Assembly (NCBI GenBank): GCA_963810965.1
Contig: CAWEPT010000016.1
Coordinates: 5,051 to 69,050 of the forward strand
Source: an uncultured delta proteobacterium
GTDB taxonomy: Bacteria; Desulfobacterota; Syntrophia; Syntrophales; UBA2192
Direction of reading: 5' to 3'
Length of the DNA: 64,000 nt
Part shown: positions 1-64,000 of the stretch, in pieces
Layout: the number at the start of each line of letters is the position of its first letter
How positions within the stretch are numbered: the stretch's first letter is position 1
Notes under the pieces: model-generated
Seen by the model: only the letters and a program-made list of their open reading frames with translations
Told to the model about the DNA's origin: nothing
The model's database searches: none
Position numbers and translations under genes: made by a program

Positions 1-85
1 ACCGGATCATTGCCTTCCGATCCGTTATGGTGTAGATAGAAAACAGAAGACAAACATCCTAGAAACAATCAACCGGGGCGCCGCC

Positions 86-784
86 ATGGATGAAAGAGAA
101 CGGCTGAAGCTGATTCAAAGGCTCAAGACAGCTAAAACGTCCGAGGAACGGGACCAGATCCTCTGGTACCTGGCGGGGCAGGACAAGACGGTCAGGGGAA
201 AACCACAGAGGGCCGAAGCAACGGGCACCGCCAAGCCAGCCCCTGCAAAGCCGGAGGGCAGGATGCAGATGAAGCTGCCGGTGGGAAAACTCGGCGGCTT
301 CGGGTCCATCACCGCGCTGCTGTTTCTGTTCTACGGCATGGTCGCCATCGTTTCCGCGGTGATGAAAATCATGCAGGGCCAGATGGACGGCGACGAGATC
401 CGGCAGCTCATCATGGGCGGCGTTTTTGTCTTTTTCGGCATCGTCATCTTCATCAAGGCAAAGCGCGCGCAGCGCAAAACCGCCGAGGAGGCCTATCGGC
501 TCCCCGGCTATTTCAGCTTGAAATCGACGCGGCTTTTCTTCACGTCCTTTTTCGCCTCGGGTTCCAGCGTCTTCGGCTCGAGGACAAAAACCCTGCCCGA
601 TTCGAATTCCCCTTTTTCCCGAAGGGCCTCCGACACCGTTTCGGCCCGCTTCATCGCCAGGAGGCGCAGGTCATCCTCCTTGACCACGATGTGGGTCATC
701 ATGAGCTTTTCCATCTCCTCGTTGGGCAGGCCTTTCTCCATCCCGACGATGTTCCTCGGCTTCGGGAACTTTTCGGCACTGTAG
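86..784 (+). CDS. hypothetical small membrane protein, 3' end uncertain
   Basis: ATG ORF in track. Soluble N-terminus followed by two hydrophobic helices (ITALLFLFYGMVAIVSAV, IMGGVFVFFGIVIFI). The last ~90 codons overlap the convergent gene ending at 508 and read like antisense sequence, so the real stop is probably near 500-520 and hidden by an indel. Confidence 0.4.
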   Translation: MDERERLKLIQRLKTAKTSEERDQILWYLAGQDKTVRGKPQRAEATGTAKPAPAKPEGRMQMKLPVGKLGGFGSITALLFLFYGMVAIVSAVMKIMQGQMDGDEIRQLIMGGVFVFFGIVIFIKAKRAQRKTAEEAYRLPGYFSLKSTRLFFTSFFASGSSVFGSRTKTLPDSNSPFSRRASDTVSARFIARRRRSSSLTTMWVIMSFSISSLGRPFSIPTMFLGFGNFSAL

Positions 785-3462
785 GCCCTCTTGAGGTAGC
801 GGTCGTATTCCTGCTTCTCGATCGTGATCTCGTCGACGGACTCGACCTTTTCCCCTTTCCGGACCAGGTCGTTGAGCTTCTGGGCCTTCAGTTTTCTCTG
901 AAACTGGTACTGGATGAGACCTTCGCGGTCCCGCTCCAAGTCCACGCCGCCGACGATGTCGAGCTTCAGGGCCGGCTTCGCCTTCAGGGCTTTCACCAGA
1001 GTCTCGATTTTTTTCGCGCCCGGTTCCGGCAGTGTGCTCGAGCCGGCATCGAACTCGATGTAGCTCAGTTCCTCGCCGCCGCCGAAGAGGGAGCCCAGCA
1101 GGGCAAAGGGCGCCGTGGCGACCTTCGTGAGGATATTGACGATGACCTGCAGGACGATGCGCCAGACGCTGAACTCCGGGTCGTCGATGCGGCCCGTCAG
1201 GGGGATGTCCAGGTTGATCTTTCCCTCGCTGTCCCGCAGAAGCGTGATGGCCAGGCCCACGGGCAGCTTGGTGGCCTGGGGGCTTTCCACGCGGTCGCCG
1301 AGGGTGAGCTGATCGATGACCACCTTGTTTTCCGCATCGAGCTTCATGTCGGAGATCAGGTACTTGAGGTCGAAGGAGAGAGAGCCCTTCTCGATCTTGT
1401 ACCCCGCATAGGTGCCTGAATAGGGGGTGAGGGGACTCAGGTTGAAATCCCTCAGGGATGCCTTGAGGTCCACGAAGAGATTGTCTTGAAGGGGTGGACC
1501 TTCCCGGTGATCTCCATGGGGATGTGCCGCCCGATCTTTCCCCGGATGTCCACATCGGCCGGCTTGGTCGTGATCGAGGTCACGCCGGTGATCCGCCCCG
1601 TGAGCTCCGTGAGCGTCGACGAAAAGGTGGGTTTGATCATGCCGGTCGTCAAAGACGATGGTGCCGTTCTGGAGCGTGATGCGGTTGATCTCGATGTTCT
1701 TTGCCAGGATGTCGCCCAGGTATTCCTTTTTCTCCTCCGGCTGTGCCTCTTCCTCTTTCTTGGGCGGCGCGGGTTTCGGCTCGGCGGCTTCCTCCTCCTC
1801 GGCAGCCTCCGGCTTGGCCACGTTCTTCAGGTTCAGGGTGCCGTCCTCGTTGACGATGATCCGGGCATAGAGATCGGCTAGCGCGATGTCCTTGATCCGG
1901 ACGAAGAGCGGGTTATAGCCTGCACTCAGGCTGTTCATGTACAGGGATTTGAATTTGATGAAATCCTCGCCGTTGACCTTGTCCACCGTCGCGACGCGGG
2001 CAAGAAGGAAATTGCCGTCGTATTTGACCGTGACCTCCTTCTCGGGGGCCTTGCTGGCCGAGAACGTGCCCTTGGCGGAAATGTCGCCATCGGTGAAATT
2101 GACGCGGAAGTATTCCGTGAAGTACTCCTGGAAGGGACGGATCCGCATCCTCTTCAGATCGACGTCGAGATTGGCGAAGACCGGGTTGATACCCACGGGC
2201 CCGCTGACGGCGAGGGAACCCATGCCTTTGTTGAAGTCCATCGAGACCGAAAGCTTTCCCTGGCTGTCCTTCACCGTGGAGATCTTTTCCCCCTTGATGG
2301 TGATGTCCTGGATCAGCGAGTTGATCGGCTCCGGCGGCACTTCGTCACGATAGGCGATCTTCCCGCCCTTCAGATCGAATTCGTCCAGGATCAGAGTCGG
2401 CAGAGGCTTCTCTGCGGTTCCGCCTCCGCCTTGGCCGGTTTCGGCTCCTCTTTTTTCGGCGGCGCCAGGGTGAGCAGATTGATCGTCCCGCTCTTGTCCC
2501 GGCGGACGTTCAACTCGGGCGAGTCGAGGGCGATTTTCGCGAAGTGGAATTTCGACTGGAGCGGCTCGAGGGCCGTCATGACCACGTCGAGGCGCTTCAG
2601 CCCGGCGACAGGCTTCTTTTTCCTGTCCTGGAGGACGAAGTCCCTCAGCGCCACATTGCCGGCGACGACGATGGCGGGGTGCTGATCCGGGCGACATGGA
2701 GAAGGTGATCGTCGACTGCACGTCGAGTTTCCCGGAGGGGATGGTGATATTCAGTTCGTGCGGGACGTAGGCCAGGTAGAAGGGGAGGTCCAGGTCCTCG
2801 ATGAGGATGTTGAAGATCGTCTCGCGGGTGTCCTTGAAGATCTTCGTTTTTCCCTCGAGCGCGTAGGGGTCGCCGTTGATCGTTGCGGCAAAGCGGGGTT
2901 GCACATAGGTGTCGATATACTCCGGTATGTTGGAGACAAAGGGGATCGCGATGTTCATCTCCCGGACGGTGTGCGTCGTGTCAAAGGGGCTGTCGACGAA
3001 ATCGACGCTGCCGTTCTCGATGACGATGTTGTTGACCGAGAAGACGGCGGCTCCTTCTTTTCCTCCTTCGGCTCTTCCTTCATCAACGCAAGCAGATCGG
3101 AGAAGTTGTAGGTCTTGTCCTTGTTGCGGACCAGGTGAACATAGGGCTTGCGGACGATGAATTCCTCGATGACGGGCGCCCGCTTGAAGATCGAACGGAT
3201 GTCGAGGTTGACCACCAGCTCGTCGAAAGACACAAAAGTCTTTTCGCCCTTGGGCTCCTTGATCTCAAACCCCCGCAGAGTGACGGTCAGCGTGTACGGG
3301 TTCAGGCTGAGTCTCGGAGAGGCTCACCTGGCGATTGAGGGTCTTCGAGAGGGTTTCAAGAAGGTAAGGCTTCACGATGGGCGGGATGACAAAGAAGCCG
3401 ATGACGGTGAAGAGAACGAAAAAGACAGCAGCGCCAATGATCCATTTTTTGAATCGGCCCAT
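508..3462 (-). pseudogene. DUF748/AsmA-like large envelope protein, reading frame broken about six times (decay or indel errors)
   Basis: Start MGRFKKWIIGAAVFFVLFTVIGFFVIPP (TM anchor) at 3462, behind a GGAGAG RBS. The protein continues through track ORFs 3265..3612, 2955..3233 and 508..2958, with in-register pieces in other frames (2391..2654, 1452..1652). Frame changes lie near 3285, 3045, 2690, 2400, 1650 and 1490. Long beta-rich repeat modules and the C-terminus ...SRVDFKLK fit DUF748 proteins. Confidence 0.6.
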
Positions 3463-3879
3463 GGTGCTCTCCGTTGGTGTCCATACTCTGATGCGGTTGC
3501 GTGAGAAAGAAACAGGGAACGGCGGGTGCCGGGTACAACCTTCCGGCAAAATCAATTTCGCACAGGCACCTTGATTTTGCAATAGACAAAAGCCAGGCAG
3601 GAATTCCTGCACGATCGCATGTCGCAGTGAGAGCCGAAATGAGCAGAGACGGATCGCGAAAACTCAGGATAGGCCGCAAACAGGCCGGGGAAGGGTGTTT
3701 GCGGGATCGAGCGCGAGCGGGATTCGCCGAGAAAAACCCGGAGGCGTGGAAAAAGCAGCGCGGGCGGGCCGCAAGTGCAGAAAATGCTTGAAATGCAGAA
3801 AAAAATCGTATAGATGAATAGTACTCTTGAAGAGAAATACGCGACAAGAAGAAACACAACAAGCAAGGAGGAGATCAAG

Positions 3880-4204
3880 ATGGCCAAAGCGAAGAAGGGT
3901 GATCTGTTCACTTGTGAGCTGTGCGGTCTCGTCGTCGCTGTTGACGAGAGCTGCGACTGTGTCGTCGGTGAGCTGATCTGCTGTGACATCCCAATGGAGA
4001 AAGGAAAGGCAAAGATGAAGAAGGCTGCAAAGCCCGCGAAGAAAGCAGCGAAGAAACCGCAAAGTGAAAAAGGCGGCTGCCCAAGAAGAAGGCACACCGG
4101 CAAAAGCCAAGAAGGCCGCAAAGCCCAAGGCGAAGGCGAAGCCCAAGGCAAAGGCGAAGCCCAAGGCAAAGGCGAAGCCCAAGGCAAAGGCAAAGAAGAA
4201 ATAA
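3880..4204 (+). CDS. desulforedoxin-like Cys4 domain fused to a Lys/Ala/Pro-rich histone-H1/AlgP-like tail (one frame change near 4060)
   Basis: AAGGAGGAG RBS then ATG at 3880. KGDLFTCELCGLVVAVDESCDCVVGELICCDIPMEK matches the desulforedoxin pattern (CxxC ... CC). The tail KKAAKPAKKAAKKP continues after a +1 shift as KVKKAAAQEEGTPAKAKKAAKPKAKAKPKAKAKPKAKAKPKAKAKKK, ending at TAA 4202-4204. Confidence 0.6.
4121..4192 (+). repeat. four tandem 18-bp units (AAGCCCAAGGCRAAGGCR) encoding KPKAKA repeats
   Basis: Direct reading gives units at 4121-4138, 4139-4156, 4157-4174 and 4175-4192. They are in frame with the stop at 4202. Confidence 0.9.
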
Positions 4205-4227
4205 CGGTTTCCGGATGACCGGGAAAA

Positions 4228-4264
4228 AGAAACCCCGTTCCGTCGTGGAGCGGGGTTTCTTTTG
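4228..4264 (+). terminator. rho-independent terminator
   Basis: Stem AGAAACCCCG / CGGGGTTTCT followed by a T-run, 25 nt after the stop at 4204. Confidence 0.75.
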
Positions 4265-4299
4265 ATTTCCGCCCGGACCGTGCCGTCAGGTCAAACTCG

Positions 4300-4328
4300 T
4301 TGACGAAAGCAGAAATATCTTTTATTTT
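4300..4328 (+). promoter_or_regulatory. candidate sigma70 promoter for the ferritin-like gene
   Basis: TTGACG (4300-4305), 17-nt spacer, TATTTT (4323-4328). It lies ~140 nt upstream of the ATG at 4471. Confidence 0.4.
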
Positions 4329-4470
4329 AGAGGGACAGTTTTGGGCCGCATCCTGCCGAAATCCGTTTCATGCAGTAAAAGCCCGCACCCGATGGGCGGG
4401 GCTTTCCTTTCCGGTTTCCGGCAAACGATCATAGATAAAAATACAGAACAACACGAAAAGGAGGCAATCC

Positions 4471-4893
4471 ATGGCTAGCAAGAAACTGTTGGAGCTTTTG
4501 AACAAGGGAATCGCCCGGGAGATCCAGGTGTCGGTTCAGTACATGTGGCAGCACGTCCAGTGGTCCGGGATCCCCCATTACGCCGTAAAAGACGAATTGA
4601 AGAAAACCGCCGTCGCGGAAATGAAGCATGCCGAGGCAATCGCCGAAAGGCTGTTCTACCTCGGCGGGGTTCCCACGACGAAACCCGAGCCGATCTTCGT
4701 CGGCAAGACCCTCAAGGAGATGCTGACCAAGGACATGAAGGACGAAGAAGGGGCCATCAAGCTCTACAAGCAGACCATCGAGGTTGCCGAAAAGGAAGGC
4801 GACTTCACGACGGCACAGCTCTTCAAGAAGATCCTCGCGGACGAGGAGGAGCATCACGATTTCTTCCAGGGCGTTCTCGAGGGGCTGAAGTAA
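4471..4893 (+). CDS. ferritin-like / bacterioferritin-family protein
   Basis: AAGGAGG RBS. Four-helix-bundle di-iron pattern (EIQVSVQYMW, EMKHAEAIAERL, EEGAIKLY, DEEEHHDFF). 140 aa. Confidence 0.75.
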   Translation: MASKKLLELLNKGIAREIQVSVQYMWQHVQWSGIPHYAVKDELKKTAVAEMKHAEAIAERLFYLGGVPTTKPEPIFVGKTLKEMLTKDMKDEEGAIKLYKQTIEVAEKEGDFTTAQLFKKILADEEEHHDFFQGVLEGLK

Positions 4894-4917
4894 GGAAGGC
4901 AAAACGGCAACACAAGA

Positions 4918-4946
4918 GCCCACTTCACGGTGGGCTTTTGTTTTTC
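4918..4946 (+). terminator. rho-independent terminator
   Basis: Stem GCCCAC / GTGGGC followed by TTTTGTTTTT. Confidence 0.75.
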
Positions 4947-4998
4947 TGCCGTTCGCGGAAGCGGATCTGCAATGTCCACGGCGAAAAGGTGAAGAAGG

Positions 4999-5451
4999 AT
5001 GAGAAGACAGGAAAGAGAGATACGGGACGAAGCGGAAATTCAGGAAATCCTCGAAAAGGGGCTCGTCTGCCGCCTCGGCCTTTATGACGGGCAGTACCCC
5101 TATGTGGTCCCGCTGAATTACGGTTACCGTAACGGATGCATGTATTTCCATTGCGCCAGGGAAGGCAGGAAGATCGACATCCTGAAAAGAACGACCGGGT
5201 CTGCATCGAAGTCGACATCGACTCCCGCGTCGTACGGGGCGAGACGCCTTGCCGGTGGACAGCAAAGTACCGGAGCGTGATCGGATTCGGCAGGGCCCGG
5301 ATCATCGATGACGAGAGAGGAAAGAAAGCCGGCCTCGATGTCATCATGGCGCACTATGGGGGAAGGGGGCGAATACGATGAAAAATCTTTGCAGCGGACC
5401 TGCGTGATCGAAGTGGTCATCGAGAGCATGACGGGCAAACAGTCTCTCTGA
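4999..5451 (+). CDS. pyridoxamine 5'-phosphate oxidase family (FMN-binding split-barrel) protein, two frame changes
   Basis: MRRQEREIRDEAEIQEILEKGLVCRLGLYDGQYPYVVPLNYGY...MYFHCAREGRKIDILK continues in ORF 5136..5381 (RVCIEVDIDS...CRWTAKYRSVIGFGRARIIDDE) and then in a third frame to TGA 5449-5451. Shifts lie near 5195 and 5375. Confidence 0.6.
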
Positions 5452-5528
5452 TCCGTACCCGTCGATGGTTGACGCCGGAGCGATGAATTCCCCGTATCTG
5501 GCATGCAAAATATCGGTTGACAGGAATT

Positions 5529-5544
5529 ATTTGGCATGCCAAAT
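5529..5544. promoter_or_regulatory. perfect 16-bp palindrome ATTTGGCATGCCAAAT, candidate MarR operator
   Basis: Seen directly. It lies just after a TTGACA hexamer (5517-5522) and 58 nt before the MarR start. A related half-site TGGCATGCAAAA is at 5499-5510. Confidence 0.45.
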
Positions 5545-5601
5545 AAATAGGAGGCGAAGTAGCGCGAAAGGATGATCATCGAGGCAACCGGGGGAGAAGC
5601 G

Positions 5602-6040
5602 ATGCCGAAGGACGACCGCCTGATCTATCTTGTCTTTACCGCGCAGCAGAAGCTGAGAACCTACCTGAAGAATGTCTTTTCCGAAGCCGGGGTCACCATC
5701 ACGCCGGCCCAGTCGGGGATCCTTTTTCTCCTGAAAAAGAAAAACGGGCAGACCATGTCGGAGCTCAGCCAGGTGCTCACCCTCGACAACTCGACCCTGA
5801 CGGGGCTTGTCGACCGGCTCGAGCGGTCGGGATTCGTGAAGCGCAATGCAGGCACGGCTGATCGGAGGGCCTCGCACGTTTTCATCACGGATAAGGGAGG
5901 CGAGGAGATCGAACGGGCGAGGGCCGTAATCAACCGGGTGAACGAGCAGATCAAGGCGGATTTCACGGAAAGTGAGGTCGAGGCATTCAAGAAAATCCTG
6001 AAATCCTTCTTCGTCAGGTTCGGGGCGAACCCGCGAGGTG
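5602..6040 (+). CDS. MarR family transcriptional regulator (3' end uncertain, no in-frame stop before 6327)
   Basis: GGGGGAGAAG RBS then ATG at 5602. Winged-helix region QTMSELSQVLTLDNSTLTGLVDRLERSGFVKRNAGTADRRASHVFITDKG. The ORF then reads into the next gene, so a missed stop or indel near 6030-6050 is suspected. Confidence 0.7.
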
Positions 6041-6049
6041 AGACAAGTG

Positions 6050-7197
6050 ATGGCGGTTCAACGGGAAAAGAAAGAAAGCCTCTCGCGACTGACGGTGCAG
6101 GCGATACGCTTTGCAGGCCGGGACCTTTCCGTGCGAGGCGATCTCGGGCGTCGGGACCCCCGGGGAGCTCTGGCGGACGATGGCCAGACGGGGCCTTCTG
6201 GGCTGGAGCATCCCTGCAGCGTTCGGGGGAGAAGGCGCAGGATTTTCCGACATCCTTCCGGCCGTGGAGGCCTTCGTCGCGAAAGGCGGCAGACCGGGGC
6301 TCGCCCTTTCCTGGATGGTCCATCTGATCGTCGGAAAGGTCCTCATCGCGGGCGTCGCAAACGGCAAGCAGAAAAAGGAGGTCCTGCCCGGGATGGCCTC
6401 CGGGAAAAGGACCGTCTCCATAGCTCTTTCCGAGCCGGGGGCCGGAAGCGACCCGAAGCGGATTCGCACGACGGCCGTGAAAAAGGGAAGATCCTATGTG
6501 CTCGATGGGGAAAAGGCGTGGCTCACCAATGGTCCCCTGGCCGATCTCTTCATTGTATTTGCCGTGACGGGAGAGCGGGGAGGGAGAAAGGGCTTTACGG
6601 CTTTTCTTGTCCCGAGGGAAACCCCCGGGCTCACCGTTCGTGAAATGCCGGCCCTGGGCTACCTGAGGCCGTCCCCGCACTGCGAGATCCGGCTCGAGGG
6701 GTGCGACCTGCCCGAAACCGCCATCCTGGGCCGAAAGGGGCCGGGCCTGGGAAGAGCTCTCGAAACCGTTCAGGGTGGCTGAGGATGTGCTGCTGTCAGG
6801 GGCCATCCTCGGGGGGCTGGACCGGGAGCTGAGGCAGGCGGCCCGCAGCCTGCGGGAGCGCAGAGGGGAGATCGAAAACGACGTGAAGGAGCGCGTCGGG
6901 GGAATCGCGGCCCTGCTGGAGACGGCGAGGCAGGTTGCGCGGGGCGCCGCAAGGGATCTCGACGGCGGGAAGCAGGGCACGGACGTGGAGCACGGGCTCG
7001 TTGCCTTTCACCTCATCGCGAAAACGCTGCAGGAATCCCTCGGGGGGATCCTCGAAGAGCAAGCAGGCGGCAGGCCCGCCGGTCCGGGTGCGCCGGGGGA
7101 CGATATCGCCCGGCTCATCGGACTCGGGATGCACGCATCACGGGCCCGTCAACGCAAATGGGGAGATACACTTCTGATCGGGAAGGAGAAGTCATGA
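6050..7197 (+). CDS. acyl-CoA dehydrogenase family protein (divergent), two frame changes
   Basis: Pieces 6038.., 6111..6782 and 6775..7197. GLLGWSIPAAFGGEG, SIALSEPGAGSDPKRIRTTAVKKGRSYVLDGEKAWLTNGPLADLFIVFA and GFTAFLVPRETPGLTV match the ACAD N-terminal and middle domains. Shifts lie near 6110 and 6775. Confidence 0.6.
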
Positions 7198-8138
7198 CGG
7201 ATCAAACCGGGAAATTCGAAACGGTCGACAAGGTGAACGAGGGCTTCAAGAGCACCGGCTACATCTGCAGCACGGATATCGCGACAACGGTCTACCTGGC
7301 CTTTCACCTGGAGAAGCCGGTCCTCGTCGAGGGGCCTGCCGGTGTGGGGAAGACGGAGCTGGCGAAGAAGGCGGCCTTGTTCATGGACGTGCCGCTCATC
7401 CGGCTGCAGTGCTACGAGGGGCTCGACGAGTCGAAGGCGCTCTACGAGTGGAAGTACGGCAAGCAGCTCCTCTACTCCCAGCTGCTGCGGGACAAACTCG
7501 ATCAGGTCATCGATAAGGAGAGCGATCTGGGCGAGTCGATCCGGACGCTGCACCGCTACGAGGACATCTTCTTCTCTCCCCAGTTTCTCGAGCCGAGGCC
7601 GCTCCTCAAGGCGCTTCAGGAGGAACGGGGCGCCGTGCTCCTCATCGACGAGGTGGACAAGGCCGACGAGGAGTTCGAAGCCTTTCTGCTGGAGATCCTC
7701 TCCGATTTCCAGGTGTCGATCCCCGAGATCGGCACCGTGACGGCGCGGACGAAGCCCTACGTATTCCTCACCAGCAACAGCACCCGCGAACTCAGCGAGG
7801 CGCTGAAGAGGCGCTGCCTGCACCTCTTCATCCCGTTTCCCGCTCCCGATCTCGAGCGGGAGATCGTCCGCCACCACGTGCCCGATATCCCCGATCTCCT
7901 GGAGAGGCAGCTGGTGATGTTCATCCACGAGGTGAGAAAGCTCGAGCTCAAGAAAGTGCCCTCCATCAGTGAGACCATCGACTGGGCCCGGGCCCTGATC
8001 CTGCTGCACGCCGAGGGACTCGACCGGGACCTGACCCGGAAGACCCTCAATACCTTCCTCAAGTTCGAGGAGGACATCCGGGCCGTCGATGAAAAACTCT
8101 TTCTGCTCGTCGACAAGGCACTGAAGGAAACGGCCTGA
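7194..8138 (+). CDS. MoxR-like AAA+ ATPase (CoxD/NorQ-like)
   Basis: ATGA overlap with the preceding stop. Walker A GPAGVGKTELAKK, Walker B LLIDEVDKA, sensor region LTSNSTRELSEALKRRC. Confidence 0.85.
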   Translation: MTDQTGKFETVDKVNEGFKSTGYICSTDIATTVYLAFHLEKPVLVEGPAGVGKTELAKKAALFMDVPLIRLQCYEGLDESKALYEWKYGKQLLYSQLLRDKLDQVIDKESDLGESIRTLHRYEDIFFSPQFLEPRPLLKALQEERGAVLLIDEVDKADEEFEAFLLEILSDFQVSIPEIGTVTARTKPYVFLTSNSTRELSEALKRRCLHLFIPFPAPDLEREIVRHHVPDIPDLLERQLVMFIHEVRKLELKKVPSISETIDWARALILLHAEGLDRDLTRKTLNTFLKFEEDIRAVDEKLFLLVDKALKETA

Positions 8139-9482
8139 TGGATCGCGTGTTGAACAATTTCATCGTCTCCCTGCGCGGTGCGGGGGTTCCCGTGTCGGTC
8201 TCGGAGAGCATCGACGCCGCGCGAGGCCTGGCGATCTCCGGGTACGGCGAGAGGCAGATCGTCAAGAGCACCCTTGCGGCCACCCTTGCAAAGTCCGCTG
8301 CCGAGAAGGAGATCTTCGACGACTGTTTCGAGCGGTTCTTTTCTTTTCAGTCCCTGCCGTCACCCTTTGCGGACGGCCCGGAGAACGGCAATGAAGAACA
8401 ACCCGGGGACATGCCGCCGATCGGGGGGATGATCATGGAGGGCGACCTGGGCGGGGTTGCACTCGCCGTCCGGGACGCAGCCCGGTCCGTGGATCTGCAG
8501 TCCATCCGTTTTTTCACCCAGCGAGGGATATTCACATCGAGGATTCTCCAGGCGCTGCAACTGGATCAGCTGGACCGTTTCGTGGGCGATCTCTACCGGG
8601 AGGGCGGCGCCGGCGCCTCGGCTGCCGCACGGCAGCTCGAGCAGGGCAGGGATGCGCTCATCGACATGGTGCGGCGCTTTGTCGAGGAGCAGTACGAAAT
8701 CTTTGCCCGGGAGAGCACCGAGCGTGATCATCGAGCGATACCTCTGGGACGTCAGGCTCACGGAGCTGGAAGAGCGGCACTACGACCGCATGCACTTCCT
8801 CATCCGCAAGCTCGTAAAGCGGATGAATGAGCGCTACTCCCGCAGGCGGCGCAGGGCAAAGCGGGGTGCCCTGGATTTCAAACAAACCCTCCGGGCAAAC
8901 ATGCATCACGGGGGCCTTCTCTTCGAGACGCGCTGGAAGAAAAAGCGGATGAACCGGCCGGACGTGGTGATCCTCTGCGATGTGAGCCGATCCATGTCGA
9001 CGGTGGTCCGGTTCTGCCTGCTGATGCTCTACGGCCTCAACGAGGTGGTCGCCCGGGTCCGCTCCTTCGTTTTCTGCTCGAGCCTTCTCGAGGTCAGCCA
9101 TATCTTCGAGACCTGTCCCATCGCCGAGGCCGTCGAGCGGCTGCGGACCGGCGAAGGGCTCGACATCCACATGGGAAGGACCGACTACGGGAGCGCCTTC
9201 TGGGACTTCACGAACCGCCACCTGGAGGCGGTCACGGGCAAGACGACGGTCATCATCCTGGGCGATGCCCGCAGCAACTATGGCGACCCGGCCGATGAGC
9301 TGCTGAAGAAAATCGCCGAGCGCTGCCGCCGCCTCATCTGGCTGAACCCCGAAACGCCCCCCATGTGGGGAACGGGCGATTCGGAGATGAAGCGCTACAT
9401 GCGCCTCTGCGATGTGGTCATGGAGTGCAGCACCCTGCGTCACCTGGAGCAGCTCGTCCGTGTCCTCGTCCGGATCCCCTGA
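8138..9482 (+). CDS. VWA domain protein (CoxE-like partner of MoxR), one frame change near 8720
   Basis: TGATG overlap with moxR. N-terminal part in ORF 8138..8830, C-terminal part in 8457..9482. MIDAS motif VVILCDVSRSMS and IILGDARSNYG. Confidence 0.75.
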
Positions 9483-9488
9483 CACTTC

Positions 9489-9531
9489 GAAAGAAGAGAA
9501 GTTGAGAAGTGTAAGAAGGTGAGAAGTTGGG
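9489..9531 (+). repeat. degenerate GAGAAGT-type tandem array in the 3' spacer
   Basis: GAAAGAAGAGAAGTTGAGAAGTGTAAGAAGGTGAGAAGTTGGG starts 7 nt after the VWA stop. Confidence 0.8.
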
Positions 9532-9628
9532 ATTGCATCGTTTTCCAACGTCTTGCCCCGAATCCCTGTCCTGATCATGACCAGTTGTGGTAAAATAGCA
9601 AATCAAAAGGCCCATTACAGTATCGTCT

Positions 9629-10457
9629 ATGAGCGTGAGACAGGAATACCGGCATGCGCAGGAGATTGCCCGGCGGATCACCGGGGAAGTGGGCGAGCCC
9701 TCCTTTTACGGCGAGCAGAAAAAAGCGGTAGAAACATCCGGCCGTCTCTTCAGGGAACACCCTCTCGTGACGCAGGCCATCGCTGTCCTCGGAGCCGACC
9801 CGGACAGGCTCGGTCACGGGCTCAGCCATGTCACGAAGGTGGCCGTCGATGCGGGTGCGATCATTCTCGTCGAGCGTGAAAAAAAGAGAACCCGCCGATC
9901 GGGTCCTCAGGCTCGTCGCCCTGGCCCATGTGGCCGGTGTCCTGCACGACATCAAACGGGAGGAGAAGGATCACGCCAGGAAGGGGGCCGAGGAGGCCGA
10001 GCGGATTCTCCGTGATTTCGATCTCAGCGAGGCCGAGCGCTTCGCGATAGCCAGCGCCATCGAGAACCACGAGGCCTTCCGGCCGGTGCCGCCCCTGGAT
10101 GACCCGGCCTGGCAGCTGCTTTCCGATGCGCTCTACGACGCCGACAAATTCCGCTGGGGGCCCGACAACTTCTCTGAAATGCTCTGGGACATGGTGTCGA
10201 GGCGAGATGTGCCCCTCTCGAAGGTGCTCGGCCGGTTTCTCAAGGGGATGGAGGGGGTCGAGAGGATCCGGGAAACCTTCCGCAGCGAAACGGGACGGCA
10301 TTATGGACCCGATTTCATCGACCGCGGGATGGAGATCGGCAGAAGGCTCTATGCGGAGCTGACTGCGGTGAAGGCTGACAGGCTACAGCCAACAGCCGCA
10401 CAGCCAAAAGCGAAAGTAAAGTCAATTAATCCTGTGGCTGAGACCTGTCAGCTGTAG
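9629..10457 (+). CDS. HD domain protein (metal-dependent phosphohydrolase), one frame change near 9885
   Basis: HGLSHVTKVAVDAG ... VAGVLHDIKREE (H...HD motif). The shift is at the A-run GAAAAAAAG. The last ~25 codons run through a hairpin repeat element, so the true stop is uncertain. Confidence 0.65.
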
Positions 10458-10460
10458 GCT
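10373..10460. repeat. ~90-bp imperfect hairpin element built from CAGCCNA / CTGTRGG heptamers (copy 1)
   Basis: Left arm GGCTGACAGGCTACAGCCAACAGCCGCACAGCC, A-rich loop, right arm CCTGTGGCTGAGACCTGTCAGCTGTAGGCT. A second copy is at 13742..13824. Confidence 0.8.
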
Positions 10461-10487
10461 ATCGAATGAAGACTGAAATCTCTGATC

Positions 10488-10522
10488 AAACCCTGAACTC
10501 GATACCCTGAACCCTGAATACG
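10488..10522. repeat. ACCCTGA-type heptamer array
   Basis: AAACCCTGAACTCGATACCCTGAACCCTGAATACG, immediately before the USP RBS. Confidence 0.8.
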
Positions 10523-10534
10523 AAAGGAGAAGGT

Positions 10535-10981
10535 ATGATCAAAAGGATTCTCATGGCGACGGACGGCTCAAAAACGTCCGATCGGGCGCTCAAGGTTGCC
10601 ATCGAAATGGCAAAGAAGATGGGGGCGAAGCTCGCCCTCGTCGGGGTGATCGACAACCGCCTCTATGTGGGCCGAACGATGCGTGCCTCAGACTCGCCGA
10701 CGCGGATTGCCGAGTCCGTCGAGGACTACCTGATGCAGGTTGCAGGGGCATACCTTGCCGACGCGTCCAGACAGTGCGAGCAGAGCGGGATCGAGCCCGA
10801 GATCGTCATTCGGACGGGGCATCCGGCCGAGGAGATCCTGAAGGAAGCCCGCCGGTCGAAGGCCGACCTGCTGGTCATGGGATCCCACGGAAAGAGCGGG
10901 ATCGGCTCGGTGATGGGCAGCGTCACCTTCGCGGTGCTCCACGGGGAGTCACGGGTTCCGATCCTCGTCGTCAAAAAGTGA
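10535..10981 (+). CDS. universal stress protein (UspA family)
   Basis: AAAGGAGAAGG RBS. ILMATDGS...ADLLVMGSHGKSGIGSVMGSVTFAVL...PILVV. Confidence 0.85.
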   Translation: MIKRILMATDGSKTSDRALKVAIEMAKKMGAKLALVGVIDNRLYVGRTMRASDSPTRIAESVEDYLMQVAGAYLADASRQCEQSGIEPEIVIRTGHPAEEILKEARRSKADLLVMGSHGKSGIGSVMGSVTFAVLHGESRVPILVVKK

Positions 10982-10992
10982 GGCACCGGGTG

Positions 10993-11550
10993 ATGAGCGA
11001 CAGGAAAGCCGACAGCGGAAAATCGACGCTTGTCTACAGGGGCCCTGTATTCAACCTGTTCGAGGATGATGTGGAACTGCCGAACGGCAGGGTGGTCCGG
11101 AGAAGCCGGGTCGAGCACCGGCCCACCATCGGCGTTGTCCCGTACATCGGCGACGGGCAGATCGTGCTGATCCGACAGCACCGGCATGCCGTCGGGACGT
11201 CGCTGATCGAGATCCCGGCCGGGACCATGGACAAGGGGGACGAATCCCCGGAGGAATGCGTGCAGAGGGAGCTTGCCGAAGAGGCGGGCTTCCGGGCAGG
11301 TCGGCTTGTAAAACTGTTTGGAGGGTATCTCGTCCCCGGGTATGCGGACGAGTTCATGCACTTTTATCTGGCCTTCGATCTCATCGAGGCGCCGCTGCCA
11401 CCCGATGAGGACGAGTTCATCGAGACCCTGACCTGCCCGATGCCCGAGGCCCTGCGCATGATCCGGGACGGGAGGATCGTCGACAGCAAGACGGCCCTGG
11501 CCCTTCTCCTTGCTGCGGATTATCTCCGTGAAAACAAGATGATGACCTAG
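10993..11550 (+). CDS. NUDIX hydrolase (ADP-ribose pyrophosphatase-like)
   Basis: Nudix box GTMDKGDESPEECVQRELAEEAGF. Internal ATG at 10993, 12 nt after the USP stop. Confidence 0.8.
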   Translation: MSDRKADSGKSTLVYRGPVFNLFEDDVELPNGRVVRRSRVEHRPTIGVVPYIGDGQIVLIRQHRHAVGTSLIEIPAGTMDKGDESPEECVQRELAEEAGFRAGRLVKLFGGYLVPGYADEFMHFYLAFDLIEAPLPPDEDEFIETLTCPMPEALRMIRDGRIVDSKTALALLLAADYLRENKMMT

Positions 11551-11586
11551 GGCAGGGAGCGGCGGCCTCTCTCCGGGGGCTGCCGC

Positions 11587-11751
11587 CTAGCTCTTCTTGC
11601 TCGTCTTGGTCTGGAACGTGGTCATCTGCTGCTTCACATTCCTTTTCTTGCAGGCGGGGCAGCTGATTTTACCCTTGTCGCGTTCCGCCATGCTCATGAC
11701 AAGAGTGAATGTCCGCCTGCAGTCCTCACAACGGAATTCATAGGTCGGCAC
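11587..11751 (-). CDS. FmdB-family zinc-ribbon protein (54 aa, GTG start, absent from the ORF track)
   Basis: Hand translation: (M)PTYEFRCEDCRRTFTLVMSMAERDKGKISCPACKKRNVKQQMTTFQTKTSKKS*. AGGGGGGA RBS upstream. Shows the PTYEFRCE.C...CP.C signature. Confidence 0.65.
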   Translation of the reverse strand: MPTYEFRCEDCRRTFTLVMSMAERDKGKISCPACKKRNVKQQMTTFQTKTSKKS

Positions 11752-11866
11752 CGCTCATCCCCCCTTTCTTTATGAATCAGCATTGTACAGTTCTGGCGAA
11801 GGCCGTCAAGGCCCATGTGCGATCCCCGGTATGACCGGTCATGATCCGCCTGGACGCCCTTGTCGA

Positions 11867-11882
11867 TGGCACGAATCCTGCT
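11867..11882 (+). promoter_or_regulatory. candidate sigma54 promoter
   Basis: TGGCAC-GAATC-CTGCT, with GG and GC 10 nt apart. The predicted start site would fall after the TTG at 11888. Confidence 0.45.
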
Positions 11883-11944
11883 GACGATTGAAAAACAGCC
11901 TGAATGCCCATCGGAAATCAAACAAAACCACCACGGAGGACTGC

Positions 11945-12664
11945 GTGGACACCTATAAGATCCAAAGAGGAGACACGATTGATCGGGTCACGAAGCAGCT
12001 GGGAATGACATGGGACGAATTCCGGCAAGTCAACCCCGATGCCGTCGGGCGTTCTGCCAGGACGGGAAAATGGATCATCAAGGCAGGAAGCGAGGTCAAG
12101 GGGCCGGGTTCCTTCCAGTCGGTGCTCCAGGAACAGCGAACAGCTGCCAGAGAGCTCGCAAAGGATGCAGAAGCGCCGAAATCGAAAGGTCAATGGACGG
12201 AATACACCGTGAAGCAGGGAGACACCCTCTGGGGGCTGGCCCGGGATACCTTCGGGACCACCGTCAAGGAGCTCGCGAAAACGAACAACATCACGAACCC
12301 CGACCGCATCCGCCCGGGGCAGAAGATCCGTGCCAGGATACCGGACGCTGCAGAGAAGGTGACACCCGAAACCGGTGAGCGCTCCGAGGTGGTCGCCAGC
12401 TGGTACGGGAAAGAGTATCACGGCAGGCCCATGGCAAACGGCAAGATTTATAACATGTATGCCAGCACAATTGCCCACCGGACGCTTCCCCTCGGGACAA
12501 AGGTGGAATTGACGAACCCCGATACGAGCCAGATCGTCCGGGCCGTCGTGACGGACCGTGGGCCCTTCATCGACGGGCGCGACGTGGACCTCTCCTATGG
12601 CATTGCCAAGAAGCTCAACCTGGTTGAGAAAGGCGTGGGCAAGGTGATCATGGAAATTCTGTGA
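11945..12664 (+). CDS. rlpA: LysM-LysM-RlpA (double-psi beta-barrel) family lytic transglycosylase-like protein
   Basis: Track ORF starts at TTG 11888. GTG 11945 behind ACGGAGGA is the more likely start. LysM motifs YKIQRGDTIDRVTKQLGMTW and YTVKQGDTLWGLARDTFG. DPBB region ASWYGKEYHGRPMANGKIYNM...VTDRGPF. Confidence 0.75.
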   Translation: MDTYKIQRGDTIDRVTKQLGMTWDEFRQVNPDAVGRSARTGKWIIKAGSEVKGPGSFQSVLQEQRTAARELAKDAEAPKSKGQWTEYTVKQGDTLWGLARDTFGTTVKELAKTNNITNPDRIRPGQKIRARIPDAAEKVTPETGERSEVVASWYGKEYHGRPMANGKIYNMYASTIAHRTLPLGTKVELTNPDTSQIVRAVVTDRGPFIDGRDVDLSYGIAKKLNLVEKGVGKVIMEIL

Positions 12665-12690
12665 GTTGCTGCGAGGCAGCAGCTCACAGG

Positions 12691-12762
12691 CCCGAGGCTC
12701 GAGGAACGAGGACCGAGGAAGATAAAAAGCCTCGAGCCCCGTGCCTCGACCCTCGGGCCTCG
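12691..12762. repeat. inverted pair of CGAGGNN / CCTCGNN heptamer arrays
   Basis: CCCGAGGCTCGAGGAACGAGGACCGAGGAAG, loop ATAAAAAG, CCTCGAGCCCCGTGCCTCGACCCTCGGGCCTCG. Preceded by a separate hairpin at 12661-12687. Confidence 0.85.
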
Positions 12763-12764
12763 AT

Positions 12765-12809
12765 AAAAAAGCCCCCATCCTGTCGCTTATGCAGGATGGG
12801 GGCTTTTTA
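12765..12809. terminator. rho-independent terminator, usable from both strands
   Basis: A-run, stem GCCCCCATCCTG / CAGGATGGGGGC, then TTTTTAT. Confidence 0.75.
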
Positions 12810-12816
12810 TTGGAGG

Positions 12817-12893
12817 ACCTGTCTGGTCTATCTGGTCTGTCTCGTCTATCTGTCAGTCTATTCCGTCTGTTCCGTCGTTTCGTTCCCGGATCC
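12817..12893. repeat. GTCTNNC-type period-7 array (purine-rich on the minus strand)
   Basis: CCTGTCTGGTCTATCTGGTCTGTCTCGTCTATCTGTCAGTCTATTCCGTCTGTTCCGTCGTTTCG. It lies just 3' of the minus-strand gene ending at 12916. Confidence 0.8.
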
Positions 12894-12915
12894 TGTACTC
12901 GGACCCTTTACCCTT

Positions 12916-13161
12916 TCACCTTGGGCCTGCGTTCGGGATCCGGTCCCAGGCGTCCTTGTAGAGCCTGCCGATGCAGAGCGCCAGCCCCAGGAAGAACAGC
13001 CCCAGCATGAAGGTCGGAGGCGTGTGCAGCATCTGGTCGATCAGGTGACCCACGTACAGGAAGAGCATCGAGGCAATCACGATCGCAAACCCCCAGGCGC
13101 CGATCACAAGGATGTGTGAGAAATCGATCTGCCGCGGTCTTGCTTTCACTTGCGCTGCCAT
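12916..13161 (-). CDS. AtpZ/AtpI-like small membrane protein
   Basis: AGGAGGAG RBS. Two TM helices, with GHLIDQMLHTPPTFMLGLFFLG resembling the G..LD..L.T.P.F core of the ATPase_gene1 family. Confidence 0.5.
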   Translation of the reverse strand: MAAQVKARPRQIDFSHILVIGAWGFAIVIASMLFLYVGHLIDQMLHTPPTFMLGLFFLGLALCIGRLYKDAWDRIPNAGPR

Positions 13162-13215
13162 GGTCTGCTCCTCCTGTTCTTCGTCTTGTCCCTGCTACCG
13201 CTGGACGCTTCTCGC

Positions 13216-13488
13216 TTACATCAGGTTCTTGATCGCATCGGCCACGGGGCTCGTGAACAGGGCCACCATCACCGCGTACATCGCGAAGCTGCCAACGGCC
13301 TCGCTCAGGTAGAGCTTCTCGTACTTCTGCTTCAGGGACACGATCGTCATGCCGCCCACAATCAGGGCCCCCAGGTGGAAGTAGGGGAAGTTGCCGGCGC
13401 CCGCTGCGGCGTACTCGGCGAAGCTGAAGGTTGCGGTGATCAGCACTACGACTGCGGAGAGAATCAGGGTGGAAAGCGTCTTTTTCAT
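13216..13488 (-). CDS. hypothetical small secreted/membrane protein
   Basis: Signal-like MKKTLSTLILSAVVVLITATFSFA plus two hydrophobic segments. Forms an apparent operon with 12916..13161. Confidence 0.5.
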   Translation of the reverse strand: MKKTLSTLILSAVVVLITATFSFAEYAAAGAGNFPYFHLGALIVGGMTIVSLKQKYEKLYLSEAVGSFAMYAVMVALFTSPVADAIKNLM

Positions 13489-13700
13489 TTTGAGGTCCTC
13501 CTCGGTGTTTTTGTTTGTTGCCCGATACTATAGGAAGGACCGTGCCAGGACGGGCACCGGGCAAAAGATAGTTTGCAAGTTGCCGCTGCAAAAGGGAAAT
13601 TGACGATGCGCGGGCTTGCCGGCTTATCCCCCGATGCCCTCGGAAAGGCCCCATTTTGAAAGAAACGTTCAATCCGGGGGTGAACGAAACATGGAAGAAA

Positions 13701-13731
13701 GGGTAGAGGGTAGCGGGTCGAGGGTAGAGGG
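13701..13731 (+). repeat. GGGTAGA heptamer array (five G3 tracts)
   Basis: GGGTAGAGGGTAGCGGGTCGAGGGTAGAGGG, in a divergent spacer. Confidence 0.85.
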
Positions 13732-13741
13732 AAAAACAGAT

Positions 13742-13824
13742 GGCCGACAGTCCGCAGCCGACAGCCAAAGACGAAAAGCCAACAATGAATCTTTACTGTA
13801 GGCTGTAGACTGTCGACTGTAGGC
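13742..13824. repeat. ~85-bp imperfect hairpin element (copy 2 of the 10373..10460 element)
   Basis: GGCCGACAGTCCGCAGCCGACAGCC, A-rich loop AAAGACGAAAAG..., CTGTAGGCTGTAGACTGTCGACTGTAGGC. Same orientation and roughly 80% similar by eye. Confidence 0.8.
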
Positions 13825-13879
13825 TTTAGATGGCATATGTTATAAAGGATTATGACGTTTGGGGAAAGGAGGGTTGAAG

Positions 13880-14177
13880 ATGAAGAGGATTCTAACTGGT
13901 ATTTTATTGTCGTTGATTATGCTGTCCGTCATTCACGGGGTCGTGCAGGCGCAGGAAAGGAAGCTTCCGGAACCGGGCGGGGGAACCGTGGCCGTCCTCG
14001 ACAAAGCGACATTCGTTGAGGTGCGTGACCGCGGGCCCGGCTAACCACAGCGTCATCCTTTACGAGGTCGTGAAGGGGAAAATCCGGATTGTTGATGCGG
14101 TGAGGGTCAACAGCGATTTCACAAAAGATCCCACCATCATCCGGTACACACGGATCAGGGATATCAAGGAACAGTGA
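13880..14177 (+). CDS. hypothetical small secreted protein, one frame change near 14035
   Basis: GGAAAGGAGGG RBS. Signal peptide MKRILTGILLSLIMLSVIHGVVQA. Continues in another frame as ...SVILYEVVKGKIRIVDAVRVNSDFTKDPTIIRYTRIRDIKEQ*. Confidence 0.45.
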
Positions 14178-14276
14178 AGAACAGGTCACGAGGTTCGAGG
14201 AAAAAGGACCAGGGACGAGGTGAGACGATCTCAAATCCGCGTCCGATTCCTAATTACCTAATCACCTGTTACCTTT
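14178..14276. repeat. purine-rich / pyrimidine-rich degenerate arrays between convergent genes
   Basis: GAACAGGTCACGAGGTTCGAGGAAAAAGGACCAGGGACGAGGTGAGACG ... GATTCCTAATTACCTAATCACCTGTTACCTTTC. Confidence 0.7.
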
Positions 14277-15609
14277 CTAGCCACGCGGCCAGATCTTCTT
14301 GAAGGCCGTTTTCGGGAAGAAGCAGTGCGGGCACTCCTCGGGGGGCTCAGGCCCGTAGTGAGTGTGGCCGCAGATCCTGCAGCGCCATGCGATCGTGTCT
14401 TTATCGAGGTGAACGTCCCGCTCCGCCAGCAGCGGGAAATCCTCGATGGGCGGCATCACGGGCTTGTAGCCGTCCAGGACGTACCGCGACACGACGACCC
14501 TCTGGATTTCGCTCGTCCCCTCGTAGATCATCGGGAGCCGCATGTCGCGCAGGAGCTTCTCGATGGGGAAGAGCCGGGTGTATCCGTACCCGCCGAAGAT
14601 CTGGAGGGCCTCACTCGCCACTTCAAAGGCGGCCTCGGTGGCATAGAACTTCGCAATCGATGCCGAGATGGTGGGGTCCATCCCTGAATCGTTTTCCCAT
14701 GCGGCCTTCCAGGTGAGCAGCCTTGCCGTCTCCACCTTCTGGTACATCTCGGCAATCTTGAAATCAATGGCCTGGAAGTCGGCCAGCCGCGCGCCGAAGG
14801 CCCGGCGTTTTTTCGCATAATCCACGGCCAGCTCCATGGCCGAGCGGGCGGCTCCCACACCGAAGGAACCGATAATGGGCCGCGTCCTGGCGAACGTCGT
14901 CATGGCCATCACAAACCCTTCGCCCGGTTGCGCCAGGACGTTCTCCGCCGGCACGCGGGTATTCGTGAAATGGATCCCCGCCGTATTGGAGCCGCGCTGC
15001 CCCAATTTGGGGATCGTCTTGCCGACCCTGACGCCGTCCCAGCCCTTCTCGACCAGGAAGGCCGCGATCCCCTTGTGCCCCAGCGACGGGTCGATGGTGG
15101 CGAAGATGGCAAAGTAGTCGGCCACGCCCGAGTTGGTAATCCAGTATTTGGTCCCGTTCAGGATATAGTCGTCGCCGGACTTTTCGGCCTTGCAGCGCAT
15201 GCCCGCCACGTCCGAGCCGGCCAGCGGCTCCGACGTGGCGAAGCAGATGAGCTTGAAATCTTTTGCCAGGACGGGGAGATATTTTTCTTTCGCCTTCACG
15301 TTTCGCGACAGCAGGATCGGTTCTGCGCCGAGCGAATTGTCGAAGATCGACGTGGCGAGTCCCGCGCAGGCCGCCGAGATCTCCTCGACCACCAGGGCGC
15401 ACTCGAGGAGCCCGCGGCCCTGGCCCCCGTATTTTGCGGGGAGGGTGAGGTTCATGATCCCTTCTTCCCAGGCTCTCTTGAGAATGTAGAGGGGCAGCTC
15501 GTCCTTTTCGTCGTAGTGCCAGGCGATGGGGAGAACCTCGTTCGACGGCAAAACGGCGCGCCTTGTCTCTCAATTCAATCTGTTCGGGGGTGAGAGAGAA
15601 ATTCAGCAT
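14277..15609 (-). CDS. acyl-CoA dehydrogenase with C-terminal rubrerythrin-type rubredoxin-like Cys4 domain, one frame change near 15545
   Basis: N-terminus MLNFSLTPEQIELRDKARRFA (ORF 14764..15609) joins ORF 14277..15551. ACAD motifs FATSEPLAGSDVAGMRCKAEKSGDDYILNGTKYWITNSG and QIFGGYGYT. Tail WRCRICGHTHYGPEPPEECPHCFFPKTAFKKI. Confidence 0.8.
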
Positions 15610-15834
15610 CGAAAGCCTCCTTCCATGTGTCTTTCAGAGGTTAATGCGTCATTGCGGACGGCGGGAAGCATCGTCGGACCGGATCGTTTACTTTATTATT
15701 GTTAAACGAAATGGACGTTGATATCAAGCCGATCTTGCACCCGGGTATTCCATCATTCACATGGGCCTTTATCGCCTCGCGTCTCCGTGCTATACTGATT
15801 CATGTAAATCGCTCGTGAAGGAGGAACCGATCTC

Positions 15835-15915
15835 ATGACGCTTGCCATGTACATCCTGATCGGCGTTATCCTCGTTGCCGCGATCTACTTCATCGTCCGC
15901 GGTAAAAAACCCTGA
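15835..15915 (+). CDS. 26-aa single-TM peptide (absent from the ORF track)
   Basis: GAAGGAGGAA RBS 7 nt before the ATG. MTLAMYILIGVILVAAIYFIVRGKKP*. TATACT at 15791-15796. Confidence 0.45.
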   Translation: MTLAMYILIGVILVAAIYFIVRGKKP

Positions 15916-16022
15916 AACGACATGACATGAGGGCACAAAGTCCGGGCGGGTGGAAAAGGCACCTGCCCGAAGAGAGTGTGTTCGTGCGCGTTCCGGCATC
16001 CGGTGCCCTGCAATATATAGGA

Positions 16023-16051
16023 TTGACAGCCTGTTCGACCTCGTGTAGCCT
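16023..16051 (+). promoter_or_regulatory. candidate sigma70 promoter for the LysM-NlpC/P60 gene
   Basis: TTGACA, 17-nt spacer, TAGCCT. This would leave a ~135-nt GC-rich structured leader. Confidence 0.3.
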
Positions 16052-16191
16052 CAAAACGCTCGCGTGATCCGGTCCTTCGGGGAGGGAACCCGCCGGAAGG
16101 AACCGGACTCCGTATCGGACATAAGGCCCCCGATCTGCCGGGGACGCCTCATTGCATCATCCCTTGAGAATCAAGGAGGAGAGGGACTCGA

Positions 16192-17236
16192 ATGAGGAAG
16201 CGAGAGCTTTGCCTGTGGGCGAGCCTGATTTTTTTCTGCCTGCCCCTCCTGTTTGCCTCACCCTCGTCGGCCGCAGAGCGCTACACGGTGAAACCCGGCG
16301 ACAGCCTTCACAAGATCGCAAAGAAGTACCACGTCAGCGTCGATACCCTCAAGGAAGCCAACCGCCTGGAGGGCGACACCCTGAGGCCGAATCAGGTCCT
16401 CGTCATCCCGGGCGGCAAGTCGGCAAAAAAAATCGCAGAGAAGAGCGCTGCAAAAAAGAAGAGCGGCACGGACGCGACGGTCTATGTCGTGAAGACAGGG
16501 CGATACCCTCGCCGGGGTGTCGGAAAAAACGGGTGTGCCCGCATCGGAGATCAGGAAGACAAACGGGCTTCGGTCATCGAAGTTGAAAGCGGGACAGCGG
16601 CTTGCCCTGGCGAAACCTCCCGCAAGAGCGGAAGAGGACGAGGATGATCTCGAAGAGGCCGGGTCCATCGAGGCCGGTGAGCTGGCCGCCCTGGGAGAGG
16701 ACCGGGAGAGAGGGGAGGCGATTGCCCCCATCTCGCTTTCACGATGGAAGGATCCGGGGGAACGGGACCTTTTCGTCAAGGTGGTGAAATCCTACGAGGG
16801 CGTACCCTACAAACTCGGCGGGAACTCGATGCGGGGAATAGACTGCTCGGCCTTCACGAGGAAAGTTTACGGCGTCTTCAGCATCGATCTGCCCCGAACG
16901 GCAAGGGAACAGCTCCAGCAGGGAAAGCGCGTCGGGCGAGATGAGCCTGGACACGGGGGATCTCGTGTTCTTCCAGACGCGGCGAAATCGGATCCACGTG
17001 GGGATCTTCCTGGGCGGGAGCGAATTCTTCCATCTCTCGTCGCGAAACAGGGCAGGGAAGGTCGACAAAATCGACTCGACCTATTTCAGCACCCGCTTCA
17101 TCAGCGGAGTCCGTCTGAAAGAAACGAACCGTCCCGCGAAGCTCCAAAGCCCGACAGGACCGGGTTCTCCCGCCGCAAGCCCCCGTCCCCAGCGGTGTCA
17201 CCCTCGGCCGAGGCGGCTCACTCGCCGGGAAGCTGA
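16192..17236 (+). CDS. LysM-LysM-NlpC/P60 cell-wall endopeptidase, copy A (two +1 frame changes; stop assignment uncertain)
   Basis: AAGGAGGAGAGGG RBS and signal peptide MRKRELCLWASLIFFCLPLLFASPSSA. LysM YTVKPGDSLHKIAKKYHVSVDTLKEANRL. NlpC/P60 motifs GIDCSAFTRKVY and RIHVGIFLG. Shifts near 16500 and 16940, seen as 1-nt insertions relative to copy B. Confidence 0.7.
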
Positions 17237-17269
17237 TCACCTGTACCTGCTGAAGAGTTCAAAGAAAAT

Positions 17270-17307
17270 CGCCCCGGTTCTTTCAGAAAGAATCGGGGCG
17301 TTCTTTT
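17270..17307 (+). terminator. rho-independent terminator after copy A
   Basis: Stem CGCCCCGGTTCTTT / AAAGAATCGGGGCG followed by TTCTTTT. Confidence 0.75.
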
Positions 17308-17365
17308 CAGCCTCACCTCAAGTCTCCCCCCGGGAAATGGAACTAAGATTATTCCCCCTCCTCCA

Positions 17366-18366
17366 TGCCTGCCCCTCCTGTTTGCCTCGCCATCACCGGC
17401 CGCAGAGCGCTACAAGGTGAGGCCCGGCGACAGCCTTCACAAGATCGCAAAAAAGTACCACGTCAGCGTCGATTCCCTCAAGGAAGCCAACCGCCTGGAT
17501 GACGACAGCCTGAGGCCGAACCAGGTCCTCGTGATCCCGGGGGGCAAGTCGTCAAAAAAAAGCGCACAGAAGAGCGCCGCAAAAAAGAAGAGCGACACGG
17601 ACGCGACGGTCTATGTCGTGAAGAAGGGCGACACCCTCGCCGGGGTGTCGGAAAAAACGGGTGTGCCCGCATCGGAGATCAGGAAGACCAACGGGCTTCG
17701 GTCATCGAAGCTGAAAGCGGGACAGCGGCTTGCCCTGGCAAAACCCCCCGCAAGAGCCGATGAGGATGAGGATGATCTCGAAGAGGCCGGGTCCATCGAG
17801 GCCGGTGAGCTGGCCGCCCTGGGAGAGAGCCGGGAGGGTGCCGCGGCGATTTCCCCCATCCCGCTTTCGCGATGGAAGGATCCGGGGGAACGGGACCTTT
17901 TCGTGAAGATGGTGAAATCCTACGAGGGCGTGCCCTACAAGCTCGGCGGGAACTCCATGCGGGGGATCGACTGTTCGGCCTTCACGAGAAAGGTCTACGG
18001 CATCTACAGCATCGATCTGCCCCGGACGGCAAGGGAACAGCTCCAGCAGGGCAAGCGCGTCGGGCGCGACAGCCTGGACACGGGCGATCTCGTGTTCTTC
18101 CAGACGCGGCGAAATCGCATCCACGTGGGGATCTTCCTGGGCGGGAGCGATTTTTTCCATCTCTCGTCGCGCAACAGGGCAGGGAAGGTCGACAGCATCG
18201 ACTCGACCTATTTCAGCACCCGCTTTATCAGCGGGGTCCGGCTGATGGAAACGGACCGTCCTGCGAAGCTCGAAAGCACGACAGGACCCTGGTGCACCCG
18301 TCCACAAGCCCCCCGTCCCCTGCGGTGTCACCCTCGGCCGAGGCGGCTCACTCGCCCGGAAGCTGA
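17366..18366 (+). CDS. LysM-LysM-NlpC/P60 endopeptidase, copy B (frame intact; no start codon or N-terminal half of the signal peptide)
   Basis: Homology to copy A begins inside the signal peptide (CLPLLFASPSPAAERYKVRPGD). There is no ATG/GTG/TTG in frame between the stop at 17234 and the GTG at 17417. The track ORF 17417..19468 runs on into antisense of the next gene. Confidence 0.55.
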
Positions 18367-18395
18367 TCCCCTCCTGAAGAAGAGTTCAATAAGAG

Positions 18396-18433
18396 CGCCC
18401 CGGTTCTTTCAGAAAGAATCGGGGCGTTCTTTT
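18396..18433 (+). terminator. rho-independent terminator after copy B
   Basis: Same stem as 17270..17307, followed by TTCTTTT. Confidence 0.75.
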
Positions 18434-18473
18434 CAGCCTCAAGCCTCTTTCAGGAAAGGGATAAGAGATTATT

Positions 18474-18543
18474 CACCCTCACCCCACCCTCTCCCCTCAA
18501 GGGAGAGGGAGAATCAAGGAATAGGGTTCTTCATAGGGAGAGG
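18474..18543. repeat. C-rich / G-rich inverted low-complexity arms
   Basis: CACCCTCACCCCACCCTCTCCCCTC AA GGGAGAGGGAGAATCAAGGAATAGGGTTCTTCATAGGGAGAGG. Confidence 0.7.
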
Positions 18544-18547
18544 CAGA

Positions 18548-20202
18548 CTAAAAGGTCGTGTCTTTCTGGACCCTGAACATCATTTTCAGCTCATACACCC
18601 CCGAGCCGACACGCTTCTCCATGTCGAAACCCATCTTCTCGAAGACGTGGAGCATGGGCCGGTTTTCCAGCAGGACCTCCGCCGTAAACCCGAGAAGACC
18701 CTGCCTCCTGGCGAGGTACGTGAGATATCCGAGAAGCTCCTGGCCGATGCCCTTGTTCTGGTGCTTGTCGCTGACTGCGAAGGCGACCTCCGCCATGTGG
18801 TTGTCTTTTTCGATCTCGAACTGGCCGAGGCCGACGATCTCCTCCTTGTCCTCCTCGCCGAGCACGGCCAGGATCTCCATCTTTTTCGTGTAGTCGATGA
18901 CGACAAAGTCCTGGAGGCGCTCGTGGGGCATATCCTTGCGATACGAGATGAACCTCCGGTACATGCTGTTGTCCGAAAGCGAGTAGAAGAAATCCTTGAC
19001 GATGGGTTCATCGCTGATCTTGACGGGACGGAAGAGGAGGTTGACCCCTGCTCTCGTGGTGCGGTAGGTCTCGAGCTCCTCGGGGTAGATGCCCCGCTCA
19101 CCCGGGATGAAGGCCTGGTCCTTGTAGATGAGCCCGTTTTTCCTGGCCTCCTCGATGAGCCAGGGCCTGAACTTCGGGTGGGCGATGGCGATCAGATCCA
19201 TCGCCCGTTCACGGACATTCTTGCCCGGCAGATAGGCGATGCCCCACTCGGTGACGACGTACTGGACGTCTCCCCGCAATACCGTGGCCCCGGCCCCTTC
19301 CTTGAGGAAGGGGACAATCCGCGAGACCACGTCGCAGGCCGCCGTCGACTGGAGCGTGAGGATGGTCTTGCCGTTCCGGGCCAGGGCGGCCCCCCGCATA
19401 AAGTCCGCCTGGCCCCCGACGCCGCTGTAGAACGTCTTGCCGATCGACTCGGCCGTGGACTGTCCTGAGAGGTCGATCTCGAGGGCGCTGTTGATGGCGA
19501 CCATGTTGTCCTGCCGGGCGATGAGCAGCGGGTTGTTCGTGTAGTCGATGGCCCGGAAGTCGATGGAGGGGTTGTCGTGGAGGAACTCGTAGGTGGATTG
19601 CTTCCCCATGCAGAACGTCGCGACGGTTTTTCCCCGGTTGACGGTCTTGCGGGAGTTGTCGACGACGCCCTGCTTCATCAGCTCGACGATGCCGTCGCTG
19701 ATGAGCTCCGTGTGGATGCCCAGGTGCTTTTTCCCGGAGAGATTGGCGACGATCGCATTGGGGATCGTCCCGTAGCCAACCTGGATCGTATCGCCGTCTT
19801 CGACAAGACGGGCCACGTAACTGCCGATCCGCTGGGCGATTTCCGTGTCGGCGGCGGGATAGTATTCAAGCAGGGGTTCGTCGTAGGGAACCAGGAAATC
19901 GATATCGTCGATGTGGAGGAAGGTGTCGCCGTGGACCCGCGGCATGTAGCGGTTGACCTGAACCACCAGAACCCGGGCCGTCTCGGCGGCGGCCTTCACG
20001 ATGTCGACACTGATCCCCACGCTCAAATAGCCGTGCTCGTCCGGAAGCGATGCCTGGAGGAGGGCCACGTCCACCTCTCGAGACCGCGCCGGAAGAGGCC
20101 CGGCACCTGGGAGAGATTAACCGGCGTGTAGTCGGCAAGCCCTGTGTTGACGGCCCCGCGGGTGCTGTCGCCGATGAAGAAGGAGTTGTGCCGGAAATTG
20201 GA
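18548..20202 (-). CDS. acetyl-CoA hydrolase/CoA-transferase family protein with C-terminal GNAT domain; lacks ~70 N-terminal residues; one frame change near 20075
   Basis: FRHNSFFIGDSTRGAVNTGLADYTPVNLSQVPGLFRRG, then VDVALLQASLPDEHGYLSVG...GVGGQADFMRGA...HPKFRPWLIEEA. GNAT motif QNKGIGQELLGYLTYLARRQG. No start codon or RBS is visible at the 5' end. Confidence 0.7.
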
Positions 20203-22119
20203 GAAGTTCTTGAAGTCCTTGTCGTCCAGCGGGATGACGGACTCGGGATTTAGCCGTCCTGGCTCCGGTATCGGCCTTTTTCCCGAAGCCCTTGAAGGAG
20301 AGGACTTTCTTCAGTACCGCCTTCGGCGGTGCCGCGGAGACCGATGCCGAAGCCCTGGTCTCGTGATTGCCGCCCACCATTGTCATGAGCTCTGCGGCAA
20401 TTTCCTTCATCTGCTCGGCCTGGGCGTTCATCTCCTCGGAGGCCGAGGCGCGACTCCTCGGCATTGGCCGCCGTCTGCTGGGTCACCTTGTCCATCTCGG
20501 CGACGGCCTTGTTGATCTGGTCGATTCCCTGGGCCTGCTCGCTGGAGGCCGCGGCGATCTCGGACACGAGATCGGCCACCTTGGCGGCGCTCTTCGAGAC
20601 CTCCGCGAAGGCCCCGTTGGTCCGCTCGACCAGCTCCGAGCCCTCCTTGACCTTCTTCACGGTGCCCTCGATGAGCGCCGAGGTGTTCTTGGCGGCCTCG
20701 GCGGCCCGCATGGCGAGGTTTCTCACCTCGTTGGCCACCACGGCAAAGCCCGCACCGGCCTCGCCGGCTCTGGCCGCTTCGACGGCGGCGTTGAGGGCCA
20801 GCAGGTTTGTCTGGAAGGCGATCTCGTCGATCGTCTTGATGATCTTGGAGGTCTCGTCGCTGGCCTTCGAGATGTCGTCCATGGATTTGGTCAGCTCGGT
20901 CATGGAGCCATTGGCCCGCTCGACCATCTGTTTGGATTCTTTCATGAGCTTGTCGGCCGTCGATGCGTTGTCGGCGTTCTGCTTGGTCATCGAGGACATC
21001 TCCTCGAGGGACGAGGAGGTCTCCTCGATCGAGGCGGCCTGCTCGGAGGCCCCTTCGGCCAGCGACTGGCTTGCCGAGGACACCTGGCCCGAGGCGGAAG
21101 CGACCTGGTCGGCCGCGTCGTTGAGGTGCCTGACGGAGCGTGGTGACGGGCACCGTGATGCTCCGGGAGAAGAAGGTGACGGCGACGATCGTCAGCGCCA
21201 GGAAGATGGCGCCGATGAGCGAGGATGACATTGCGGATCATGTGGGCCGAGGAGAGGAACTCATGCTTCATCCTGTGTCATGGCGACGCTCCAAGTCGTG
21301 TAGTCGACGGGGGCAAAGCCCGCGATCTTCTTCACGCCCTGGTACGTATAGAATTCTACGCCTGAGTCTGCGGGCGATCATCTTGCCGGCGATATCCTTC
21401 ATGCCCTCGAGGTTGGTGACATTGAGCTCGAGGATGTACTCCTTTTTGGGGTGGGCGACGAAGAGGCCGCTTTTGTCGATCATCCAGGCAAAGCCCGTCT
21501 GCTCCGACCTTGACGGACTGGATCTTGCTCGGAGAGAAAATCGACGTTGAGGATGGCACCCACCATGCCTGCGAATTCGCCGCCCTGGCCATAGACCGGA
21601 GCGCTGACGACCGAAACGGGTTTTCCCGACGCCCGGGACTTGATCGCGGCGCCGATGAAGACCTTGCCGCTCTTGGCTTCTTTGAAGTAGTCGCGGTCTC
21701 CGACGGCGATGCCTTTTGTCTTCCCGTTGCTGCCGTCGGCAATGATCGTGCCGCCGGCATCGGCCACGAAGACGGACTCGTAATCGCTCCCGCTCTGTTT
21801 CATCACTTTCGCGAATTCCGCCGAAAGCCGCTCGAGTCTCGCCGGAAGCCTTGGCCGCGCCGTCCTTGGATGATTTCGAAGCCGCCTCAATGACATAGGG
21901 CTGAACCGACAGTGCGAGGCGACCTTCATCTCTTCTTTGATGGCGACTTCGATCATGTCGGAGATGTTCTTGGCGATCTGCACGGCCTGTCCCTTGGCCA
22001 TGTCCTCCAGAGCCCCTGTCGCCTTGATAGAGGGCGAAGCCCCCGACGACCACGATCGGGATCAAAACGAGCAGGATCCCGCCGAACGTTAATTTGAAAC
22101 CGAGAGTTTTCTTCTTCAT
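20203..22119 (-). pseudogene. methyl-accepting chemotaxis protein with periplasmic Cache-like sensor, about eleven frame changes
   Basis: N-terminus MKKKTLGFKLTFGGILLVLIPIVVVGGFALYQ. Sensor region SGSDYESVFVADAGGTIIADG...VGDRDYFKEAKSGKVFIGAAIKSRASGKPVSVVSAPV. TM2 [19 protein letters not shown]. Signalling hairpin [38 protein letters not shown]. Tail ...VIPLDDKDFKNF. The pieces are spread over seven track ORFs. Confidence 0.7.
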
Positions 22120-22190
22120 CTGCTGCTACCTCCCTGTAGTGCAAGAAAAAATAAATCCATCACGGATAAAAACAGATCATAGAACAACAA

Positions 22191-22691
22191 TCAATGAATC
22201 GTGAACTGGAATGCCCCGAGCACCTTGTCGATGTCGAGAAGGATCTTGACGCCCCCGCCCGTCTTGGCCATCCCCAGGATGAAATCCGTGTTGAGCTTCA
22301 CCCCGAAGGTGGGCGTGTTCTCGATATCGGCGCCGCGGATGTTGAGCACCTCCGAGACGGCATCCACCACGATCCCCATGGGCACAGCGCCCGACTCGCC
22401 GTGGATCTCCACGACGATGATGCAGGTGCGCTCCGTGTAGGCCGTGGCTTCCAGGCCGAAGCGAAGCCGCAGGTCGATGACGGGAATGACCTTCCCGCGC
22501 AGGTTGATGACGCCCTTGACGAACTCGGGCGTCTGGGGCACCGGGGTGACGGTCATCATGCCGATGATCTCCCTGACCTTGAGGATGCCGATGCCGTATT
22601 CCTCGCCGGCCAGCGAAAAGGTCAGGTACTTGCCCTCCCTTGCCGCCTCTGCCCTTGCCGGCTCAGTCATTGCGATCGCTTGAGCTTCCAT
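22191..22691 (-). CDS. cheW: chemotaxis coupling protein CheW
   Basis: GGGAGG RBS 6 nt before the ATG at 22691. GKYLTFSLAGEEYGIGILKVREIIGM...VINLRGKVIPVIDLR. Confidence 0.85.
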   Translation of the reverse strand: MEAQAIAMTEPARAEAAREGKYLTFSLAGEEYGIGILKVREIIGMMTVTPVPQTPEFVKGVINLRGKVIPVIDLRLRFGLEATAYTERTCIIVVEIHGESGAVPMGIVVDAVSEVLNIRGADIENTPTFGVKLNTDFILGMAKTGGGVKILLDIDKVLGAFQFTIH

Positions 22692-23024
22692 ACACAACCT
22701 CCCGAAAGTGCAGACCCGTGTCACCGTTTTTCAATTGATCGTGCCGGGCTGTAAATGAAGAACTATCTGCTTCAACCGGGCAGAATGAATCACCCGGCGG
22801 ATTGTCCCTTGACGGACTGGTCATGATCCAAGAGTTTTTATCGTCACCCGGAACAGGAACCTTAATACTTTTTTCTTAGACGCAAAGAGACTAGCAAACT
22901 GCGTACCACTTTAGTCAAATGGCACGGAGAACTCACCTTCCGGTGAATGCCCCGTGCGGGATCGCCATGGATTCCATGGGAGTTGTTGCGCGTCATCGGC
23001 CGGGACGTTGTCCCCAAGTATTCC

Positions 23025-23053
23025 TTGACCGGATTGCCGAATTCCCTTAAAAT
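23025..23053 (+). promoter_or_regulatory. candidate sigma70 promoter for adk
   Basis: TTGACC, 17-nt spacer, TAAAAT. It lies 50 nt before the adk ATG. Confidence 0.45.
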
Positions 23054-23103
23054 CCCCGCTTCCTGGAAACGCACCACACACTCTGAAATTGAAGGAGGAC
23101 GAT

Positions 23104-23871
23104 ATGAAAATCATCCTTTTGGGCGCGCCCGGCGCGGGCAAGGGCACCGTGGCGAAACTGCTCACCGATTACGACGGATCCGTTCAGATCTCCACCGGGG
23201 ACATCCTGCGGGCCGCCGTCCGCGAAGGGACCGATCTCGGGAAAGAGGCCAAGGCCTACATGGACCGGGGCGACCTCGTGCCCGACGCGCTGATCATGAA
23301 GATCATGGAAGTCAGGCTCCAGGAGCCCGACTGCGCGAAGGGCTTCATCCTCGACGGCTTTCCCAGGACCATCGCCCAGGCCGACGCGTTGAAGGGGATC
23401 CTGAAGAAGCTCAATCTGAAGCTCGACATGGTGGTGAACCTGGAGGTGCCCCGCGAGGTGATCCTGGACCGCCTCACCACGCGCCGGACCTGCTCCAACC
23501 CATCCTGCCAGGAGATCTACAACGTGAAGAGCATGCCTCCGGCAGCCGACGGGACCTGCAAGAAGTGCGGAAGCAAGGTCGTCCAGCGCGACGACGAGAC
23601 GGAAACGGCCATTTTGTTCCGGCTCGAGACCTACAACCAGAAGACGGCCCCCCTCATCGGCTTCTACGAGAAAGAGGGGCTTCTGAAGAACTTCACGTCG
23701 CTCTCGAGCGCCGATACGGTCGAGGCGGTGAAGAAGGCTCTGAAAAAGGGTAGAGGGTCTCGGGTAGAGGGTATAGGGCGAAGAAAAGATCCCCCCGTGT
23801 ATGCCTGTCATCCAGACAGAAGGAGCGGGGGGATTTTTCATGGCGCATCGACCCGGGACGGAATAGAATGA
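23104..23871 (+). CDS. adk: adenylate kinase (real stop probably near 23750; the ORF reads through its own terminator)
   Basis: GAAGGAGGA RBS. MKIILLGAPGAGKGT. Zinc LID CSNPSCQEIY...CKKCGSKVVQRDDD. After ...VKKALKKG the frame crosses a GGGTAGA array and a hairpin. One extra A in the A5 run would give KKG then TAG. Confidence 0.85.
   Translation: MKIILLGAPGAGKGTVAKLLTDYDGSVQISTGDILRAAVREGTDLGKEAKAYMDRGDLVPDALIMKIMEVRLQEPDCAKGFILDGFPRTIAQADALKGILKKLNLKLDMVVNLEVPREVILDRLTTRRTCSNPSCQEIYNVKSMPPAADGTCKKCGSKVVQRDDETETAILFRLETYNQKTAPLIGFYEKEGLLKNFTSLSSADTVEAVKKALKKGRGSRVEGIGRRKDPPVYACHPDRRSGGIFHGASTRDGIE
23748..23783 (+). repeat. GGGTAGA heptamer array (five G3 tracts)
   Basis: GGGTAGAGGGTCTCGGGTAGAGGGTATAGGGCGAAG. 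Confidence 0.85.
23785..23838 (+). terminator. rho-independent terminator
   Basis: Stem GATCCCCCCG ... CGGGGGGATT followed by TTTT. Confidence 0.7.
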
Positions 23872-23893
23872 CCCTGTTTGCAGGAGAAGGGCA

Positions 23894-25858
23894 TTGCCGA
23901 TCGATTACGAAAGAGATCTGAACCCGGAGCAGTACCGCGTCGTCACAGCCGAAGGGGGTCCGATGCTCGTCATCGCCGGCGCAGGGAGCGGCAAGACGCG
24001 GACCCTCACCTACCGGGTGGCCCGGTTGATCGACACGGGAACACCGCCGGAGCGGATCCTTCTTGCGACCTTCACGAACAAGGCCGCCCGGGAAATGCTG
24101 GGACGCGTGGAGCTCCTTTCGGGAGTGGATGTGCGGAGGCTATGGGGCGGGACCTTTCACCACATTGCAAACCGGGTGCTGAGGCGACAGGGCTACCGGC
24201 TGGGCTACGGCAGGAACTACTCCATCATGGACACGGACGACACGAAGTCGCTCCTGAACGCCTGCATTGCCGATGCCGGGATCGACACGAAGGCCGGGCG
24301 GTTTCCCAAGGGGAATGTGCTGGGTGAGATCATCGGTTATTCCGTCAACACCGTGACCCCTCTCGAGGATGTCGTCGGGCTGAAATACCCGCATTTCAAT
24401 CATCTCATGGAGGACATCGTCGACATCGCCCGCAGCTATCGCGAGCGGAAGAAATCTCTCAACATGATGGATTTCGACGATATGCTGGCAAACTGGCTCG
24501 AACTTCTGCGAAACGAACCGGAGGCCCTCCGGGAATACGCGGAGCGTTTCCTGCACGTCCTGGTCGACGAGTACCAGGACACCAACAGCCTGCAGGCGGC
24601 GATTCTCGATCTTCTCAGCTCCCGGCACCGCAACCTCATGGTGGTGGGCGACGACCACCAGAGCATCTATTCCTTCCGGGGGGCCAATTTCGAAAACATC
24701 CTGCGATTCCCGGACCGCTACCCCGACGCGAAGGTCTTCAAGCTCGAGACGAACTACCGCAGCACCCCGCAGATCCTGGACCTGGCCAACCGGAGCATCG
24801 TCCGGAACCGCGACCAGTTCCAGAAGGAGTTGCGGGCCGTGCGCAAGGGCGGTTTCAAGCCCGTCTACGTCCCGGTGCGAAACGTCACCCTGCAGGCGGC
24901 CTTCGTTGCACGGCGGATCATGGATCTCATCATGGAGGGGATTCCCATCCGGGAGATCGCCGTTCTGTACCGTGCCCATTATCACTCCATGGAGCTCCAG
25001 ATGGAGCTGACACGGCGAGGCATTCCCTTCGAGATCCGCTCGGGCATCCGCTTCTTCGAGATGGCCCACGTGAAGGACATCACGTCCTACCTGAGGGTGC
25101 TCGTAAACCCCCTGGACGAGGCAGCCTGGAAAAGGGTGCTCGGGCTCTACGAGAAGGTGGGAAGAGTCACGGCGGACCGGGTCTGGAAGGCGCTGGCGGC
25201 CGAGAAAGACCCCCTGGCGGCATTCCGGGACCCCGCCTGGGTGAAGCGCGTCGGGAAGGCGGCGGCTCCCGGGCTTCTGAGGCTCGGCGAGACCCTTGCG
25301 CTTTTGTGCGATAAGATTGCCGAGCAGGCGCCTTCCGATCTCATCCACCTGCTTCTCAACCGCGGGTACCGTGAGGATCTGCAGGAGCGTTACACGGACA
25401 GCTTCTCCCGGGAAGAGGATCTGATCCAATTGGCCAATTTCTCGGGCCGCTTCGCGAGCCTGACGGACTTCCTTGCCGAACTTTCGCTGCTGACGAACAC
25501 GACGGAGAACGAGGATTCCGGCGCTGCCGAGGCGAAGGACCAGGTGATTCTCAGCTCCATCCACCAGGCCAAGGGCCTGGAGTGGACCGTTGTGTTCATC
25601 ATCTGGTGTGCCGAGGGGATGATCCCGCTGGCCCGCGCGCTCAACGAGGCCGGCGGCGAGGAAGAGGAGCGGCGGCTGTTTTACGTGGCCACCACCCGCG
25701 CCAAGGACCAGCTCTACCTCTGCCACCCCCTGATCGACTATTCCCGCGGGATGGGCATGGTGCCCCTGCGGCCTTCGCGGTTCATCGAAGAACTCGAGGA
25801 GGACGCCTTTCACCCGACGGAGCTGCCCTATGAGCAGTGGATCATTGATGAGGACTAG
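23894..25858 (+). CDS. UvrD/PcrA/Rep-family ATP-dependent DNA helicase
   Basis: TTG start in track. AGAGSGKTRTL (motif I), VDEYQDTN (motif II), VVGDDHQSIYSFRGA, LETNYRSTPQIL, VATTRAKDQLYL. Confidence 0.85.
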   Translation: MPIDYERDLNPEQYRVVTAEGGPMLVIAGAGSGKTRTLTYRVARLIDTGTPPERILLATFTNKAAREMLGRVELLSGVDVRRLWGGTFHHIANRVLRRQGYRLGYGRNYSIMDTDDTKSLLNACIADAGIDTKAGRFPKGNVLGEIIGYSVNTVTPLEDVVGLKYPHFNHLMEDIVDIARSYRERKKSLNMMDFDDMLANWLELLRNEPEALREYAERFLHVLVDEYQDTNSLQAAILDLLSSRHRNLMVVGDDHQSIYSFRGANFENILRFPDRYPDAKVFKLETNYRSTPQILDLANRSIVRNRDQFQKELRAVRKGGFKPVYVPVRNVTLQAAFVARRIMDLIMEGIPIREIAVLYRAHYHSMELQMELTRRGIPFEIRSGIRFFEMAHVKDITSYLRVLVNPLDEAAWKRVLGLYEKVGRVTADRVWKALAAEKDPLAAFRDPAWVKRVGKAAAPGLLRLGETLALLCDKIAEQAPSDLIHLLLNRGYREDLQERYTDSFSREEDLIQLANFSGRFASLTDFLAELSLLTNTTENEDSGAAEAKDQVILSSIHQAKGLEWTVVFIIWCAEGMIPLARALNEAGGEEEERRLFYVATTRAKDQLYLCHPLIDYSRGMGMVPLRPSRFIEELEEDAFHPTELPYEQWIIDED

Positions 25859-25912
25859 GGTACAGGGTACAGGGTACGAGGGTACAGGGTACGAGGGTAA
25901 GAGACGAAGAAC
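25858..25912 (+). repeat. GGGTACA heptamer array (six G3 tracts) starting in the helicase stop codon
   Basis: TAGGGTACAGGGTACAGGGTACGAGGGTACAGGGTACGAGGGTAAGAGACGAAG. Confidence 0.9.
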
Positions 25913-25927
25913 GACTCTTAAAGAATT

Positions 25928-25968
25928 AAAAAAGGATCGAGGATATGCATATCCCCGATCCTTTTTTT
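25928..25968. terminator. bidirectional rho-independent terminator
   Basis: A-run, stem GGATCGAGGATATGCATATCCCCGATCC, then TTTTTTT. Confidence 0.8.
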
Positions 25969-25970
25969 GT

Positions 25971-26005
25971 CTTGACCTGAACCCTAGACCCTGACCCTGA
26001 GCCCC
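25971..26005. repeat. ACCCTGA heptamer array (G-rich on the minus strand)
   Basis: TTGACCTGAACCCTAGACCCTGACCCTGAGCCCC, directly 3' of the minus-strand OMP gene. Confidence 0.85.
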
Positions 26006-26012
26006 TTCTTTC

Positions 26013-26883
26013 TCAGAAGGCGAAGCTCACGTTGATCCCGCCATAGAAGAAGTTATATTCATTGAGATTCTTGCTGCGGCCCTTCATTTCGTTCTTTGCA
26101 TCATCGGAAAGGGGGAACACCCAGGACACCGTCGGGGCAATCGTGACATACTTCCAAGGCGTGATGGGGAGCGTCGCCGAGATCACGCCGTCGTGGAAAT
26201 TGCTGAACTTGTCCGTCGTCGGCAGAGCGTTGTCGTCATATTTCGGATAGGTCGATGCATCGTCGCTCAGGAGGTAGCTTAACGAGCCGGCGAGCTTCAG
26301 GCCGATCATCTTGGTGAGCTCGAAGGTGTGGGACACCCCGAAGAGGAAATACGTCTGGTGGTAATGATCGATCTCCTTGTAGATCGTGAGCGTCGGGGTC
26401 AGCAGGACGTTTCCGGCCAGCGAAACGAAGAGCTCCTGGGAATCAAGCGGGTCGGCTGCTCCCGCGTTCGGGGCATTCAGCGCATAGTAGATGTAACCCA
26501 GGCCCGCCGTCACAGGACCGAAGGCCCTGCTGTAGGAGAGGGTCAGGTCCGTCTCTGTCCAGGTGCTGGAGTAGGATGCATCCGTCGTCGAGTAGGGGTT
26601 GGTATCCAGGTTGCCCCAGAGGTTGGCGGTGAATCCCTTGTACCCGACCGTCGCGGAGGGCTGGATCACCATGCTGTCTCTCGTCTGCTGCTGGCCGCGC
26701 CAGATGTAGGCGCTGAGCGCCGATACGGTGAAGTCGGCCGTGGGCTTTTCCTCCACCGCGAGCCGGAGCGGCGGGTTTGGCCTCCTGGGCCATTGCTTCG
26801 GTGAGCAGGCTGACGCCGATGCCCAGAACGATGGCGGATGCGATAACAAGTCTCAGAATCCGATCCAATAAAGCCTTCGTCAT
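26013..26883 (-). CDS. outer-membrane beta-barrel protein (TorF/Gcw_chp-like putative porin), one frame change near 26775
   Basis: Signal peptide MTKALLDRILRLVIASAIVLGIGVSLLTEAMA (ORF 26443..26901). Alternating beta pattern and terminal ...GGINVSFAF. Confidence 0.6.
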
Positions 26884-27265
26884 ATCAAGATCTCCCTTCA
26901 TGGTTTAATGGCCTTGTCGATGTGACGCCGCAGAGGGTCTCCGCGAGCGCCCGTCCGCCCGTTTCGGGGAGGAGGGGCCGCAGGCCCGGCCGAGGGGGTG
27001 GAGCGGCGAGGCCTGCGGCATGAGGGCGTTCTCTTTGTTCGCGGCGTTCGGATGTCCCTTAGATCAAGGCTTGTGCCATGCAGGAGAAAAGGCGAAATAA
27101 AGTCTTTAATAAGCTGAAATAAAATGAAGATATGAGAACGTGAGTCCGGGCGGGAAAGGACGCTCTACAGGTAAAATATGACTACATATATGTTATATTA
27201 TTAATTAATATCTACAAATATGTATAAATATATAATATATGAAACGATCATGAATCGATGTAATC

Positions 27266-27309
27266 AAAAAAGGGCGGCAACTCTCATTGCCGCCCTTCCT
27301 GTTTTTTTT
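27266..27309. terminator. bidirectional rho-independent terminator
   Basis: A-run, stem GGGCGGCAA / TTGCCGCCC, then TTCCTGTTTTTTTT. It serves the minus-strand synthase gene. Confidence 0.75.
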
Positions 27310-27398
27310 GATATCACATCTCTTGAGATACTGTGTTCAGATTGTCCGTATCGCCCGAACCCACCCTGAAGCCTGATGCCCGCAGGCGCCTGCGCCTG

Positions 27399-29288
27399 CT
27401 AGAACCAGTGGTCCGACTTCTTCTTCGCCTCGTACTCCGCCTTCAGGGCGCGCTCGGTGGCCTCGGAGATGAGGTCGACACTCTTGGTCCACTCCTCGAA
27501 GCGGATGTCGACGCCGAAGACCCCCCGGATTTCATCATGCTCGTCGACAATGGGCGCCGAGACGGTGATGCAGAGGGCCCCTGTCATCTTGGAGATGTAG
27601 AAGTCCGTCACGTGGATCTTCCCGGCCTCCATGGGCCGGATGAACCACTCGCGGTTCGAGTAGTCCGTGCCGACGCCGAAGTTCTCGTACTTCGCGCGGT
27701 CCGTGATGTGGGTGATGTTGCGCGTGATCTTTTTGCCGTGCGTGTCGACGACGTAGGCGAACTGGATCGAGGGGTTCTCGTCGATGAACTGCTGCATGAT
27801 CGGCTCCTGCATCTCCGGGTTCATCGCCTTCATGACGGGGTGGTCGATGACCTGCTGCACGACCGCAACGGCGGCCTGGGCCGCGCGGTACTTGATCTTC
27901 TCGAGATCGGACATGAAGAGCTCGGGGAGGAACTTGCGGACGACCTTCTCCATCTCGTCGTTGGAGATGCTCGTCATGCGGCCCCCCTCGTACTGCTTCA
28001 TGACCCACTTGTGGATCGCCGAGATGCCGGGGTGGCGCTTGTCGATGAGCTCCCCGTTCTTGAGGTCGAGCCGGGAGTTGATCCAGTGGACGATTCCCGC
28101 CTTGCCCGACTTGTCGGTGATCTCGAGCATGATGGGGCGTTTCAGGATCTTCGTCGTGTCGAAGATGTTGTAGATCTCCTCGTTCTTCACGAGACCGTCG
28201 AGGTGCACACCCGCCCGGGTGACGTTGAACTCGGAGCCGACAAAGGGGTAGTTGGGGGCGATCTTGAAGTTCATCTCGCGCCGGACGTAGTCGGCGATCT
28301 CCGTGATCACCGTGGTGTCGATCCCGTGGTTTTCGCCGTGAAGCTGGATGTACTCGAAGATGAGGCCCTCGACGGGCGGGTTTCCCGTGCGCTCGCCGAT
28401 GCCCATCAGGGTGCCGTTGGCGCCGCTGCAGCCATAGAGCCACGCCGTCGTGGCATTGATCAGGGCCTTGTGGAAATCGTTGTGGCCGTGCCACTCGAGC
28501 AGGTGCCCGGGGACCCCCGCGTCCTCGATGAAGGCCCGGACGATCTTGTCCACGCTTCGGGGCAGGGCCGCACCGGGATAGGTGATCCCGTAGCCCATGG
28601 TGTCGCAGAGGCGGATCTTGACGTCGATGCCGCTCTGCTCGCGCAGTTTCATCAGCTCGATGGCAAAGGGGATCGCGAACCCGTAGATGTCCGCCCGGGT
28701 GAGATCCTCGAAATGGCACCGGGCGACGATACCCGCCTCGAGGATGGAGCGCACCACGTCGAGATACATCTCCATGGCCTGCTTGCGTGTGACGCCCAGC
28801 TTGAGGAAGATGTGATAGTCCGACACCGACGTGAGGATGCCCGTCTCCTTGAGGCCCATCTCCTTGACCAGGGGGACGTCCTCCTTGACGGCGCGGATCC
28901 AGCCGGTGATTTCCGGGTAGCGCAGGTTCTGGCTGCGGCAGGCCTCGAGGGCTTCGCGGTCGCGCTGGCTGTACAGGAAGAACTCCGTCTGGCGGATCAC
29001 GCCCTTCTCGCCGCCGAGCCGGCTCATCATCTTGAACAGGTCGGCGATCTGCTTGGCCGTGTAGGGCGGCCTGGCCTGCTGGCCGTCCCGGAAGGTCGTG
29101 TCGGTGATGAAGATGTCCTCGGCGGGGCTCATCATGACGAGCTTGTGATCGAAGACGATGCGGCAGACCTCGTCGTAGGGGAAGACGTCTTTCTGGAGGT
29201 TCGGCTGATCGACGTCCTTCACTTCATAGCGCCAGAATTTCGTGTGCTCGTGATCGAGGACCTTCTTTTCCTTGTTCCACTTTGCCAT
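27399..29288 (-). CDS. HMGL-like (DRE-TIM) Claisen-condensing synthase of the homocitrate/isopropylmalate/Re-citrate synthase family, with a C-terminal Cache/PDC-like domain
   Basis: GGGAGAAG RBS and ATG at 29288 (MAKWNKEKKV). FITDTTFRDGQQ, HFEDLTRAD, EWHGHNDFHKALIN, GIGERTGN. C-terminal DYSNREWFIRPMEAGKIHVTDFYISKMTGALCITVSAPIVDEHDEIRGVFGVDIRF is a typical Cache core. Confidence 0.75.
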   Translation of the reverse strand: MAKWNKEKKVLDHEHTKFWRYEVKDVDQPNLQKDVFPYDEVCRIVFDHKLVMMSPAEDIFITDTTFRDGQQARPPYTAKQIADLFKMMSRLGGEKGVIRQTEFFLYSQRDREALEACRSQNLRYPEITGWIRAVKEDVPLVKEMGLKETGILTSVSDYHIFLKLGVTRKQAMEMYLDVVRSILEAGIVARCHFEDLTRADIYGFAIPFAIELMKLREQSGIDVKIRLCDTMGYGITYPGAALPRSVDKIVRAFIEDAGVPGHLLEWHGHNDFHKALINATTAWLYGCSGANGTLMGIGERTGNPPVEGLIFEYIQLHGENHGIDTTVITEIADYVRREMNFKIAPNYPFVGSEFNVTRAGVHLDGLVKNEEIYNIFDTTKILKRPIMLEITDKSGKAGIVHWINSRLDLKNGELIDKRHPGISAIHKWVMKQYEGGRMTSISNDEMEKVVRKFLPELFMSDLEKIKYRAAQAAVAVVQQVIDHPVMKAMNPEMQEPIMQQFIDENPSIQFAYVVDTHGKKITRNITHITDRAKYENFGVGTDYSNREWFIRPMEAGKIHVTDFYISKMTGALCITVSAPIVDEHDEIRGVFGVDIRFEEWTKSVDLISEATERALKAEYEAKKKSDHWF

Positions 29289-29363
29289 GTTGCTTCTCCC
29301 TGCACCTGCGTTGAGTGTGTGGATGGATCGGCCGGGCGGCTTTCGACTGCCCGGTCCCGGTGA

Positions 29364-29400
29364 AATAAAAAAGGGAGGAAACGCTTTGATGTTCCCTCCC
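29364..29400 (-). terminator. terminator-like hairpin inside the aspS-synthase spacer
   Basis: Minus strand GGGAGGGAAC...GTTTCCTCCC followed by TTTTTTATTT. It lies 310 nt after the aspS stop and ~75 nt before the synthase ATG. Confidence 0.5.
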
Positions 29401-29709
29401 TGTCTCTTCCCTATCGAAATTGGATTCAACCAGTCATGGAGGGACCACCCCGGGCCGGAGAGATCGTAGGCTGCGGTTCAGCGGCCTTCAGGCATGCCGG
29501 ATCCGGCCTCATTTCAAACCGACGGTTGATGTTCCCGATCTGCACCACGGTGGAATGCCTTCCTTTTTCGCTGTTCCCTCCCCGGTTTCCGGTGAAGGCT
29601 ACCGGGGGAGAAGAACTTCACTGATTCCTTAAAGAATCATCCCGCCTTTGTCAATAGGTAAAAAGAATGTACACGGCTTCGGGCTCGACATGCCGGCCCG
29701 GTCTCCGCT

Positions 29710-31475
29710 TCACTGGACGATCTTCAGCGAGAGCTCCATGAGCTGCTCGATGCTCACCTTCGAGGGCGCATCGGTCATTGCATCGGTTGCCTTCTGCGTC
29801 TTCGGGAAGGCGATGACGTCCCGGATCGACGGGGCGCCCGTCATGATCATGATCAGGCGGTCAAAGCCGAAGGCGATGCCGCCGTGCGGCGGCGTTCCGT
29901 ACTCGAGGGCGTCGAGCAGGAACCCGAACTTGCTGCGCGAATCTTCCGCACTCATCCCCAGTGTCTGGAAGAGCTTCTGCTGGACCTCGGTGCGGTGGAT
30001 CCGGATGCTGCCGCCGCCGATCTCGGTCCCGTTCAGCACCAGGTCGTAGGCCCGGGCACGCGCCTTCGCGGGGTCTGAGTCGAGAAGCGGGAGGTCTTCG
30101 GCCACAGGCGACGTGAAGGGGTGATGCTTGGCCACGAAGCGCTTTTCCGTGTCGCTGTACTCCAGCAGCGGAAACTCGACGACCCATGTGAAGGCAAGCT
30201 GGTCGGGTTGGATCAGGTTGAGCTTTCTGGCCACGTGGATGCGCAGGTTCGCCAGGGCGTCGTTGACGATCCCGGGGTTGTCGGCCACAAAGACGATGAG
30301 GTCGCCCTCGCGGGCTTCCATCGCCTTGTTGATGGTCTGAACCTCTTCGGGCTTGAGGAACTTCACGATGGGCGAGGTCCAGCCGTCGGCGTTCACGCGG
30401 GCCCAGGCAAGGCCCTTGGCGCCGTAATCGGAGACGAAGTTCGTCAGGCCGTCGATGTCCTTGCGGGAAAGCTGCCGGTTGTCCTCGATGCGGATGGCCT
30501 TGACGATGCCGCCGCTTGCGGCCACCTCGTTGAACACCTTGAAGCCGCAGTCCTTCACGATCTCCGTCACGTCGCGGAGCTCCATGGCGAAGCGGGTGTC
30601 GGGGTTGTCCCGGCCGTAGCGCTCCATGGCGTCCTGGTAGGTGATCCGCGGGAAGGGGGTCTTGAGCTCCCGGCCCGTCCCGGCCTTGAAGATGTGGGCC
30701 ATGAGGCCTTCCATGGTCGCGATGATGTCCTCTTCGTTGATGAAGGACATCTCCACGTCGATCTGGGTGAACTCGGGCTGGCGGTCGGCCCGCAGGTCTT
30801 CGTCACGGAAACACTTGACGATCTGGAAATAGCGGTCAAAGCCCGAAATCATCAGGAGCTGCTTGAACGTCTGCGGCGACTGGGGAAGCGCATAGAACGT
30901 GCCCTGGTTGACGCGGCTGGGCACCAGGTAGTCGCGGGCGCCCTCGGGCGTGCTCTTCGCGAGCATGGGCGTCTCCACCTCGATGAATCCCTGCGAGTTG
31001 AAGTACTCCCGCGTCGCGGCGGCCACGCGGCTCCTCAGGATGATGTTGCGCTGCAGCTCCGGCCTGCGCAAATCGAGGTAGCGGTACTTGAGCCGGATGT
31101 TTTCCGAGATCTCCACGTCGGCATCGAGCACGAAGGGGGGTGTTTTCGCCTCGCTGAGGATGTCGAGCGTATTGACCAGCACCTCGATCTCGCCGGTGGG
31201 CAGCTCGGGGTTTTCCATCCCTTCGGGCGTTTGCGCACCGTTCCCTTCAGGGCCAGGACGTATTCGCTGCGGATGCGATGGGCCTCCCGGTGGGAATCGG
31301 CATGGGCCTCCGGGTTGAAGACGACCTGAACGATGCCTTCGCGGTCGCGCAGGTCGACGAAGATGACCCCGCCGTGGTCGCGGCGGCGATGCACCCAGCC
31401 CATCAGGACCACTTCTTTTCCTGCGTCGTCCGCCTTGAGGTGCCCGCAGTAATGGGTTCTTTTGATTTTCGATAT
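29710..31475 (-). CDS. aspS: aspartate--tRNA ligase; one frame change near 31215; no recognisable start codon
   Basis: ...[45 protein letters not shown] (ORF 31035..31625) joins ORF 29710..31218. [45 protein letters not shown]. The codon where Met is expected is ATA (31475-31473). Confidence 0.85.
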
Positions 31476-31479
31476 GAAA

Positions 31480-33273
31480 TCAGACGTCGTGGAAACCGCC
31501 CCCGTCGACAAGCATCCGTTTCCCGCCGGGAAATTCGACGAGGGCGCAACTGGCGTGGCCCACATCGAGGAAGGTGACGCGCAACGTGTCCCGGTTCTGA
31601 AGTTTCCGGTGAAGCCAGGCGGCATCGCCGGCCAGGAACATAAAGGCCAGCGCCATCACTGCCAGGGCCTTCCGCCGGGTCCGGAAGATGGGGAGTTCCC
31701 CTGAGGTGCGACCGGGCAGGCCCATCAGCAGGGCCGCTGTGATCAGGATGGCATAATAGGCCGCAAGTTCGGGGATCGTGGGTGTCGTGATGATGGAAGA
31801 CGAACCGGGGATCGAGGCGAGCCAGTCGTTGAGATCCAGGCAAAGACGGGTCAGCGCCGCGGTCATGTCGATGAGCAGTGCCGAAAGGGTCTCGGACAGC
31901 GGAGCGACGAGGATGAGCACCATGGAAAGAGGCAGGACGACAAAGCCGAGAATCGGCACGAGAAGAAGGTTGGCCACGAGGGTGATGTTGGAGATGCGGT
32001 TGAAGTAGTACACGATAAAGGGCAGGGTGCCCAACGTGCAGGCAGCAGAGACGGCAACAAAAAGGAGAAGGTCGGCAGTGATTTTCCTGCCCAGTCTCGC
32101 GGGGCGCCCTTCCGCTTTGTTTTTCCATGCCGTCAGCCGCTCCGTGATGCCCGGCATGAACAGCAGGATCGACGCCACAGCCGTGAAGGAAAGCTGGAAG
32201 GAGATGTCGAAAAGGGCGGCCGGGGACACCACCAGGATCGCGAAGGCGGCCAGCGCAAGGGTGTTGAAGAGATCCCTTCCGCGGCCCATCAGGATCGTGA
32301 GGAGCAGGGCCAGCGTCATGAGCAGGGCCCTCACCGTCGACATGCCGAGCCCCGCGACGAAGGCGTAGAAGACAACGGGTGCGAAGGCGAACAGGGCCGA
32401 GAGCTTCTGGATGTTGAACCGCAGAAGCAGGGTTTCCGAGGTTTTCAGGAGCGTCCGGATGAGAAAGAAGGCGATGAGGGCGATGATCCCCACGTTGAAG
32501 CCCGAAATGGCGATGATGTGGGAGGTCCCCGTCCGGTTGAACCGATCCTGAATCGCCCGCGGGATCTCGCTCTGCTCCCCGAGGGTCATGGCCTGGATGA
32601 GGGTCCCCTCGGGGAAGGGGGCCTGGGCACGGATGCGGTCGCGGATCCGGGTGCGGAACTGCTCCAGGGCCTGCCTCATGGGATCACCCTGACCCTCGCG
32701 GATCAGGACGATCTTCCGGGGGTCGTTTACGAAACCCCTCACCCGGATCCCCTGGAGCCGGAGGTAGCGCTCGTAGTCGAAGGCGCCGGGGTTCCCGAAG
32801 CTCCGGGGGTGCTTCAGGCGCGTCTCCGTCCGGATGAGATCGCCGACTTTGAAAAGACGCGTGTTCTCCCCGACGGAGAGCAGAAGCTTTCCGCTCACGC
32901 CACGGGAAAACCCTTCGCCCGAAACCCGCGAGGCCTCCAGTACGAGTGACGTCCTGTCCTCGGAGACCCTCGGGTTTTCCGAAACCATCCCGTCGAGGAC
33001 AATTTTCCCTTTTTCAGCCCAGTGCGCGATGTGATCCGCCGCGGGGTCGTCGTAAAGGATCGTGCCGATCCCCTGGATTCCGAGGGTGAAGAAACAGATT
33101 CCGATCAGGCAGAAGGCGGCGGCATGCCGGCGGGTGATGAAAGCGAGCAGGGACAGGATGAGGCCCGCCGCGAGGGATCCCAGGACCCACGGCCGGGGGA
33201 TTTCGGTGGCGTACCCGAGTACGATACCGCCGATGAAGAAAAGAAGAAGGATGGGAAGGGGACGCTTGATCAT
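31480..33273 (-). CDS. comEC: ComEC/Rec2 competence channel protein, cut off at the start of its metallo-beta-lactamase domain
   Basis: ATG at 33273 ([16 protein letters not shown]). DUF4131-like and Competence-domain TM regions ([16 protein letters not shown]). It ends ...[34 protein letters not shown], where full-length homologues continue for ~200 more residues. Confidence 0.75.
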
Positions 33274-33306
33274 GCGCCATGCCTGCAGTGCGGATTCAAC
33301 GGAATT

Positions 33307-33348
33307 CCCTGAAACCCTGTACCCTAGACCCTGGACCCGATACCCTGC
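33307..33348. repeat. ACCCTGN heptamer array (six G3 tracts on the minus strand)
   Basis: CCCTGAAACCCTGTACCCTAGACCCTGGACCCGATACCCTGC, in the divergent comEC/kinase spacer. Confidence 0.85.
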
Positions 33349-33432
33349 GCAGCTTGAGGTCAAAACACATTCGCGGGCGCCTGTCAACGGGTTGAGGCAG
33401 GAAAAGCTAAAGATTGCCGGAAATGTGACGAA

Positions 33433-33500
33433 AGTAACAGGTGAAACCTTTTTGTTTAGAACCTGCGATATGCCGAGGAGTAACAGGTGAAACCTTTTTG
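33433..33500 (+). promoter_or_regulatory. two perfect 22-bp direct repeats AGTAACAGGTGAAACCTTTTTG, 46 bp apart
   Basis: Copies at 33433-33454 and 33479-33500, 60-125 nt upstream of the kinase start. Confidence 0.6.
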
Positions 33501-33559
33501 CCACAACCCCTGCCCGGAGGGCGGGATTTAGGCAACGTCAGAGGGGTCATTTCGCGCTA

Positions 33560-35320
33560 GTGACGGAAAATCAGCTCATCGAAAAGGATCAGGTCGAGAG
33601 GAACACCCGGTGGATCGTCTTTTCGCGGATCGCCGTCGTTTCCTATTTTCTCGGCGTGACGATTTTCATTCAGTTCCGGTCCGTCAGGCAACTGCCGGAG
33701 GAGTTGCTGTGGGCCAGTTATATTCTCATCTCGGCCGTGTACATCTTTTCGGTCGTATGCCTCGTCCTGCCCAAGACGACGCGCTATTTCCGGATGAATA
33801 TCGCCATCCAGTCCGTCTTCGATGTGATCTTCGTGACAGGGATCGTCCTGCTCACGGGCGGGATCGACAGCGTCTATTCGGTCCTCTACTCGCTCGTGAT
33901 CATCTACTCGACCCTGTTCATGGGCCGCAAGGGAGGGCTCTTCATCGCGGCCCTGAGCAGCCTGTGCTACGTGGTGCTCATCAACCTCGACATCTCCGCC
34001 ATCTACGAGTTCCTCTACGACGAGGGGATCGTCCCCAGGGGGGAACTGACCCGGAGCTACATCCTCACACGGGCCATTACCCATGTGGCCTCTTTTTTCC
34101 TCATGGCTCTGCTGACAAGCTTCGTCGTCGAGCAGGAGCGCAAGACCAAGCGCCTGCTGGCGGAAAAGGTTACAGCCTTCGACCGGCTCGATCTGCTGCA
34201 CCGCAGCATCATCGAGTCCGTCGACACGGGCATCCTGACGGTCAACCTCGAGGGGCATATCCGCTCCTTCAACCGTGCCGCCGAGGAGATCTCCGGTTAC
34301 GCCTCCGGAGAGGTCGGCAACCGCAGCATCGAGGAAATCTTTCCGGGGGTCTCGGCCATTATTTCGCCGATAGAGCCTGAAGAGAGGAAGCGCCAAAGGA
34401 AGCGATTCGAGATCGTGATCCGGAAAAAATCCGGGGAGTCCATGATCCTGGGCATCTCCGAATCCCCCCTCTTCGAGCGCGGCGTGAAGATCGGCAGCAT
34501 CCTTATCTTTCAGGATCTGACCTCCTTCAAGGAGATGGAGCGGGAAGGAGAGAAAAACAAGCAATTTGCCTTCATCGGCCAGATGGCGGCGGGGCTCGCC
34601 CACGAACTGCGAACGCCGCTTCAGTCCATCAGCGGCTCCATCCAGATCCTCCGGCGGGACCTGAAACTCGAGCCGACGGACGAGAGGCTCATGCAGGTCA
34701 TTCTCCGGGCGAAGGACCAGATGGAAAGCCTCGTGAGAAATTTCCTCCTCATGGCGCGATCGAACCGGGGCAGGCGGTCGGAGACGGACATCGGCCGGCT
34801 CATCGAGGACGTCATCGAGTCGCTCACCTACGGCGCGGAGTGGAACTCCCGGGTGGAGCTCCGCAAAACCCTCGGGCAGGAGCTGCTGGTGATGGGCGAT
34901 CCCGCCGAGATCCGGCAGATCCTCTGGAATCTGATGATCAACGCCATGCAGTCCATGCCGGAAGGGGGCACGCTCAGCGTCACAGCATGCCCCGACAGGA
35001 TCGACGGGGAGGCGCCGGCCGTGAGGATCGAGATCGGAGATACGGGCTGCGGGATCGACACGGCCGATCTGGAAAAGATCTGGGAGCCCTTCTACACGAC
35101 GAAGGAGCGGGGAAGCGGCCTGGGCCTCGCCATCGTGAGGCGGATCGTCGAGAACCACGGGGGTGCGGTCGCCGTGCGGAGCGACGCCCGGTCGGGCACT
35201 CAATTCTCGATACGGCTCCCCCGGATCGTACCGGATCAGCTTGCCCCGGAGGAAGAGATCGTCCCGGAGGAAAGGAATCTGCCCATGCAGCGTGCGGCGG
35301 CTGGCGGGGCGGCAAACTAA
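33560..35320 (+). CDS. pilS: membrane sensor histidine kinase (PilS-like: multi-TM, PAS, HisKA, HATPase)
   Basis: GTG start. Six N-terminal TM helices. H-box GLAHELRTPLQSISG. N/G boxes NLMINAMQSM and DTGCGI...GSGLGLAIVRRIVENHGG. The symbol is inferred only from the position upstream of pilR-pilA. Confidence 0.7.
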   Translation: MTENQLIEKDQVERNTRWIVFSRIAVVSYFLGVTIFIQFRSVRQLPEELLWASYILISAVYIFSVVCLVLPKTTRYFRMNIAIQSVFDVIFVTGIVLLTGGIDSVYSVLYSLVIIYSTLFMGRKGGLFIAALSSLCYVVLINLDISAIYEFLYDEGIVPRGELTRSYILTRAITHVASFFLMALLTSFVVEQERKTKRLLAEKVTAFDRLDLLHRSIIESVDTGILTVNLEGHIRSFNRAAEEISGYASGEVGNRSIEEIFPGVSAIISPIEPEERKRQRKRFEIVIRKKSGESMILGISESPLFERGVKIGSILIFQDLTSFKEMEREGEKNKQFAFIGQMAAGLAHELRTPLQSISGSIQILRRDLKLEPTDERLMQVILRAKDQMESLVRNFLLMARSNRGRRSETDIGRLIEDVIESLTYGAEWNSRVELRKTLGQELLVMGDPAEIRQILWNLMINAMQSMPEGGTLSVTACPDRIDGEAPAVRIEIGDTGCGIDTADLEKIWEPFYTTKERGSGLGLAIVRRIVENHGGAVAVRSDARSGTQFSIRLPRIVPDQLAPEEEIVPEERNLPMQRAAAGGAAN

Positions 35321-35329
35321 GGAGCGGAT

Positions 35330-36824
35330 ATGGAACGGATCCTCGTTGTCGACGATGACAGGGGCATGCAGGATGTCCTCGATATCATGCTCTCCCGTGC
35401 GGGGTACAAGGTCGCCACGGCCGACGACGGGGCTGCGGCGCTCGACATCATCGGGAAGAAAAAATTCGATCTCGTCATCACGGATCTCAAGATGCCGCGC
35501 GTCGACGGGATCGACCTGCTCAAGGGGATCAAGGAAACGGCGCCGGGTACGGCCGTGATCCTCCTGACGGCCTTTGCATCCGGGGAGACGGCGCTGGCCG
35601 CCATGCGCGAGGGTGCCTACGACTACGTCGAGAAGAACTTCAATGTCGAAGATCTGCTGGCCATCGTCCGGGATGCCCTCGAGAAAAGGGAGGTGGACCG
35701 GAAGGAGAATCCCCTCCCGATACAGCAAGGGGATGACGCCCGGTATTTCGGAACCATGGTGGGCCGCAGCAAGGAGATGCAAAAGGTCTATGCCCTGATC
35801 CGCAAGGTGGCCGACACGCCGGCCAACGCACTCATCCTCGGGGAGAGCGGGACAGGGAAAGAACTGGTGGCCAGGGCCATCCACGACAACAGCGCACGCA
35901 AGGGCAAAGCCCTTTGTGGCCATCAACTGCGGCGGCATCCCGGAGAACCTCCTGGAGAGCGAGCTTTTCGGGTATATGAAGGGCTCCTTCACCGGGGCTT
36001 TTGCGGACCACGCGGGCCTCTTCGAGGTCGCCCGGGGCGGGACGATCTTCCTCGACGAGATCGCCGAGTTGCCCGTCATCCTCCAGGTCAAGCTGCTTCG
36101 CGTCGTACAGGAGAAGGCCGTCCGCAGGATCGGCGGCTCCGAGGACATCAAGGTCGACGTCCGGATCGTCTCGGCGACGAACCAGCACCTCCAGGAGAAG
36201 GTGAAGCAGGGCGAATTCCGCGAGGACCTCTACTTCCGGCTCAACGTGATCCCGATCCACATCCCGCCGCTGAGAAAACGCAGGGAGGATATCCCGCTTC
36301 TGGCGCAGTACTTCATCGAGAAATACGCAAAGGAGTTCGGCAAGGAGGTCAAGAGGATCTCCACGTACGCCCTGGAGCTGCTCATGCGCTACCCGTTTCC
36401 GGGAAACATCCGGGAGCTGGAGAACATCATCGAGCGCAGCGTCGCCCTGGAGAGCTCGAGCATCATCCTGCCCGAGAACCTGATCATCGCGGAAGAGGGC
36501 AACGGCGCGGCCGCCCCGAGCGGGCCCGCGGGGGAGTTCCCGGAGACAGGGGTCGATCTCAACGGGGAACTGGAGCGCTTCGAGCGGGAGATCATCCGCA
36601 AGGCCCTCGAGAAGGCGAAAGGGTCCAAGACGAAGGCGGCCTCGCTTCTCGGGGTGAGTTTCCCCAGCCTCCGGCACCGAATCGAGAAGCTCAACATGGA
36701 GAACGGGGAAGGGGAAGGGAAGAGTGATGAAGATCAGCAGGAGCTGATGAGAATCATCACTTTCTTCCGGTTTCCGAAGGGTTGGAAGCGATGCGCAGGA
36801 AGACGGATGATAATTTGTAAGTAA
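35330..36824 (+). CDS. pilR: sigma54-dependent response regulator (NtrC/PilR type), one frame change near 35907
   Basis: Receiver ILVVDDD...[13 protein letters not shown]+ [53 protein letters not shown]. Removing one base in GCCCTTTG restores [13 protein letters not shown]. Confidence 0.8.
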
Positions 36825-36870
36825 CTGATATCATGATGAAATACAAGAATATAGAAAAAAATACATGCTG

Positions 36871-36886
36871 TGGCATGCGATTTGCT
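36871..36886 (+). promoter_or_regulatory. sigma54 promoter upstream of the pilin genes
   Basis: TGGCAT-GCGAT-TTGCT, an exact fit to GG-N10-GC, 135 nt before the pilin ATG at 37021. Confidence 0.75.
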
Positions 36887-37020
36887 CAATCAGGGTCAGA
36901 ACGAAAAAATCACGACAAGGGGGGCAAAGAAAAAAAACAGTTCGGTCTAAAAGTTATCGAAGAAGAAGACGATAGTAATCTAGGAAAAATACAGGAAAGA
37001 AAATCGAACAGGAGGTTATC

Positions 37021-37429
37021 ATGATCAGTTATTTCGCGAAAAAGAGAAACAAGAAGGGCTTCACGCTGATCGAACTCATGATCGTCGTGGCCATCATCGC
37101 CATCCTGGCGGCCATCGCCATCCCGCAGTTCACGGCATACAGGCTCAGCGCGGCTTCAGGGCCGAGCTCAAGGCGGACCTGAAGAACGCCTACACGGCGG
37201 CGCAGGCCTACTTCTCCGACTTCCCCACGGCTACTGTCGGCGCCCTAGCCAAGCTGACGGCCTCGGGCTATCAGAAGTCGCCCAACGTCGGCTTCGCGTC
37301 CGGCAACATGACCGTCTACGACGGGCACACATCACGCTGTCTCACGCCTCGCTGCCCAGCGGCAAGACGACCGGCACGGTCACGAGCGGCGGCATCATCA
37401 CCATGCCCGATGATGTGAGAATAGGTTAG
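37021..37429 (+). pseudogene. type IV pilin paralogue, disrupted by two 2-nt insertions relative to the downstream copy
   Basis: [37 protein letters not shown], then a premature stop after 53 codons. The rest of the pilin sequence is readable in the other two frames ([25 protein letters not shown]..., ...[25 protein letters not shown]). Confidence 0.7.
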
Positions 37430-37606
37430 ACCTGATCCTAACGGTAACGATATCAACTGAAAAGGACGGGCGGCAGCAAAGCGATGGTTGACCCTGGTTT
37501 ATGTTAAAGAAGGCAGTTCGGTCTGAGAAAGCGAGACGATCAGGAATCGAAGAGAAGCGCATGGCATAAAACAAATGAAATAATCAAGATTCGACAGGAG
37601 GTTATC

Positions 37607-37999
37607 ATGATCAGCTATTTCACGAAGAAAAGAGGACAGAAGGGCTTCACGTTGATCGAGCTCATGATCGTTGTGGCCATCATCGGCATCCTGGCGGCCA
37701 TCGCCATCCCGCAGTTCACGGAGTACCGCAAGCGCGGCTTCCGGGCCGAGCTCAACGCGGACCTCAAGAACGCCTACACGGCGGCGCAGGCCTACTTCTC
37801 CGACTTCCCCACGGGTACTGTCGGCGCCCTGGCCAAGCTGACGGCCTCGGGCTATCAGAAGTCGCCCAACGTGGGCTTCGCATCCGGCGACATGACCGTT
37901 TCCACGGGCACCATCACGCTCTCGCACGCCTCGCTGCCAAGCGGCAAGACAACCGGCACGGTCACGAGCGGCGGCCTCATCACCATGCCCGCACAGTGA
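37607..37999 (+). CDS. pilA: type IV pilin (class III signal peptide, 117-aa mature protein, no Cys)
   Basis: [54 protein letters not shown]. Confidence 0.9.
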
Positions 38000-38050
38000 G
38001 AAAGGGTTTGATGTAGATACGGGTTAACCATTCAACTCAACCGGACGGGG

Positions 38051-38091
38051 GCAGCGAGTCAATCGCTGCCCCCGGTTTTTTATCGGGAGAG
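38051..38091 (+). terminator. rho-independent terminator after pilA
   Basis: Stem GGGGGCAGCG / CGCTGCCCCC followed by GGTTTTTT. Confidence 0.8.
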
Positions 38092-38240
38092 CATTGATCT
38101 GACGCATCAAGGGCATTTCCCGGTGCCGGAAGCCCAAACGGCAAAGAAATTGCAAGGAATTACCCGGATCCTGAGGCCGGGGCTCGACTCGGCAAATCCG
38201 ACGGGAAGAATCCGCAGAAACTGGTGATGAAATCCAATGG

Positions 38241-40120
38241 TTGTGTCCCGTCTCAGCCTCGGCTGCCACAGACAATACCGTTACAGGGCAATCTCTAACC
38301 GGTTTGGTCCTGGTGGGCATGACGCTTCTGCTGTACTGGCCGGTGCAGCAGTTCGATTTCGTTGCCTTTGACGACACGGCTTACGTGACGGAAAACCGCA
38401 TCGTTCGGGGAGGCCTTACGGTCGGGGGGCTCCGCTGGGCCTTCTCGACCTTCGATGTGGCCAACTGGCACCCCCTCACCTGGCTTTCCCACATGCTCGA
38501 TGTGGAGCTCTACGGGCTCAATGCCGGCGGCCACCACTGGACGAGCGTCGCTGATTCACGCGGCCGGCGCCGCTGCTGCTGTTTGCCGCCCTGCTGGCCA
38601 TGACCGGCGCGATCTGGGCAAGCGCCTTCGCGGCCGCTCTTTTTGCCGTCCACCCCCTGCACGTGGAATCCGTTGCCTGGGTGGCCGAGAGAAAAGACGT
38701 CCTGAGCGGCTTTTTCTGGTTTCTCTGCCTTGGCAGCCTACGCGTCGCTACGTGAAGAAGCCCGCGATCGACACGGTACCTCGCCGTGCTCGTTCAGTTT
38801 CGCCCTGGGGCTGATGTCGAAACCCATGGCGGTCACGCTGCCCTTTGTATTGCTTCTGCTCGATTACTGGCCGCTGAGGCGTTTCGACTGTGCCGTGACG
38901 GCCTTCGACAGATTGTATGGTGCGCCTGACTCGGGAAAGGCTGCGTCCGCCCGGCGCCTGACCGTCGAGAAAATTCCCGCTGATTCGTTCTGTCCGCGGT
39001 CTCCTGTGCGATGACGCTTGTCGCCCAGGCCGGCGGCGGGGCGGTCATCGCCCTGGAACAGATCCCCCTCGAGGCGCGCCTTGCAAATGCCATCGTGTCC
39101 TATGTCGATTACCTGGGGAAGACCTTGTGGCCCGCGGGGCTCGTTATGTTCTACCCCCACTTCGGGGATGCCACCGGCGTGGAAGATTGCGTCCTGCGCT
39201 CTGATTCTTGCGGCCGTAACGGTTTTCGCGGTACGCGGTGCGCGCCGCTATCCCTATGTCCTGGTCGGGTGGCTCTGGTACCTGGGAACGCTCGCTCCTG
39301 TCATCGGGATCGTCCAGGTGGGATCCCAGTCCATGGCGGACCGGTACACCTATATCCCCCTGGCGGGGATTTTCATCGCCCTGGCCTGGGCCCTGCGGGA
39401 TCTGCGCCGGGAAAGGGCACGACTTGAAAAAGGCCCTCATCGTCGTGACGGCTGTTTCGCTCGTCGGGCTCACCGTCGCGGCAAGGGACGCAGGTCTGGA
39501 CCTGGCGTAACAGCGAAACACTTTTCGGAGCACGCGCTCCAGGTGATCGAGGCAAACCCCGTGGTCCACAACAATCTCGGGGTCACCTATCTGAACGCGG
39601 GCGATCACGACAAGGCTCTTGCCACACTTCCGCCGGGCCCTCGAACTGCGGCCCGGTTACGCGGACGCCCTGTTCAACCTCGGCCTCTGCGCATTCAAGG
39701 CGGGGGACCGTCAAGGGGCAACACGGTATTTCCAGGACGGCGTTGCAGGAGGATTCACGATCCGAGAAGGGCCCATGTCTACCTGGGCTTTATCCAGCTT
39801 GAGCAGCGACATGCCCGGGCCTGCGGCAGGACATTTCCAGGAAGCCCTGCGGATCAGCCCGGATCAGGAGGCGGCCCATCACCATCTGGCCGTTGCCCTG
39901 ATGCAGTTAGAGCGACTACGCTGCGGCCGAGCGGCACCTCCGGGAAACGCTGCGGCTCAACCCGCAAAACCCGGAAGCGCTCAATAATCTCGGGGTCACC
40001 CTCATGGCTCAGGGGAAATACGGCGAGGCCGTCGAGGTCTTGAAGACGGCCAATGACCTGGCGCCGGGACGCCCGATTGTGGAAAAGAATCTCAGGAATG
40101 CCCAGGCCGGCAGACTTTAG
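38241..40120 (+). pseudogene. GT-C fold protein O-mannosyltransferase-like membrane domain (PMT_2/DUF1736 type) fused to C-terminal TPR repeats (TMTC-like); about 15 frame changes
   Basis: [125 protein letters not shown]. TPRs include HNNLGVTYLNAGDHDKAL, FRRALELRPGYADALFNLG and NPEALNNLGVTLMAQGKYGEAVEVL. The pieces rotate through all three frames. Confidence 0.65.
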
Positions 40121-40128
40121 GTGGAACC

Positions 40129-41869
40129 ATGGTTGACGACAGCACGGCAAAGCATCGAATGCCACCCGCGCAGGATTTCACCCGAGCCCCGCGGCGGCGC
40201 GGATTCTCTGTCTGGGTGATGATGTCCGTCCTGGCGGGGATTCTCGTCATCGAGGTGCTCCTCTGCCTGATGCCGCCCGTCTCGCGCGATGCGCTCATCC
40301 ACCATCTTGCCATCCCGAAGCTCTGGATCCGCCACGGGGGATTCTTCGAGACGCCCTGGACCGATGTTCAGCTACTTCCCGATGAACGTCGACCTGCTGT
40401 ACCTCGTCCCGCTCCTGTTCGGCAACGATCGGGTGCCTGCGTTCATCCACCTTCTCTTCGGATGGGGGACGGGATATCTCGTTTACCGATATCTGAAGGA
40501 TCAGGCGGGAAAGGTCTGGGGGCTGCTCGGCCTGCTGGTCTTCGTCAGCACCCCGATGGTCATCCGTTTATCCATCACCGCATACGTGGATCTGGGGATG
40601 ATCTTTTTCACGACGGCCAGCGTCCTGTCCTATCTGCGGTGGCGGGACGGCGGCTATGAAGACGTGAAATGGCTCCTTCTTGCGGCCGTCTGCATGGGGC
40701 TGGCCGCAGGCACAAAATACAACGCCCTCATCTCCTGGCTCTTCCTCGGCGGGGCGGTCTGTTTTCTCTATGCAAGGGATACGGGAAAACAGCTGCAGGC
40801 CATCCGATGGGGCTTGATCTTTTTCCTGGTTGCCCTTGCCGTGGTCTCGCCCTGGCTTGTGAAAAACCTCATCCTGAAGGGAAACCCGATCTATCCCCTC
40901 ATGGACAACGTGTTCTCGTTTATTCATGGCGGCCGCGAAACCGCTGCATTCCTTGCGGCGGGCGAGGCGGAGAGAGGGGGGGCTACAGTCTCCTCAGGAA
41001 CAGGACGCTCCTGTACGGGGAAGAGATCTGGCAAATCCTGCTTTTGCCTCTCCGGATCTTTTTCGAGGGCCGGGATCACTCCCCGCAGCATTTCGACGGT
41101 GTCCTGAACCCGCTGTTTGCGCTGGCGATCCCCTTTGCATTCGTCGGGAGCCGAAAGGGCCACCGGTTCTTTTTTTTCCTGTTCATCGTTTTCGTTTTCC
41201 TCGTGTCGATTCTCATGGCGGACGTGCGCATCCGCTATATCCTGCCGATCCTGCCGTTCATGACGATCCTCGCCGTCATGGGGATCCGAAACGGCACCGA
41301 GTGGCTGGCGAGCCGCAGGCAGAGCGCCCTGAGGCTGGCAGGTCGGGCGGTTCCTTTCGCCGTTGCCCTGCTGCATTGCCGCAAACCTCTTCTACCTGGG
41401 AAATCAATTCACGGCCATCCGGCCCCTGCCTTACATTCTCGGCGAGGAGTCGCAGGATGAGTTCCTTCCGGCAAGTCGGCAGCCTTCCCGCAGGTCGGCA
41501 GCTACCCGGCCATGTCTTTATCAATCGAGAGCTGCCGGGCGATGCCGTTGTCTATCTTCTGTATCTGAGCGGGCGGGGATATTACCTGGACCGGGACTAC
41601 ATCCACCATGTCGGCCTGGAGACGGCCATCGTGAAGGCCATGGTGCGATCGTCGACGGATGCGGCGAACGCTTGCGTGCCTTCCTGAGATCCCTGGGGGG
41701 CACCTACATTCTGGTGCGGGAAGAGCTGCTGATGAAGGCGCTCGAGGACAACTTCCCGGAGGAAACCGTCCGGAGCGTTCGGGAAAAGCTTGCAGATTGC
41801 CTCACGAAGGTTTATGAATCGAATGGTCACGCCGTCTACGAGATCCGAGGAACGTTGGTGACAAGTTGA
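40129..41869 (+). pseudogene. GT-C fold glycosyltransferase (family 39 / ArnT-PMT_2-like), about five frame changes
   Basis: VSRDALIHHLAIPKLW, YFPMNVDLLYLVPLLFGNDRVPAFIHLLFGWGTGYLVYRYL, LAAGTKYNALISWLF, LLYGEEIWQILLLPLRIFFEG. Multiple TM segments spread over ORFs 40129.., 40289.., 40669.., 41363.. and 40926... Confidence 0.6.
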
Positions 41870-41944
41870 CAATGCTCAGCTGAGCGACTCTCCCGATAGC
41901 GTTAGTACCTTCGTCACAACGTCCCCGATCAGTCAGAGGAAAGC

Positions 41945-42709
41945 ATGTTTGCAGGGAAAAAAGTCGTCGTCGTCATGCCCGCCTACAATGCGGCGCAGAC
42001 CCTCATGAAGACCTTCGAGGAGGTCATGGCCCAGGGCGTCGTCGACAGGGTGATCATCGTCGATGACGCGAGTCACGACGAGACCGCGGCGCTGGCGCGA
42101 ACCCTTCCGGGCGTGAAAGTCCACCGGCACCCCGAAAACAGGGGCTACGGGGCTAACCAGAAGACCTGCTACCGGATGGCCCTGGAAGAGGGCGCCGATA
42201 TCGTCATCATGGTCCACCCCGATTACCAGTACACGCCCAAGCTCATCCCGGCCATGGCATCGCTCATCGGCAACGGGCTTTACGAGTGTGTCCTGGGCTC
42301 CCGCATCCTGGGGGGCCATGCCCTTCGCGGCGGCATGCCTCTGTGGCGGTACGCAGCCAACCGGTTCCTGACGCTCTTCGAGAATTTCCTTACGGGCGGC
42401 AAGCTCTCCGAGTATCACACGGGCTACCGGGCCTTTTCCAGAAAGGTTTTGGAAGAGCTTCCGCTGGAGGGGAACTCCGACGATTTCATCTTCGACAATC
42501 AAATGCTTCTCCAGGTGCTCTGGTACGACCACCCGATTGCCGAGATCAGCTGTCCCACGCGGTATTACGCCGACTCTTCATCCATCAATTTCCGTCGCAG
42601 CGTCCGCTACGGCCTCGGGTGCCTCGCGACGGCCCTCCTCTTCCGGCTTTCCCGTCTCGGCATGGCAAGGACTTCTCTCTTCCCGGGCAGCCGGGTCACG
42701 ACGCGGTGA
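41945..42709 (+). CDS. GT2 glycosyltransferase, polyprenol-phosphate sugar synthase-like (Dpm1/GtrB type)
   Basis: KVVVVMPAYNAAQTL, VIIVDDASHDETA, ADIVIMVHPDYQYTP, GYRAFSRKVLEEL. Confidence 0.8.
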   Translation: MFAGKKVVVVMPAYNAAQTLMKTFEEVMAQGVVDRVIIVDDASHDETAALARTLPGVKVHRHPENRGYGANQKTCYRMALEEGADIVIMVHPDYQYTPKLIPAMASLIGNGLYECVLGSRILGGHALRGGMPLWRYAANRFLTLFENFLTGGKLSEYHTGYRAFSRKVLEELPLEGNSDDFIFDNQMLLQVLWYDHPIAEISCPTRYYADSSSINFRRSVRYGLGCLATALLFRLSRLGMARTSLFPGSRVTTR

Positions 42710-42723
42710 AGGAGGGATCTCGC

Positions 42724-43507
42724 GTGGCGCAGGGATCGGACAATCGTTTCGATGATTTTTTCGTAGAGCCGGCTTACCTCTCTCTGAAGAACCACCTCTA
42801 CAACTACCAGGTCCGGAAGCGAGCCGTCCGGGAGCGACTCCTGCGGCCAGGGTGAAGGGATGACGCTGGAGGTGGGAAGCGGCATCTCGCCGATCTCGCC
42901 CGCTACAGACCGGACGGTGTTTACGGAGCTTTCCTTTTCGGCGCTGCGGTGCCTGAAGGCAGGGCAGGGCGCAGGCCACTACGTCGTTGCCGATGCAACG
43001 AGGCTGCCTTTCAAAAAAGGGGTTTTTCGCAGTGCCGTCTGTTCCGAGGTCCTCGAGCACATCGAAGATGACCTCGGGGCCGTAGGCCAGATGGCGTCCG
43101 TCCTGGAAGAGGGCGGCCGTCTTATCGTGACCTTCCCGCACCGCAGGGATTTTTTCGCCGTCGATGACCGCTTCGTGGGGCATCACCGCCGCTACGAGCT
43201 GCCGGAGATGATCGGCCTGCTGGAGAAATCGGGCCTGCGGAGCCTGTCCGTCTGCAACGTCCTGGGACCCCTCGAAAAACTCACCATGTGGGCCACGGCA
43301 GCCTTCCTCACGACCTGTTCCTTCACCGGAAGCTCTTCCCCGGCGGCGGGCAGGGGATTTCGCCCCCCGGCAGGGCTCGTAAAAGCCTTTGAGCTGATCA
43401 ATCGCCTCTACGCAGGGCTTGCCCGGATCGATGCTCGCGTTGTGCCGACACGCCTCGCCATGGTCCTGCTGGTTGTGGCTGAAAAGCAGCGGGCGCCCGG
43501 CGGCTGA
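42724..43507 (+). CDS. class I SAM-dependent methyltransferase, one frame change near 42850
   Basis: GAAGGAGGGA RBS then GTG at 42724. Motif I LEVGSGISP. ADATRLPFKKGVFRSAVCSEVLEHIEDD. Confidence 0.65.
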
Positions 43508-43609
43508 TCCGTCGACGTCAAAAAAATCTTTGCCTGCCTTCTCTCTTTGCGATAAGACGAACTGCAGGGCAACCGCCCGGGGGGCGAGTTGCACCGGACA
43601 GGAGCGCAA

Positions 43610-44515
43610 ATGCCGGCAGCCATCCGGGAACATTCACTGGTCGATGAGTACCTCAATTTTCTTGCCGTCGAGAGAGGGGCTTCGCTCAACACCCTGGATG
43701 CATACAGCCGCGACATCCACCAGTTTCTGGACTTCGCGACAGCCGGCGGCGTTTCGTCGCCGCTCGCGGTGAAGCCCGGAAACGTGACGGCATTTCTTGG
43801 GGAGCTTCGTGATCAGGGCCTCTCCTCGACGTCCATGAACCGGAAGCTGGCCGCGATCCGGGGGTTCTACAAGTATCTCCTTCGCGAGGCGCGGCTGGAG
43901 GAAAATCCCCTGGCCCGGGTGCAGATTGCCCGCACCTGGATGCGGCTTCCCGGCACGCTCAGCCGTGAAGAGATGGAGACCCTCCTCGGTCAGCCCGCCG
44001 ACGCGACCCCGGCGGGCATCCGGGACCGGGCGATCCTGGAGCTTCTCTATGCCACGGGGATACGGGTCTCGGAGCTGGCAACGCTCACCCTCAACCGCGT
44101 GAACCGGCAGATGGGGTTTCTGGTCACGGTGGGAAAGGGGCGCAAGGAGCGGATCGTGCCCGTAGGCCGCTCTGCCCTGCAGTGGCTCGGGCGCTATGTC
44201 GAGCAGGCCCGGCCCGTATTCCTGAAAAAGAGGACGTCAAGCGTTCTTTTCCTGAACCGCTCCGGCGAGGGATTCACCCGGCAGGGGCTATGGAAACTGA
44301 TCAAGAAATATGCGAGAATGGCGAATCTTGAGCGGAAGGTCCACCCGCACACCTTCAGGCATTCCTTTGCCACACATCTGCTGGAGGGGGGCGCGGACCT
44401 TCGCTCGGTCCAGGTCATGCTGGGTCATGCGGACATTTCGACGACACAGATTTATACCCACGTGACGCGGGACAGGCTGAAGGAGATACACAGGAAGTTT
44501 CATCCCAGGGGGTGA
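43610..44515 (+). CDS. xerD: tyrosine recombinase XerD
   Basis: EYLNFLAVERGASLNTLDAYSRDIHQF. Catalytic region ATGIRVSEL...HPHTFRHSFATHLLEGGADLRSVQVMLGHADISTTQIYTH. Confidence 0.85.
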   Translation: MPAAIREHSLVDEYLNFLAVERGASLNTLDAYSRDIHQFLDFATAGGVSSPLAVKPGNVTAFLGELRDQGLSSTSMNRKLAAIRGFYKYLLREARLEENPLARVQIARTWMRLPGTLSREEMETLLGQPADATPAGIRDRAILELLYATGIRVSELATLTLNRVNRQMGFLVTVGKGRKERIVPVGRSALQWLGRYVEQARPVFLKKRTSSVLFLNRSGEGFTRQGLWKLIKKYARMANLERKVHPHTFRHSFATHLLEGGADLRSVQVMLGHADISTTQIYTHVTRDRLKEIHRKFHPRG

Positions 44516-44517
44516 AA

Positions 44518-44627
44518 CGGGACTGAGGCTACGAGGCTCAAGGATCGAGGAAGAAAAGAACAAACTAAGATTCCAGCTCAAAAAGGATTGGAGACCGAGA
44601 ATCGAGGAATACAGGGTAAAGGGTAAA
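44518..44627 (+). repeat. purine-rich degenerate GAGGNT / GGGTAAA arrays in the xerD 3' spacer
   Basis: GGGACTGAGGCTACGAGGCTCAAGGATCGAGGAAG ... GGAGACCGAGAATCGAGGAATACAGGGTAAAGGGTAAAC. Confidence 0.75.
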
Positions 44628-44638
44628 CAAAAAACCAC

Positions 44639-46652
44639 ATGGATTATTACAAGAAGGAAGAACGGAGGGAGCAGAAAAAGCAAAAAGGGAGGATGGGGCG
44701 CCATCTCACCCTTCTCATCGGGGCCCTGGCGGGAGTCGCCGTCATCGTCGGGGCGGGTCTGCTGATTGCCTTCTACGGGGAGATCTTTTCTCTCAAGGGC
44801 TTGAAGGGGCTCGTCCGGGTCAGCATCCTGGGCAAGACGCCGGAGTTCCATTACCTCATCATCGAGAGAAACGGGACCGACGAGCGCCTCACGGCCAGCG
44901 ACGTCTTCAAGATCACCTACCGCGACGAATTCATCATCAAGCAGGTTTCCACGGATTCCCTCTTCGAAAAGAACATCACCGTCGACGCGGAGGGTCTCGG
45001 CGGGGCAAACGACCTCAAGGTCCTTCTCAAGGCCGTGGAACTCGTGGACAAGGCGATGAGCACTTCCGTGCGAGAGGCCCTGCGCGGCAAGCCCCTTCCG
45101 GATTCCGCCATCAAGATCCGATACGGCGAGCAGGGTATCGGGAGCGTTGCGGTCCGAATCGAACTGACCGCACAGGATTGGCTGCGCTTCGCGAAGATGC
45201 CTGCGAATGCGAAATGGCAGGCGCAGGCCCTCGAAAAGGCCCTCAGCATAAACCCCGATGACACGGCCCTGCGGAAAACGCTGGCCGAGCAGTACCTCGA
45301 GTCCGGGAAGCTCGATCAGGCCATCGCCCAGTACCGGGCGGTCCTTTCCCGGAAGCCCGATGACATGACGGCTCTTGCCGGGCTTTCCCGCTGCTATGTC
45401 GAGAAGAAGGATTACAACAGGGCCCTGCCGCTCACGAAGCGCCTCACCGAGCTCAACCCGAAGGATGCGGGCGCCCATGCCATCGCCGGGTTCCTGTACG
45501 GCAAGATGGGCAAGTGGAATGAAGCCGTCACCCACTATCAGACGTCGCTGAGGCTCAAGCCCGACGAGGCCATGGTCCATTTCAGTCTGGGCGGGGCCTA
45601 CGAGAAGACGGGAAAGCTTGCACCGGCCATCAAGGAGTATGAAGAGGCACATAGGCGGATGCCCAACGACCAGCGGATCGCCCAGGCGTTGGCAGACGCC
45701 TACAGCAAGGCCGGCAAGCAGCAGGAAGCCGCGCGTCTCTATTCGATGCTTTTGAAGAAAAATCCAAAGGACCCGAACGCCTACGCCAGCATCGCCCAGG
45801 CCCACGGCAAGAAGGGGCAGGTGAAAGAGGAGATCGAGAATTACAAAAAGGCCCTGGTGCTTCAGCCGAAAGACCCCATCCTCCACTACAACCTGGGGGT
45901 GGCCTACGACAAGGCGAAGCGTCACAAGGAAGCCCTTGCCGAGTACGAGAAAACACTGCAGCTCAAGCCCGACGACACGGATGCGGCGGCGAGAGTCGCG
46001 GAATATTATTTCCGCGAGAAGCGTTACAAGGAGGCTGTCGTTGCCCTCAACCGGATCAAAAAGGCGGCCCCGAAGAACCCCCGGGTTTACGCAGACCTGG
46101 GTGTTGCCTACGGGGAACTGAAGCAATATCCCGAGGCGGAGGAGAACTACAAGAAGGCCCTCCAGATGGGCCTCAATGACCCCAACATCCAAGTCAACCT
46201 TGCCGCCATCTATGAGAAACAGGGCCGCTCGAAGGAAGCGGCGAAGGCCGTCGAGAAGGGGGGGAAATCGGGAAAGGCCTCAGACGGAGGCCCTGGAGCG
46301 AATGGGCGCTCAGCAGATGAAGGCGAAAAACTACGACGGGGCTCTCAAGACGTACCGACAGCTGGCCGCCGCCGACCCCAAGCGGGGGATGGCCTATGCC
46401 AACATGGGCTACATCCACAGCCTCAAGGGGCAGACGGACAAGGCCATCGAGAACTTCAAGCTGGCCGTCCGGTATGACAAGGAGGATGAGGGCGCCTGGC
46501 TGGGACTGGGCGAGGCCTACGAGAAAAAAAAGATGTACAGGGAGGCCATCGAAGCGTATAAGGCCGCCTATCAGATCAACCCCGAGTCGAAGGCCGCGGA
46601 GAAGATCCCGCAGCTGAGGATCAGGATGCTCGAGGACAAGCACAGGGACTAG
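44639..46652 (+). CDS. membrane-anchored TPR repeat protein, one frame change near 46260
   Basis: N-terminal TM LTLLIGALAGVAVIVGAGLLIAF, a ~170-aa unassigned domain, then more than 10 TPRs (e.g. AHAIAGFLYGKMGKWNEAVTHYQTSLRLKPDEA). The tail lies in ORF 46176..46652. Confidence 0.7.
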
Positions 46653-46752
46653 AGGTACAGGGTAATGAGGGTAACGAAGGTAAGAAGAATGCAGGACAAA
46701 TCTTCGAATTTCTTTCTCAACCTCTGTAACTTCTCACCTTCTCAACCTCGAA
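46651..46752. repeat. G-rich array then GAGAAGT-complement array
   Basis: TAGAGGTACAGGGTAATGAGGGTAACGAAGGTAAGAAG ... TTCTCAACCTCTGTAACTTCTCACCTTCTCAACCTCG. Confidence 0.75.
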
Positions 46753-46799
46753 TTGCGAAATAAGGTAAGAAGGAAAGTGACTGCACATGCGCAAGGTAA

Positions 46800-47621
46800 A
46801 TGTTGGCGGACATCAAGATCGGTGGCGGGGAGCCTTTTGTGCTCATTGCCGGGCCCTGCGTCATCGAGAGTGAGAAGCTTGCACGCAAGGTGGCCGCGAG
46901 CCTGAAGGAGCTCACGGCGGAACTGGGGATCCCCTTCATCTTCAAGTCCTCCTACGACAAGGCCAACCGAACCTCCGTCCGGTCCTTCCGGGGCCCTGGC
47001 CTCGAGAAAGGACTGAAGATCCTGAAGGGGATCCGGGAGGAATTCGGCATCCCCGTGCTTTCCGACGTTCATCGCTTCGAGGAGATCGAGAAGGCCTCCG
47101 AGGTTCTGGATGTGGCCCAGATTCCCGCGTTTCTGTGCCGCCAGACCGATTTTGTCCTGGAACTGGCCCGGCACGCGAAGGTCGTAAACATCAAGAAAGG
47201 CCAGTTCCTCGCGCCCTGGGACGTGGAGAACGTCGTGCAGAAGGTGCGGTCCGCAGGCAACCGCAACATCCTCATCACCGAGCGGGGGGCCAGCTTCGGG
47301 TACAACAACCTCGTCTCCGACATGCGGTCGATTCCGATCCTGCGGAGGATGGGCTACCCCGTCGTATTTGACGCCACCCACAGCGTGCAGCTACCCGGCG
47401 GGGCAGGCGAGGCCTCGGGCGGGGAGCGCGCCATGGCCGTCTATCTGGCCCGGGCAGCCGCGGCGGTCGGCGTCGACGCGCTGTTCATGGAGGTCCACCC
47501 GGACCCGGACCGGGCGCTCTGTGACGGGCCGAACACGATGGCGCTCGACTCGCTGAGGGAGCTGCTCACGACGCTCAAGGGGATCGACGGACTGGTAAAA
47601 AAAACCATGAAGAAGGGTTGA
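46800..47621 (+). CDS. kdsA: 3-deoxy-8-phosphooctulonate synthase
   Basis: FVLIAGPCVIES...IFKSSYDKANRTS...DVHRFEE...FLCRQTD...VVFDATHSVQLPGG. Confidence 0.9.
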   Translation: MLADIKIGGGEPFVLIAGPCVIESEKLARKVAASLKELTAELGIPFIFKSSYDKANRTSVRSFRGPGLEKGLKILKGIREEFGIPVLSDVHRFEEIEKASEVLDVAQIPAFLCRQTDFVLELARHAKVVNIKKGQFLAPWDVENVVQKVRSAGNRNILITERGASFGYNNLVSDMRSIPILRRMGYPVVFDATHSVQLPGGAGEASGGERAMAVYLARAAAAVGVDALFMEVHPDPDRALCDGPNTMALDSLRELLTTLKGIDGLVKKTMKKG

Positions 47622-47623
47622 GG

Positions 47624-48199
47624 ATGGGACTCGAGGGAAAGACAGGGGCAGACTTGCACGGAGCGGACCTGCACGGAGCAGACCTGATCGAGAAGATCCG
47701 GAAGGTAAAGGTCCTCATTCTCGACGTGGACGGGGTGCTCACCGACGGCCGGATCATCATCAGTGACGATGGGCAGGAGACCAAGTGTTTCAACGTCCGC
47801 GACGGGCACGGCCTCAAGCTGATCCAGCGAGCCGGGATCGAGGTGATCTTCCTCACGGGCCGCAAATCCCGGGTTGTGGAGCACCGTGCCCGCGAACTCG
47901 GAATCAAAAAGATATACCAGGGCGCCCTGGACAAGCTGTCCGTTTTCAACGAAATCCTGGCTGCGGATGGGCTCGTCCCCGAACAGGTTGCCTATGCGGG
48001 AGACGACATCGTCGATCTGCCCGTGCTCAGCCGCGTCGGTTTCTCCATCACCGTGAGCGATGCCCACGACGAGGTCCTGAGGGCCGTGGATCTCGTGACG
48101 AAAAACCCGGGGGGCCGGGGCGCCATCCGGGAAGTCTGCGAGATGATCCTCAAGACCCAGGGGAAATGGGAAGAATTGATGGGCCGGTACCGGGCCTGA
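47624..48199 (+). CDS. kdsC: KDO 8-phosphate phosphatase (HAD-IIIA)
   Basis: ILDVDGVLTDGRI...FNVRDGHGLK...AYAGDDIVDLPV. The N-terminal extension contains GADLHGADLHGADL. Confidence 0.85.
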   Translation: MGLEGKTGADLHGADLHGADLIEKIRKVKVLILDVDGVLTDGRIIISDDGQETKCFNVRDGHGLKLIQRAGIEVIFLTGRKSRVVEHRARELGIKKIYQGALDKLSVFNEILAADGLVPEQVAYAGDDIVDLPVLSRVGFSITVSDAHDEVLRAVDLVTKNPGGRGAIREVCEMILKTQGKWEELMGRYRA

Positions 48200-48246
48200 T
48201 GGAGGCGGGATGCGCCCTGTTTTTGGCTTTACAACTCTGACACCGG

Positions 48247-48864
48247 GTGGTATGGTTCACCCCTGCGATGGAATCATGTCTAAGTGGCTTGAATTTTATC
48301 GGAAACTCGCAGGGAAGCCGGCCGGGAAATACGCTCTTTCGGCAGCCGGCGCTCGTTGCTCTGGCCCTGATCGCCGCCTGGTTCTACTGGGGCGGCCAGA
48401 CGAAGGAGCAAGCTCAGCCGGGGCTGAAGATCATCGACGACAAGGTCGATCTCTTTATCAAAGATGTTCACTACACGGAGGTGGGCGACTCGGGGAATCG
48501 GCTCGAGATCAACGCCGACTCGGCAACCTTCCTGAAGAAGGAGAACCAGGCACGGTTCGACCGGGTGCGCATGAAGCTCATCCTGCCCGACGGCAAGACC
48601 TATGAACTGACGGCCGACCGGGGCCATCTCCGGACGGACTTGAAGGACGTCGAGATCGAGGGCAACGTGGTGATCCTGTCGAACCGGGGCGACCGGTTCA
48701 CGACGAATCGCCTGAAATACTCCGACGGCGATAAGAAGATCTATACGGAGGATCCCGTCACGCTTTCAAACCCGCGATTCGAGGTGAAGGGGAAGGGGAT
48801 GATCCTCCTGCTGAAATCCGAGCACGTGACGATGGCCGGCGGCATTCGGGCCCGGATCCACTGA
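48247..48864 (+). CDS. lptC: LPS export protein LptC (start uncertain)
   Basis: TM ALVALALIAAWFYW followed by an OstA-like beta-jellyroll (ADSATFLKKENQARFDRVRMKL). Lies between kdsC and lptA. Confidence 0.7.
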   Translation: MVWFTPAMESCLSGLNFIGNSQGSRPGNTLFRQPALVALALIAAWFYWGGQTKEQAQPGLKIIDDKVDLFIKDVHYTEVGDSGNRLEINADSATFLKKENQARFDRVRMKLILPDGKTYELTADRGHLRTDLKDVEIEGNVVILSNRGDRFTTNRLKYSDGDKKIYTEDPVTLSNPRFEVKGKGMILLLKSEHVTMAGGIRARIH

Positions 48865-48892
48865 CCCGCGGCGGCCGGAAGGAACCCAAGGC

Positions 48893-49459
48893 ATGCAAAA
48901 GCGATTCATCCCGATCCTGATCATGGCCGCGATGGTCCTCCTGGCGGCACAGGGGCCCCTCTGGGGGCAGGACAACCGTGCCAAGTTGCTGAAGGGCGGA
49001 GAGAGCAAGCCCATCGATATCGTCTCCGACCGTCTCGATGCCTACCGGGAGAAGGACCTGGTTCAGTTTTCAGGCAACGTCGTGGCCACCCAGGGCGATC
49101 GCGTGATCAAGAGCGATACCCTGGAGCTTTATTTCAAGAAGAAAGCCGAAGGGACGGCGCCGGCTGCAGGCGATGCCGCCAAGGCCGGGGACATCGACCG
49201 GATCGTGGCGAAGGGGAACGTGCGCATCACCGAAAAAGAGCGCATCGTGACGGGGGAACAGGCCGTATTCCTCAGCGACGAGCAGCGGATTGTCGTGACG
49301 GGAAACCCCGTCATGCGGGAAGGCAACAATGTCATCACAGGTGACCGGGTGGTGGTGCTCCTCAATGAAAACAGAGGTGTCGTCGAGGGAACCACGGGCA
49401 AACGGGTCACGGCAACCATCTACCCCGATGAGTCGAAGGGGAAAAAGAAAAAGGAGTAG
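48893..49459 (+). CDS. lptA: LPS transport periplasmic protein LptA (OstA-like)
   Basis: Signal peptide MQKRFIPILIMAAMVLLAAQG. IDIVSDRLDAYREKDLVQFSGNVVATQGD...GNVRITEKERIVTGE. Confidence 0.8.
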   Translation: MQKRFIPILIMAAMVLLAAQGPLWGQDNRAKLLKGGESKPIDIVSDRLDAYREKDLVQFSGNVVATQGDRVIKSDTLELYFKKKAEGTAPAAGDAAKAGDIDRIVAKGNVRITEKERIVTGEQAVFLSDEQRIVVTGNPVMREGNNVITGDRVVVLLNENRGVVEGTTGKRVTATIYPDESKGKKKKE

Positions 49460-49497
49460 CAGCGCAGGGGACCCGGGCGACCGGGTCTGCGCCGGGA

Positions 49498-50220
49498 ATG
49501 GAAAAGCTCGAAGCCAGGGCATTGACAAAGGTGTACGGGGGACGGAAGGTCGTCAGCGGCGTGGATCTGGAGATCCGCCCCGGGGAAGTTGTGGGCCTCC
49601 TGGGTCCCAACGGTGCCGGAAAGACGACAACCTTCTACATGATCGTCGGCCTCATCAAGCCCGACGGCGGACGGATTTTCCTCGACTCCGAGGAGATCAC
49701 CCGGGACCCCATGTTCGTGAGGGCTCGCAAGGGGATCAATTACCTGCCCCAGGAACCCTCCGTATTCAGGAAGCTGACCGTCGAGGAAAATATCCTGGCC
49801 ATCCTCGAAACGCTTGACATCGAAGGCGAGGAAAGGAAGAATAGGCTCAAACAATTGCTCGGCGAGCTCGATCTCACCGATCTGGCCCGCAATAAGGCAT
49901 ACTCCCTTTCGGGAGGGGAGAGAAGGCGGGTAGAGATCACCCGGGCCCTGGTGACCTCGCCGCGGTTCATCCTTCTCGACGAGCCCTTCGCCGGGATCGA
50001 CCCGCTGGCCGTGGCCGATATCCAGAAGATCATACAGAAGCTCAAGTCCAAAGGCATCGGGGTGGTCATCTCCGATCACAACGTGAGGGAGACCCTGTCG
50101 GTCTGTGATCGGGCCTACATCCTCAACGAGGGGACGGTGCTGATCGAGGGGTTGCCGGAGATGATCGCAGAGAGTAAAATCGCCCGGAAGTTCTACCTCG
50201 GGGATGATTTTCGATTATAG
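49498..50220 (+). CDS. lptB: LPS export ABC transporter ATPase LptB
   Basis: GPNGAGKTTTFYM, LSGGERRRVEITRAL, ILLDEPFAGIDP. Confidence 0.9.
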   Translation: MEKLEARALTKVYGGRKVVSGVDLEIRPGEVVGLLGPNGAGKTTTFYMIVGLIKPDGGRIFLDSEEITRDPMFVRARKGINYLPQEPSVFRKLTVEENILAILETLDIEGEERKNRLKQLLGELDLTDLARNKAYSLSGGERRRVEITRALVTSPRFILLDEPFAGIDPLAVADIQKIIQKLKSKGIGVVISDHNVRETLSVCDRAYILNEGTVLIEGLPEMIAESKIARKFYLGDDFRL

Positions 50221-50249
50221 AATCATAGCGGGCAGGAATCCAGGAATCC

Positions 50250-51710
50250 ATGACGTTCGAACTCAAACAAAGCCTCAAACTGAGCCAGCAGCTGATCATG
50301 ACGCCTCAGCTGCAGCAGGCGATCAAGCTCCTGCAGCTCTCCCGGATCGAACTCGTCGACATGATCCAGCAGGAGATGGAGGAGAACCCCCTGCTCGAGG
50401 AGCCGGCCACCGAGGAATTCGGCGAAGAAGGGGCGCCGGCCCCTGAAGTCGGCGAGGTCAAGACGGCGGAGCGCACCGGTGAGGTGACGGGCGAGGGCGA
50501 CGGCAAGGAGGACTTCGACTGGGACAGCTACCTCGAGGATTACGGGCCCATGAGGGTGACCTACGACCGCGAGGAGGACGAGGGACCCTCCTGGGAGAAC
50601 ATGCTCTCCAGGAAGACGACCCTCACGGACCATCTCATGTGGCAGTTGGGCCTCTCCAGGCTGTCGGAAATAGAACGGAAAATCGGAGAGGAGATCATCG
50701 GTAACCTCGATTCGAGCGGTTACCTTGCGGCCACCGTCGAGGAGATCGCCGAACCGGTAAAGGTCAGCCCCGAGGTCGTCGAAAAAGTACTGGCAAAGAT
50801 CCAGGAATTCGACCCTCCGGGAATCGCCGCCAGGGACCTGAAGGAATGCCTGATGGCCCAGGCAAAGGTCCTCGGGGTCCAGAACCCCCTGATCGAAACC
50901 ATCATTCGGGAGCACCTCCACGACCTGGAGACCAAGAATTACAACAACATCGCCAAGAAGCTGAAAGTTCCGCTGACGGACATTCTGGACGCCATTTTTC
51001 TCATCAGCCGGATGGACCCGAAGCCGGGACTGGTCTACAGCGATGAAGGCCCCCAGTACATCATCCCCGATGTGTTCGTCTTCAAGGTAAGCGACGAGTA
51101 CAAGATCATCCTCAACGACGAAGGCCTGCCGAGGCTGAGGATCAGCAACTTCTACCGGGAGATCCTGGGGGGCGCCTCGGAAGGGCCCACGAGTGCCGAT
51201 GAGTGCAAGAAATACATCAAGGAGCGGCTCCAGTCGGCCACCTGGCTCATCAAGAGCATCCAGCAGCGCCAGAGAACCATCTTCCGGGTCACGGAGAGCA
51301 TCGTCAAATTCCAGAGGGAGTTTTTCGACCAGGGAATCCAGTTTCTGAAGCCCCTCGTGCTGCGCGACGTCGCCGATGACGTGGAGATGCACGAGTCCAC
51401 CATCAGCCGCGTGACGACCAACAAGTACATGCACACGCCCCGGGGGATCTTCGAGCTGAAGTATTTCTTCAACAGCAGCATCAGCAAGACCAGCGGCGAT
51501 GCCATCGCATCGAAGAGCGTCCAGGAGGAGATCCGGAAGATCATCAGCGGCGAGGACACCCGAAAGCCCCTGAGCGACAGCGAGATCGTCGACATCCTGA
51601 GCAGGCAGGGCATCTCCATTGCCAGGCGGACCGTTGCCAAGTACCGGGAGATGATGGGGATCCTCCCGTCGTCGAAGAGAAAGAAATTTATCCTGAAAGC
51701 AAAAAATTAA
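50250..51710 (+). CDS. rpoN: RNA polymerase sigma-54 factor
   Basis: MTFELKQSLKLSQQLIMTPQLQQAIKLLQLS and the RpoN box ARRTVAKYRE. Confidence 0.95.
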   Translation: MTFELKQSLKLSQQLIMTPQLQQAIKLLQLSRIELVDMIQQEMEENPLLEEPATEEFGEEGAPAPEVGEVKTAERTGEVTGEGDGKEDFDWDSYLEDYGPMRVTYDREEDEGPSWENMLSRKTTLTDHLMWQLGLSRLSEIERKIGEEIIGNLDSSGYLAATVEEIAEPVKVSPEVVEKVLAKIQEFDPPGIAARDLKECLMAQAKVLGVQNPLIETIIREHLHDLETKNYNNIAKKLKVPLTDILDAIFLISRMDPKPGLVYSDEGPQYIIPDVFVFKVSDEYKIILNDEGLPRLRISNFYREILGGASEGPTSADECKKYIKERLQSATWLIKSIQQRQRTIFRVTESIVKFQREFFDQGIQFLKPLVLRDVADDVEMHESTISRVTTNKYMHTPRGIFELKYFFNSSISKTSGDAIASKSVQEEIRKIISGEDTRKPLSDSEIVDILSRQGISIARRTVAKYREMMGILPSSKRKKFILKAKN

Positions 51711-51941
51711 ACCATTGACAATTTTCTGCATCTGGCTTAAGAGCAGAGCTTCTTTTTCAGACGGAACCGGCAGCCTTTCCCGCGGCGGCCATCGTGACTT
51801 GATGGACAGCCGCTGTGTGATTCACCGCGTGACAGAATCCCGCCGGTCGTCTTGCCCTTTCCGGGTGTCAATCTTGCAGGGACACCGTGACGAGGGTCGG
51901 GGGCAAACACAACCACTAGAAGGATGAGGAGGCAACGACGT

Positions 51942-52481
51942 ATGCAGGTTTCCGTGACCTTTCGGAATACGGGGTCGGAAAGTTGGTTCAAGGATTATGC
52001 GACGGAGCGGCTGAGCAAACTCCAGAAATACATCGACAAGCCCGTGGAAGCCCACGTAGTGCTCTCCGTTGAGAAATTCAGGAATGTGGCCGAGATCAAC
52101 ATCATGGCAAAGGGCATCAACCTGGTCGGCAAGGAAGAGGCCAAGGACATGCAGCTGGCCATCGACAACGTCATCGACAAGATCGAGCGCCAGATCAAGA
52201 AACACAAGGAAAAGAGCCGGGAACACAAGTCCAATACGAACCGGGCCGAGGAGATGGGCGGCCTTCGCGCGGCGCCGGCCGCCTTCGAAGAGGAATCGAA
52301 GCTGAGGGTCGTCGAGACCCGCAGGGTTGTCCTGAAGCCCATGTCCCTGGAGGAGGCCATCCTCGAAATGGAGGCATCCCGGAACCGCTTCGTCATCTAC
52401 CGCGATGCACACTCGGAAAACATCAGCGTCATCTACCGCCGGGATGACGGGAACTTCGCACTGCTAGAGGCCAACAGCTGA
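51942..52481 (+). CDS. hpf: ribosome hibernation promoting factor (long form)
   Basis: GGATGAGGAGG RBS. MQVSVTFRN...IDKPVEAHVVLSVEKFRNVAEINI. The C-terminal dimerisation domain ends ...ISVIYRRDDGNFALLE. Confidence 0.85.
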   Translation: MQVSVTFRNTGSESWFKDYATERLSKLQKYIDKPVEAHVVLSVEKFRNVAEINIMAKGINLVGKEEAKDMQLAIDNVIDKIERQIKKHKEKSREHKSNTNRAEEMGGLRAAPAAFEEESKLRVVETRRVVLKPMSLEEAILEMEASRNRFVIYRDAHSENISVIYRRDDGNFALLEANS

Positions 52482-52496
52482 GCGGAGGGACCCCCC

Positions 52497-52958
52497 ATGC
52501 AGATCACCGACATGTTCAAAAAGGAATACATCATCGAGGCGCTGAAGGCGAAATCCAAGCGTGCCGTTTTGGCGGAATTGTCGGAGATCTTCACCCGTGA
52601 TCACGAGGGCATCCGGAGCGAGGCGATGGTCGATGTCCTGCTGGATCGTGAAAAACTGGGCAGCACGGGAATCGGCGACGGCATCGCCATTCCGCACGGA
52701 AAACTCAAGGGCCTGGAGAGCCTGGTCATTTCCTTCGGGCGCAGCCGGGAGGGGATCGACTTCGAATCCATTGACGGAAAGCCCGTCCACATCTTTTTCC
52801 TGCTGATGGCGCCGGAGAGCTCGACGGGTCAGCACCTCAAGGCTCTGGCAAAGATTTCGCGCATGCTCAAGGACCCGGAATTCCGCAGCGACCTCATGTC
52901 GGCAAAGAACGCAGAGGAGATCTACCGGAAAATCGCCGATAAAGACGACTCCTATTAA
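52497..52958 (+). CDS. ptsN: PTS IIA-like nitrogen regulatory protein PtsN
   Basis: LGSTGIGDGIAIPHGK...VHIFFLLMAP. Confidence 0.85.
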   Translation: MQITDMFKKEYIIEALKAKSKRAVLAELSEIFTRDHEGIRSEAMVDVLLDREKLGSTGIGDGIAIPHGKLKGLESLVISFGRSREGIDFESIDGKPVHIFFLLMAPESSTGQHLKALAKISRMLKDPEFRSDLMSAKNAEEIYRKIADKDDSY

Positions 52959-53054
52959 AACCCGCGCGGCTCGTCGGCACCCATCAAAAGGTGTTGCGGC
53001 CGGCTATTCCAATCTTCCATTCTTCCAGCGCTTGCGCCTGTCCCGGGGTGCTGA

Positions 53055-53921
53055 ATGCAGAACCTGAGAATCATCATCGTCACCGGCATGTCCGGCTCCG
53101 GCAAGAGCACGGCCCTTCGGGCGCTGGAGGACGTGGGGTTTTTCTGCGTCGACAACCTGCCCGTCGTCCTGCTGCCGAAACTTCTCGAGATCCAGACCGA
53201 CGCCGCCAGCGAGATCAGCAAGGTAGCCCTCGTCATGGATTTGCGGGAGCGGTACTTCCTGGAGAAGTATGCGGAGATCTTCGCCAAACTCAAGGAAGAG
53301 GGGCACCGGATCGAGATCCTCTTTCTGGACGCCAGCGACGAGTCGCTGCTGAGGAGGTTCCGCGAGACGAGGCGGGCACACCCGCTCTGCGAGCGGGGGA
53401 CCGTGATGGAGGGGATTGCGCTGGAGCGGGAGAAACTCTCGGCCCTGCGGGCGATGGCGGACAAGATCGTCGACACCTCCTCGTTCAACGTCCACCAGCT
53501 CAAGGAGGTCATCCAGCGCCACTTCATGACGTCGACCACCGAGAAGCGCCTCCTGATCAACCTGATGTCGTTCGGCTTCCGCTACGGGCTTCCTGCCGAG
53601 GCGGACATCGTGCTGGACGTCAGGTTCCTGCCCAACCCCTACTTCATCGAGGAGCTGAAGCACCTCAACGGGGAGAACGAGAAAATTCAGGAGTACGTCA
53701 TGGGGTGGGAGGAGAGTCAGACCTTCCTTCGGAAGATGCTGGACATGATGGAATTCCTGATCCCGCTTTACGAGAAGGAAGGCAAATCAAACCTCAACGT
53801 GGCCCTGGGCTGTACGGGCGGCAAGCACCGCTCCGTCGTCATGGCCACCCGCCTGGCCCGGTACTTTGCCGGTGAGAATTATCTGGTGAACGTGGCGCAT
53901 CGCGATATCCACAGGGCATAG
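53055..53921 (+). CDS. rapZ: RNase adapter protein RapZ
   Basis: [39 protein letters not shown]. Confidence 0.9.
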
Positions 53922-55449
53922 GGACAGGGTCGAGGGTAGAGGGTAAGAGGGATGAATAAGAAAGAAAAAGGATCAGGAAGACTTCCCGATCCTTTCTTTT
54001 TCTTACCTGTCCTTGATCCTGTCCCTGGTCCCTATCACCCTGGACCCTGAACCCTTGACCCTTGACCCTTTTCTTCCCTTCGCCTTGGCCTTCGCCGGTT
54101 GCGCCTTCGGGGTCGCGGGAGGCGGTCTGCGGGGCCGTCTCGGTCAGCTTGCCCGTCACGTTGTCCTGGATCCAGTGGGCGTCCCACCACTCCGTGGGGT
54201 TCACGAACTCCCCGCCGACGAGGATGCTGAAGTGCAGGTGGTCGCCACCGGCAAGCCCCGTGGCGCCGCTCGCGCCCAGGGTCTCTCCCCGAGCCACACT
54301 CTGTCCGACTTTCACGCCGATATCCGACAGGTGTGCGTAAAGGCTGGAGAGCCCCAGGCCATGATCCACAATGACGGTGTTGCCGTAGATCCCCAGGTAT
54401 CCGGTAAAAACCACCACGCCGTTGTTTGCCGATTCGATGGGGGCTCGCTCCGTCGAGGCGAGATCGACACCATAGTGCGTGCTCTTGCTCACGGCCATCC
54501 CCTCGAAGAAATAGGTTCTCGCCTGGGCGAAGCCGGCCATGGGCGCCGCGTTCTTCATGCGCAGGAAGGTTCCCTCCCAGAGCGCCTTGGGCTGGGACTT
54601 GCTGCCGGCTGCCTGGATCGTCTTGGTGTTCTCGCCGCGCAGCGTCTCGTTGACGAACAGGAAGGCTTCCAGAGGCGTGGCCGGGACCCGGGGATCATGC
54701 TGCCTGAACTCCGGCATTTTCTGTTCCAGGAAGGCGCGGCTGAGGGTGATCTTGTCCTCCTTGAATTTCTTTTCTCTCACAAGATGAGGAAGAGCCACGG
54801 ACGATTCGTTTCCGGCCTTGTCCCGCGCGGTAATCAGGATCTTGAGCCCCCCTTGGGACGCCGAGGCCGGGATGGCGAAATAGACAATATGGCAGGGTTT
54901 GCCCTGGATCGCGTAGGGGTAACCGTGGAAAAAGCGATCCCCCACCCGGATGCCGGTACGGGTCACTTCTTCCGAAACCCGGTAAAGGGCAACACCGGTC
55001 CCCCCGGCGTTGACGTTGTGGGCGGAACTGATCATGCCGATCTGCGGCGGCACCGTGTCGATGGACGTCTCCACCGAGAGCGTTGTCCGGTTTTTCAGCC
55101 AGGAATGATCCTCGGCCGTGATGGTGATCGTCGCCGGGCCGTCCTTGAGATTCAGCCCGCGCGGGTTCAATTCGGGACTCAGCGTTTGTTCCTTTGTCCC
55201 CCCGGCGTAGTTTTCGGACAGAACAACCTGATCCCTGCCTTCCTGGCTGATCGTGACGGAGACGTTCCGGATCCCGCTCTTCTGATCGGAGACGGTCAGG
55301 GCGATGGCTTTCCCCGGGCCGATCGTGGAGAGGTCATCCTTCAGGACGATGGCGGGTTTTTCGAACTCCAGGATCGTGTTGAAGGCCCAGAGGGCGGACC
55401 CCGCAAGGGCGATTGCGAGGCCGAAGAGCAGCAGGTACATTCGGTTCAT
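53839..55449 (-). CDS. M23 family metallopeptidase (the 3' ~250 nt of the ORF is probably not coding)
   Basis: [33 protein letters not shown]...[20 protein letters not shown]...[12 protein letters not shown]. The ORF has no in-frame stop until 53839 and crosses the heptamer arrays, the terminator and the rapZ 3' end. Confidence 0.8.
53920..54070. repeat. G-rich heptamer array, central terminator hairpin, C-rich heptamer array between convergent genes
   Basis: TAGGGACAGGGTCGAGGGTAGAGGGTAAGAGGGATG... hairpin AAAGGATCAGGAAGACTTCCCGATCCTTT ...CCTGTCCCTGGTCCCTATCACCCTGGACCCTGAACCCTTGACCCTTGACCC. Confidence 0.9.
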
Positions 55450-55716
55450 GACGGTTTGTACTCCATGATTGGACTGACATCGGGGGCACTGCGGAAGAGC
55501 CCGAAGCGTCGTCCATCATACCCGTAATCGAAAAAATTTCAAGTACCATGACGATTGCGCAACCGGGTGGGTGAACGGTCCGAAAAGGCTTTCATTCCTT
55601 GACGTTCCGCATGATTTGTTATATTGAATTTGCAGGCTTAAGGCGCAGGGCAAAGGGCCCGGGGCAAGAGGAAAACGGATTCGGGATTGGGGTTGGAGGC
55701 ATAAAGCCAAGGGTAC

Positions 55717-56349
55717 ATGGAAAACCTTGCCCTGATATTCGGCTCGTCGTTTGTCATCGCCCTTTCGGGGGCCCTCATGCCGGGGCCCGTGCTTGCCGTG
55801 ACAATCACGGAGGCGTCCCGGATCGGGTTGCGGGCGGGTCCCCTGATCATGCTGGGGCACTCGCTTTTGGAACTGGCCCTCTTTTCACTGCTCGTGCTCG
55901 GGTTCGTCCATTTCATCAACCACCCGGTGGTGCTCGGCGTGGTCGGTGTAGCCGGTGGCGCGGTTCTTCTCTGGATGTCCTGCGGGATGCTCAGGAGCCT
56001 GAGGACTCTCGACCTCGACCTCGAGGCCTCCGGGAGGAGCAGCACCGGGCCCGTGCTGTCGGGAATTCTCTCGAGCCTTTCGAACCCGTACTGGATCATC
56101 TGGTGGGCAACGATCGGGCTCGGTTACGTATTCTGGTCCATGAAGTTCGGATGGGCAGGGATGCTGGCCTTCTTCACCGGTCACATCTCTGCCGACTTTG
56201 CCTGGTACACCCTGGTGTCCTTCCTCGTCTGGAAGGGGCGGAAGCATCTCCGCCCGGCCGTCTACCGGGGAGTGGTCGCGGCCTGCGCGGTCGTGCTGAT
56301 CGGTTTCGGCATCTACTTCGGCGTCACGGGTCTCGACTACCTGATCTGA
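55717..56349 (+). CDS. LysE family amino-acid exporter
   Basis: Six TM helices, LMPGPVLAVTI...SNPYWIIWWATIG. Confidence 0.75.
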   Translation: MENLALIFGSSFVIALSGALMPGPVLAVTITEASRIGLRAGPLIMLGHSLLELALFSLLVLGFVHFINHPVVLGVVGVAGGAVLLWMSCGMLRSLRTLDLDLEASGRSSTGPVLSGILSSLSNPYWIIWWATIGLGYVFWSMKFGWAGMLAFFTGHISADFAWYTLVSFLVWKGRKHLRPAVYRGVVAACAVVLIGFGIYFGVTGLDYLI

Positions 56350-56395
56350 GCGGGCCCGGAAAACGGGATCAACGAACACATCGGGAGCACAACGG

Positions 56396-57616
56396 ATGAA
56401 AGGCAAAAAAATCGTCCTCGGGGTGACCGGCGGCATCGCGGCCTACAAAGCGGCCGAACTGGCCCGGGAATTCATCAAGCGAGGCGCAGGCGTCCACGTC
56501 ATCATGACGAAGAACGCAACGGAGTTCATCGCCCCGCTCACCTTCCAGACCCTCACGGGAAACCCGGTCTACGCGGACACGTTCCAGCTGACGGGAGAGT
56601 GGGAAATCGGGCACATCTCGCTGGCCGAGAGCGCCCACATCGTCGTTGTGGCCCCGGCCACGGCGAACGTGATCGGGAAGATTGCCGGCGGGATCGCCGA
56701 CGATCTGCTCACGACGACGGTCATGGCCACGCGGGCCCCTGTCCTTATCTGCCCCGCCATGAACGTGAACATGTACGCAAACCCCATCGTGCGGGAGAAC
56801 ATGGAGAAACTGGCCGCAACGGGGTACCGGTTCGTCGAGGCGGGATACGGAGAGCTGGCCTGCAAGACGGAAGGGTACGGCCGGCTTGCCCCCCTGGAGG
56901 ATATCGTCGAGGACGTGGAAGACATCCTCACCGTGAAGGATCTGCAGGGGCAGTGCGTCCTCGTCACCGCGGGGCCCACGAGGGAGGCCTTCGACCCCGT
57001 CCGGTTCATCACGAACTACTCCACGGGCAAGATGGGCTATGCCGTAGCCGTCATGGCGAAGCGCCGCGGGGCGAAGGTCACGCTTGTCAGCGGCCCCACC
57101 AGCCTGCCGCAGCCTCGTGGCGTCGCATTCGTGTCCGTCTCGTCGGCCCGTCAGATGCGGGACGCCGTCATGGCGAATCTGGAGAATGCGACCGTCGTCG
57201 TCAAGTCCGCCGCCGTGGCCGATTACCGGCCGGCGGGCTTCTCGGAATCGAAGATCAAGAAGTCAGGCGGGCCCCTGGAGATGCGCCTCGAGCGCAACCC
57301 CGACATCATCTCCGAAGTGGGCCGCGTCAAGGGCAAACGGATCCTGGTGGGGTTTGCCGTCGAGACGGAGAACCTGATCCAGTACGCCACGAAGAAGATG
57401 ATGGAAAAGAACATGGACCTCATCGTGGCAAATGACATCACAGAGCCCGGCGCGGGATTTGCGGCGGAGACGAATATCGTCAAGATCCTCGACCGCGAGG
57501 GGGGATCGGTGGATCTGCCCCTGATGGACAAGATGGACGTTGCCGCGCGGATCCTGGACCGGGTACTGGAACTCATGGGGAAACAAAAAGGGGCATCCCG
57601 TGGGAAAAAAAGATGA
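56396..57616 (+). CDS. coaBC: bifunctional phosphopantothenoylcysteine decarboxylase / synthetase
   Basis: IVLGVTGGIAAYKAAEL, VVAPATANVIGKIAGGIADDLL, VTAGPTREAFDPVRFITNYSTGKMG, SAAVADYRP. Confidence 0.9.
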   Translation: MKGKKIVLGVTGGIAAYKAAELAREFIKRGAGVHVIMTKNATEFIAPLTFQTLTGNPVYADTFQLTGEWEIGHISLAESAHIVVVAPATANVIGKIAGGIADDLLTTTVMATRAPVLICPAMNVNMYANPIVRENMEKLAATGYRFVEAGYGELACKTEGYGRLAPLEDIVEDVEDILTVKDLQGQCVLVTAGPTREAFDPVRFITNYSTGKMGYAVAVMAKRRGAKVTLVSGPTSLPQPRGVAFVSVSSARQMRDAVMANLENATVVVKSAAVADYRPAGFSESKIKKSGGPLEMRLERNPDIISEVGRVKGKRILVGFAVETENLIQYATKKMMEKNMDLIVANDITEPGAGFAAETNIVKILDREGGSVDLPLMDKMDVAARILDRVLELMGKQKGASRGKKR

Positions 57617-58343
57617 TCTCCGCAGCGAGCTTCAGCATCTCGTGGGGGCCCTGAGAAATCACGTTGCAAACGAAAAGGATGCCTACAATCCCGTCTCGCG
57701 CCTGACGATGAAGCGTGAACCCATTCCCCGGCGGGAAGAAGAGGGCCAGGGGGATCGTTCTGCTGCGAAGGCAGCGGCGAAAGCCGGCGCCCGCAAGGCG
57801 CCGCCGACCCTGGCCGGGGTCCGCGAGGAACTGGGCGATTGCACCCGGTGTCCCCTTCACCGCACGCGCCGCAACCTCGTCTTCGGCGAGGGGAGCGCCG
57901 GGGCGAAGCTCGTCTTCGTCGGCGAGGCCCCGGGCGAGGAAGAAGACAACCAGGGTCGGCCGTTCGTGGGCCGGGCGGGGCAGCTCCTGACAAAGATCAT
58001 CGACGCCATGGGGCTCAAGCGCGAGGAAGTCTACATCTGCAACATCCTGAAGTGCCGTCCGCCCGGGAACCGCAACCCGAAGGAAGACGAAATCGCGACC
58101 TGCGAGCCCTTCCTGCTGAAGCAGCTGGAGGCCATCAACCCGGAGATCATCTGTGCGCTGGGGACGTTTGCGGCAAAGACGCTCCTTCGCACCGAGTCGC
58201 CCATCTCGGCGATACGGGGGAAATTCCACGACTACCACGGCCGCAAGCTCATGCCGACCTATCACCCGGCATACCTCCTTCGCAACCCCGACGCGAAGAA
58301 ACTGGTCTGGGAAGATGTGCAGAAAATCATGAAGATCCTGTGA
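57600..58343 (+). CDS. family 4 uracil-DNA glycosylase (start uncertain; track ORF begins at TTG 57540)
   Basis: CTRCPLHRTRRNLVFGEGSAGAKLVFVGEAPGEEED...PFVGRAGQLL...ICNILKCRPPGNRNP...HPAYLLRNP. Confidence 0.85.
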   Translation: MGKKDDLRSELQHLVGALRNHVANEKDAYNPVSRLTMKREPIPRREEEGQGDRSAAKAAAKAGARKAPPTLAGVREELGDCTRCPLHRTRRNLVFGEGSAGAKLVFVGEAPGEEEDNQGRPFVGRAGQLLTKIIDAMGLKREEVYICNILKCRPPGNRNPKEDEIATCEPFLLKQLEAINPEIICALGTFAAKTLLRTESPISAIRGKFHDYHGRKLMPTYHPAYLLRNPDAKKLVWEDVQKIMKIL

Positions 58344-58352
58344 GGGCATCCA

Positions 58353-59672
58353 ATGAAAAAGGTCCCGAATAAAAAGACGAGGGTGCTGCTGGCCGCTGTC
58401 GCAGCGTTTCTCCTTGCAGCCGCGGCGCCCGGCCTCGTCCTTCAGGCAGCCGAGGAGAAGCGGGTCGTCGATGTCGTCGTCGTCAACGAGGTCATCACCC
58501 CGCCCATCGGGGAGTATATCGTCAAGAGCATCAGGCAGGCCACCGAGTCGGGTTCCGAGGCCATCGTCATCCAGCTCGACACGCCCGGGGGGCTCGATCT
58601 GTCCATGCGGGACATCATGAAGGAGTGCCTCAACGCCTCCATTCCCGTCGTCGTCTACGTGTCGCCCCAGGGTGCGCGGGCGGCCTCGGCGGGGGTTCTC
58701 ATCACGATTTCGGCCCACGTGGCGGCCATGGCACCGGGGACCAATATCGGCGCGGCCCACCCCGTGGCCATGGGCCTCGGCAAGGCCGACGAGACGATGA
58801 TGGAGAAGGTCGAAAACGACGCCGTGGCCTACGGGCGGGGCATTGCCGAACAGAAGGGACGCAACGCCGACTGGATCGAGGAGGCCATCCGAAAGAGCGT
58901 CTCCGTGACGGCCGAGGAAGCCCTGAAGCTCAACGTCATCGATGTGATCGCCAAAGACATGAACGATCTTCTCGAGAAAATCGACGGGCGCGAGGTGAAA
59001 CTGCTCTCCGGCAGCAGAGTCTTGAAAACGAAAGGGGCCGAGCTCAACAGGAAGGAAATGGGTTTCCGCGAGAAGGTGCTCATCACCATCTCGAACCCCA
59101 ACATCGCCTATATCCTGTTCCTCCTCGGGCTTGCCGGGCTGTACTTCGAGTTTTCTTCCCCGGGAGTGGTTCTGCCGGGAATCATCGGCGGGATTTCGCT
59201 GATCCTGGCATTCTTTGCCTTCCAGACCCTTCCCGTGAATTATGCCGGCATCCTCCTGATCATCTTTGCCGTGATCCTCTTTATCGCCGAGATCAAGGTG
59301 GTCAGCCACGGCGTCCTCACCATGGGGGGCGTCGTCTCGCTCATCCTGGGCTCCATCATGCTCTTCGAGTCGCCCGACCCGGCCCTCCGGGTGTCCTGGA
59401 GCGTGCTGGTCCCGACGGTGGCGATCGTCTCGCTGTTTTTCATTGCCGTCATCTCGATTGCCGTCCGGGCCCAGATGCGCAAGGTGCTCACCGGCGGGGA
59501 GGGCATGATCGGTGCGGTGGGGGAAACCGCTTCGGAGGTATTCGGGCGAGGCAAGGTCATCATCCGGGGCGAATACTGGGACGCAACCAGCAAGGCGCCC
59601 ATCGGGAAAGGGCGTCCCGTGAAAGTGGTTCGAGTCAATGGTTTAAAAATTGAAGTGGAAGAAGAAACGTAG
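58353..59672 (+). CDS. nfeD: NfeD-family membrane-bound serine protease (ClpP-like)
   Basis: Signal peptide, LDTPGGLDLSMRDI, ARAASAGVLITISAH, a 4-5 TM block, and a C-terminal OB domain GKVIIRGEYWDATS. Confidence 0.8.
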   Translation: MKKVPNKKTRVLLAAVAAFLLAAAAPGLVLQAAEEKRVVDVVVVNEVITPPIGEYIVKSIRQATESGSEAIVIQLDTPGGLDLSMRDIMKECLNASIPVVVYVSPQGARAASAGVLITISAHVAAMAPGTNIGAAHPVAMGLGKADETMMEKVENDAVAYGRGIAEQKGRNADWIEEAIRKSVSVTAEEALKLNVIDVIAKDMNDLLEKIDGREVKLLSGSRVLKTKGAELNRKEMGFREKVLITISNPNIAYILFLLGLAGLYFEFSSPGVVLPGIIGGISLILAFFAFQTLPVNYAGILLIIFAVILFIAEIKVVSHGVLTMGGVVSLILGSIMLFESPDPALRVSWSVLVPTVAIVSLFFIAVISIAVRAQMRKVLTGGEGMIGAVGETASEVFGRGKVIIRGEYWDATSKAPIGKGRPVKVVRVNGLKIEVEEET

Positions 59673-59684
59673 AAGGGGGTGTTT

Positions 59685-60437
59685 ATGTTGTATCCGATCA
59701 TTGTCGTTGTCGTTCTCGTCATCATGTTCCTGGCCGCGTCCATCCGGATCCTCAACGAATACGAGAGGGCCGTCATCTTCCGCCTCGGAAGGATCATTCC
59801 CACGAAGGGGCCCGGTCTGATCATCCTCATCCCCGTCGTGGACCGCATGGTCCGCGTGGACACGCGCACGATCACCATGGACGTGCCGTCGCAGGACGTC
59901 ATCACCCGGGACAACGTCTCCATCAAGGTGAACGCCGTCGTCTATTTCCGCGTCGTCGACTCCATGAATGCCATCGTCGAGGTTGAAAATTACCTGTATG
60001 CCACTTCCCAGCTTGCCCAGACGACGCTGAGAAGCGTCTGCGGCCAGGTGGAACTCGACGAGATCCTGGCGTCCAGGGACAAGGTCAATATCCACATCCA
60101 GGAGATCCTGGACCGCAGCACCGACCCCTGGGGGATCAAGGTGACCCACGTGGAGGTCAAGTACATCGATCTGCCGCAGGAGATGCAGCGGGCCATGGCC
60201 AAGCAGGCCGAGGCCGAGCGCGAGCGGCGAGCCAAGGTCATCGCCGCCGAGGGCGAGTTCCAGGCTGCCCAGAAGCTCTCCGAGGCGGCTGCCGTGATGC
60301 AGCAGCAGCCGATGGCCCTGCAGCTCCGGTACCTGCAGACCCTGGTGCAGATCGGGACGGAGAACAACACGACGACGGTCTTCCCCATCCCCATCGACAT
60401 GCTGAACATATTTTTCAAAAGGGAGGAGAAGGGCTGA
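59685..60437 (+). CDS. SPFH/band 7 (stomatin-like) protein
   Basis: [27 protein letters not shown]...[22 protein letters not shown]...[24 protein letters not shown]. Confidence 0.85.
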
Positions 60438-60480
60438 TCGTCCGCCCTGATCGTGCGATTCACGGAAAGGAGGAGAGAGC

Positions 60481-60805
60481 GTGGAAGCGAAAGAGAAGAT
60501 GAGAGTCGTATCGGGTGCGGTTATCCTGTTGACCCTGGGCGTGCTCGTCCTCTTGAGCACCTTTGGCATCTACAGCCTGGACAAGAGCTGGCCCATCCTG
60601 ATCATCGTGTTTGCCCTGTTCACGCTGGTCCAGAGTCCCGGGATCTTGGTGGATGGGTCATCGGGGCGGCGGGGCTGCTGTTTCTGTTTTTCGAGAACTG
60701 GTTTGGCCAGATGAGTGACGATGACCATGAACCTGGTCCGATCGGTCGCTGCTCATTGTTGCGGCGTTTTTTCTTTTCAAGACCATGAAGAAGAAGGAGT
60801 CCTGA
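60481..60805 (+). CDS. small multi-TM protein (LiaF/PspC-N-like), two frame changes
   Basis: GTG start. VVSGAVILLTLGVLVLLSTFGIYSLDKSWPILIIVFALFTLV, then WVIGAAGLLFLFFENW and LLIVAAFFLFKTMKKKES* in other frames. Confidence 0.4.
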
Positions 60806-60824
60806 GGGAGCAGGATCTCACGGG

Positions 60825-61499
60825 ATGGCAAAAAAAAAACCGCTTCTGGTCATCACCGATTTTGACGGGACGCTGAGCCTCACCGACGTGGGCTACGAGG
60901 TTCTCCTGAAGTTCAGCAGTCAGGACTGGGATGACATCGACCGGGCCTACTGTGCCGGCGAGATCGGTTCAAAGGAGGCCTATGGCCGCATCTGTGCCAT
61001 CCTGGGCGGGACCCGGGAGCACATGCTGCAGTTCGTGGCCGAAAACACCGTCATCGACCCCCATTTCAAGGAGTTCTATGCCTTCTGCCGGGAGCACGAC
61101 ATCGATGTGAAGGTCGTTTCCGACGGCCTGGATTTCTATATCGATTTCATTCTCAGCAGACACGGCCTCTCCGACATCCCCTTCTATTCCAACGTGATGA
61201 CCTTCAAGGACGGAAAGCCCCTCGCCATCGAATTTCCCCACGCCAATGAGACCTGCAACAAGTGCGGGACCTGCAAGAGCAACATCCTCGAGTCCTGTCA
61301 GGCGGGCTACGGGAAGATCGTCTACGTCGGCGACGGGTATTCCGACCTGTGCCCCGCCCGGAAGGCCGATCTCGTATTCGCCAAGGGGATTCTCTGGACG
61401 CGGCTGTCGGAGAAGGAGCAGCGGGGCCTTCGCAAATACCGCACCTTCAGGGATGTAAGGGATTTCCTGTCGAAAAACGGGTTTCAGAAGGGTCGGTAA
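60825..61499 (+). CDS. HAD-IB phosphatase (MtnX / phosphoserine phosphatase-like)
   Basis: LVITDFDGTLS, VVSDGLDFYI, CNKCGTCK, VYVGDGYSDLCPARKADLVFAK. Confidence 0.7.
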   Translation: MAKKKPLLVITDFDGTLSLTDVGYEVLLKFSSQDWDDIDRAYCAGEIGSKEAYGRICAILGGTREHMLQFVAENTVIDPHFKEFYAFCREHDIDVKVVSDGLDFYIDFILSRHGLSDIPFYSNVMTFKDGKPLAIEFPHANETCNKCGTCKSNILESCQAGYGKIVYVGDGYSDLCPARKADLVFAKGILWTRLSEKEQRGLRKYRTFRDVRDFLSKNGFQKGR

Positions 61500-61535
61500 C
61501 AGGACGCCCTGCAGAGGATTTACGGGGCTGTGCCG

Positions 61536-62721
61536 TCATCGCCATCGAGGACCTGCCGTGCGTCGAGGAATTCGACGCGGCAGGTCTTTTTTTCGTGCCG
61601 AAGCGCCGCTCGCCCTTGTTCCGGCTGTGCCCTTATGGCTTTGGGGCCGTCTCCCGGGAGGATTGGATTCGCCACTGTCTACCCAGGCACCCAGCAGGGT
61701 ATACGTCACCGCAAGGACCACCGGTCCGATGAAAAGCCCGATGATCCCGAAGGCAATGAGGCCGCCGATCACGCCGGCGAAGATCAGCAGCAGGGGAAGG
61801 TCCGCTCCCTTCTTGATGAGAATGGGCCGCAGGAAATTGTCCAGGGTGACGACGACAAGCGACCAGACCAGAAGAACGCTTCCCCAGAGGGTCTGGTCAC
61901 TCCAGAAGAGCCAGGCGACCGCCGGGAAGAGGATGAGCGCGGGCCCCAGCTGCGCGATGCAGAGCATGAACATGATGGCCGTCAGCACCGCCGCGGCGGG
62001 CACGCCGGCCACGGCAAGGCCGATGCCGCCCAGAAGGGACTGGACCAGGGCGGTGACGACAACCCCGAGAGCGACCCCCCGGATCGCGCGAGCGGCCAGT
62101 ACGATCATGTCGTCGCCCTTCTGCCCGGCAAGGCGCCGGAAGAAGCGGCGTACCGCATCCGCCGCAGGTTCCCCGCCGGCATAGAGGATCGCAGCAGATG
62201 ATGACCGTAAGGAGGAACTGGACGAACATCATCCCGATACTGCCGGCCTGGTCGACAAACCAGTTGACAATCTTCCCCGCATACGGGACCACTCGGGCCG
62301 AAAGACCTTCCGGGCCTGCGGAGGCAAGCTCCTGCCACGACTCCGAAAGCTTGGGTCCGGCAAGCGGGATACCCGAGACCCATCCGGGCGGCGGCGGCAG
62401 ACCCTTTGCCTTGAGCGATTCTGCCGAGCCCTTGATCATGTCGGCATTATCCAGGAGGGTTACGATGGCAAGAGTAAACGGTACGATTAATACAAGCAGC
62501 AGCGCCAGCGACATGACCGCCACGGCAAAACCGCGTTTGCCCCCCATCCATGTCTGCAGGCGCAGCATGAGAGGCCACGTGGCCACGACGATCGTCACCG
62601 CCCAGACGAAAGCGGGAAGAAACGGTTTCAGAATGAAGAAATTGGCCGCGATGAGAGCAACGATAAAGAGCACCGCCAGCATCGTGCGGGTCAGGTCCCG
62701 TGAGGGAGGGGGGCTTGTCAT
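61536..62721 (-). CDS. AI-2E family transporter (PerM/YhhT-like permease), one frame change near 62190
   Basis: N-terminal part in ORF 61897..62721, C-terminal part in 61536..62108. DNFLRPILIKKGADLPLLLIFAGVIGGLIAFGIIGLFIGPVVLAV. Confidence 0.7.
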
Positions 62722-62989
62722 GGGAGGACTCCTTTGTTGTGTCCTGTGCGATCGGATCGGCTGCCTGTTTCATGCCTGAACAACAGGCATCAACGATCTA
62801 CAAGGCCAGATTGAGACTAATCTGAGGGAAATCGGATCGCTTGTCAAGAAGGAAGGACGCGCGGCAGGCGGGCGCTGAAACTGTAAAATACCGGAATCCC
62901 ACGGTAAAAAAGTTGACTCGGCGCCGCAGGTGTGCTTTATTTGCCCAACTCCCCATGCCTCCTGCGAGGCCATTTTTTATTGAGCGGTT

Positions 62990-63667
62990 ATGAGAAAAGG
63001 CATCCTGGCCGACTTTCTGATTCCGTTGCTGGCCGCCGTGGCGGCCACGGGGGCCATCGATGTGGCCGGCGCCGATCTGGCCGTCCAGGCCCTCTTCTAC
63101 AGCCCGGGCGCCGGCTGGGCCCTGGGGGATCGGGAGCCCTGGGCCTTTCTCTATCATTTCGGCAATCTGCCCGCCTTCGCTCTCGGGGCGATGGGGGTGA
63201 TTGCTTTCGTGTTGAGCTTTTTCTCCGAGCGGTATCGCCCCGACAGGACGGCGGCGCTGTTCGTGGTGGCCCTTCTGGCCCTCGGCCCCGGCCTGATCGT
63301 CAACACGGTGTTCAAGGATCACTGGGGCAGGCCGAGGCCCGCGGACATCGTGCAATTCGGGGGAACGGAAACCTATCGTTCCTTCTGGAATCCCGGCTCG
63401 CCGGAGCAGGGACGCTCGTTTCCCTCGGGACACGCCGCCGTCGGGTTTTTCCTCATGGCGCCCTTCTTCGTGCTCAGGCGCAAGGCGCCCGGATGGGCGC
63501 GAAGGGCCCTGGCGGCAGGCATTCTCTATGGCTCTCTGATGGGCCTGGGCAGGATGATCCAGGGCGGGCATTTCCTGACCGATGTGATCTGGTCGGGCTG
63601 CATGGTCTATTTCACGGGGCTGTTTCTGTACTATCTCTTCCGCCTGGATCGGGAGGGGATGGCGTAA
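62990..63667 (+). CDS. PAP2 family phosphatase (lipid A / undecaprenyl-PP phosphatase-like)
   Basis: KDHWGRPRP ... PSGH ... GRMIQGGHFLTD (KX6RP, PSGH, X5HX3D motifs). Confidence 0.8.
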   Translation: MRKGILADFLIPLLAAVAATGAIDVAGADLAVQALFYSPGAGWALGDREPWAFLYHFGNLPAFALGAMGVIAFVLSFFSERYRPDRTAALFVVALLALGPGLIVNTVFKDHWGRPRPADIVQFGGTETYRSFWNPGSPEQGRSFPSGHAAVGFFLMAPFFVLRRKAPGWARRALAAGILYGSLMGLGRMIQGGHFLTDVIWSGCMVYFTGLFLYYLFRLDREGMA

Positions 63668-63715
63668 AACATCGATATTCCGCCTGTCGCGAACGATAAG
63701 GACAACCGATCAGAG

Positions 63716-64000
63716 ATGGATGTTGGCGTACAAAGAAAGATCGATCAGGCCGTCGGGCCGCTCATCTGCAGGGCGCTGTCCCTCTTTTCGGGAGGCCGTG
63801 CGCCCTCGGAGCCCCCGAAGAGGATCCTGATCATCCTGCTCTCCGAGATGGGAAGCCTCGTGCTGGGCTGCTCCATGTTCCGGAGAATCCGGGAAAAGTA
63901 CCCGCAGGCCTCGATCCACGCAATGGTATTCGAGAAGAACCGGGAGATCCTGGATCTCCTGGAGGTCATCCCCCCTGAAAACGTGATGACACTCAGCGAT
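63716..64000 (+). CDS. glycosyltransferase family 9 (heptosyltransferase-like), 5' fragment running off the window
   Basis: Hand translation MDVGVQRKIDQAVGPLICRALSLFSGG...KRILIILLSEMGSLVLGCSMFRRIREKYPQASIHAMVF. The frame is open to the end of the window and the ORF is not in the track. Confidence 0.6.
   Translation, partial: MDVGVQRKIDQAVGPLICRALSLFSGGRAPSEPPKRILIILLSEMGSLVLGCSMFRRIREKYPQASIHAMVFEKNREILDLLEVIPPENVMTLSD

Follow-up and report, generated by a model that had tools for sequence, protein, structure and literature searches.

Heptanucleotide tandem arrays adjoin stop codons in a Syntrophaceae bacterium and its relatives

Results

In a Syntrophaceae bacterium and related genomes, short tandem arrays of a drifting 7-nt unit lie outside called genes, and those near a gene end nearly all adjoin the stop codon, with the G-rich version on the sense strand. 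The reading we somewhat favor is that they are heptanucleotide long simple-sequence repeats that arise by slippage and are filtered into untranslated 3' DNA. The arrays were analyzed in a 64-kb stretch of DNA (64,000 nt, here the window), for which an earlier note had described them; its observation was confirmed in part, and its interpretation was supported in part.

Periodicity of the arrays in the window

We scanned the window for periodicity (21 comparisons, of which 15 or more had to match; chance level from block shuffles) and obtained nine strict period-7 arrays against 0.6 expected (maximum 2 in the shuffles). Gene calls are heuristic and the window shows apparent frameshifts; by these calls, 9/9 are outside genes. 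Periods 4, 5, 8, 10, and 11 stayed at chance level with 0-1 arrays each, and 12 of the 18 hits at periods 6, 9, and 12 fell in called genes, the rest elsewhere. As had been proposed, the arrays are neither random nor coding, and they are specific to period 7. Tandem Repeats Finder reported period 7 at 10385, 10489, 12688, 12728, 13700, 13795, 23747, 25857, 33321, 44613, 53926, and 54011. When the best lag of each interval was compared with shuffles (threshold p<=0.0025), lag 7 was best for 10373-10460, 10488-10522, 12691-12762, 13701-13731, 13742-13824, 23748-23783, 25858-25912 (a 7/8 mix), 33307-33348, 53920-53965, and 54002-54070, and for two arrays that the earlier note had missed, 14189-14225 and 55631-55674. 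Autocorrelation of the 49 nt 3' of stops in 135 genes gave 0.378 at lag 7 and 0.330 at lag 14 over a baseline of ~0.25-0.29; no lag 7/14 peak was found 5' of start codons or within genes of this set.

A 7-nt unit had been ascribed to every listed array. It holds for the ten previously listed intervals above; of the others, two repeat every 8 nt (9489-9531 and 46712-46752) and one every 9 nt (12817-12893), 18474-18543 shows a weak 6-nt period, periods 6 and 7 are mixed at 25971-26005, and the signal at 44518-44556 is weak (p=0.04). Nor do arrays fill most intergenic spacers: among the roughly 44 gaps that measure 40 nt or more, about 12 hold a period-7 array, and the number becomes about 15-16 when period-8/9 arrays are included. 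The features are as follows.

9489..9531, + strand: purine-rich array (GAGAAGTN), period 8, not 7 (lag 8 = 0.63, lag 7 = 0.33); begins 7 nt past the TGA of a VWA/CoxE-like gene (8457-9482)
10373..10460, + strand: inverted pair, (ACAGCCN)n at 10373-10411, A-rich loop, (GGCTGTN)n at 10436-10460, 83% complementary; 3' tail of ORF 9828-10457, whose TAG is within the second arm
10488..10522, + strand: (ACCCTGA)n array, C-rich on the + strand, which is the sense strand of the universal stress protein gene (10535-10981) whose ATG lies 13 nt 3'
12688..12763, + strand: (CGAGGNN)x4.6 with its complement (NGCCTCG)x5 immediately 3' (lag 7 = 0.72, 0.75); 31-nt arms, 84% complementary, 3' of the stop of a LysM/RlpA-like gene (11888-12664)
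12764..12809, unstranded: bidirectional intrinsic-terminator-like hairpin, A-run, GCCCCCATCCTG...CAGGATGGGGGC, T-run, 86% complementary
12817..12931, - strand: GTCT arrays of period 9 (lag 9 best) at 12817-12893; C-rich heptads GGACCCT/TTACCCT/TTCACCT at 12887-12931, overlapping the stop of an ATPase_gene1-like minus-strand gene (12916-13161)
13698..13736, + strand: (GGGTAGA)x5 in a divergent spacer; five G3 runs, lag 7 = 0.83
13742..13830, + strand: second ACAGCCN/loop/GGCTGTN module in the divergent spacer, 85% complementary, ~50 nt 5' of the ATG at 13881; orthologous module at L002 1690-1800
14189..14276, unstranded: convergent spacer; (CGAGGNN) array 12 nt past the TGA at 14175-14177, 80% to 12693-12722; second array (CCTAATNA), period 7-8, adjoins the stop of a minus-strand acyl-CoA dehydrogenase gene (14277-15551); each array purine-rich on its own gene's sense strand
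18473..18543, unstranded: palindromic element CACCCTCACCC..CCCTCTCCCCTCAAGGGAGAGGG, C-rich then G-rich, period ~6, weak
23745..23783, + strand: (GGGTAGA)x5 at the 3' end of the adenylate kinase gene (adk, at 23104)
23789..23839, + strand: terminator-like hairpin ATCCCCCCG...CGGGGGGAT with a T-run, separating the adk array from the start of the helicase gene
25857..25912, + strand: (GGGTACA/GGGTACGA)x6, six G3 runs, Tandem Repeats Finder score 68-79; first unit includes the TAG of a UvrD-type helicase gene (23894-25858)
25928..25968, unstranded: bidirectional intrinsic terminator A6-GGATCGAGGATAT..ATATCCCCGATCC-T7, 18 pairs
25971..26005, - strand: (CCCTGAN)n, G-rich on the minus strand, 3' of the stop of an outer-membrane-like gene (26013-26849)
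33307..33348, - strand: (ACCCTGN)x6 on the + strand, divergent spacer, 35-75 nt 5' of the comEC ATG at 33273
44518..44630, + strand: spacer between XerC/D-type recombinase and TPR genes; CGAGGNN-like array at 44518-44556; (AGGGTAA)x2 at 44607-44630 shortly before the ATG at 44639; 77% alignment to 12686-12728
46653..46752, + strand: inverted pair in a co-directional spacer, 3' of the TPR gene TAG; first arm purine-rich with a 9-nt period (AGGGTAACG), second arm pyrimidine-rich with an 8-nt period (TTCTCAACC..)
53918..53956, + strand: (GGGACAG/GGGTCGA/GGGTAGA..)x5, containing the TAG and last codons of rapZ (53055-53921)
53965..53995, unstranded: bidirectional terminator A5-GGATCAGGAAG..CTTCCCGATCC-T3CT5, outer stem as in 25928-25968
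54002..54079, - strand: (CCCTGNN/CCCTTGA)x8-10, G-rich on the minus strand, Tandem Repeats Finder 8.6 copies; 3' end of an M23 peptidase gene whose ORF as assembled continues through to 53839
55631..55674, + strand: (GGGCAAA-type)x5, divergent spacer 5' of lysE (55717), lag 7 = 0.62

Placement and strand

The window was pooled with 12 related Syntrophaceae/Syntrophales MAG loci (228 kb, 78% coding), and 0/66 arrays were within called genes of this set. The claim that no array lies in confidently coding DNA thus stands for gene bodies; at their margins, three arrays are inside ORF 3' tails as assembled (10373-10460, 23745-23783, and 54002-54079), the rapZ array starts in the last rapZ codons, and the gene at 12916-13161 shares its 3' end and stop with the array at 12901-12931. 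Near gene ends, 43/46 arrays adjoin the stop codon at a median of 7.5 nt, in line with the proposal that they begin at or a few nt past stops, and about 1/4 of the stop-proximal arrays overlap it. Their sense strand is G-rich in 40/43 cases; after collapsing to 10 independent gene ends, G exceeds C in 10/10 (p=0.002), which upholds the view that the G/purine-rich version lies on the sense strand. Short GGGTANA arrays on unrelated metagenome contigs start at the stop of a G-rich-strand ORF (at least 80 codons) in 12/43 cases and at that of a C-rich-strand ORF in 3. Array sites are also found in divergent spacers or shortly 5' of starts (10488, 13698, 33307, 44607, and 55631).

The window and its 12 relatives have 1.4-5.1 arrays per 10 kb, and more distant relatives and outgroups mostly have ~0-0.5 (L019 has 2.07); the array feature is lineage-specific. 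The arrays were present in all independent assemblies, which came from different assemblers.

Unit turnover at orthologous sites

Comparison of orthologous spacers, which the earlier note had called for, showed that the array is retained while its unit changes and its copy number shifts by whole units, so that one site carries differing unit families among MAGs. At the 3' end of adk, the array has about four to ten units of variable sequence across relatives, the stop codon being the TAA/TAG of the first unit, and an equivalent of the hairpin at 23789..23839 follows in the orthologues. At the helicase spacer, orthologues of the 25857..25912 array use different units; the L001 helicase gene is 91% identical to that of the window at fourfold sites, and the array units differ in both arms. 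The terminator between these arms has an invariant outer stem in 11 sequences, with compensatory changes at 3 inner pairs. The C arm in L001, L002, L004, and L006 is a CACTGGT array of 3, 2, 4, and 4 units, respectively. Units inside a single array stay similar despite divergence between arrays, and this within-array similarity is, as judged from the sequences, concerted evolution.

The two arms had been thought able to pair. A long hairpin between them is predicted in both GGGT-type convergent spacers of the window (-72 and -73 kcal/mol; z -7.4 and -5.5), but the CACTGGT arm of the four relatives is non-complementary to the G arm and the terminator hairpin alone folds in their centroid structures. 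The predicted G-arm/C-arm pairing is therefore without conservation. G3 runs number at least four in about 1/3 of arrays, which could form a predicted G-quadruplex in the 3' UTR.

Proposed origin of the arrays

We suggest that short stretches of non-coding DNA undergo repeated duplication and deletion of 7 bp at a time, with replication slippage or unequal exchange as the probable mechanism; the units of one array would thus evolve in concert and drift fast. Purifying selection would purge the arrays that lie within coding sequence and most of those in promoter regions, and arrays would survive chiefly in the 30-70 nt between stop codon and intrinsic-terminator hairpin, often including the stop codon and last codons, and be transcribed as 3' UTR. 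At convergent genes such survival would yield the order G-array, bidirectional terminator, C-array; this order, described previously with hairpin and T-run, is seen at 25857-26005 and 53918-54079.

Points in favor of this reading are the whole-unit copy-number differences among close relatives, the specificity of lag 7 (multiples of three aside, the remaining periods give chance counts), and the likeness of units within an array despite turnover between MAGs. Local slippage alone leaves unexplained the strand bias and the recurrence of a few unit families, and even of module architecture, at non-orthologous sites: the helicase and rapZ spacers are 72% alike over 138 nt with the terminator stem in common, the two ACAGCC modules (10373-10460 and the 13730-13845 region) align at 71%, and the three CGAGG arrays are 77-80% alike. 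Arrays in divergent spacers and shortly 5' of start codons also speak against the reading, as does the stable array at 33311-33345, which is 100% identical in L005. The unit vocabulary is small (GGGTNNN, CGAGGNN, ACAGCCN, GTGACCA, and others); together with the G/purine-rich sense strand, this points to selection at the level of the transcript or non-template strand, or to inter-site copying, in addition to slippage in the reading that we favor.

Relation to known repeats

Cyanobacterial STRR repeats had been named as the closest described analogue. They are of one class with the present arrays, yet they are not the sole nearest description, since related repeats are described by Rehm (2015), Mrázek (2007), and Aklujkar (2009). 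The G-rich heptamers of Rehm (2015) resemble our arrays in their location at stop codons on the coding strand, their inverted pairs, and their length turnover. Heptanucleotides are the commonest long simple-sequence repeat, for which polymerase slippage was proposed (Mrázek, 2007, as summarized in PMC4679880). Paired tandem hepta-/octanucleotide sites occur in the deltaproteobacterium Geobacter metallireducens (Aklujkar, 2009; PMC2700814). The GGGNATC repeats of Xanthomonas/Nostoc and the paired heptanucleotide sites of Geobacter likewise share a class with the arrays here; what is new is the lineage, a Syntrophaceae bacterium and its relatives.

The exceptions at 13701 and 33307 (divergent spacers) and at 18474 (C-rich arm first) are as the earlier note described them. 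The element at 18473..18543 is an exception to the strand rule, and L001, L002, and L004 carry it too, at a non-orthologous site.

Period-7 arrays in the window

Tandem Repeats Finder (TRF) reported period-7 arrays at a dozen of the places listed in the earlier note, with the sequence described there. In a period scan of the window (21 comparisons at lag p with at least 15 matches, removal of shorter-period repeats, and block-shuffle controls), 9 period-7 arrays were found compared to 0.6 in the block shuffles (maximum 2), and all nine lie outside called genes. The period-7 excess that the note had proposed to look for by autocorrelation or TRF is thus present in the window. Periods 4, 5, 8, 10, and 11 gave 0-1 arrays, the level of chance; 12 of the 18 matches at periods 6, 9, and 12 were located within called genes and the rest elsewhere. 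Under a stricter threshold of 17/21 only 4 arrays were left in the window, owing to unit degeneracy and to occasional 8-nt units; thresholds of 15/21 and 14/21, with shuffle controls, were adopted. We concluded that the arrays, in their core, are a real and statistically solid repeat phenomenon.

When the intervals were tested one by one, lag 7 was the best lag for ten listed arrays (shuffle p ≤ 0.0025), and also for two arrays absent from that list (14189-14225 and 55631-55674). The designation of the arrays as heptanucleotide repeats holds for these ten and fails, or is marginal, for six other listed intervals.

Listed arrays without a clear period of 7
9489-9531, period 8
46712-46752, period 8
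12817-12893, period 9
18474-18543, weak period 6
25971-26005, mixture of periods 6 and 7
44518-44556, marginal (p = 0.04)

The statement that arrays fill most intergenic spacers was too strong. A period-7 array is present in ∼12 of the ∼44 gaps of at least 40 nt, or in ∼15-16 if the period-8 and period-9 arrays are included; some of these gaps are probably uncalled genes. Clear arrays were found at four convergent gene junctions (12665-12915, 14178-14276, 25859-26012, and 53922-54079) and a weak one at a fifth (18241-18547).

The window has a G+C content of ∼60%; ARAGORN detected no tRNA genes in it, and no Rfam family matched it at the gathering thresholds. Relatives of the UvrD-type helicase with 87-98% amino-acid identity were found only in MAGs labeled as Syntrophaceae, Syntrophales, or "delta proteobacterium" (loci L001-L013), and by these labels the host of the window is placed in Syntrophaceae. 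More distant relatives are L014 (64%) and L021 (59%), and L015-L020 are outgroups from other phyla. The relatives' loci reach as far as 10 kb to either side of the helicase gene, which provides orthologues for many window spacers between ∼13.9 and ∼35.8 kb.

Gene context and apparent frameshifts

The genes that neighbor the arrays were assigned by Pfam.

Pfam-assigned genes of the window (strand given for minus-strand genes)
8457-9482, VWA/CoxE-like
10535-10981, universal stress protein (Usp)
to 11550, NUDIX
11888-12664, LysM/RlpA-like
12916-13161, minus strand, ATPase_gene1-like
14277-15551, minus strand, acyl-CoA dehydrogenase
23104 onward, adenylate kinase (adk)
23894-25858, helicase (UvrD-type)
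31480-33273, minus strand, ComEC
43589-44515, XerC/D-type recombinase
44639-46652, TPR protein
46800-47621, KdsA-like
53055-53921, RapZ
to 55449, minus strand, M23 peptidase
55717-56349, LysE

The gene bodies are free of arrays, as the earlier note had claimed for confidently coding segments, but several arrays reach into gene ends. The first unit of the array behind the helicase gene includes that gene's TAG, the rapZ array takes in the TAG and last codons of rapZ, and the array at 12901-12931 overlaps the 3′ end and stop codon of the 12916-13161 gene. The adk orthologues terminate at the TAA or TAG within the first GGGTAAA or GGGTAGA unit. In the window (23735-23871) the A-run before the stop is one base shorter than in the relatives, the stop of the orthologues is missing, and the adk ORF extends for 42 codons across the array and the terminator hairpin. 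This loss of the stop is probably a homopolymer error or a recent frameshift. The M23 peptidase ORF (53839-54200, minus strand) likewise has no stop before the heptad array and bidirectional terminator and ends only at 53839, inside rapZ antisense; since both other frames have stops within the array, a 1-nt error is likely here.

Three further irregularities were noted. The gene of unassigned product at 9629-10457 is split at an A-run (9879-9886), the TPR gene shifts to a different frame at about 46176, and the acetyl-CoA hydrolase/transferase gene at 18548-21083 is without the N-terminal part of its first domain. Taken together, the frameshifts and truncations suggest either a long-read assembly with indel errors or many pseudogenes. 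We provisionally read the ORFs running through arrays as base-level assembly errors or pseudogenes rather than as translated arrays. The arrays are a trap for gene callers: they abut stop codons and some of their frames are stop-free, and single-base assembly errors then let ORFs run through them.

Putative terminators between the arrays

The core hairpins between the arrays have the sequence features of intrinsic terminators, i.e., a G+C-rich stem-loop followed by a T-run and, in the bidirectional ones, preceded by an A-run.

Predicted terminators
25928-25967, 18 pairs, terminator scan
12764-12809, direct sequence reading
23789-23839, direct sequence reading
53965-53995, direct sequence reading

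Two of them (25928-25968 and 53965-53995), in unrelated convergent spacers, have the same outer stem, AAAGGATC(G/A)GG...CC(C/T)GATCCTTT. Across orthologues the outer GGATCG/CGATCC stem never varies, and in 11 sequences compensatory changes occur at three inner pairs; by this comparison the predicted hairpin is evolving like a functional stem.

Position and strand relative to stop codons

The tabulation of array position and strand proposed in the earlier note was carried out on a pooled set consisting of the window and 12 array-rich loci of relatives (228 kb). Gene calls, which were heuristic (self-trained codon model with Pfam checks), cover 78% of it, and none of its 66 arrays lies inside a called gene. 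Forty-six arrays are within 60 nt of a called gene end, and 43 of these adjoin a stop rather than a start codon, at a median distance of 7.5 nt and with a quarter overlapping the stop. The array is G-rich on the sense strand of its own gene in 40 of the 43. Because orthologous sites are not independent, we clustered the neighboring proteins; the 43 arrays then represent 10 separate gene 3′ ends, at every one of which the sense strand has G>C (binomial p = 0.002). Averaged over all genes, the post-stop excess of G over C is modest (skew +0.15) and is not decisive. The arrays at these gene ends have the Rehm-type placement, within ∼50 bp after the stop codon or overlapping it and G-rich on the coding strand (Rehm 2015, PMC4692102).

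The register is also visible without any array threshold. In the 49 nt after the stops of 135 genes, autocorrelation reached 0.378 at lag 7 and 0.330 at lag 14, both peaks above a baseline of ∼0.25-0.29; there was no lag-7 peak in the 49 nt before start codons or in gene interiors. The post-stop signal is weaker in the relatives L009 and L012 and absent in L014, L021, and the outgroups. The window and its 12 array-rich relatives have densities of 1.4-5.1 arrays per 10 kb, and most other loci ∼0-0.5, with the exception of the outgroup L019 (2.07). In the window alone, the post-stop lag-7 excess is borderline (bootstrap 95% interval −0.005 to +0.070), so the window's own evidence rests on its array counts and the strong signal comes from the counts together with the relatives.

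Three simple explanations were considered and rejected. Replication strand does not account for the G-richness: the plus strand of the window is G-skewed throughout, yet the arrays follow gene orientation on both strands. Nor does every unit supply stops in all three frames, since GGGTACA, CGAGGAA, and GGGTCAA contain no stop codon. As for a Shine-Dalgarno-like function, GAGG or AGGA occur in some families only.

The motif (GGGTANA)3GGG was scanned for in metagenome contigs and matched at least 120 of them with G+C contents of 0.28-0.69. These matches (L023-L142) are heterogeneous, and some lake metagenomes (Ga0075108/Ga0075109) contain long, satellite-like tracts of multiple GGGTANA arrays at contig ends; only 43 short internal arrays were used. 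Twelve of the 43 begin at the stop of a G-rich-strand ORF with 80 codons or more, compared to 3 for the C-rich strand. The orientation tendency is thus general and extends beyond the Syntrophaceae lineage.

Turnover at orthologous sites

Every array-rich relative has, in order after the helicase stop, a first array, the conserved hairpin of the predicted terminator, and a second array that precedes the stop of the convergent gene. Depending on the relative, the upstream arm consists of GGGTACA, GGGTGTA, GGGTATA, GGGGACA, or GGGTAAA units; the downstream arm is of ACCCTGA type in some relatives and of CACTGGT type in L001, L002, L004, and L006. The CACTGGT units number 2, 3, 4, and 4 in L002, L001, L004, and L006, respectively, and the differences are exact multiples of 7 nt. 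The 3′ end of adk in the relatives carries about four to ten units of GGGTAAA, GGGTAGA, GGGCTAA, or GGACAAA, and another orthologous site has GTGACCA, GGGTGTA, GGGCAYA, or AGCCGAC depending on the genome. Comparison of orthologous spacers, as the earlier note had advised, thus showed at the helicase and adk sites that the array is kept while its units and copy number turn over.

L001 and the window agree at 91% of the fourfold sites in the helicase gene, and both arms are nonetheless different, which indicates that the arrays change much faster than silent sites. L006 is 73% identical, and the GGGTACA unit is nonetheless common to both. The spacer content does not follow the gene tree, a pattern suggestive of either very rapid turnover or recombination limited to the spacer. 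The units of a given array change in step, and such fast and concerted change is a signature of repeated unit gain and loss by slippage or unequal exchange, to which recombination between alleles possibly adds. The array upstream of comEC (33311-33345) differs from the fast-changing 3′-end arrays and is 100% identical in L005 (11623-11657).

Most likely, the arrays would undergo concerted evolution driven by slippage, with selection restricting them to the stretch from stop codon to terminator. The constraint on strand and unit vocabulary leaves room for a function at the transcript level.

Possible selection at the transcript 3′ end

Among the alternatives, it is possible, although on balance doubtful, that the arrays are selected 3′-end elements in their own right, which is compatible with slippage as the generator of the repeats. 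G-rich heptads, in the 3′ UTR or else on the non-template strand of the DNA, would form a G-quadruplex or a purine-rich segment without self-pairing beside the terminator, protecting the 3′ end or insulating the terminator hairpin, and the C-rich complement would serve as a Rho entry site in antisense or read-through RNA. The strand rule at all ten independent gene ends is consistent with this, as are the similar orientation trend in unrelated metagenome contigs and the retention of arrays with changing units across relatives that are only 50-60% identical at fourfold sites. GGGT-type units are dominant; 7 of the 10 GGGT-type arrays in the window have at least four G3/C3 runs, and 23 of the 66 arrays overall fit the canonical motif of four G3 runs (G3N1-7 x4). 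G-quadruplexes were demonstrated by circular dichroism for comparable units, with a preference for four units (Rehm 2015, PMC4692102). Against such selection, a canonical G-quadruplex is impossible for two thirds of the arrays: the CGAGGNN, ACAGCCN, and GTGACCA families, which have no G3-run-per-unit motif, and the period-8/9 arrays. The modest all-gene post-stop skew also argues against it, and in the same study both strands were transcribed and no regulatory role was identified.

A broader form of selection, which seems improbable to us, would make the period-7 arrays a selected part of gene 3′ ends with a freely changing sequence. What is conserved would be the position between stop and terminator, the 7-nt register, and the strand, which would be G/purine-rich in the mRNA and C-rich in antisense or read-through RNA. 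Together with the bidirectional terminator, the arrays might then act as a composite insulator, in which the G-side protects or structures the 3′ UTR and the C-side loads Rho on transcripts that escape the terminator of the convergent gene.

Recurrent units and the question of dispersal

The same few unit families recur at non-orthologous sites: GGGTNNN-type arrays are present in 8 spacers of the window, CGAGGNN arrays in 3, and ACAGCCN arrays in 2. The helicase and rapZ spacers (25862-25999 and 53911-54027) are 72% identical over 138 nt and both contain the GGATCG..CGATCC terminator stem; the ACAGCC/loop/GGCTGT modules at 10355-10475 and 13730-13845 are 71% identical; and the CGAGG arrays have a common order of unit variants. 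Such recurrence points to selection for particular units or to copying between sites; slippage alone does not explain it. A palindromic element CACCC..GGGAGAGGG (CACCCTCACCC..CCCTCTCCCCTCAAGGGAGAGGG) at 18473-18512 was also found in L001, L002, and L004, where it lies about 80-130 nt upstream of the helicase start, replacing adk as the upstream neighbor.

The arrays could accordingly be the arms of whole palindromic modules dispersed by copying, in the manner of REP/REPIN or MITE elements, with the 7-nt period as an internal feature; we consider this unlikely. The similarity of modules between non-orthologous spacers, the palindrome at a non-orthologous site in three relatives, the departure of spacer content from the gene tree, and the GTAG/GTAC within several units would fit dispersal. 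The similarity is carried mostly by the repeats themselves, however, and the spacer alignments showed no target-site duplications, defined ends, or clean filled/empty site pair, as expected of MITEs; orthologous sites differ by unit turnover rather than by presence or absence of an element. Copy number moves in exact 7-nt steps and units change gradually at one site (CACTGAA to CACTGAT to CACTGGT), both of which fit evolution in place.

REP/BIME and REPIN elements of proteobacteria are extragenic, often in 3′ UTRs or between convergent genes, and form lineage-specific families of inverted pairs that fold into long hairpins. REPs are single imperfect palindromes of 20-40 nt mobilized by RAYT transposases. 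The inverted-pair architecture is present here, but with tandem heptads as arms in place of a REP palindrome, and the absence of any Rfam match in the window also argues against dispersed modules.

Comparison with known heptanucleotide repeats

The closest likeness is to the GGGAATC repeats of Xanthomonas and the GGGGA(C/T)T repeats of Nostoc PCC 7120, with 70-75 convergent inverted pairs per Xanthomonas genome and 83% of sites common to two species with length differences (Rehm 2015, PMC4692102). Common to those repeats and ours are the 7-nt unit with one G3-4 run, intergenic arrays, frequent convergent inverted pairs, sites shared by related species with variable length and sequence, and no tie to particular gene functions. 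That study found no function for the repeats and never mentions terminators (PMC4692102), whereas the arrays described here appear to bracket a recognizable bidirectional intrinsic terminator. They also differ in the coexistence of several unrelated unit families, in the two thirds of arrays that are outside the canonical G-quadruplex motif, in the anaerobic Syntrophaceae host, and in units that are more degenerate and occasionally 8 nt long.

Heptanucleotides were the commonest class of long simple-sequence repeats (LSSRs) in the survey of Mrázek 2007, which, as summarized in PMC4679880 and PMC4692102, proposed polymerase slippage and found LSSRs to be more frequent in larger genomes of high G+C content from non-pathogens, and to lie mostly outside coding sequence except where the unit length is a multiple of 3. 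The arrays here likewise repeat a unit of 5-11 nt in tandem beyond the length or frequency expected by chance, as the array count, TRF rows, and per-interval p values indicate, and their non-multiple-of-3 units are kept out of coding sequence. Stop-codon adjacency, strand bias, and terminator bracketing are not described in those summaries of the survey. Judged by sequence, the arrays belong to the heptanucleotide LSSRs and the GGGT family to the G-quadruplex-competent type of Rehm.

For the cyanobacterial STRR, three heptanucleotides were described in Calothrix PCC 7601 (Mazel 1990, as cited in PMC4692102). The GGGGACA unit in the relative L005 and the Nostoc GGGGACT unit given in PMC4692102 differ by a single base. 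Several tandem heptanucleotide families per genome, many non-coding loci, and lineage specificity are features of both STRR and the present arrays, which belong to another phylum and are short (4-10 units) and degenerate. The units here (GGGTNNN, CGAGGNN, ACAGCCN, and GTGACCA) do not appear to match the STRR consensus units. With a Syntrophaceae host and other units, the arrays are outside the heptamer consensus families of heterocystous cyanobacteria.

The TAACTGA direct repeats of Beggiatoaceae, cyanobacteria, and Bacteroidetes resemble the arrays in being intergenic heptamers at many loci (2-6 copies) with a patchy phylogenetic spread; they are a single exact unit located just upstream of start codons and not after stops, and a role in translational regulation was proposed for them, as was binding by S1, Csp, or CsrA-type proteins (MacGregor 2015, PMC4679880).

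Geobacter metallireducens, a deltaproteobacterium in the old, broad sense like the present host, has 49 elements of four GGACCGG heptanucleotide repeats and opposite-strand paired sites of 3-5 tandem units of 7-9 nt, some inside genes, which were read as sites for a global regulator or IHF/HU (Aklujkar 2009, PMC2700814). One of these units, MTYCTGA, resembles ACCCTGA here. The Geobacter elements are conserved enough for BLAST, and no relation to stop codons or terminators was reported for them (PMC2700814). By analogy, the arrays could be multimeric sites for an abundant DNA- or RNA-binding protein, which we regard as quite improbable. The regular spacing, the few units, the GGA or GAGG cores in several units, and the opposite-strand pairing seen also in the Geobacter class 1-3 sites (PMC2700814) would suit such a protein. 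The replacement of the unit by unrelated families at one orthologous site is hard to square with a sequence-specific protein; units drift inside a single array, and most arrays lie after stop codons rather than at promoters or ribosome-binding sites.

We found nothing in the literature on tandem repeats in Syntrophaceae. What is new here is the lineage, the presence side by side of several unit families that turn over at conserved sites, and the explicit bracketing of putative bidirectional intrinsic terminators. Heptanucleotides are the commonest bacterial LSSRs. The related MAGs offer a natural experiment and a good system for what heptamer repeats do: in many genomes an array persists at a given gene 3′ end despite turnover of its unit and copy number, array-poor sister lineages exist, and the anatomical relation to bidirectional terminators is clear. 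Existing metagenomes and metatranscriptomes could be used to test slippage alone against slippage with selection, and action at the RNA against the DNA level.

Predicted pairing of the two arms

The earlier note had also suggested that paired arrays fold into a hairpin of 100-150 nt. Long imperfect hairpins are predicted for both GGGT-type convergent spacers of the window (−72 and −73 kcal/mol, z −7.4 and −5.5), and the arms at 12688-12718 and 12730-12760 are 84% complementary. The suggestion did not extend to L001, L002, L004, and L006, where the CACTGGT downstream arm is not complementary to GGGTGTA; in L001 the centroid structure retains the terminator hairpin alone. Arm pairing therefore appears to be a side effect of GGGT-type units in both convergent mRNAs. 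That the G- and C-rich arms exist in order to pair, as a hairpin extending or backing up the terminator or as a DNA cruciform, is very improbable in our judgment: the predicted energies and arm complementarity favor it, but complementarity is automatic if both convergent mRNAs use GGGTNNN units, compensatory changes between arms are absent in the four relatives, and transcripts ending at the T-run would hold one arm only.

The probability that the arrays are a chance pattern or an assembly artefact is negligible: the several apparent frameshifts do imply imperfect base-level accuracy in the window, but the number of arrays far exceeds the shuffle expectation, and at least 12 MAG assemblies, made independently by different projects with different assemblers, have arrays at orthologous positions.

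Other repeats in the window

A tandem duplication of ∼1.13 kb at 16500-18430 covers a LysM-NlpC/P60 gene. Identical terminator hairpins (CGCCCCGGTTCTTTCAGAAAGAATCGGGGCG) are present at 17270-17300 and about 18395-18425, and identical small hairpins at 16529-16542 and 17657-17670. At 4121-4195, inside a small ORF, a near-perfect 18-nt repeat (AAGCCCAAGGCAAAGGCG; 4.2 copies, 96% matches) encodes a Lys/Ala/Pro-rich repeat (KPKAKA).

Follow-up and report, generated by a model that had tools for sequence, protein, structure and literature searches.

The canonical G-quadruplex (G4) motif in this Syntrophales DNA is the GGG flavour of a broader, genus-wide system of heptanucleotide arrays at gene 3' flanks. 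Of the 308 period-7 arrays detected, 153 were GGG-type and 155 had no G3 tract at all; the length distributions of the two groups were alike. Because half of the arrays have other cores (CAGGTGA, CGAGGNN, GGCTAAA, and more) and an anatomy matching that of the GGG-type arrays, the quadruplex motif is regarded as one version of the system. G4 potential was not supported as the defining property of these repeats, since non-G3 heptamer arrays match the GGG-type in size, stop-codon anchoring, and strand bias, and the G4-specific interpretation was only partly supported.

The window, which means the whole 64-kb stretch analysed, contained 13 canonical G4 motifs (PQS); the earlier estimate was at least seven. 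The seven sites originally listed were identified by regular expression and G4Hunter as G3N1-7 x4 motifs with 4-7 tracts, 4-5 nt loops, and G4Hunter scores of 1.0-1.5. All seven were tandem GGGTNNA heptamers located in spacers, with every coordinate matched, and TRF reported a period of 7 at each of them. The claim that such motifs occur only in spacers was correct for the heptamer-built ones but failed for six further, non-periodic PQS (6569, 6728, 32601, and 63117 on the plus strand; 11426 and 18476 on the minus strand). Five of these six lay within called genes; no gene was called around the one at 18476.

Two of the sites belong to the 3'UTRs of a convergent gene pair. The TAG stop codon of a UvrD-like helicase gene (25856-25858) donates its G as the first G of a G-rich array (GGGTACA/GGGTACGA) at 25858..25899 on the plus strand, with six G3 tracts and a G4Hunter score of 1.27 for 25858-25897. 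A bidirectional intrinsic-terminator hairpin consisting of an A-tract, GGATCGRGGATAT...ATATCCYCGATCC, and a T-tract is located at 25928..25967, and sequence comparison indicated that its core is kept in congeners. On the other side of the hairpin, the minus strand carries a G-rich array at 25975..26005 (four G3 tracts, G4Hunter 1.35), which is a C-rich arm on the plus strand and lies in the 3'UTR of a putative outer-membrane gene ("OMP", 26013-26756, minus strand; a weak Gcw_chp match in Pfam and nothing stronger). The rapZ/M23 spacer has the same layout: a GGGWNNA array in the rapZ 3'UTR at 53920..53951 (plus strand, five tracts, G4Hunter 1.44), beginning at the TAG stop codon 53919-53921; a bidirectional terminator hairpin at 53965..53997; and, at the M23 peptidase 3' end, a G-rich array of seven tracts at 54020..54070 on the minus strand (G4Hunter 1.02), which the plus strand shows as the C-rich arm. 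As predicted, the G-rich strand in both spacers was the sense strand, placed after the stop codon and before the terminator-like hairpin.

At the 3' end of adk, a GGGTAGA-type array at 23748..23783 (plus strand, five tracts, G4Hunter 1.28 for 23748-23778) contains the orthologous stop codon (TAG, 23751-23753) inside its first unit and is followed by an intrinsic terminator hairpin with a T-run at 23788..23838 (plus strand). The longest ORFs of adk and the M23 gene read through their arrays; accordingly, the label "intergenic" for these two rests on orthologue comparison. The two remaining sites are solitary arrays in divergent spacers, away from 3' ends: a GGGTAGA array at 13701..13731 (plus strand, five tracts, G4Hunter 1.52), with an (ACTGTAG)n array downstream at 13795-13830, and an array at 33307..33348 (six tracts on the minus strand, G4Hunter 1.10), located 34 nt before the probable start of comEC in the spacer that this gene shares with a PilS-like kinase. 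The window also holds a non-G4 array at 12688..12763 (plus strand), in which (CGAGGNN)n is followed by its complement (NNCCTCG)n, giving a predicted hairpin between a stop codon and a terminator. The hairpins at helicase/OMP, rapZ/M23, and 12688..12763 had z-scores of -5 to -8. Pfam backed the identities of the UvrD-like helicase, RapZ, M23 peptidase, and Adk genes, and Rfam 15 gave no match at gathering score within the 64-kb window.

The GGG-type unit was A-GGG-T-N-N, with 82% of unit steps showing a period of 7. Loop position 1 was T in 83% of units and position 4 was A in 89%, with positions 2-3 variable; five of the seven unit positions were conserved although the units within an array differ, and only 4 of 54 arrays were perfect repeats. 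A typical array had 3-5 units (about 21-35 nt) and the longest about 9, with a sharp upper limit near five. In the 143 stop-proximal G arrays, three tracts were counted in 52, four in 36, five in 49, six in 4, and seven in 2; the non-G3 arrays had a similar mode of 4 copies. Provision of stop codons in all three frames was rejected as a general function, as most units (GGGTACA, GGGTTCA, GGGTCCA, and GGGTCAA) have no stop codon. Shine-Dalgarno mimicry would involve AGGGU-anti-SD pairing of just 3-4 nt by inspection.

Genome-wide counts were made on a 1.5 Mb, 68%-complete Syntrophales MAG, with genes called by an in-house dicodon program (80% coverage). Comparison with shuffled spacers, which had been proposed as a check, was run and showed strong enrichment: 150 intergenic canonical PQS were observed against 28.4 +/- 4.5 expected from dinucleotide shuffles, whereas coding PQS were depleted (115 observed versus 171 +/- 14 in shuffles). 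The PQS density was 0.50 per kb in intergenic and 0.095 per kb in coding sequence, and arrays were found on almost every contig. Most of the intergenic excess is carried by the heptamer arrays, as TRF arrays held 98 of 158 intergenic PQS. The original prediction would be refuted by motifs no more frequent than the heptamer arrays alone explain; this is largely what was found, but the other 60 PQS still exceeded the approximately 28 expected from shuffles about twofold.

The arrays were strongly associated with gene ends. Period-7 arrays were intergenic or at gene ends in 292 of 308 cases and were enriched approximately 2.5-fold in convergent spacers, and many also lay between co-directional genes. 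With the sense strand G-rich, the median distance from the stop codon of the co-oriented gene to the array start was 2-6 nt (2 nt for GGG-type and 4 nt for other arrays). About 89 of 143 G arrays began -1 to +20 nt from the stop codon, and their starts peaked in phase at -1 and +6 (p = 2e-5 for the phase preference). TAG was often built into the first array unit, and genes ending in TAG carried arrays twice as often. The class counts were 3'G 84, 3'C 23, 5'C 21, and 5'G 13 for GGG-type arrays, and 3'G 51, 3'C 27, 5'C 21, and 5'G 9 for the others. A strict tie to intrinsic terminators was considered and dropped: in a crude scan, a strict intrinsic terminator was found downstream of about 20 of 92 arrays (approximately 22%), versus 15% of all genes.

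At the orthologous 3' ends of the helicase, OMP, adk, rapZ, and M23 genes in 12-15 congeners, the array persists while the unit and the copy number change. G4 potential was kept at the helicase site in 11 of 14 congeners and at rapZ in 10 of 15, but at adk in only 3 of 12, where (GGCTAAA)n, (AGGACAA)n, or (AGGCGAA)n is found instead. At the helicase and rapZ 3'UTRs, the G3 tract was kept with changing loops (GGGTACA, GGGTGTA, GGGACGA, GGGGACA, and GGGTATC). Genomes of 18 congeners had 13-532 copies of the GGG-N4 x4 pattern each and those of the sister genus 22-66; counts in the remaining families of the order were mostly 0-10. The AGG-N4 x4 pattern occurred 33-793 times per genome in all congeners, including four that have few GGG arrays and many AGG-N4 arrays.

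About one third of the arrays formed inverted pairs, often bracketing a bidirectional terminator. A G-skewed arm preceded a C-skewed arm in 46 pairs and the reverse order occurred in none, these counts ranging over 24-46 and 0-3, respectively, with the definition of a pair. Pair arms were matched by family (17 GGG/GGG, 24 other/other, and 5 mixed), and across all families the arm duplex energy was -33.0 kcal/mol, compared with -22.6 +/- 1.2 kcal/mol for permuted arms. Inside the GGG family, the real and permuted values were -29.6 and -29.3 +/- 0.8 kcal/mol; covariation between arms was therefore rejected there, with no base-by-base signal. The arms are thus complementary by repeat family and no further. 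In L001, L002, L004, and L006, the helicase/OMP spacer has two arms from different families. A search for cryptic complementary partners of the solitary arrays, approximately two thirds of all, found none, and solitary non-GGG arrays had no predicted structure. For the terminated 3'UTRs of rapZ, adk, and OMP, and for two solitary arrays, ViennaRNA with G-quadruplex energies predicted an MFE structure that includes an RNA G4 (rG4). When the C-rich arm is transcribed too, the predicted arm-arm hairpin (-74 to -76 kcal/mol) beats the predicted G4.

The reading we favour, to which we give about an even chance, is that these lineage-specific arrays are REP-like RNA structure modules of 3'UTRs and intercistronic regions, kept after turnover by slippage. 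Slippage of 7-nt units would give rise to arrays and drive their turnover, and arrays may then be retained as transcribed structure modules with a role likened to that of REP/BIME. Since the paired arms match by family, hairpins would be extended: the arms could form long, register-tolerant, imperfect stems with core helices of 4-5 bp separated by small internal loops. Such stems may extend or replace terminator hairpins, insulate adjoining transcription units, and hinder 3'-to-5' decay. Rho is encoded in the genus, and with the strict G-then-C order, Rho-loading C-rich RNA would never be exposed ahead of its transcribed partner. A hairpin role cannot cover the roughly two thirds of arrays that are solitary without a cryptic partner; among these, GGG-type arrays in terminated transcripts may fold as RNA G4s and serve the same 3'-end role. 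On this reading, G4 folding would not be required by the heptamer system overall, and only the solitary GGG-type arrays of terminated transcripts could adopt it.

Enterobacterial REP/BIME elements are imperfect palindromes without a U-tract that stabilise upstream mRNA. Every REP is a copy of a single conserved palindrome of about 35 bp, and RAYT transposases spread these copies. The likeness, which concerns a possible mode of action, lies in hundreds of 3'UTR or intercistronic copies, often near stop codons. The Syntrophales arrays differ in that they have no such common palindrome: their stems consist of tandem heptamers of many families, and two thirds of the arrays are non-palindromic.

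A functionless origin is rather unlikely in our judgement. According to this explanation, slippage or templated repair favours 7-nt units that escape mismatch repair, the products are tolerated only outside coding sequence, and G4 potential is incidental. It would account for the many unrelated unit families side by side, the fast change of unit and copy number at fixed sites between congeners, the patchy abundance between genomes with sporadic occurrence in other families (G047, G038), and the presence of arrays in divergent spacers, and Rehm et al. could likewise assign no function to their repeats (PMC4692102). It fits poorly with five conserved positions in otherwise heterogeneous units, the 46:0 pair order and family-matched arms, the tight sense-strand anchoring to stop codons with its phase preference, and the size ceiling near five units. 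Selection that merely filters harmful orientations could still yield some of these biases, and the family-matched arms could also stem from templated (quasipalindrome) mutation without selection. Selection for G4 formation itself, in 3'UTR RNA or non-template DNA, so as to tune termination, 3'-end stability, or polymerase progress, appears unlikely as the function of the GGG-type arrays. The maintenance of G3 tracts at the helicase and rapZ 3'UTRs while loops and flanks change would suit it, as would the commonest size of five tracts (31 nt), the 10-100-fold expansion of the period-7 four-tract motif across the genus, the rG4s predicted by ViennaRNA in terminated transcripts, and the K+-dependent G4s formed in vitro by analogous heptamer repeats (PMC4692102). 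Against it stand the equal anatomy of the non-G3 arrays, the 52 of 143 stop-proximal G arrays with just three tracts, the adk site, where GGC, GGA, or GGT arrays persist, and the four congeners poor in GGG but rich in AGG-N4 arrays. The conserved T and A flanks are needless for a G4, and the arm-arm hairpin wins in prediction once both arms are transcribed. Furthermore, RNA G4 regions are reportedly depleted in bacteria (Guo and Bartel 2016).

We consider it improbable that the G-rich heptad arrays within a ribosome footprint of the stop codon constitute a dedicated RNA-level system, in which mRNA 3' ends would be defined and protected by RNA G4s or by a protein covering 7 nt, and the termination of translation would be linked to the fate of the transcript, in more than 100 genes, the non-G3 heptamers being a parallel, protein-read variant. 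Least probable, and by our estimate quite remote, is that the arrays serve as platforms to which a protein that binds RNA (or single-strand DNA) over 7 nt, such as a cold-shock-domain (CSD) protein, attaches by recognising the AGG/AGGG core; its cooperative coating of 3'UTRs would tune termination or decay. The core of five conserved nucleotides, which recurs strictly every 7 nt and leaves two positions free, the AGG core common to families and all congeners with a low count of the reversed pattern, and the limit of about 4-5 units are consistent with such a platform. CSD genes are numerous in the genus, the 1.5 Mb MAG having five and G001 as many as nine; cold-shock domains bind about 7 nt, and SELEX with E. 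coli CspC is said to have selected AGGGAGGGA. On the other hand, no candidate protein co-varied with the arrays, some families (AGTTTTG, GTGGCTA) have no AGG, and CSD proteins are to our knowledge universal, so that their presence discriminates nothing. HutP-like (UAG-N4) and CsrA sponge models were rejected as well, since HutP was found in 0 of 26 genomes and CsrA in 1 of the 16 genomes of the genus searched, being absent from 15.

In their anatomy, the arrays are members of a known repeat class. A survey of heptameric simple sequence repeats (SSRs) published in 2007 is reportedly the work of Mrazek et al. That survey, to the extent that it is cited in PMC4692102, found heptamer repeats to be over-represented in several groups of bacteria. 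Rehm et al. (2015, PLoS One; PMC4692102) reported quadruplex-forming heptameric SSRs, GGGAATC in Xanthomonas and GGGGAYT in Nostoc. Those repeats and the present arrays share tandem heptamers with a G3-4 tract and conserved flank plus variable loop positions, a total of about 150-200 loci in each genome with roughly 90% of them intergenic, frequent convergent inverted pairs with scarcity between divergent genes, positions kept in close species while length and sequence vary, and no tie to gene function or mobile elements (PMC4692102). As the same anatomy was described there, the Syntrophales arrays are of that class, with a new lineage and unit. The differences are the unit (GGGTNNA) and the host, an anaerobic Syntrophales genus; an apparent modal size of five tracts, whereas the Rehm repeats prefer four units, the G4 minimum; and the rarity of long arrays, with a maximum of about 9 units against up to 26 (PMC4692102). 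G4 folding of the Rehm repeats was measured in vitro, whereas that of the GGGTNNA unit is a thermodynamic prediction. The equally many non-G3 families with the same anatomy and the family-matched arms were observed in the present genus; Rehm et al. analysed neither point.

Other heptamer elements are more distant. Cyanobacterial STRR and over-represented SSR heptamers, as far as they are cited in PMC4692102, likewise have several tandem intergenic units in one lineage, with heptamers preferred over other unit sizes; their units are unrelated, and the accessible text describes neither stop anchoring nor a G-then-C order. Geobacter metallireducens, also a former deltaproteobacterium, has G-rich elements of about four tandem heptamers in many copies (GGACCGG x4 at 49 loci; MTYCTGA x5), whose annotation is that of putative regulatory RNAs or sites of protein binding; unlike the present arrays, they also occur within genes, consist of one BLAST-matched conserved element, and have no G3 tract (PMC2700814). 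The TAACTGA direct repeats of Beggiatoaceae and cyanobacteria, a proposed post-transcriptional protein-binding site, are intergenic heptamers too (2-6 copies, about 170 loci), but they consist of a single A/T-rich unit just 5' of start codons, without G tracts or inverted pairs (PMC4679880).

The arrays also affect annotation, as stop codons are embedded in them and several ORFs read through, and they are likely spots of MAG assembly indels. The view that bacteria avoid RNA G4s would have a natural exception in the dedicated RNA-level system, if that system were real. Comparisons can be made more cleanly in this Syntrophales genus than in Xanthomonas or Nostoc, because G4-capable and G4-incapable families coexist with identical genomic anatomy, because congeners span about 15 to about 530 G4-type arrays, and because paired arms keep an absolute G-then-C order. 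In this genus, G4 folding, hairpin formation, and whether the arrays matter at all are three separable questions.

Tandem GGGTNNA heptamers were present at each of the seven sites where the original prediction had placed G-quadruplex (G4) motifs, and Tandem Repeats Finder (TRF) called a period of 7 there. A regular-expression search with G4Hunter gave four to seven G3 tracts separated by 4-5 nt loops, in agreement with the predicted G3 rule, and scored the sites at 1.0-1.5. The placement in two convergent gene pairs was also borne out: the helicase array starts inside the TAG stop codon at 25856-25858 and the rapZ array at the TAG at 53919-53921, and a bidirectional terminator-like hairpin lies between the G-rich and C-rich arms in both the helicase/OMP (25928-25967) and rapZ/M23 (53965-53997) spacers. 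Pfam identified the neighbouring genes as a UvrD-like helicase, RapZ, an M23 peptidase, Adk, ComEC, and a PilS-like kinase, and gave just a weak Gcw_chp match for the neighbour termed OMP; Rfam had no match across the window. The 64-kb window contained 13 canonical putative quadruplex sequences (PQS; four or more G3+ tracts with N1-7 loops). The six PQS missing from the original prediction are non-periodic; five lie within called genes and the sixth, at 18476, falls where no gene was called. Thus, restriction to spacers holds for the heptamer-built motifs and not for PQS at large.

Several observations were made at individual window loci. The M23 peptidase ORF (53839-54100, minus strand) runs in frame through its own heptamer array and the terminator hairpin, while the adjacent frame ends at a TAA immediately before the terminator; in the congener genome G011, both frames end at or within the array. 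The adk frame (23743-23753) has A5, versus A6 in congeners (TTG AAA AAA GGG TAA/TAG), so that the orthologous TAG stop at 23751-23753 is out of frame and the ORF continues through the array and terminator to 23871, owing to either an assembly indel in the homopolymer or a real frameshift. In three close relatives (loci L001, L002, and L004), CACCCTCACCCTGRCCCTCTCCCC and a GGGAGAGG hairpin element replace the adk end upstream of the helicase, suggesting an insertion or rearrangement of the adk 3′ region. An 18-nt tandem repeat at 4118-4195, AAGCCCAAGGCAAAGGCG (4.2 copies, 96% identity), is probably a coding Lys/Ala-rich repeat.

The metagenome-assembled genome (MAG; 1.50 Mb, 34 contigs, 61% GC, 68% complete), in which genes were called with a home-made dicodon model, was placed by its helicase orthologues among Syntrophaceae/Syntrophales MAGs; the window corresponds to C16:5051-69050 in it. 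Genome-wide, 150 intergenic PQS were counted against 28.4 ± 4.5 expected from dinucleotide shuffles, an enrichment, and coding PQS were depleted (115 vs 171 ± 14 in the shuffles). GGGT heptamers made up about half of the 280 PQS of the genome (101 intergenic and 26 overlapping gene 3′ ends in sense), and 98 of 158 intergenic PQS fell within TRF arrays of period 7, 14, or 21. The unit consensus was GGG-T-[A/C/T]-N-A, with a period of 7 in 82% of steps; T followed the tract in 83% and A preceded it in 89%, and both were conserved even where the search did not demand them. Units within one array were heterogeneous (neighbouring units identical in 14% vs 8% expected), and 4 of 54 arrays were perfect. 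About 89 of 143 G arrays began between -1 and +20 nt relative to a co-oriented gene's stop codon, with phase peaks at -1 (TAG-GG) and +6 (mod-7 chi-square p = 2e-5). A stop-proximal G array was found genome-wide at 10.6% of TAG-terminated vs 5.0% of TGA-terminated genes (p = 0.002), including 17 cases in which the TAG itself belonged to an array unit. No comparable coupling of G arrays to start codons was observed across the genome. Convergent spacers were approximately 2.5-fold enriched in arrays.

TRF called 308 period-7 arrays, 292 of which were intergenic or at gene ends. They comprised 153 arrays with a G3/C3 core and 155 with other cores, including CAGGTGA, CAGGTAA, CGAGGNN, CACTGGT, and GGCTAAA; the copy number mode was 5 (GGG-type) vs 4 (other) and the median length 31 vs 27 nt. 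At gene 3′ ends, G-skewed arrays in sense numbered 84 GGG-type vs 51 other and C-skewed arrays 23 vs 27; at 5′ ends, the counts were 21 vs 21 for C skew and 13 vs 9 for G skew. The median stop-to-array distance was 2 vs 4 nt. The non-G3 arrays thus carry the same strand and position bias. Judged by the refuting outcome that the original prediction itself named, this bias is a property of heptamer arrays as such and not of G4 capacity, and the G4 motif is one flavour within a broader heptamer system.

Further repeats were noted beside genes. C-rich (ACCCTGN)n arrays lie 3-20 nt upstream of called starts at window 10489-10518 and, on other contigs of the MAG, at C25:7417-7447, C17:5824-5854, C20:21380-21412, and C27:107312-107350, with no recognisable Shine-Dalgarno sequence in between; the starts are miscalled or initiation is SD-less. 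At C5:17693-17760 and C5:51825-51890, C-rich arrays are directly followed by TGGCA-N-TTGC sigma-54-like promoter motifs. A second class with 8-9 nt units (GGAAYAGAC / GTCTNNC) occurs in spacers beside heptamer arrays (window 12819-12876; C17:47590-47650; C17:130780-130850; C20:13540-13600).

Across all families, a G-skewed array was followed by a C-skewed array within 150 nt 46 times and the reverse order never occurred; two GGG-only definitions gave 24:0 and 40:3. Arms were family-matched, the pairs being 17 GGG/GGG, 24 other/other, and 5 mixed, and the mean duplex energy was -33.0 kcal/mol vs -22.6 ± 1.2 kcal/mol after permutation. Variable loop positions of paired arms did not covary within the GGG family, indicating that the complementarity is core-level and register-tolerant. 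The paired loci of the window were predicted to fold into long imperfect hairpins around the terminator, with energies of -74 and -71 kcal/mol and z-scores of -7.4 and -5.0, as was the CGAGG/CCTCG pair at 12688-12763. Co-directional spacers typically run from the stop through a G-type array, a short linker or terminator, and a C-type array to a promoter or start codon. Approximately two thirds of all arrays were solitary, and a search for cryptic partners of these found none.

When 3′UTRs were folded using ViennaRNA with G-quadruplex energies, an RNA G-quadruplex (rG4) appeared in the MFE structure of the terminated 3′UTRs of rapZ (-30.7 vs -20.5), adk (-40.6 vs -35.7), and OMP (-40.8 vs -37.9), and also of the two solitary arrays. 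It was absent from the predicted folds of the helicase and M23 3′UTRs, and from every fold that included the C arm. These predictions make G4 folding plausible at terminated or solitary GGG arrays.

Pattern scans covered 61 genomes of the order. Per genome, GGG-N4 x4 matched 13-532 times in 18 congeners, with low counts in G006, G007, G009, and G017; it matched 22-66 times in the sister genus and, for the most part, 0-10 times in over 20 other families. AGG-N4 x4 gave 33-793 matches in every congener, few when reversed, and was sporadic outside the genus (G047, G038); GGGTNNA proper gave 0-199 per genome. In orthologous spacers, the array was retained with altered unit and copy number: GGGTACA, GGGTGTA, GGGTATA, GGGGACA, or GGGTATC in the helicase 3′UTR; GGGTNNA or GGGACNA in that of rapZ; and (GGGTAAA)9, (GGCTAAA)4, (AGGACAA)3, or (AGGCGAA)n at the adk 3′ end. 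In the OMP arm, (GGTCACT)n substitutes in four genomes. PQS were retained in 11/14, 10/15, and 3/12 cases at helicase, rapZ, and adk, respectively, indicating that some loci retain their G tracts fairly persistently and others can dispense with them.

The anatomy is nearly identical to that of the GGGAATC repeats of Xanthomonas and the GGGGAYT repeats of Nostoc (Rehm et al. 2015, PMC4692102). Those occupy approximately 185 loci (89-93% intergenic), lie nearest to the ORF neighbouring on the 5′ side (28 nt away on average), on the coding strand ≤50 bp from the stop or, in the case of the non-coding strand, upstream of ORFs, form 70-75 convergent inverted pairs, prefer four units, and have conserved positions with variation between Xcc and Xac; they form K+-dependent G4 in vitro and transcription is evidenced, with no function identified (PMC4692102). 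Four-heptamer elements of Geobacter metallireducens (PMC2700814) and TAACTGA repeats of Beggiatoaceae (PMC4679880) are related. The present arrays are a new lineage and unit of this known kind. Parallel non-G3 families, family-matched arms, and an absolute G-then-C order across families were not found in Rehm et al. 2015 (PMC4692102).

What was observed directly is the anatomy and enrichment of the arrays, the rules of strand and pairing, their phylogenetic restriction, and their turnover. Combined with these observations, we consider it about an even chance that the arrays originate through slippage and are retained as transcribed 3′-UTR or intercistronic structure modules, with a role like that of REP/BIME elements, under an orientation filter by which C-rich RNA would never be exposed before its partner. 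That the arrays are a pure mutational by-product seems rather unlikely. Selection for G4 itself, with the predicted rG4 folds on one side and the shared bias of non-G3 arrays on the other, is unlikely. A platform for a protein with a heptad footprint is quite improbable: HutP was found in 0/26 genomes searched and CsrA was missing from 15/16 searched genomes of the genus, and cold-shock-domain genes are numerous (1-9 per genome) but universal. Rho is present in the genus. The arrays are a sound instance, with good replication, of an already known repeat class, for which the non-G4 heptamers provide a useful internal control.

Follow-up and report, generated by a model that had tools for sequence, protein, structure and literature searches.

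A predicted long-form Re-citrate synthase of an uncultured Syntrophales bacterium with a C-terminal PDC/Cache module as candidate allosteric sensor

Many strict anaerobes, among them syntrophs, sulfate reducers and gut Desulfovibrionaceae, enter glutamate synthesis through Re-citrate synthase. The enzyme CKL_0973 of Clostridium kluyveri is said to have been characterised by Li et al. in 2007. The Syntrophus aciditrophicus enzyme, according to Kim et al. in 2013 (J Bacteriol 195:1689), is reportedly a homotetramer of 72.9-kDa tagged subunits which uses only acetyl-CoA and oxaloacetate. Other Claisen-condensing synthases are controlled by ligands of a C-terminal regulatory domain: leucine in LeuA, isoleucine in CimA and lysine in the homocitrate synthase of Sulfolobus, which carries a RAM domain.

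A related gene is located in the window, i.e. the 64,000-nucleotide stretch of DNA analysed here, which derives from a 68% complete MAG of 1.5 Mb. The first-pass annotation had placed it at 27399-29288. These limits proved right, and the strand, left unstated there, is the minus strand, with an ATG start at 29288 and a TAG stop at 27399-27401 (Table 1). The plus strand of the same interval also holds an open frame, but its reading is meaningless and was rejected. A TTG codon at 29429 would open a 676-aa ORF. It was rejected as start because homologs begin at the Met of MAKWN... and have a length of 629 aa. All motifs quoted in the first-pass annotation are present in the translated protein. 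TTFRDGQQ occupies residues 64-71, HGHNDFH residues 267-273 and GERTGN residues 298-303, followed in the tail by DYSNREWF (542-549), TDFYISKMTGALCITVSAPIVDE (561-583) and DEIRGVFGVDIRF (585-597).

Table 1. Features of the synthase gene and its product. Residue conservation was counted in 64 long forms.
Feature	Position in the window (nt)	Strand	Basis and remarks
Predicted long-form Re-citrate synthase gene, complete	27399..29288	(-)	translation, motif positions; 629 aa + TAG stop, 72.1 kDa
GGGAG ribosome-binding site	29296..29300	(-)	sequence reading; 7 nt 5' of ATG
HMGL-like / DRE-TIM catalytic barrel, residues 60-335	28284..29111	(-)	Pfam PF00682, E 1e-29; contains TTFRDGQQ, HGHNDFH, GERTGN
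Post-barrel helical subdomain, residues 336-456	27921..28283	(-)	faint HCS_D2 match; end point of short-form enzymes including C. kluyveri CKL_0973
Cytoplasmic (predicted) single PDC/Cache module, residues 457-604	27477..27920	(-)	PF22673, AF2 domain model, Foldseek, VIA
C-terminal helical tail, residues 605-629 (...AEYEAKKKSDHWF)	27402..27476	(-)	confined to Syntrophales-type subgroup
R546 = PctA R126 = KinD R131 (residue mutated in 4jgq)			conserved 94%
W548 = PctA W128			conserved 100%
F549 = PctA Y129			conserved 98%
Y564 = PctA Y144			81% Y, 11% F
S566 = PctA D146			conserved 100%
D594 = PctA D173			conserved 100%
T541 = PctA Y121			variable

The immediate neighbours code for a UvrD helicase, a porin-like protein, AspRS and ComEC and are functionally unrelated to the synthase gene. 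A 420-nt spacer at 29289-29709 separates it from aspS. An Rfam scan of 27000-30000, which includes this upstream spacer, detected no riboswitch or leader family; the sole match was an sRNA at chance level (E 0.34). A second Cache-type gene is located about 5 kb from the synthase at 21268-22119 on the minus strand. Its ORF 21480-22001 matches dCache_1 with 55 bits, and the remainder lies in an overlapping ORF of another frame. It looks like a sensor gene broken by a frameshift. The profile of the Re-citrate synthase tail matched this gene weakly (E 0.0014).

The catalytic part of the protein was identified by several comparisons. Membership among the DRE-TIM Claisen enzymes, and within them in the Re-citrate synthase family, had been proposed from the motifs and is borne out by the HMGL-like Pfam match and by the similarity to SYN_02536 of S. 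aciditrophicus. In Foldseek comparisons, the barrel resembled the catalytic domains of homocitrate, isopropylmalate and citramalate synthases with E values of 1e-24 to 1e-16. The residues of TTFRDGQQ, HGHNDFH and GERTGN were invariant in 12 fused homologs. A homolog search retrieved over 8000 clusters of related sequences. Among them, the best 120, mainly from Syntrophales and other 'Deltaproteobacteria', were almost all 629 aa long and had an identical architecture of three Pfam matches. The closest named genomes by identity were a Syntrophales MAG (96%) and an uncultured Syntrophus sp. (73%). A phylogeny, which the first-pass annotation had named as a check, was calculated for the catalytic region with FastTree (106 rows). 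It placed the query inside a Syntrophales clade with 100% support, including the uncultured Syntrophus sp., and far from the CimA of the same MAG; no grouping with LeuA/CimA was observed.

Direct comparison with SYN_02536 was made over a single tail piece of 77 residues, obtained from a machine-read supplement text with dropouts (PMC12016533). It aligned to query residues 491-568 with 57 of 78 positions identical (73%). By sequence, the gene is the predicted ortholog of the characterised S. aciditrophicus Re-citrate synthase, and its annotation as a predicted Re-citrate synthase (EC 2.3.3.3) of the long form is supported.

The C-terminal region was assigned to the PDC/Cache fold by profile and by structure. 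Pfam MCP-like_PDC_1 (PF22673) matched residues 496-599 with 57.8 bits (cut-off 27). The dCache_1 model, which comprises two modules, remained just under its cut-off (43.1 versus 45), as expected since the tail is a single module. AlphaFold2 (AF2) models had a pLDDT of 88.8 for the full-length protein and 87 for the tail domain alone. The tail model consists of a long N-terminal helix and a beta-sheet core with the pocket residues R546, W548, F549, Y564, S566, T569, T575 and D594. Foldseek retrieved the KinD sensor domain first (E 1e-8), followed by Tlp3, Mlp37 and YkuI, which is cytoplasmic; 158 matches had E<=1e-3. VIA-align yielded Z scores of 16.4 for WalK, 16.2 for KinD and 14.6 each for Tlp3 and citrate-bound CitA, followed by DctB; the CitA superposition had an rmsd of 2.5 over 125 residues. 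Nothing other than PDC/Cache sensor domains was comparable in either search. The tail is a single PDC module equivalent to the membrane-distal half of dCache_1. Thus the C-terminal Cache/PDC core recognised in the first-pass annotation stands, and the profile and model checks it had suggested gave a PDC fold and not a LeuA-type regulatory domain. Pfam returned no LeuA_dimer, RAM or ACT match on the synthase protein. The last residues, 605-629, are gapped in up to 57 of 64 fused homologs, are found in SYN_02536 and were modelled with a pLDDT of 44-58.

Cache domains are typically extracytoplasmic and placed between membrane helices. This domain sits behind a cytoplasmic enzyme instead. The domain combination is considered real and the protein is predicted to be cytoplasmic, because of the Pfam matches and because a hydrophobic membrane-spanning segment is missing (highest 19-residue Kyte-Doolittle mean 1.38). 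A signal peptide was not detected in the synthase protein either.

The distribution of the enzyme was studied in the host phylum, Thermodesulfobacteriota, in which 159 of 301 sampled genomes and 137 of 259 high-quality genomes had strong matches. Nearly all of the phylum matches listed reach residue 602 or further; about five end near residue 460. Long forms occur, among others, in named genomes of Syntrophales, Smithella, Syntrophorhabdus, Desulfobacterales, Desulfomonilales, Thermodesulfobacteria, Desulfovibrio, Bilophila and Mailhella, and beyond this phylum in Nitrospirota, Omnitrophota, Elusimicrobiota, Lentisphaerota, Spirochaetota and Armatimonadota. The Cache fusion is the standard form of the enzyme in Thermodesulfobacteriota. 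Short forms of ~440-476 aa, aligned to query residues 17-460, were found in Planctomycetota (anammox bacteria) and Bacillota. In the tree, a short-form clade is nested among the long forms, and the strongly supported branches alone require at least five domain gains or losses. The PDC domain has therefore been gained or lost several times.

The first-pass annotation had implied that the fusion was new. This did not hold, since both the characterised SYN_02536 and enzymes across the whole phylum possess it. It had also listed the S. aciditrophicus and C. kluyveri enzymes as plain family members. The family was correct, but SYN_02536 already bears the Cache tail. The fusion represents the usual long form of an enzyme already known, to which this gene adds one more member.

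More distant relatives with other terminal modules in place of the PDC tail were also observed. Two proteins (P0170 and P0206) end in an ACT domain and one (P0144) in an ATP-grasp/L-amino-acid-ligase domain. Another, P0126, has an N-terminal response-regulator receiver and no PDC tail; its sister in the tree is a PDC-bearing protein from Auribacterota.

For the analysis of the pocket, a tail profile was built from 33 diverse tails, and conservation was counted in 64 long forms with tails down to 24% identical to the query. The profile matched Tlp3 (2e-10), KinD (2e-9), PctA (5e-8), PctC, PctB, Mlp24 and Mlp37 before other Cache sensors. In the AA_motif of amino-acid sensors, Y121, R126 and W128 contact the ligand's carboxyl group, and Y144 and D173 the amino group; in PctA numbering, the R126A exchange weakens binding and D173A abolishes it (Gumerov et al., PMC8915833). 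The tail retains four of the five (R546, W548, Y564 and D594), with the same W-to-Y spacing as in PctA. Membership in dCache_1AA is defined by all five residues with the two halves 13-17 residues apart, and the tail falls outside this class with the variable T541 at the Y121 position. The partial match thus gives only a lead on the class of the putative ligand, not dCache_1AA membership. Two threonines of the pocket, T569 and T575, are conserved to 97% and 98% in the 64 long forms.

Other features of the pocket resemble pyruvate-binding KinD. These are the ligand-binding arginine, the strand Y-x-S-[RK]-x-T-G and the invariant serine S566, in the place of which Tlp3 and PctA have an amino-group-contacting aspartate (D146 in PctA). 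The absence of Y121, phenylalanine at Y129 and serine at D146 thus make the pocket a hybrid, and it is far from certain that its ligand is an amino acid. Moreover, the uracil receptor 9hvj keeps equivalents of the tryptophan, tyrosine and aspartate. The positions W548, Y564 and D594 are therefore not specific to amino-acid ligands.

The metabolic context was examined in the MAG. A Si-citrate synthase (PF00285), already reported as absent from the window in the first-pass annotation, was found neither there nor in the 68%-complete MAG. Aconitase (921 bits) and NADP-isocitrate dehydrogenase (371 bits) are encoded side by side on contig 25. The dehydrogenase gene (L082 in G000, contig 25, 3181-4501) is read in two frames: the NCBIfam match ends at residue 259 and Pfam Iso_dh matches in two pieces. 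This split is probably an assembly frameshift, like that in leuC on contig 17.

The preferred reading is a Re-citrate synthase of the long form with the PDC/Cache module as allosteric sensor, and a probability of about 0.6 is assigned to it as a whole. Beside the observed architecture, fold, orthology to a characterised enzyme, pocket conservation and pathway context, we infer binding of a ligand, its identity and its effect on the enzyme. The enzyme would condense acetyl-CoA and oxaloacetate in a Syntrophales-like anaerobe devoid of the usual Si-citrate synthase. Citrate would then be converted by aconitase and NADP-isocitrate dehydrogenase into 2-oxoglutarate and further into glutamate, i.e. 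through the oxidative branch. The PDC module occupies the place where LeuA, CimA and homocitrate synthases have the regulatory domains that bind their end products. A small molecule bearing a carboxylate may bind to the pocket of R546, W548, Y564 and D594 and alter the catalytic activity. Built-in allosteric control had been suggested in the first-pass annotation and is a reasonable proposal. The likeliest ligand would be an alpha-amino acid, for example glutamate as end product of the pathway. The alternative would be a keto-, di- or tricarboxylate, for instance 2-oxoglutarate, pyruvate or citrate. In its most specific version, the Cache module is a sensor for glutamate or another amino acid, derived from the dCache_1AA pocket of chemoreceptors, and gives end-product feedback inhibition of Re-citrate synthase. 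This version is possible, but is put forward tentatively. A literature search yielded nothing that links Re-citrate synthase or HMGL enzymes to Cache domains.

The module may instead bind the enzyme's substrate oxaloacetate, its product citrate or one of the central keto acids pyruvate and 2-oxoglutarate, and thereby exert product inhibition or feed-forward control without an amino acid being involved. Pyruvate-bound KinD is among the closest relatives and shares with the tail the arginine (R131 = R546) and the common strand. Citrate-bound CitA and succinate-binding DctB are also near in structure, and S566 stands in for the amino-group-contacting aspartate of the amino-acid sensors. However, KinD has neither the tryptophan nor the D173-equivalent aspartate, both of which are fully conserved in the long-form tails, and the tail profile ranks the amino-acid sensors Tlp3, PctA/B/C and Mlp24/37 over the carboxylate sensors. 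On this evidence, the carboxylate alternative appears doubtful.

A function without any small-molecule ligand is unlikely. The PDC domain would then be a structural or oligomerisation module, for instance for building a homotetramer of the S. aciditrophicus type. The C. kluyveri-type short forms work without the domain; it is therefore dispensable for catalysis and could serve oligomerisation instead. Such short forms are widespread, one of them characterised and active, and the nesting of unfused clades among fused ones indicates that the domain was repeatedly lost while the enzyme was retained. The tail also evolves faster than the catalytic part, with a median identity to the query of 47% versus 62% among the 64 fused homologs. 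On the other side, the invariant residues (R546, W548, S566, T569 and D594) correspond to those that line the ligand pockets of PctA, Tlp3 and KinD and not to surface patches. Furthermore, relatives exchange classic ligand- or signal-binding modules, ACT and receiver domains, at their termini, a theme of regulatory modules into which the sensor reading fits.

It is very improbable that the protein makes homocitrate, citramalate or isopropylmalate instead of citrate and that its regulatory domain is an unusual one of such a synthase. In NCBIfam and the PDB, the protein is most similar to NifV/HCS/LeuA models, and most relatives bear the JGI name 'isopropylmalate/homocitrate/citramalate synthase' (some 'citrate (Re)-synthase'). 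However, all LeuA/CimA/NifV/HCS models score at least 4-fold under their cut-offs (<=132 bits versus 413-950; best score 132 bits, cut-off 463), a true CimA is encoded separately in the MAG, adjoining leuC (725 bits, cut-off 450), the tree places the query with the Syntrophus-type clade far from that CimA, and the tail segment shares 73% identity with the SYN_02536 piece read from the supplement. An assignment to LeuA, CimA or NifV was thus rejected on NCBIfam scores and tree position.

NCBIfam has no model for the family of long-form Re-citrate synthases. Many long-form homologs are named 'histone-lysine N-methyltransferase' by NCBI (P0008, P0018, P0029, P0058 and others) and one 'triose-phosphate isomerase'. 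The methyltransferase label on long-form Re-citrate synthases is an evident, propagated misannotation.

The question of the ligand of the Cache module and its effect concerns the whole long-form family rather than a single gene. In most Re-citrate synthases, a conserved ligand-pocket domain has escaped notice. Finding the ligand would explain how the entry of carbon into the oxidative branch of the tricarboxylic acid (TCA) cycle is controlled and would show Cache domains acting inside the cell as enzyme regulators. If the module were a glutamate sensor, it would be the first Cache domain documented as the allosteric regulatory domain of an enzyme in central metabolism. It would also represent a fourth independent solution for feedback in DRE-TIM Claisen synthases, after the LeuA, RAM and ACT domains.

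Among the known systems, SYN_02536 is the closest. In the supplement text, which is machine-read and incomplete, it is a long form like the query, with a MAKWN... start and an end of the type ...KSDHW[FL] (...KSDHWL in SYN_02536), and the PDC motifs DREWF, TDFYISKMTGALC and GVDIR are present in both proteins (PMC12016533). The query originates from a different, uncultured Syntrophales lineage. Its calculated mass of 72.1 kDa fits the 72.9-kDa tagged subunit reported for the S. aciditrophicus enzyme. The short forms, including CKL_0973 and those of Bacillota and Planctomycetota, belong to the same catalytic family with the same motifs and are ~51-61% identical over residues 17-460. Unlike the query, they terminate around residue 456-460 and lack a PDC domain. 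In the same supplement text (PMC12016533), CKL_0973 ends right after a conserved PE, which corresponds to query residues 455-456.

The membrane-distal PDC domains of KinD (pyruvate, 4jgo/4jgp), Tlp3 (4xmq) and PctA (5ltx) have the fold of the query tail and its pocket framework R-x-W-[FY] ... Y ... G-x-D. In contrast to these, the query domain is predicted to be soluble and cytoplasmic, consists of a single module without flanking membrane helices and is attached to an enzyme, where the others belong to a kinase or chemoreceptor. The tail also lacks Y121 of the AA_motif and has serine in place of D146. The top PDB match of the query is SaHCS with its RAM domain removed. In LeuA, CimA and the Sulfolobus homocitrate synthase, the regulatory domain is positioned after the barrel and helical subdomain, as is the PDC module of the query. 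The folds of these LeuA, CimA and RAM regulatory domains are unrelated to PDC, whereas the logic presumably in common would be feedback by the end product at the first committed Claisen step.

Follow-up and report, generated by a model that had tools for sequence, protein, structure and literature searches.

The DNA that we analysed, a stretch of 64 kb (the window), comes from an uncultured Syntrophales-like bacterium. On its + strand it carries, in this order, pilS, pilR, a sigma54 promoter, two pilin genes, a terminator, GT-C1, GT-C2, GT2 and a methyltransferase gene:

33560..35320, + strand: PilS-type sensor kinase; intact, 586 aa (Pfam 6TM_PilS, PAS, HisKA, HATPase_c)
35330..36824, + strand: PilR-type sigma54 enhancer-binding response regulator; one +1 insertion near 35906
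36871..36886, + strand: sigma54 (-24/-12) promoter, TGGCATgcgatTTGCT, upstream of the pilin genes
37021..37426 (3' end approximate), + strand: pilin1, type IVa pilin; three insertions, near 37144, 37317 and 37330
37607..37999, + strand: pilin2, type IVa major pilin; intact, 130 aa (Pfam N_methyl, NCBIfam prepilin domain)
38046..38084, + strand: intrinsic terminator between pilin2 and GT-C1; 12-bp stem with 10 GC pairs and a T-run (terminator scan)
38237..40120, + strand: GT-C1, TfpW-like/TMTC-like GT-C membrane domain with C-terminal TPR repeats; 17 insertional frameshifts
40129..41869 (start uncertain, 40129-40194), + strand: GT-C2, second GT-C (PMT/PMT_2) with a non-TPR C-terminal domain; 7 frameshifts
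41945..42709, + strand: GT2, GT-A enzyme, candidate polyprenyl-phosphate sugar synthase; intact, 254 aa (Glycos_transf_2, 3e-26)
42724..43507, + strand: SAM-dependent methyltransferase (MT), about 259 aa; one +1 insertion near 42847

The sequence-only reading had placed a PilS/PilR-type pair 5' of the pilins, and we find the same. PilS is recognized by its own domain matches and is 89-93% identical to its orthologues in the related loci L001 and L005; PilR is recognized through the intact L003 orthologue, which matches Response_reg, Sigma54_activat and HTH_8 and to which it is 89.7% identical, with one frameshift and no stops in a frameshift-aware alignment. The promoter, described earlier as exact, matches TGGCAY-N5-TTGCW without mismatch, as no other site in the window does. 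It is kept 5' of the first pilin in L001, L002, L003 and L005, and also stands before the L074 pilin.

The two pilins are 91% identical in an alignment with three frameshifts, all of them insertions. Pilin1 is a mosaic: over its first ~65 codons it agrees with the N-terminus of group-B pilins and is identical to that of the L005 pilin, and the remainder matches group A; its high homology to L095 stops at 37214. Pilin2 is 95-97% identical to the pilins of L001, L002, L003 and L089. Its C-terminal half is Ser/Thr-rich, and the earlier count of 15 Ser/Thr among the last 40 residues of the intact pilin is correct. Pilin C-terminal domains are commonly rich in these residues, a point that counts against reading the locus as one of pilin glycosylation.

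The terminator that follows the last pilin would attenuate read-through into the downstream genes. A hairpin and T-run of differing sequence lie at the same place in L001, L002, L003, L005 and L038, and pilin-accessory cassettes typically carry a terminator after the pilin (PMC11841053). This strong terminator was absent from the sequence-only reading.

The four genes said to follow the pilins on the same strand are all present. GT-C1 encodes, after frame correction, a protein of 621 aa without in-frame stops, 86.5% identical to P0001; it is multi-pass, with a DD motif in the first loop and the TPR domain at the C-terminus. It had been called a PMT/DUF1736-type GT-C enzyme fused to TPR repeats. 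The GT-C and TPR parts of that description stand, the TPR matches being strong and PMT_2 being matched by seven of ten family members (best E 8e-9), but the PMT_2 match of the window copy misses the cut-off (22.8 bits vs 26.1) and profile searches gave no DUF1736 match in any family member. GT-C2, previously likened to PMT_2 enzymes, does match PMT (38.5 bits) and PMT_2 (33.8 bits), both above cut-off, and is 81% identical, without stops, to an intact 552-aa orthologue in L003. The Dpm1-like character proposed for GT2 is borne out by its Glycos_transf_2 match and by its nearest solved structures, DPMS 5mlz (3e-9) and ArnC (3e-5); matches to NCBIfam PpgS, AglJ and Dol-P-hexose transferase are below threshold. 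The fourth gene is a SAM methyltransferase, as had been suggested, with a Methyltransf_11 match and 95% identity to the intact L001 orthologue.

Whether the glycosyltransferase genes are linked to the pilin in relatives was a check proposed with the sequence-only reading, and the linkage is kept: the order comEC, pilS pilR, one to three pilins, GT-C1, GT-C2, GT2, MT and xerD recurs in L001-L005, L087, L089 and L095. GT2 is absent from the L005 locus and GT-C2 from L094.

Frame changes in the transferase genes

The many frame changes noted earlier in both GT-C genes are present in the assembly, and with the one in the methyltransferase gene they bring the four transferase genes to 25; there are three more in pilin1 and one each in pilR and a downstream TPR gene. 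Nearly all are insertions of one or two bases. Compared with L001 and L003, 30 insertions (24 of one base) and one deletion are unique to the window, and no in-frame stop occurs in 1,170 codons. The L003 orthologues are intact. In the corrected frame, the dN/dS of GT-C1 is 0.167, vs 0.185 for an intact orthologue pair, and the branch leading to the window carries 52 synonymous and 19 non-synonymous substitutions, vs 55 and 23 on the L001 branch.

One could argue instead that pilin1 and both GT-C genes have truly become pseudogenes, leaving a locus that glycosylates nothing any more. The density of changes in GT-C1, GT-C2 and pilin1, about 4-9 per kb, is in keeping with decay, given that the nine neighbouring genes checked (about 11 kb) hold only three frameshifts, or about 0.3 per kb. 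However, decay fits poorly with the predominance of insertions, the stop-free frames and substitution ratios like those of intact orthologues. Insertional frameshifts also affect pilR, MT and the TPR gene (TPR670), an acyl-CoA dehydrogenase elsewhere is seemingly split between frames, and the related contig L001 (contig_NNNN naming) has different frame breaks of its own; moreover, the errors cluster in the strain-variable block, the worst place for a mixed-strain consensus. We therefore give decay little chance. The frame changes are most likely assembly or sequencing errors, so that the transferase genes are probably functional in the organism, and the proposed refutation, that confirmed frame changes would make the enzymes dead, does not apply.

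Co-variation of pilin and GT-C1

Pilin type and GT-C1 allele switch together in all nine related loci compared, independently of genomic background. In L001, L003, L089 and L002 the pilin is at least 95% identical to that of the window and GT-C1 is 71-87% identical; in L092, L095, L087, L005 and L094 the pilin is 57-62% identical, the GT-C1 membrane part 53-60% and its TPR part 29-41%. Two loci separate this pattern from overall relatedness. L095 is close to the window in PilR (97%), XerD (97%), GT2 (96%) and MT (94%), yet its pilin is only 59% identical and its GT-C1 60% (membrane) and 38% (TPR). L002 is more distant in XerD (89%) and GT2 (78%), yet its pilin is 95% identical and its GT-C1 71% (membrane) and 73% (TPR).

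The boundaries of the exchange are sharp. Relative to L095, nucleotide identity is 93% until position 37214, inside pilin1, falls to 67% or nothing over the variable part of the pilin and GT-C1, and returns to 90-96% from 40195, at the start of GT-C2. The swapped block thus spans window positions ~37215-40195: it begins within the pilin gene and stops exactly where GT-C1 ends. The other three genes, for GT-C2, GT2 and the methyltransferase, are conserved whatever the pilin type and do not co-vary with it. GT-C1 alone among the four genes is thus tied to the pilin allele, as its specific partner, and close relatives exchange GT-C1 and the variable part of the pilin as a single block. The GT-C1 motifs DD, ERKD, SKPMxVT, ADRYTY and Y-x6-P-x7-P are retained in both allele groups.

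We stress that the GT-C1 family as a whole, which comprises about 99,000 clusters at 50% identity, is not pilin-specific, because most members have no pilin nearby: a pilin is lacking at 76 of 80 GTDB loci, and pilin-motif genes occur at the other four, lying within about 700 bp of GT-C1 in L005, L038 and L069. Homologous Ser/Thr-rich pilins stand in different gene orders in L038 (GT-C2-like, pilin, two GT-C1, GT2) and L074 (GT-C2, pilin, two GT-C1), both with a GT-C2-like gene near the pilin, and in L069 two GT-C1 genes flank a prepilin-like gene that is not homologous. GT2 orthologues (70-97% identity) adjoin GT-C1-family genes in many loci, and the GT2-MT pair is seen again in L066 and L084. 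GT-C2, GT2 and MT form a conserved core that is also found beside GT-C1 paralogues with no pilin nearby; this core is tied to the pilin only indirectly.

A putative route for pilin glycosylation

We think it fairly likely that the locus is a pilin-accessory cassette whose products O-glycosylate the type IV pilin in the periplasm. GT-C1, being exchanged together with the pilin type, is probably a pilin-glycosylating enzyme like TfpW of Pseudomonas. The sequence-only reading had proposed a pilin O-glycosylation module of all four genes; gene linkage and the co-variation of GT-C1 with the pilin give its core, a putative module of a GT2 with GT-C enzymes, good support, but GT-C2, GT2 and MT are not tied to the pilin allele. 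In the route that we envisage, polyprenyl phosphate would first be charged by GT2, on the cytoplasmic side of the membrane, with a sugar taken from a nucleotide sugar; the methyltransferase may alter this sugar, and a flippase would bring it, lipid-linked, to the periplasmic face. GT-C1 would recognize its cognate pilin through the TPR domain and loops and transfer the sugar to Ser/Thr of the pilin C-terminal domain before assembly; GT-C2 could then extend the glycan or act at additional sites. If TfpO and TfpW of P. aeruginosa are a guide, the glycan would alter the pilus surface, for example against pilus-specific phages, which would explain the allelic diversity.

Several observations count against pilin glycosylation. 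Between the pilin and the transferases stands a strong terminator, the downstream neighbours include the LPS genes kdsA, kdsC and lptCAB, and the locus lacks a flippase gene, GtrA-like or otherwise. GT2 is devoid of transmembrane segments and carries HPD in place of the DAD motif. The top Foldseek matches of GT-C1 are GT-C enzymes (STT3, DPY19, Pmt4, ArnT and PglB), but its membrane domain matches these folds only weakly (E 0.1-0.8; model pLDDT 67).

Some of these points would suit a general role in envelope glycosylation, in which the four genes would modify numerous proteins of the periplasm or cell surface, or else LPS or a different glycan, the pilin being one substrate at most or a mere neighbour. 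The huge GT-C1 family, mostly without pilin link and with tandem arrays of up to seven paralogues, accords with such a role, as do GT2 or GT2-MT genes beside GT-C1 or GT-C2 paralogues with no pilin near (L011, L017, L066, L082, L084, L085), the retention of GT-C2, GT2 and MT regardless of pilin type, the terminator and the LPS genes. We nevertheless consider it unlikely: it leaves unexplained both the sharp-edged joint replacement of GT-C1 and the pilin variable region in near-identical genomes and the homologous pilins next to GT-C1 where the gene order differs; xerD and a TPR gene intervene between the module and the LPS genes, and at E<=1 the GT-C2 sequence matches neither ArnT nor any GT-C of solved structure. 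Allele coupling, for its part, speaks of a specific partnership and not of chemistry, so GT-C1 might be a pilin-specific TPR chaperone or assembly factor of the TfpY type and not a glycosyltransferase; non-enzymatic accessory proteins do occur in P. aeruginosa cassettes (PMC11841053), and the L005 locus does without GT2. We hold this to be very improbable, as DD (loop 1), RxD, K..T and (D/E)RxxY are invariant across the allele groups and the wider family and match GT-C catalytic and donor-binding motifs (meanings from PMC7801869), and a conserved GT2 partner recurs beside family members.

Comparison with known systems

The sequence-only reading knew of no TPR-fused GT-C enzyme acting on a bacterial pilin, which overlooks TfpW: this characterized P. 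aeruginosa pilin glycosyltransferase is a GT-C whose gene follows pilA on the 3' side, and it combines a DDx motif with a periplasmic TPR domain at its C-terminus (bioRxiv 10.1101/2020.04.19.049825). This arabinosyltransferase of group IV (Pa5196/PA7), to which we liken GT-C1 by published architecture, shares with it the gene place 3' of the major pilin, a length of about 600-650 aa, many transmembrane helices and the C-terminal TPR domain. The essential DDx of TfpW lies in the first periplasmic loop and the DD of GT-C1 in its first loop, and the Tyr/Pro-rich motif YX6PFX7P of TfpW has a counterpart in Y-x6-P-x7-P. In both cassettes a terminator stands between pilin and transferase, and the accessory gene goes with a particular pilin allele group. 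TfpW has multiple pilin Ser/Thr as acceptors, and GT-C1 would have the same. TfpW uses decaprenyl-P-D-Araf, a donor produced by homologues of DprE1, DprE2 and PRTase whose genes lie elsewhere, whereas the present locus itself encodes GT2, a second GT-C and a methyltransferase, which suggests a donor of the polyprenyl-P-hexose type. Also unlike the TfpW system, the host is an anaerobic Syntrophales-like bacterium, there are 2-3 tandem pilin copies, and there is no TfpX.

In two-step extracytoplasmic glycosylation, a polyprenyl-P-monosaccharide is made inside and the sugar is transferred outside (PMC5836110), as by DPMS/Ppm1 with PMT, ArnC with ArnT, GtrB with GtrC and CsbB with YfhO. The present locus resembles these systems in encoding a DPMS/ArnC-related GT2 with GT-C enzymes, but differs in the missing membrane anchor and DAD motif of GT2, the lack of a GtrA-type flippase gene and the presence of two different GT-C enzymes. 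GT-C2, moreover, showed no MIR domains in the domain search and no detectable sequence match to solved PMT or ArnT structures. The pilin O-glycosylation enzymes TfpO/PilO and PglL, of which tfpO also lies 3' of pilA in an allele-specific cassette, belong to another, Wzy_C/O-antigen-ligase-like family and transfer preassembled undecaprenyl-PP-linked glycans; our domain search found no such domain here.

Likeness to the eukaryotic O-mannosyltransferases TMTC1-4 had also been claimed. It holds for the architecture, an N-terminal GT-C membrane domain with C-terminal TPR repeats, for the PMT_2 matches, the PMT_2/GT-C clan being shared, and for some of the motifs (meanings from PMC7801869): M1 as DD in loop 1, M3 (RxD) as ERKD and M7 ((E/D)RxxY) as DRYTY, with M4 (KE[T/Q]xxT) partly matched by SKPMxVT. 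It fails for M2 (SHKSYRP), which is not recognizable in GT-C1, and for DUF1736, and the proposed acceptor is a pilin, vs a cadherin domain for TMTC. Several GT-C1 family members are named 'protein O-mannosyl-transferase' by JGI.

Organization of the locus and linked exchange of pilin and GT-C1

The type IV pilin genes of the window are preceded by a regulatory gene pair and followed by four enzyme genes, all read from the + strand:

33560-35320, +, pilS; intact and continuous in frame, with Pfam 6TM_PilS, PAS, HisKA and HATPase_c
35330-36824, +, pilR; one +1 insertion (one frameshift); an intact orthologue of 90% identity has Response_reg, Sigma54_activat and HTH_8
36871-36886, +, sigma54 promoter (-24/-12) TGGCATgcgatTTGCT; exact match to the consensus
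37021 to about 37426, +, pilin1; type IVa, three insertions (three frameshifts)
37607-37999, +, pilin2; type IVa, intact and continuous in frame, 130 aa
38046-38074, +, strong intrinsic terminator between pilin2 and GT-C1
38237-40120, +, GT-C1 (GT-C membrane domain fused to TPR repeats); 621 aa after frame correction, 17 frameshifts
about 40129-41869, +, GT-C2 (second GT-C); PMT/PMT_2 family, 7 frameshifts
41945-42709, +, GT2; GT-A enzyme, intact and continuous in frame, 254 aa
42724-43507, +, methyltransferase; generic Methyltransf_11 enzyme, one frameshift
downstream of the methyltransferase, +, xerD, then a gene for a 670-aa TPR protein (one frameshift), then kdsA; gene calls

The PilS/PilR-type pair and exact sigma54 promoter that the sequence-only reading had placed ahead of the pilins are borne out by the Pfam matches and by a promoter scan of the window, in which TGGCATgcgatTTGCT is the sole exact match in 64 kb. 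With a PilS kinase, an NtrC-type PilR, a -24/-12 promoter and a pilin carrying a class III signal peptide, the locus has the features of a PilSR/sigma54-controlled type IVa pilin locus, and the promoter is kept ahead of the pilins in the comparison loci L001, L002, L003, L005 and L074. That reading's four downstream genes, in the order GT-C/TPR, second GT-C, GT2 and methyltransferase, were found at the coordinates listed here, with GT-C1 beginning 238 nt past the pilin2 stop, and pilin2 does carry 15 Ser/Thr in its C-terminal 40 residues. PilR homologues from metagenomes (44-67% identity) had no pilin or GT-C genes downstream. The 670-aa protein (gene at 44639-46652, with its +1 insertion near 46280) combines a membrane segment at its N-terminus with numerous TPR repeats and is not a GT-C; it is conserved, with 96% identity to its counterpart in L001, and every relative has its gene flanked by xerD and kdsA.

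The order comEC, pilS, pilR, pilins, GT-C1, GT-C2, GT2, methyltransferase, xerD recurs in eight related loci, so the proposed synteny of the pilin with the four downstream genes holds. Six of these (L001-L003, L087, L089, L095) are metagenome or MAG contigs, while L004 and L005 come from GTDB as genome representatives; the nearest one with a name is Syntrophaceae bacterium UBA5744 (L005). Accessory gene content varies among relatives: L005 is without GT2, L094 is without GT-C2, and L002 has a third GT-C gene (6444-8117, -; PMT_2, 557 aa) in place of the methyltransferase. We stress that synteny among close relatives would by itself count for little; what decides the matter is co-variation.

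Amino-acid identity (%) to the window in nine loci. Groups A and B are the two pilin types, each paired with its own GT-C1 allele.
Group; loci; pilin; GT-C1 membrane domain; TPR domain
A; L001, L003, L089, L002; at least 95; 71-87; 73-83 (L001 56, gene broken)
B; L092, L095, L087, L005, L094; 57-62; 53-60; 29-41

Pilin type and GT-C1 allele co-vary in all nine loci, irrespective of genomic background. L095 and the window come from almost the same organism (PilR 97%, XerD 97%, GT2 96%, methyltransferase 94% and GT-C2 90% identical), yet its pilin is only 59% identical and its GT-C1 60% (membrane) and 38% (TPR); L002 is more distant (XerD 89%, GT2 78%), yet its pilin is 95% and its GT-C1 71% and 73% identical. 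At the nucleotide level, window and L095 are 93% identical up to 37214, inside pilin1 directly past the conserved N-terminal helix; identity collapses over the variable part of the pilin, the terminator and the whole of GT-C1, and is 90-96% again from 40195, at the start of GT-C2. Because identity drops and recovers at these two points, we conclude that the pilin variable region and GT-C1 were exchanged as one block, with GT-C2, GT2 and the methyltransferase forming a shared core outside it. The synonymous divergence of the window from L001 is about 0.42 for both GT-C1 and GT-C2, against 0.11 for pilR and 0.19 for GT2; coalescence in the transferase genes (38237-41869) lies deeper than in the flanking genes, a pattern that diversifying or balancing selection, or frequent exchange, would be expected to leave.

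We regard the locus as a well-supported candidate for a pilin O-glycosylation cassette. ArnT/ArnC-like lipid A modification was considered on account of the downstream kdsA and lpt genes; we rejected it as the main reading, since the pilin and GT-C1 are exchanged together and the LPS genes are set apart from the module by xerD and the TPR gene. Because pilin and GT-C1 have been swapped together between near-identical genomes, the putative cassette offers a defined candidate substrate together with natural specificity variants.

Frame changes in the window copy

Many frame changes had been noted in both GT-C genes, and we confirm this, with the counts listed for each gene. With the frames broken, Pfam found little in the uncorrected ORF fragments, and a plain tblastn search of the window with homologues told nothing, its alignments crossing into wrong frames; the broken genes were therefore rebuilt with a purpose-written frameshift-aware protein-to-DNA aligner, with close homologues as guides. 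When the window is compared with L001 and L003, 30 insertions and a single deletion are found in it alone; 24 of the insertions are one base long and 4 are two bases long. Several insertions follow a C, in a 'tc[G]' context, and they are not obviously at homopolymers.

If these changes were real the enzymes would be dead, as the sequence-only reading had allowed. Against true pseudogenization, which we reject, stand the insertion-only pattern, the complete lack of in-frame stops across about 1,170 corrected codons, and dN/dS values in the corrected frame (0.167 for GT-C1, 0.188 for GT-C2) that resemble those of intact orthologue pairs (0.185 and 0.209). The window branch carries 52 synonymous and 19 non-synonymous substitutions and the sister branch 55 and 23. 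Since, in addition, the orthologues on L003, a JGI contig, are intact, the frame changes are most likely assembly or consensus errors. L001 carries its own, different frame breaks; its 'contig_NNNN' naming is that of the MFD genome bins among the relatives and points to what are probably long-read metagenome assemblies. The insertions concentrate in the strain-variable block, from the pilin variable part to GT-C1, which is where a mixed-strain consensus would be worst. For annotators this is a caution: the apparent pseudogenes cluster in the strain-variable block of a seemingly long-read metagenome assembly and are very probably errors of the consensus.

Some local features were also observed. 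Pilin1 looks like a mosaic in which the first 65 or so codons are of group B (MISYFAKKRNKKGF...AYRL; 37021-37214 compared with L005 and L095) and the remainder of group A, with a 2-base insertion at the junction (about 37144); it may be a genuine recombinant, or two strains may have been merged in the consensus. GT-C2 has a 17-nt insertion unique to the window (CCGGCAAGTCGGCAGCC, 41468-41484), an imperfect direct repeat of the adjoining 3' sequence (CAGGTCGGCAGCT...), which could be assembly stutter or a real small duplication. A second patch of broken frames lies at 5572-9482, adjoined by MarR, AAA (CoxD-like) and VWA CoxE genes. There the N and M domains of an acyl-CoA dehydrogenase share one frame (6111-6782) that does not include the C-terminal domain, and overlapping stop-free stretches lie nearby in other frames, which suggests that insertional errors are patchy over the whole window.

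GT-C1 and its resemblance to TfpW and TMTC enzymes

Corrected GT-C1 is 86.5% identical to its best database match. Its C-terminal third is a TPR domain (TPR_1 and TPR_2 at E 1e-34 to 1e-35, residues ~437-607). The window copy of the membrane domain matches PMT_2 below threshold, and 7 of 10 GT-C1-family membrane domains match it, the best at E 8e-9. An AlphaFold model of the full-length protein has a pLDDT of 82, with about 90 or more in the TPR helices, and one of the membrane domain alone a pLDDT of 67; a Foldseek search with the latter gave as its best real matches only GT-C enzymes (STT3, DPY19, Pmt4, ArnT, PglB), all weak (E 0.1-0.8). The membrane domain found no match when PDB sequences were searched by profile, and full-length GT-C1 returned output dominated by TPR proteins from both Foldseek and the PDB profile search. 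A Kyte-Doolittle scan finds only 8 strongly hydrophobic segments; we infer 11 transmembrane helices and a periplasmic TPR domain.

Several motifs are invariant in the GT-C1 family, and the conserved residues are of catalytic type: DD after the first helix (within F-x3-(F/Y)DD), ERKD, SKPMxVT, ADRYTY and Y-x6-P-x7-P. The loop bearing DD is probably on the periplasmic side.

The closest known system is the pilin-accessory cassette of P. aeruginosa. TfpW, its pilin arabinosyltransferase, is a protein of 646 aa with 11 predicted transmembrane helices, an essential DDx in periplasmic loop 1, a YX6PFX7P motif in periplasmic loop 4 and, in the periplasm, a TPR domain at the C-terminus; it is encoded directly 3' of pilA and puts D-arabinofuranose on several pilin Ser/Thr (bioRxiv 10.1101/2020.04.19.049825). 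Judged by that description of TfpW, GT-C1 is alike in its gene position 3' of the pilin, its pilin-type specificity, its multi-pass GT-C domain with a DD motif and its large C-terminal TPR domain. The sequence-only reading, which knew of no characterized TPR-fused PMT-like enzyme acting on a bacterial pilin, was wrong here, since TfpW is a TPR-fused GT-C that does so. TfpW (AAM52060.1) is not known to have a solved structure. Y-x6-P-x7-P (YLGKTLWPAGLVMFYP) is kept in all GT-C1 alleles but differs from the TfpW motif in spacing, by one residue, and in having no Phe after the first Pro. A rho-independent terminator 3' of the pilin gene is a recognized feature of pilin-accessory cassettes (PMC11841053), and the window shares it. 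The donor for TfpW comes from the DPA pathway, whereas the window encodes a GT2 in cis; no DprE1, DprE2 or DPPR synthase domains occur among the called genes of the orthologous loci. The window further differs in its second GT-C and methyltransferase, its lineage and its TMTC-like enzyme family.

The eukaryotic TMTC O-mannosyltransferases likewise combine an N-terminal GT-C domain with C-terminal TPR repeats, and have the motifs M1 DD, M2 SHKSYRP, M3 RxD, M4 KE(T/Q)xxT and M7 ERxxY (PMC7801869). Matched by eye on order and spacing, M1 (DD), M3 (ERKD) and M7 (DRYTY) are invariant in GT-C1, M4 is partial (SKPMxVT) and M2 is not recognizable. DUF1736 (Pfam PF08409), the TMTC segment between TM7 and TM8, gives no hit in the corrected window protein or in P0003 (a GT-C1-family homologue from the database), and none at E<=10 in the 10 membrane domains. 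The proposed TMTC-type architecture thus stands as regards the TPR-fused GT-C domain and a partial motif match, but the assignment to the DUF1736 type does not. Our literature search found no report of TfpW-like or TMTC-like enzymes beside pilins in Deltaproteobacteria or Syntrophales.

Partner enzymes, proposed pathway and the wider GT-C1 family

GT-C2 shares 81% identity with an orthologue of 552 aa that is intact. After correction it matches PMT (38.5 bits, cut-off 22.7) and PMT_2 (33.8 bits, cut-off 26.1), as does the intact L003 orthologue; a domain search gave no match to MIR or PMT_4TMC, the PMT C-terminal 4TM domain. Its description as a PMT_2-like GT-C is upheld. No PMT, ArnT or other sequence relative appears among solved structures at E<=1.

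The nearest solved relatives of GT2 are dolichol-phosphate mannose synthase (DPMS) 5mlz (3e-9) and ArnC (3e-5); the NCBIfam families PpgS, AglJ and Dol-P-hexose transferase match only at scores far under the cut-off. No transmembrane anchor passes the Kyte-Doolittle scan; all that lines up with the beginning of ArnC TM1 is a short helix at the C-terminus. GT2 resembles in this the catalytic subunits DPM1/Ppm1, which are TM-less. In the alignment to DPMS and ArnC, VDDAS is kept, while the 'DAD' metal-binding motif of DPMS, ArnC and GtrB is replaced by 'HPD' (residues ~90-95), as also in the 70%-identical L038 orthologue. The 'HPD' motif points to a putative distinct, highly conserved subfamily, with at least 8,000 homologues at E<=1e-20.

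Orthologous GT2 genes adjoin GT-C1- or GT-C2-family genes in L003, L004, L011, L017, L038, L057, L066, L082 and L085, and lie 3-5 kb from them in L027 and L084. Those that accompany GT-C1-family genes in L011, L017, L038, L057, L066, L082, L084 and L085 are 70-97% identical, and the methyltransferase is sometimes included. Because the orthologous GT2 recurs beside such genes in many loci, the GT2/GT-C partnership is general.

We hypothesize that GT2 would make a polyprenyl-P-sugar, that the methyltransferase may modify this lipid-linked sugar, and that a flippase would move it across the membrane. GT-C1 would then transfer the sugar in the periplasm to Ser/Thr of the cognate pilin, and GT-C2 might extend the glycan or add at further sites. 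In Pseudomonas, Neisseria and Acinetobacter, pilin glycosylation alters the surface chemistry of the pilus and protects against pilus-specific phages; by analogy, the locus may serve surface variation or phage evasion. To our knowledge, allele-specific pilin glycosylation by accessory enzymes is well studied only in these few pathogens, and our results suggest the same cassette logic in uncultured anaerobic Syntrophales-like bacteria, with GT-C1 drawn from a very large, uncharacterized bacterial family that resembles the TMTCs.

The GT-C1 membrane-domain family comprises 98,919 clusters (50% identity) at E<=1e-3 and 27,124 at E<=1e-30, and the value of the locus lies in the candidate substrate that it provides for this huge family without a known one. 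No pilin lies near GT-C1-family genes in 76 of 80 GTDB loci. Homologous Ser/Thr-rich pilins adjoin GT-C1-family genes in two further arrangements: in L038 the order is GT-C2-like gene, pilin, two GT-C1 genes and GT2, and in L074 (Smithella) it is GT-C2, the pilin on the opposite strand, and two GT-C1 genes. The prepilin-like gene that two GT-C1 genes flank in L069 (Hydrogenedentota) is not homologous. Pilin specificity appears to belong to this GT-C1 subclade, not to the GT2/GT-C partnership. We also raise, tentatively and with more doubt than belief, the idea that the whole TMTC-like GT-C/TPR family consists of substrate-dedicated protein O-glycosyltransferases, in which the TPR domain would pick one target each and a lipid-linked sugar made by a highly conserved GT2 would be shared. 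If so, the pilin/GT-C1 allele pairs would be the first natural 'matched pairs' to expose a specificity code, and would connect the mechanism of the bacterial enzymes with that of TfpW and of the eukaryotic TMTCs.

At many loci GT-C1 paralogues stand in tandem arrays, the longest of them the seven of L025 (1365-17111). This array and those of GT-C/TPR paralogues at L036, L037, L043, L051 and L067, which belong to genomes of Planctomycetota, Verrucomicrobiota and Smithellaceae, have no pilin nearby.
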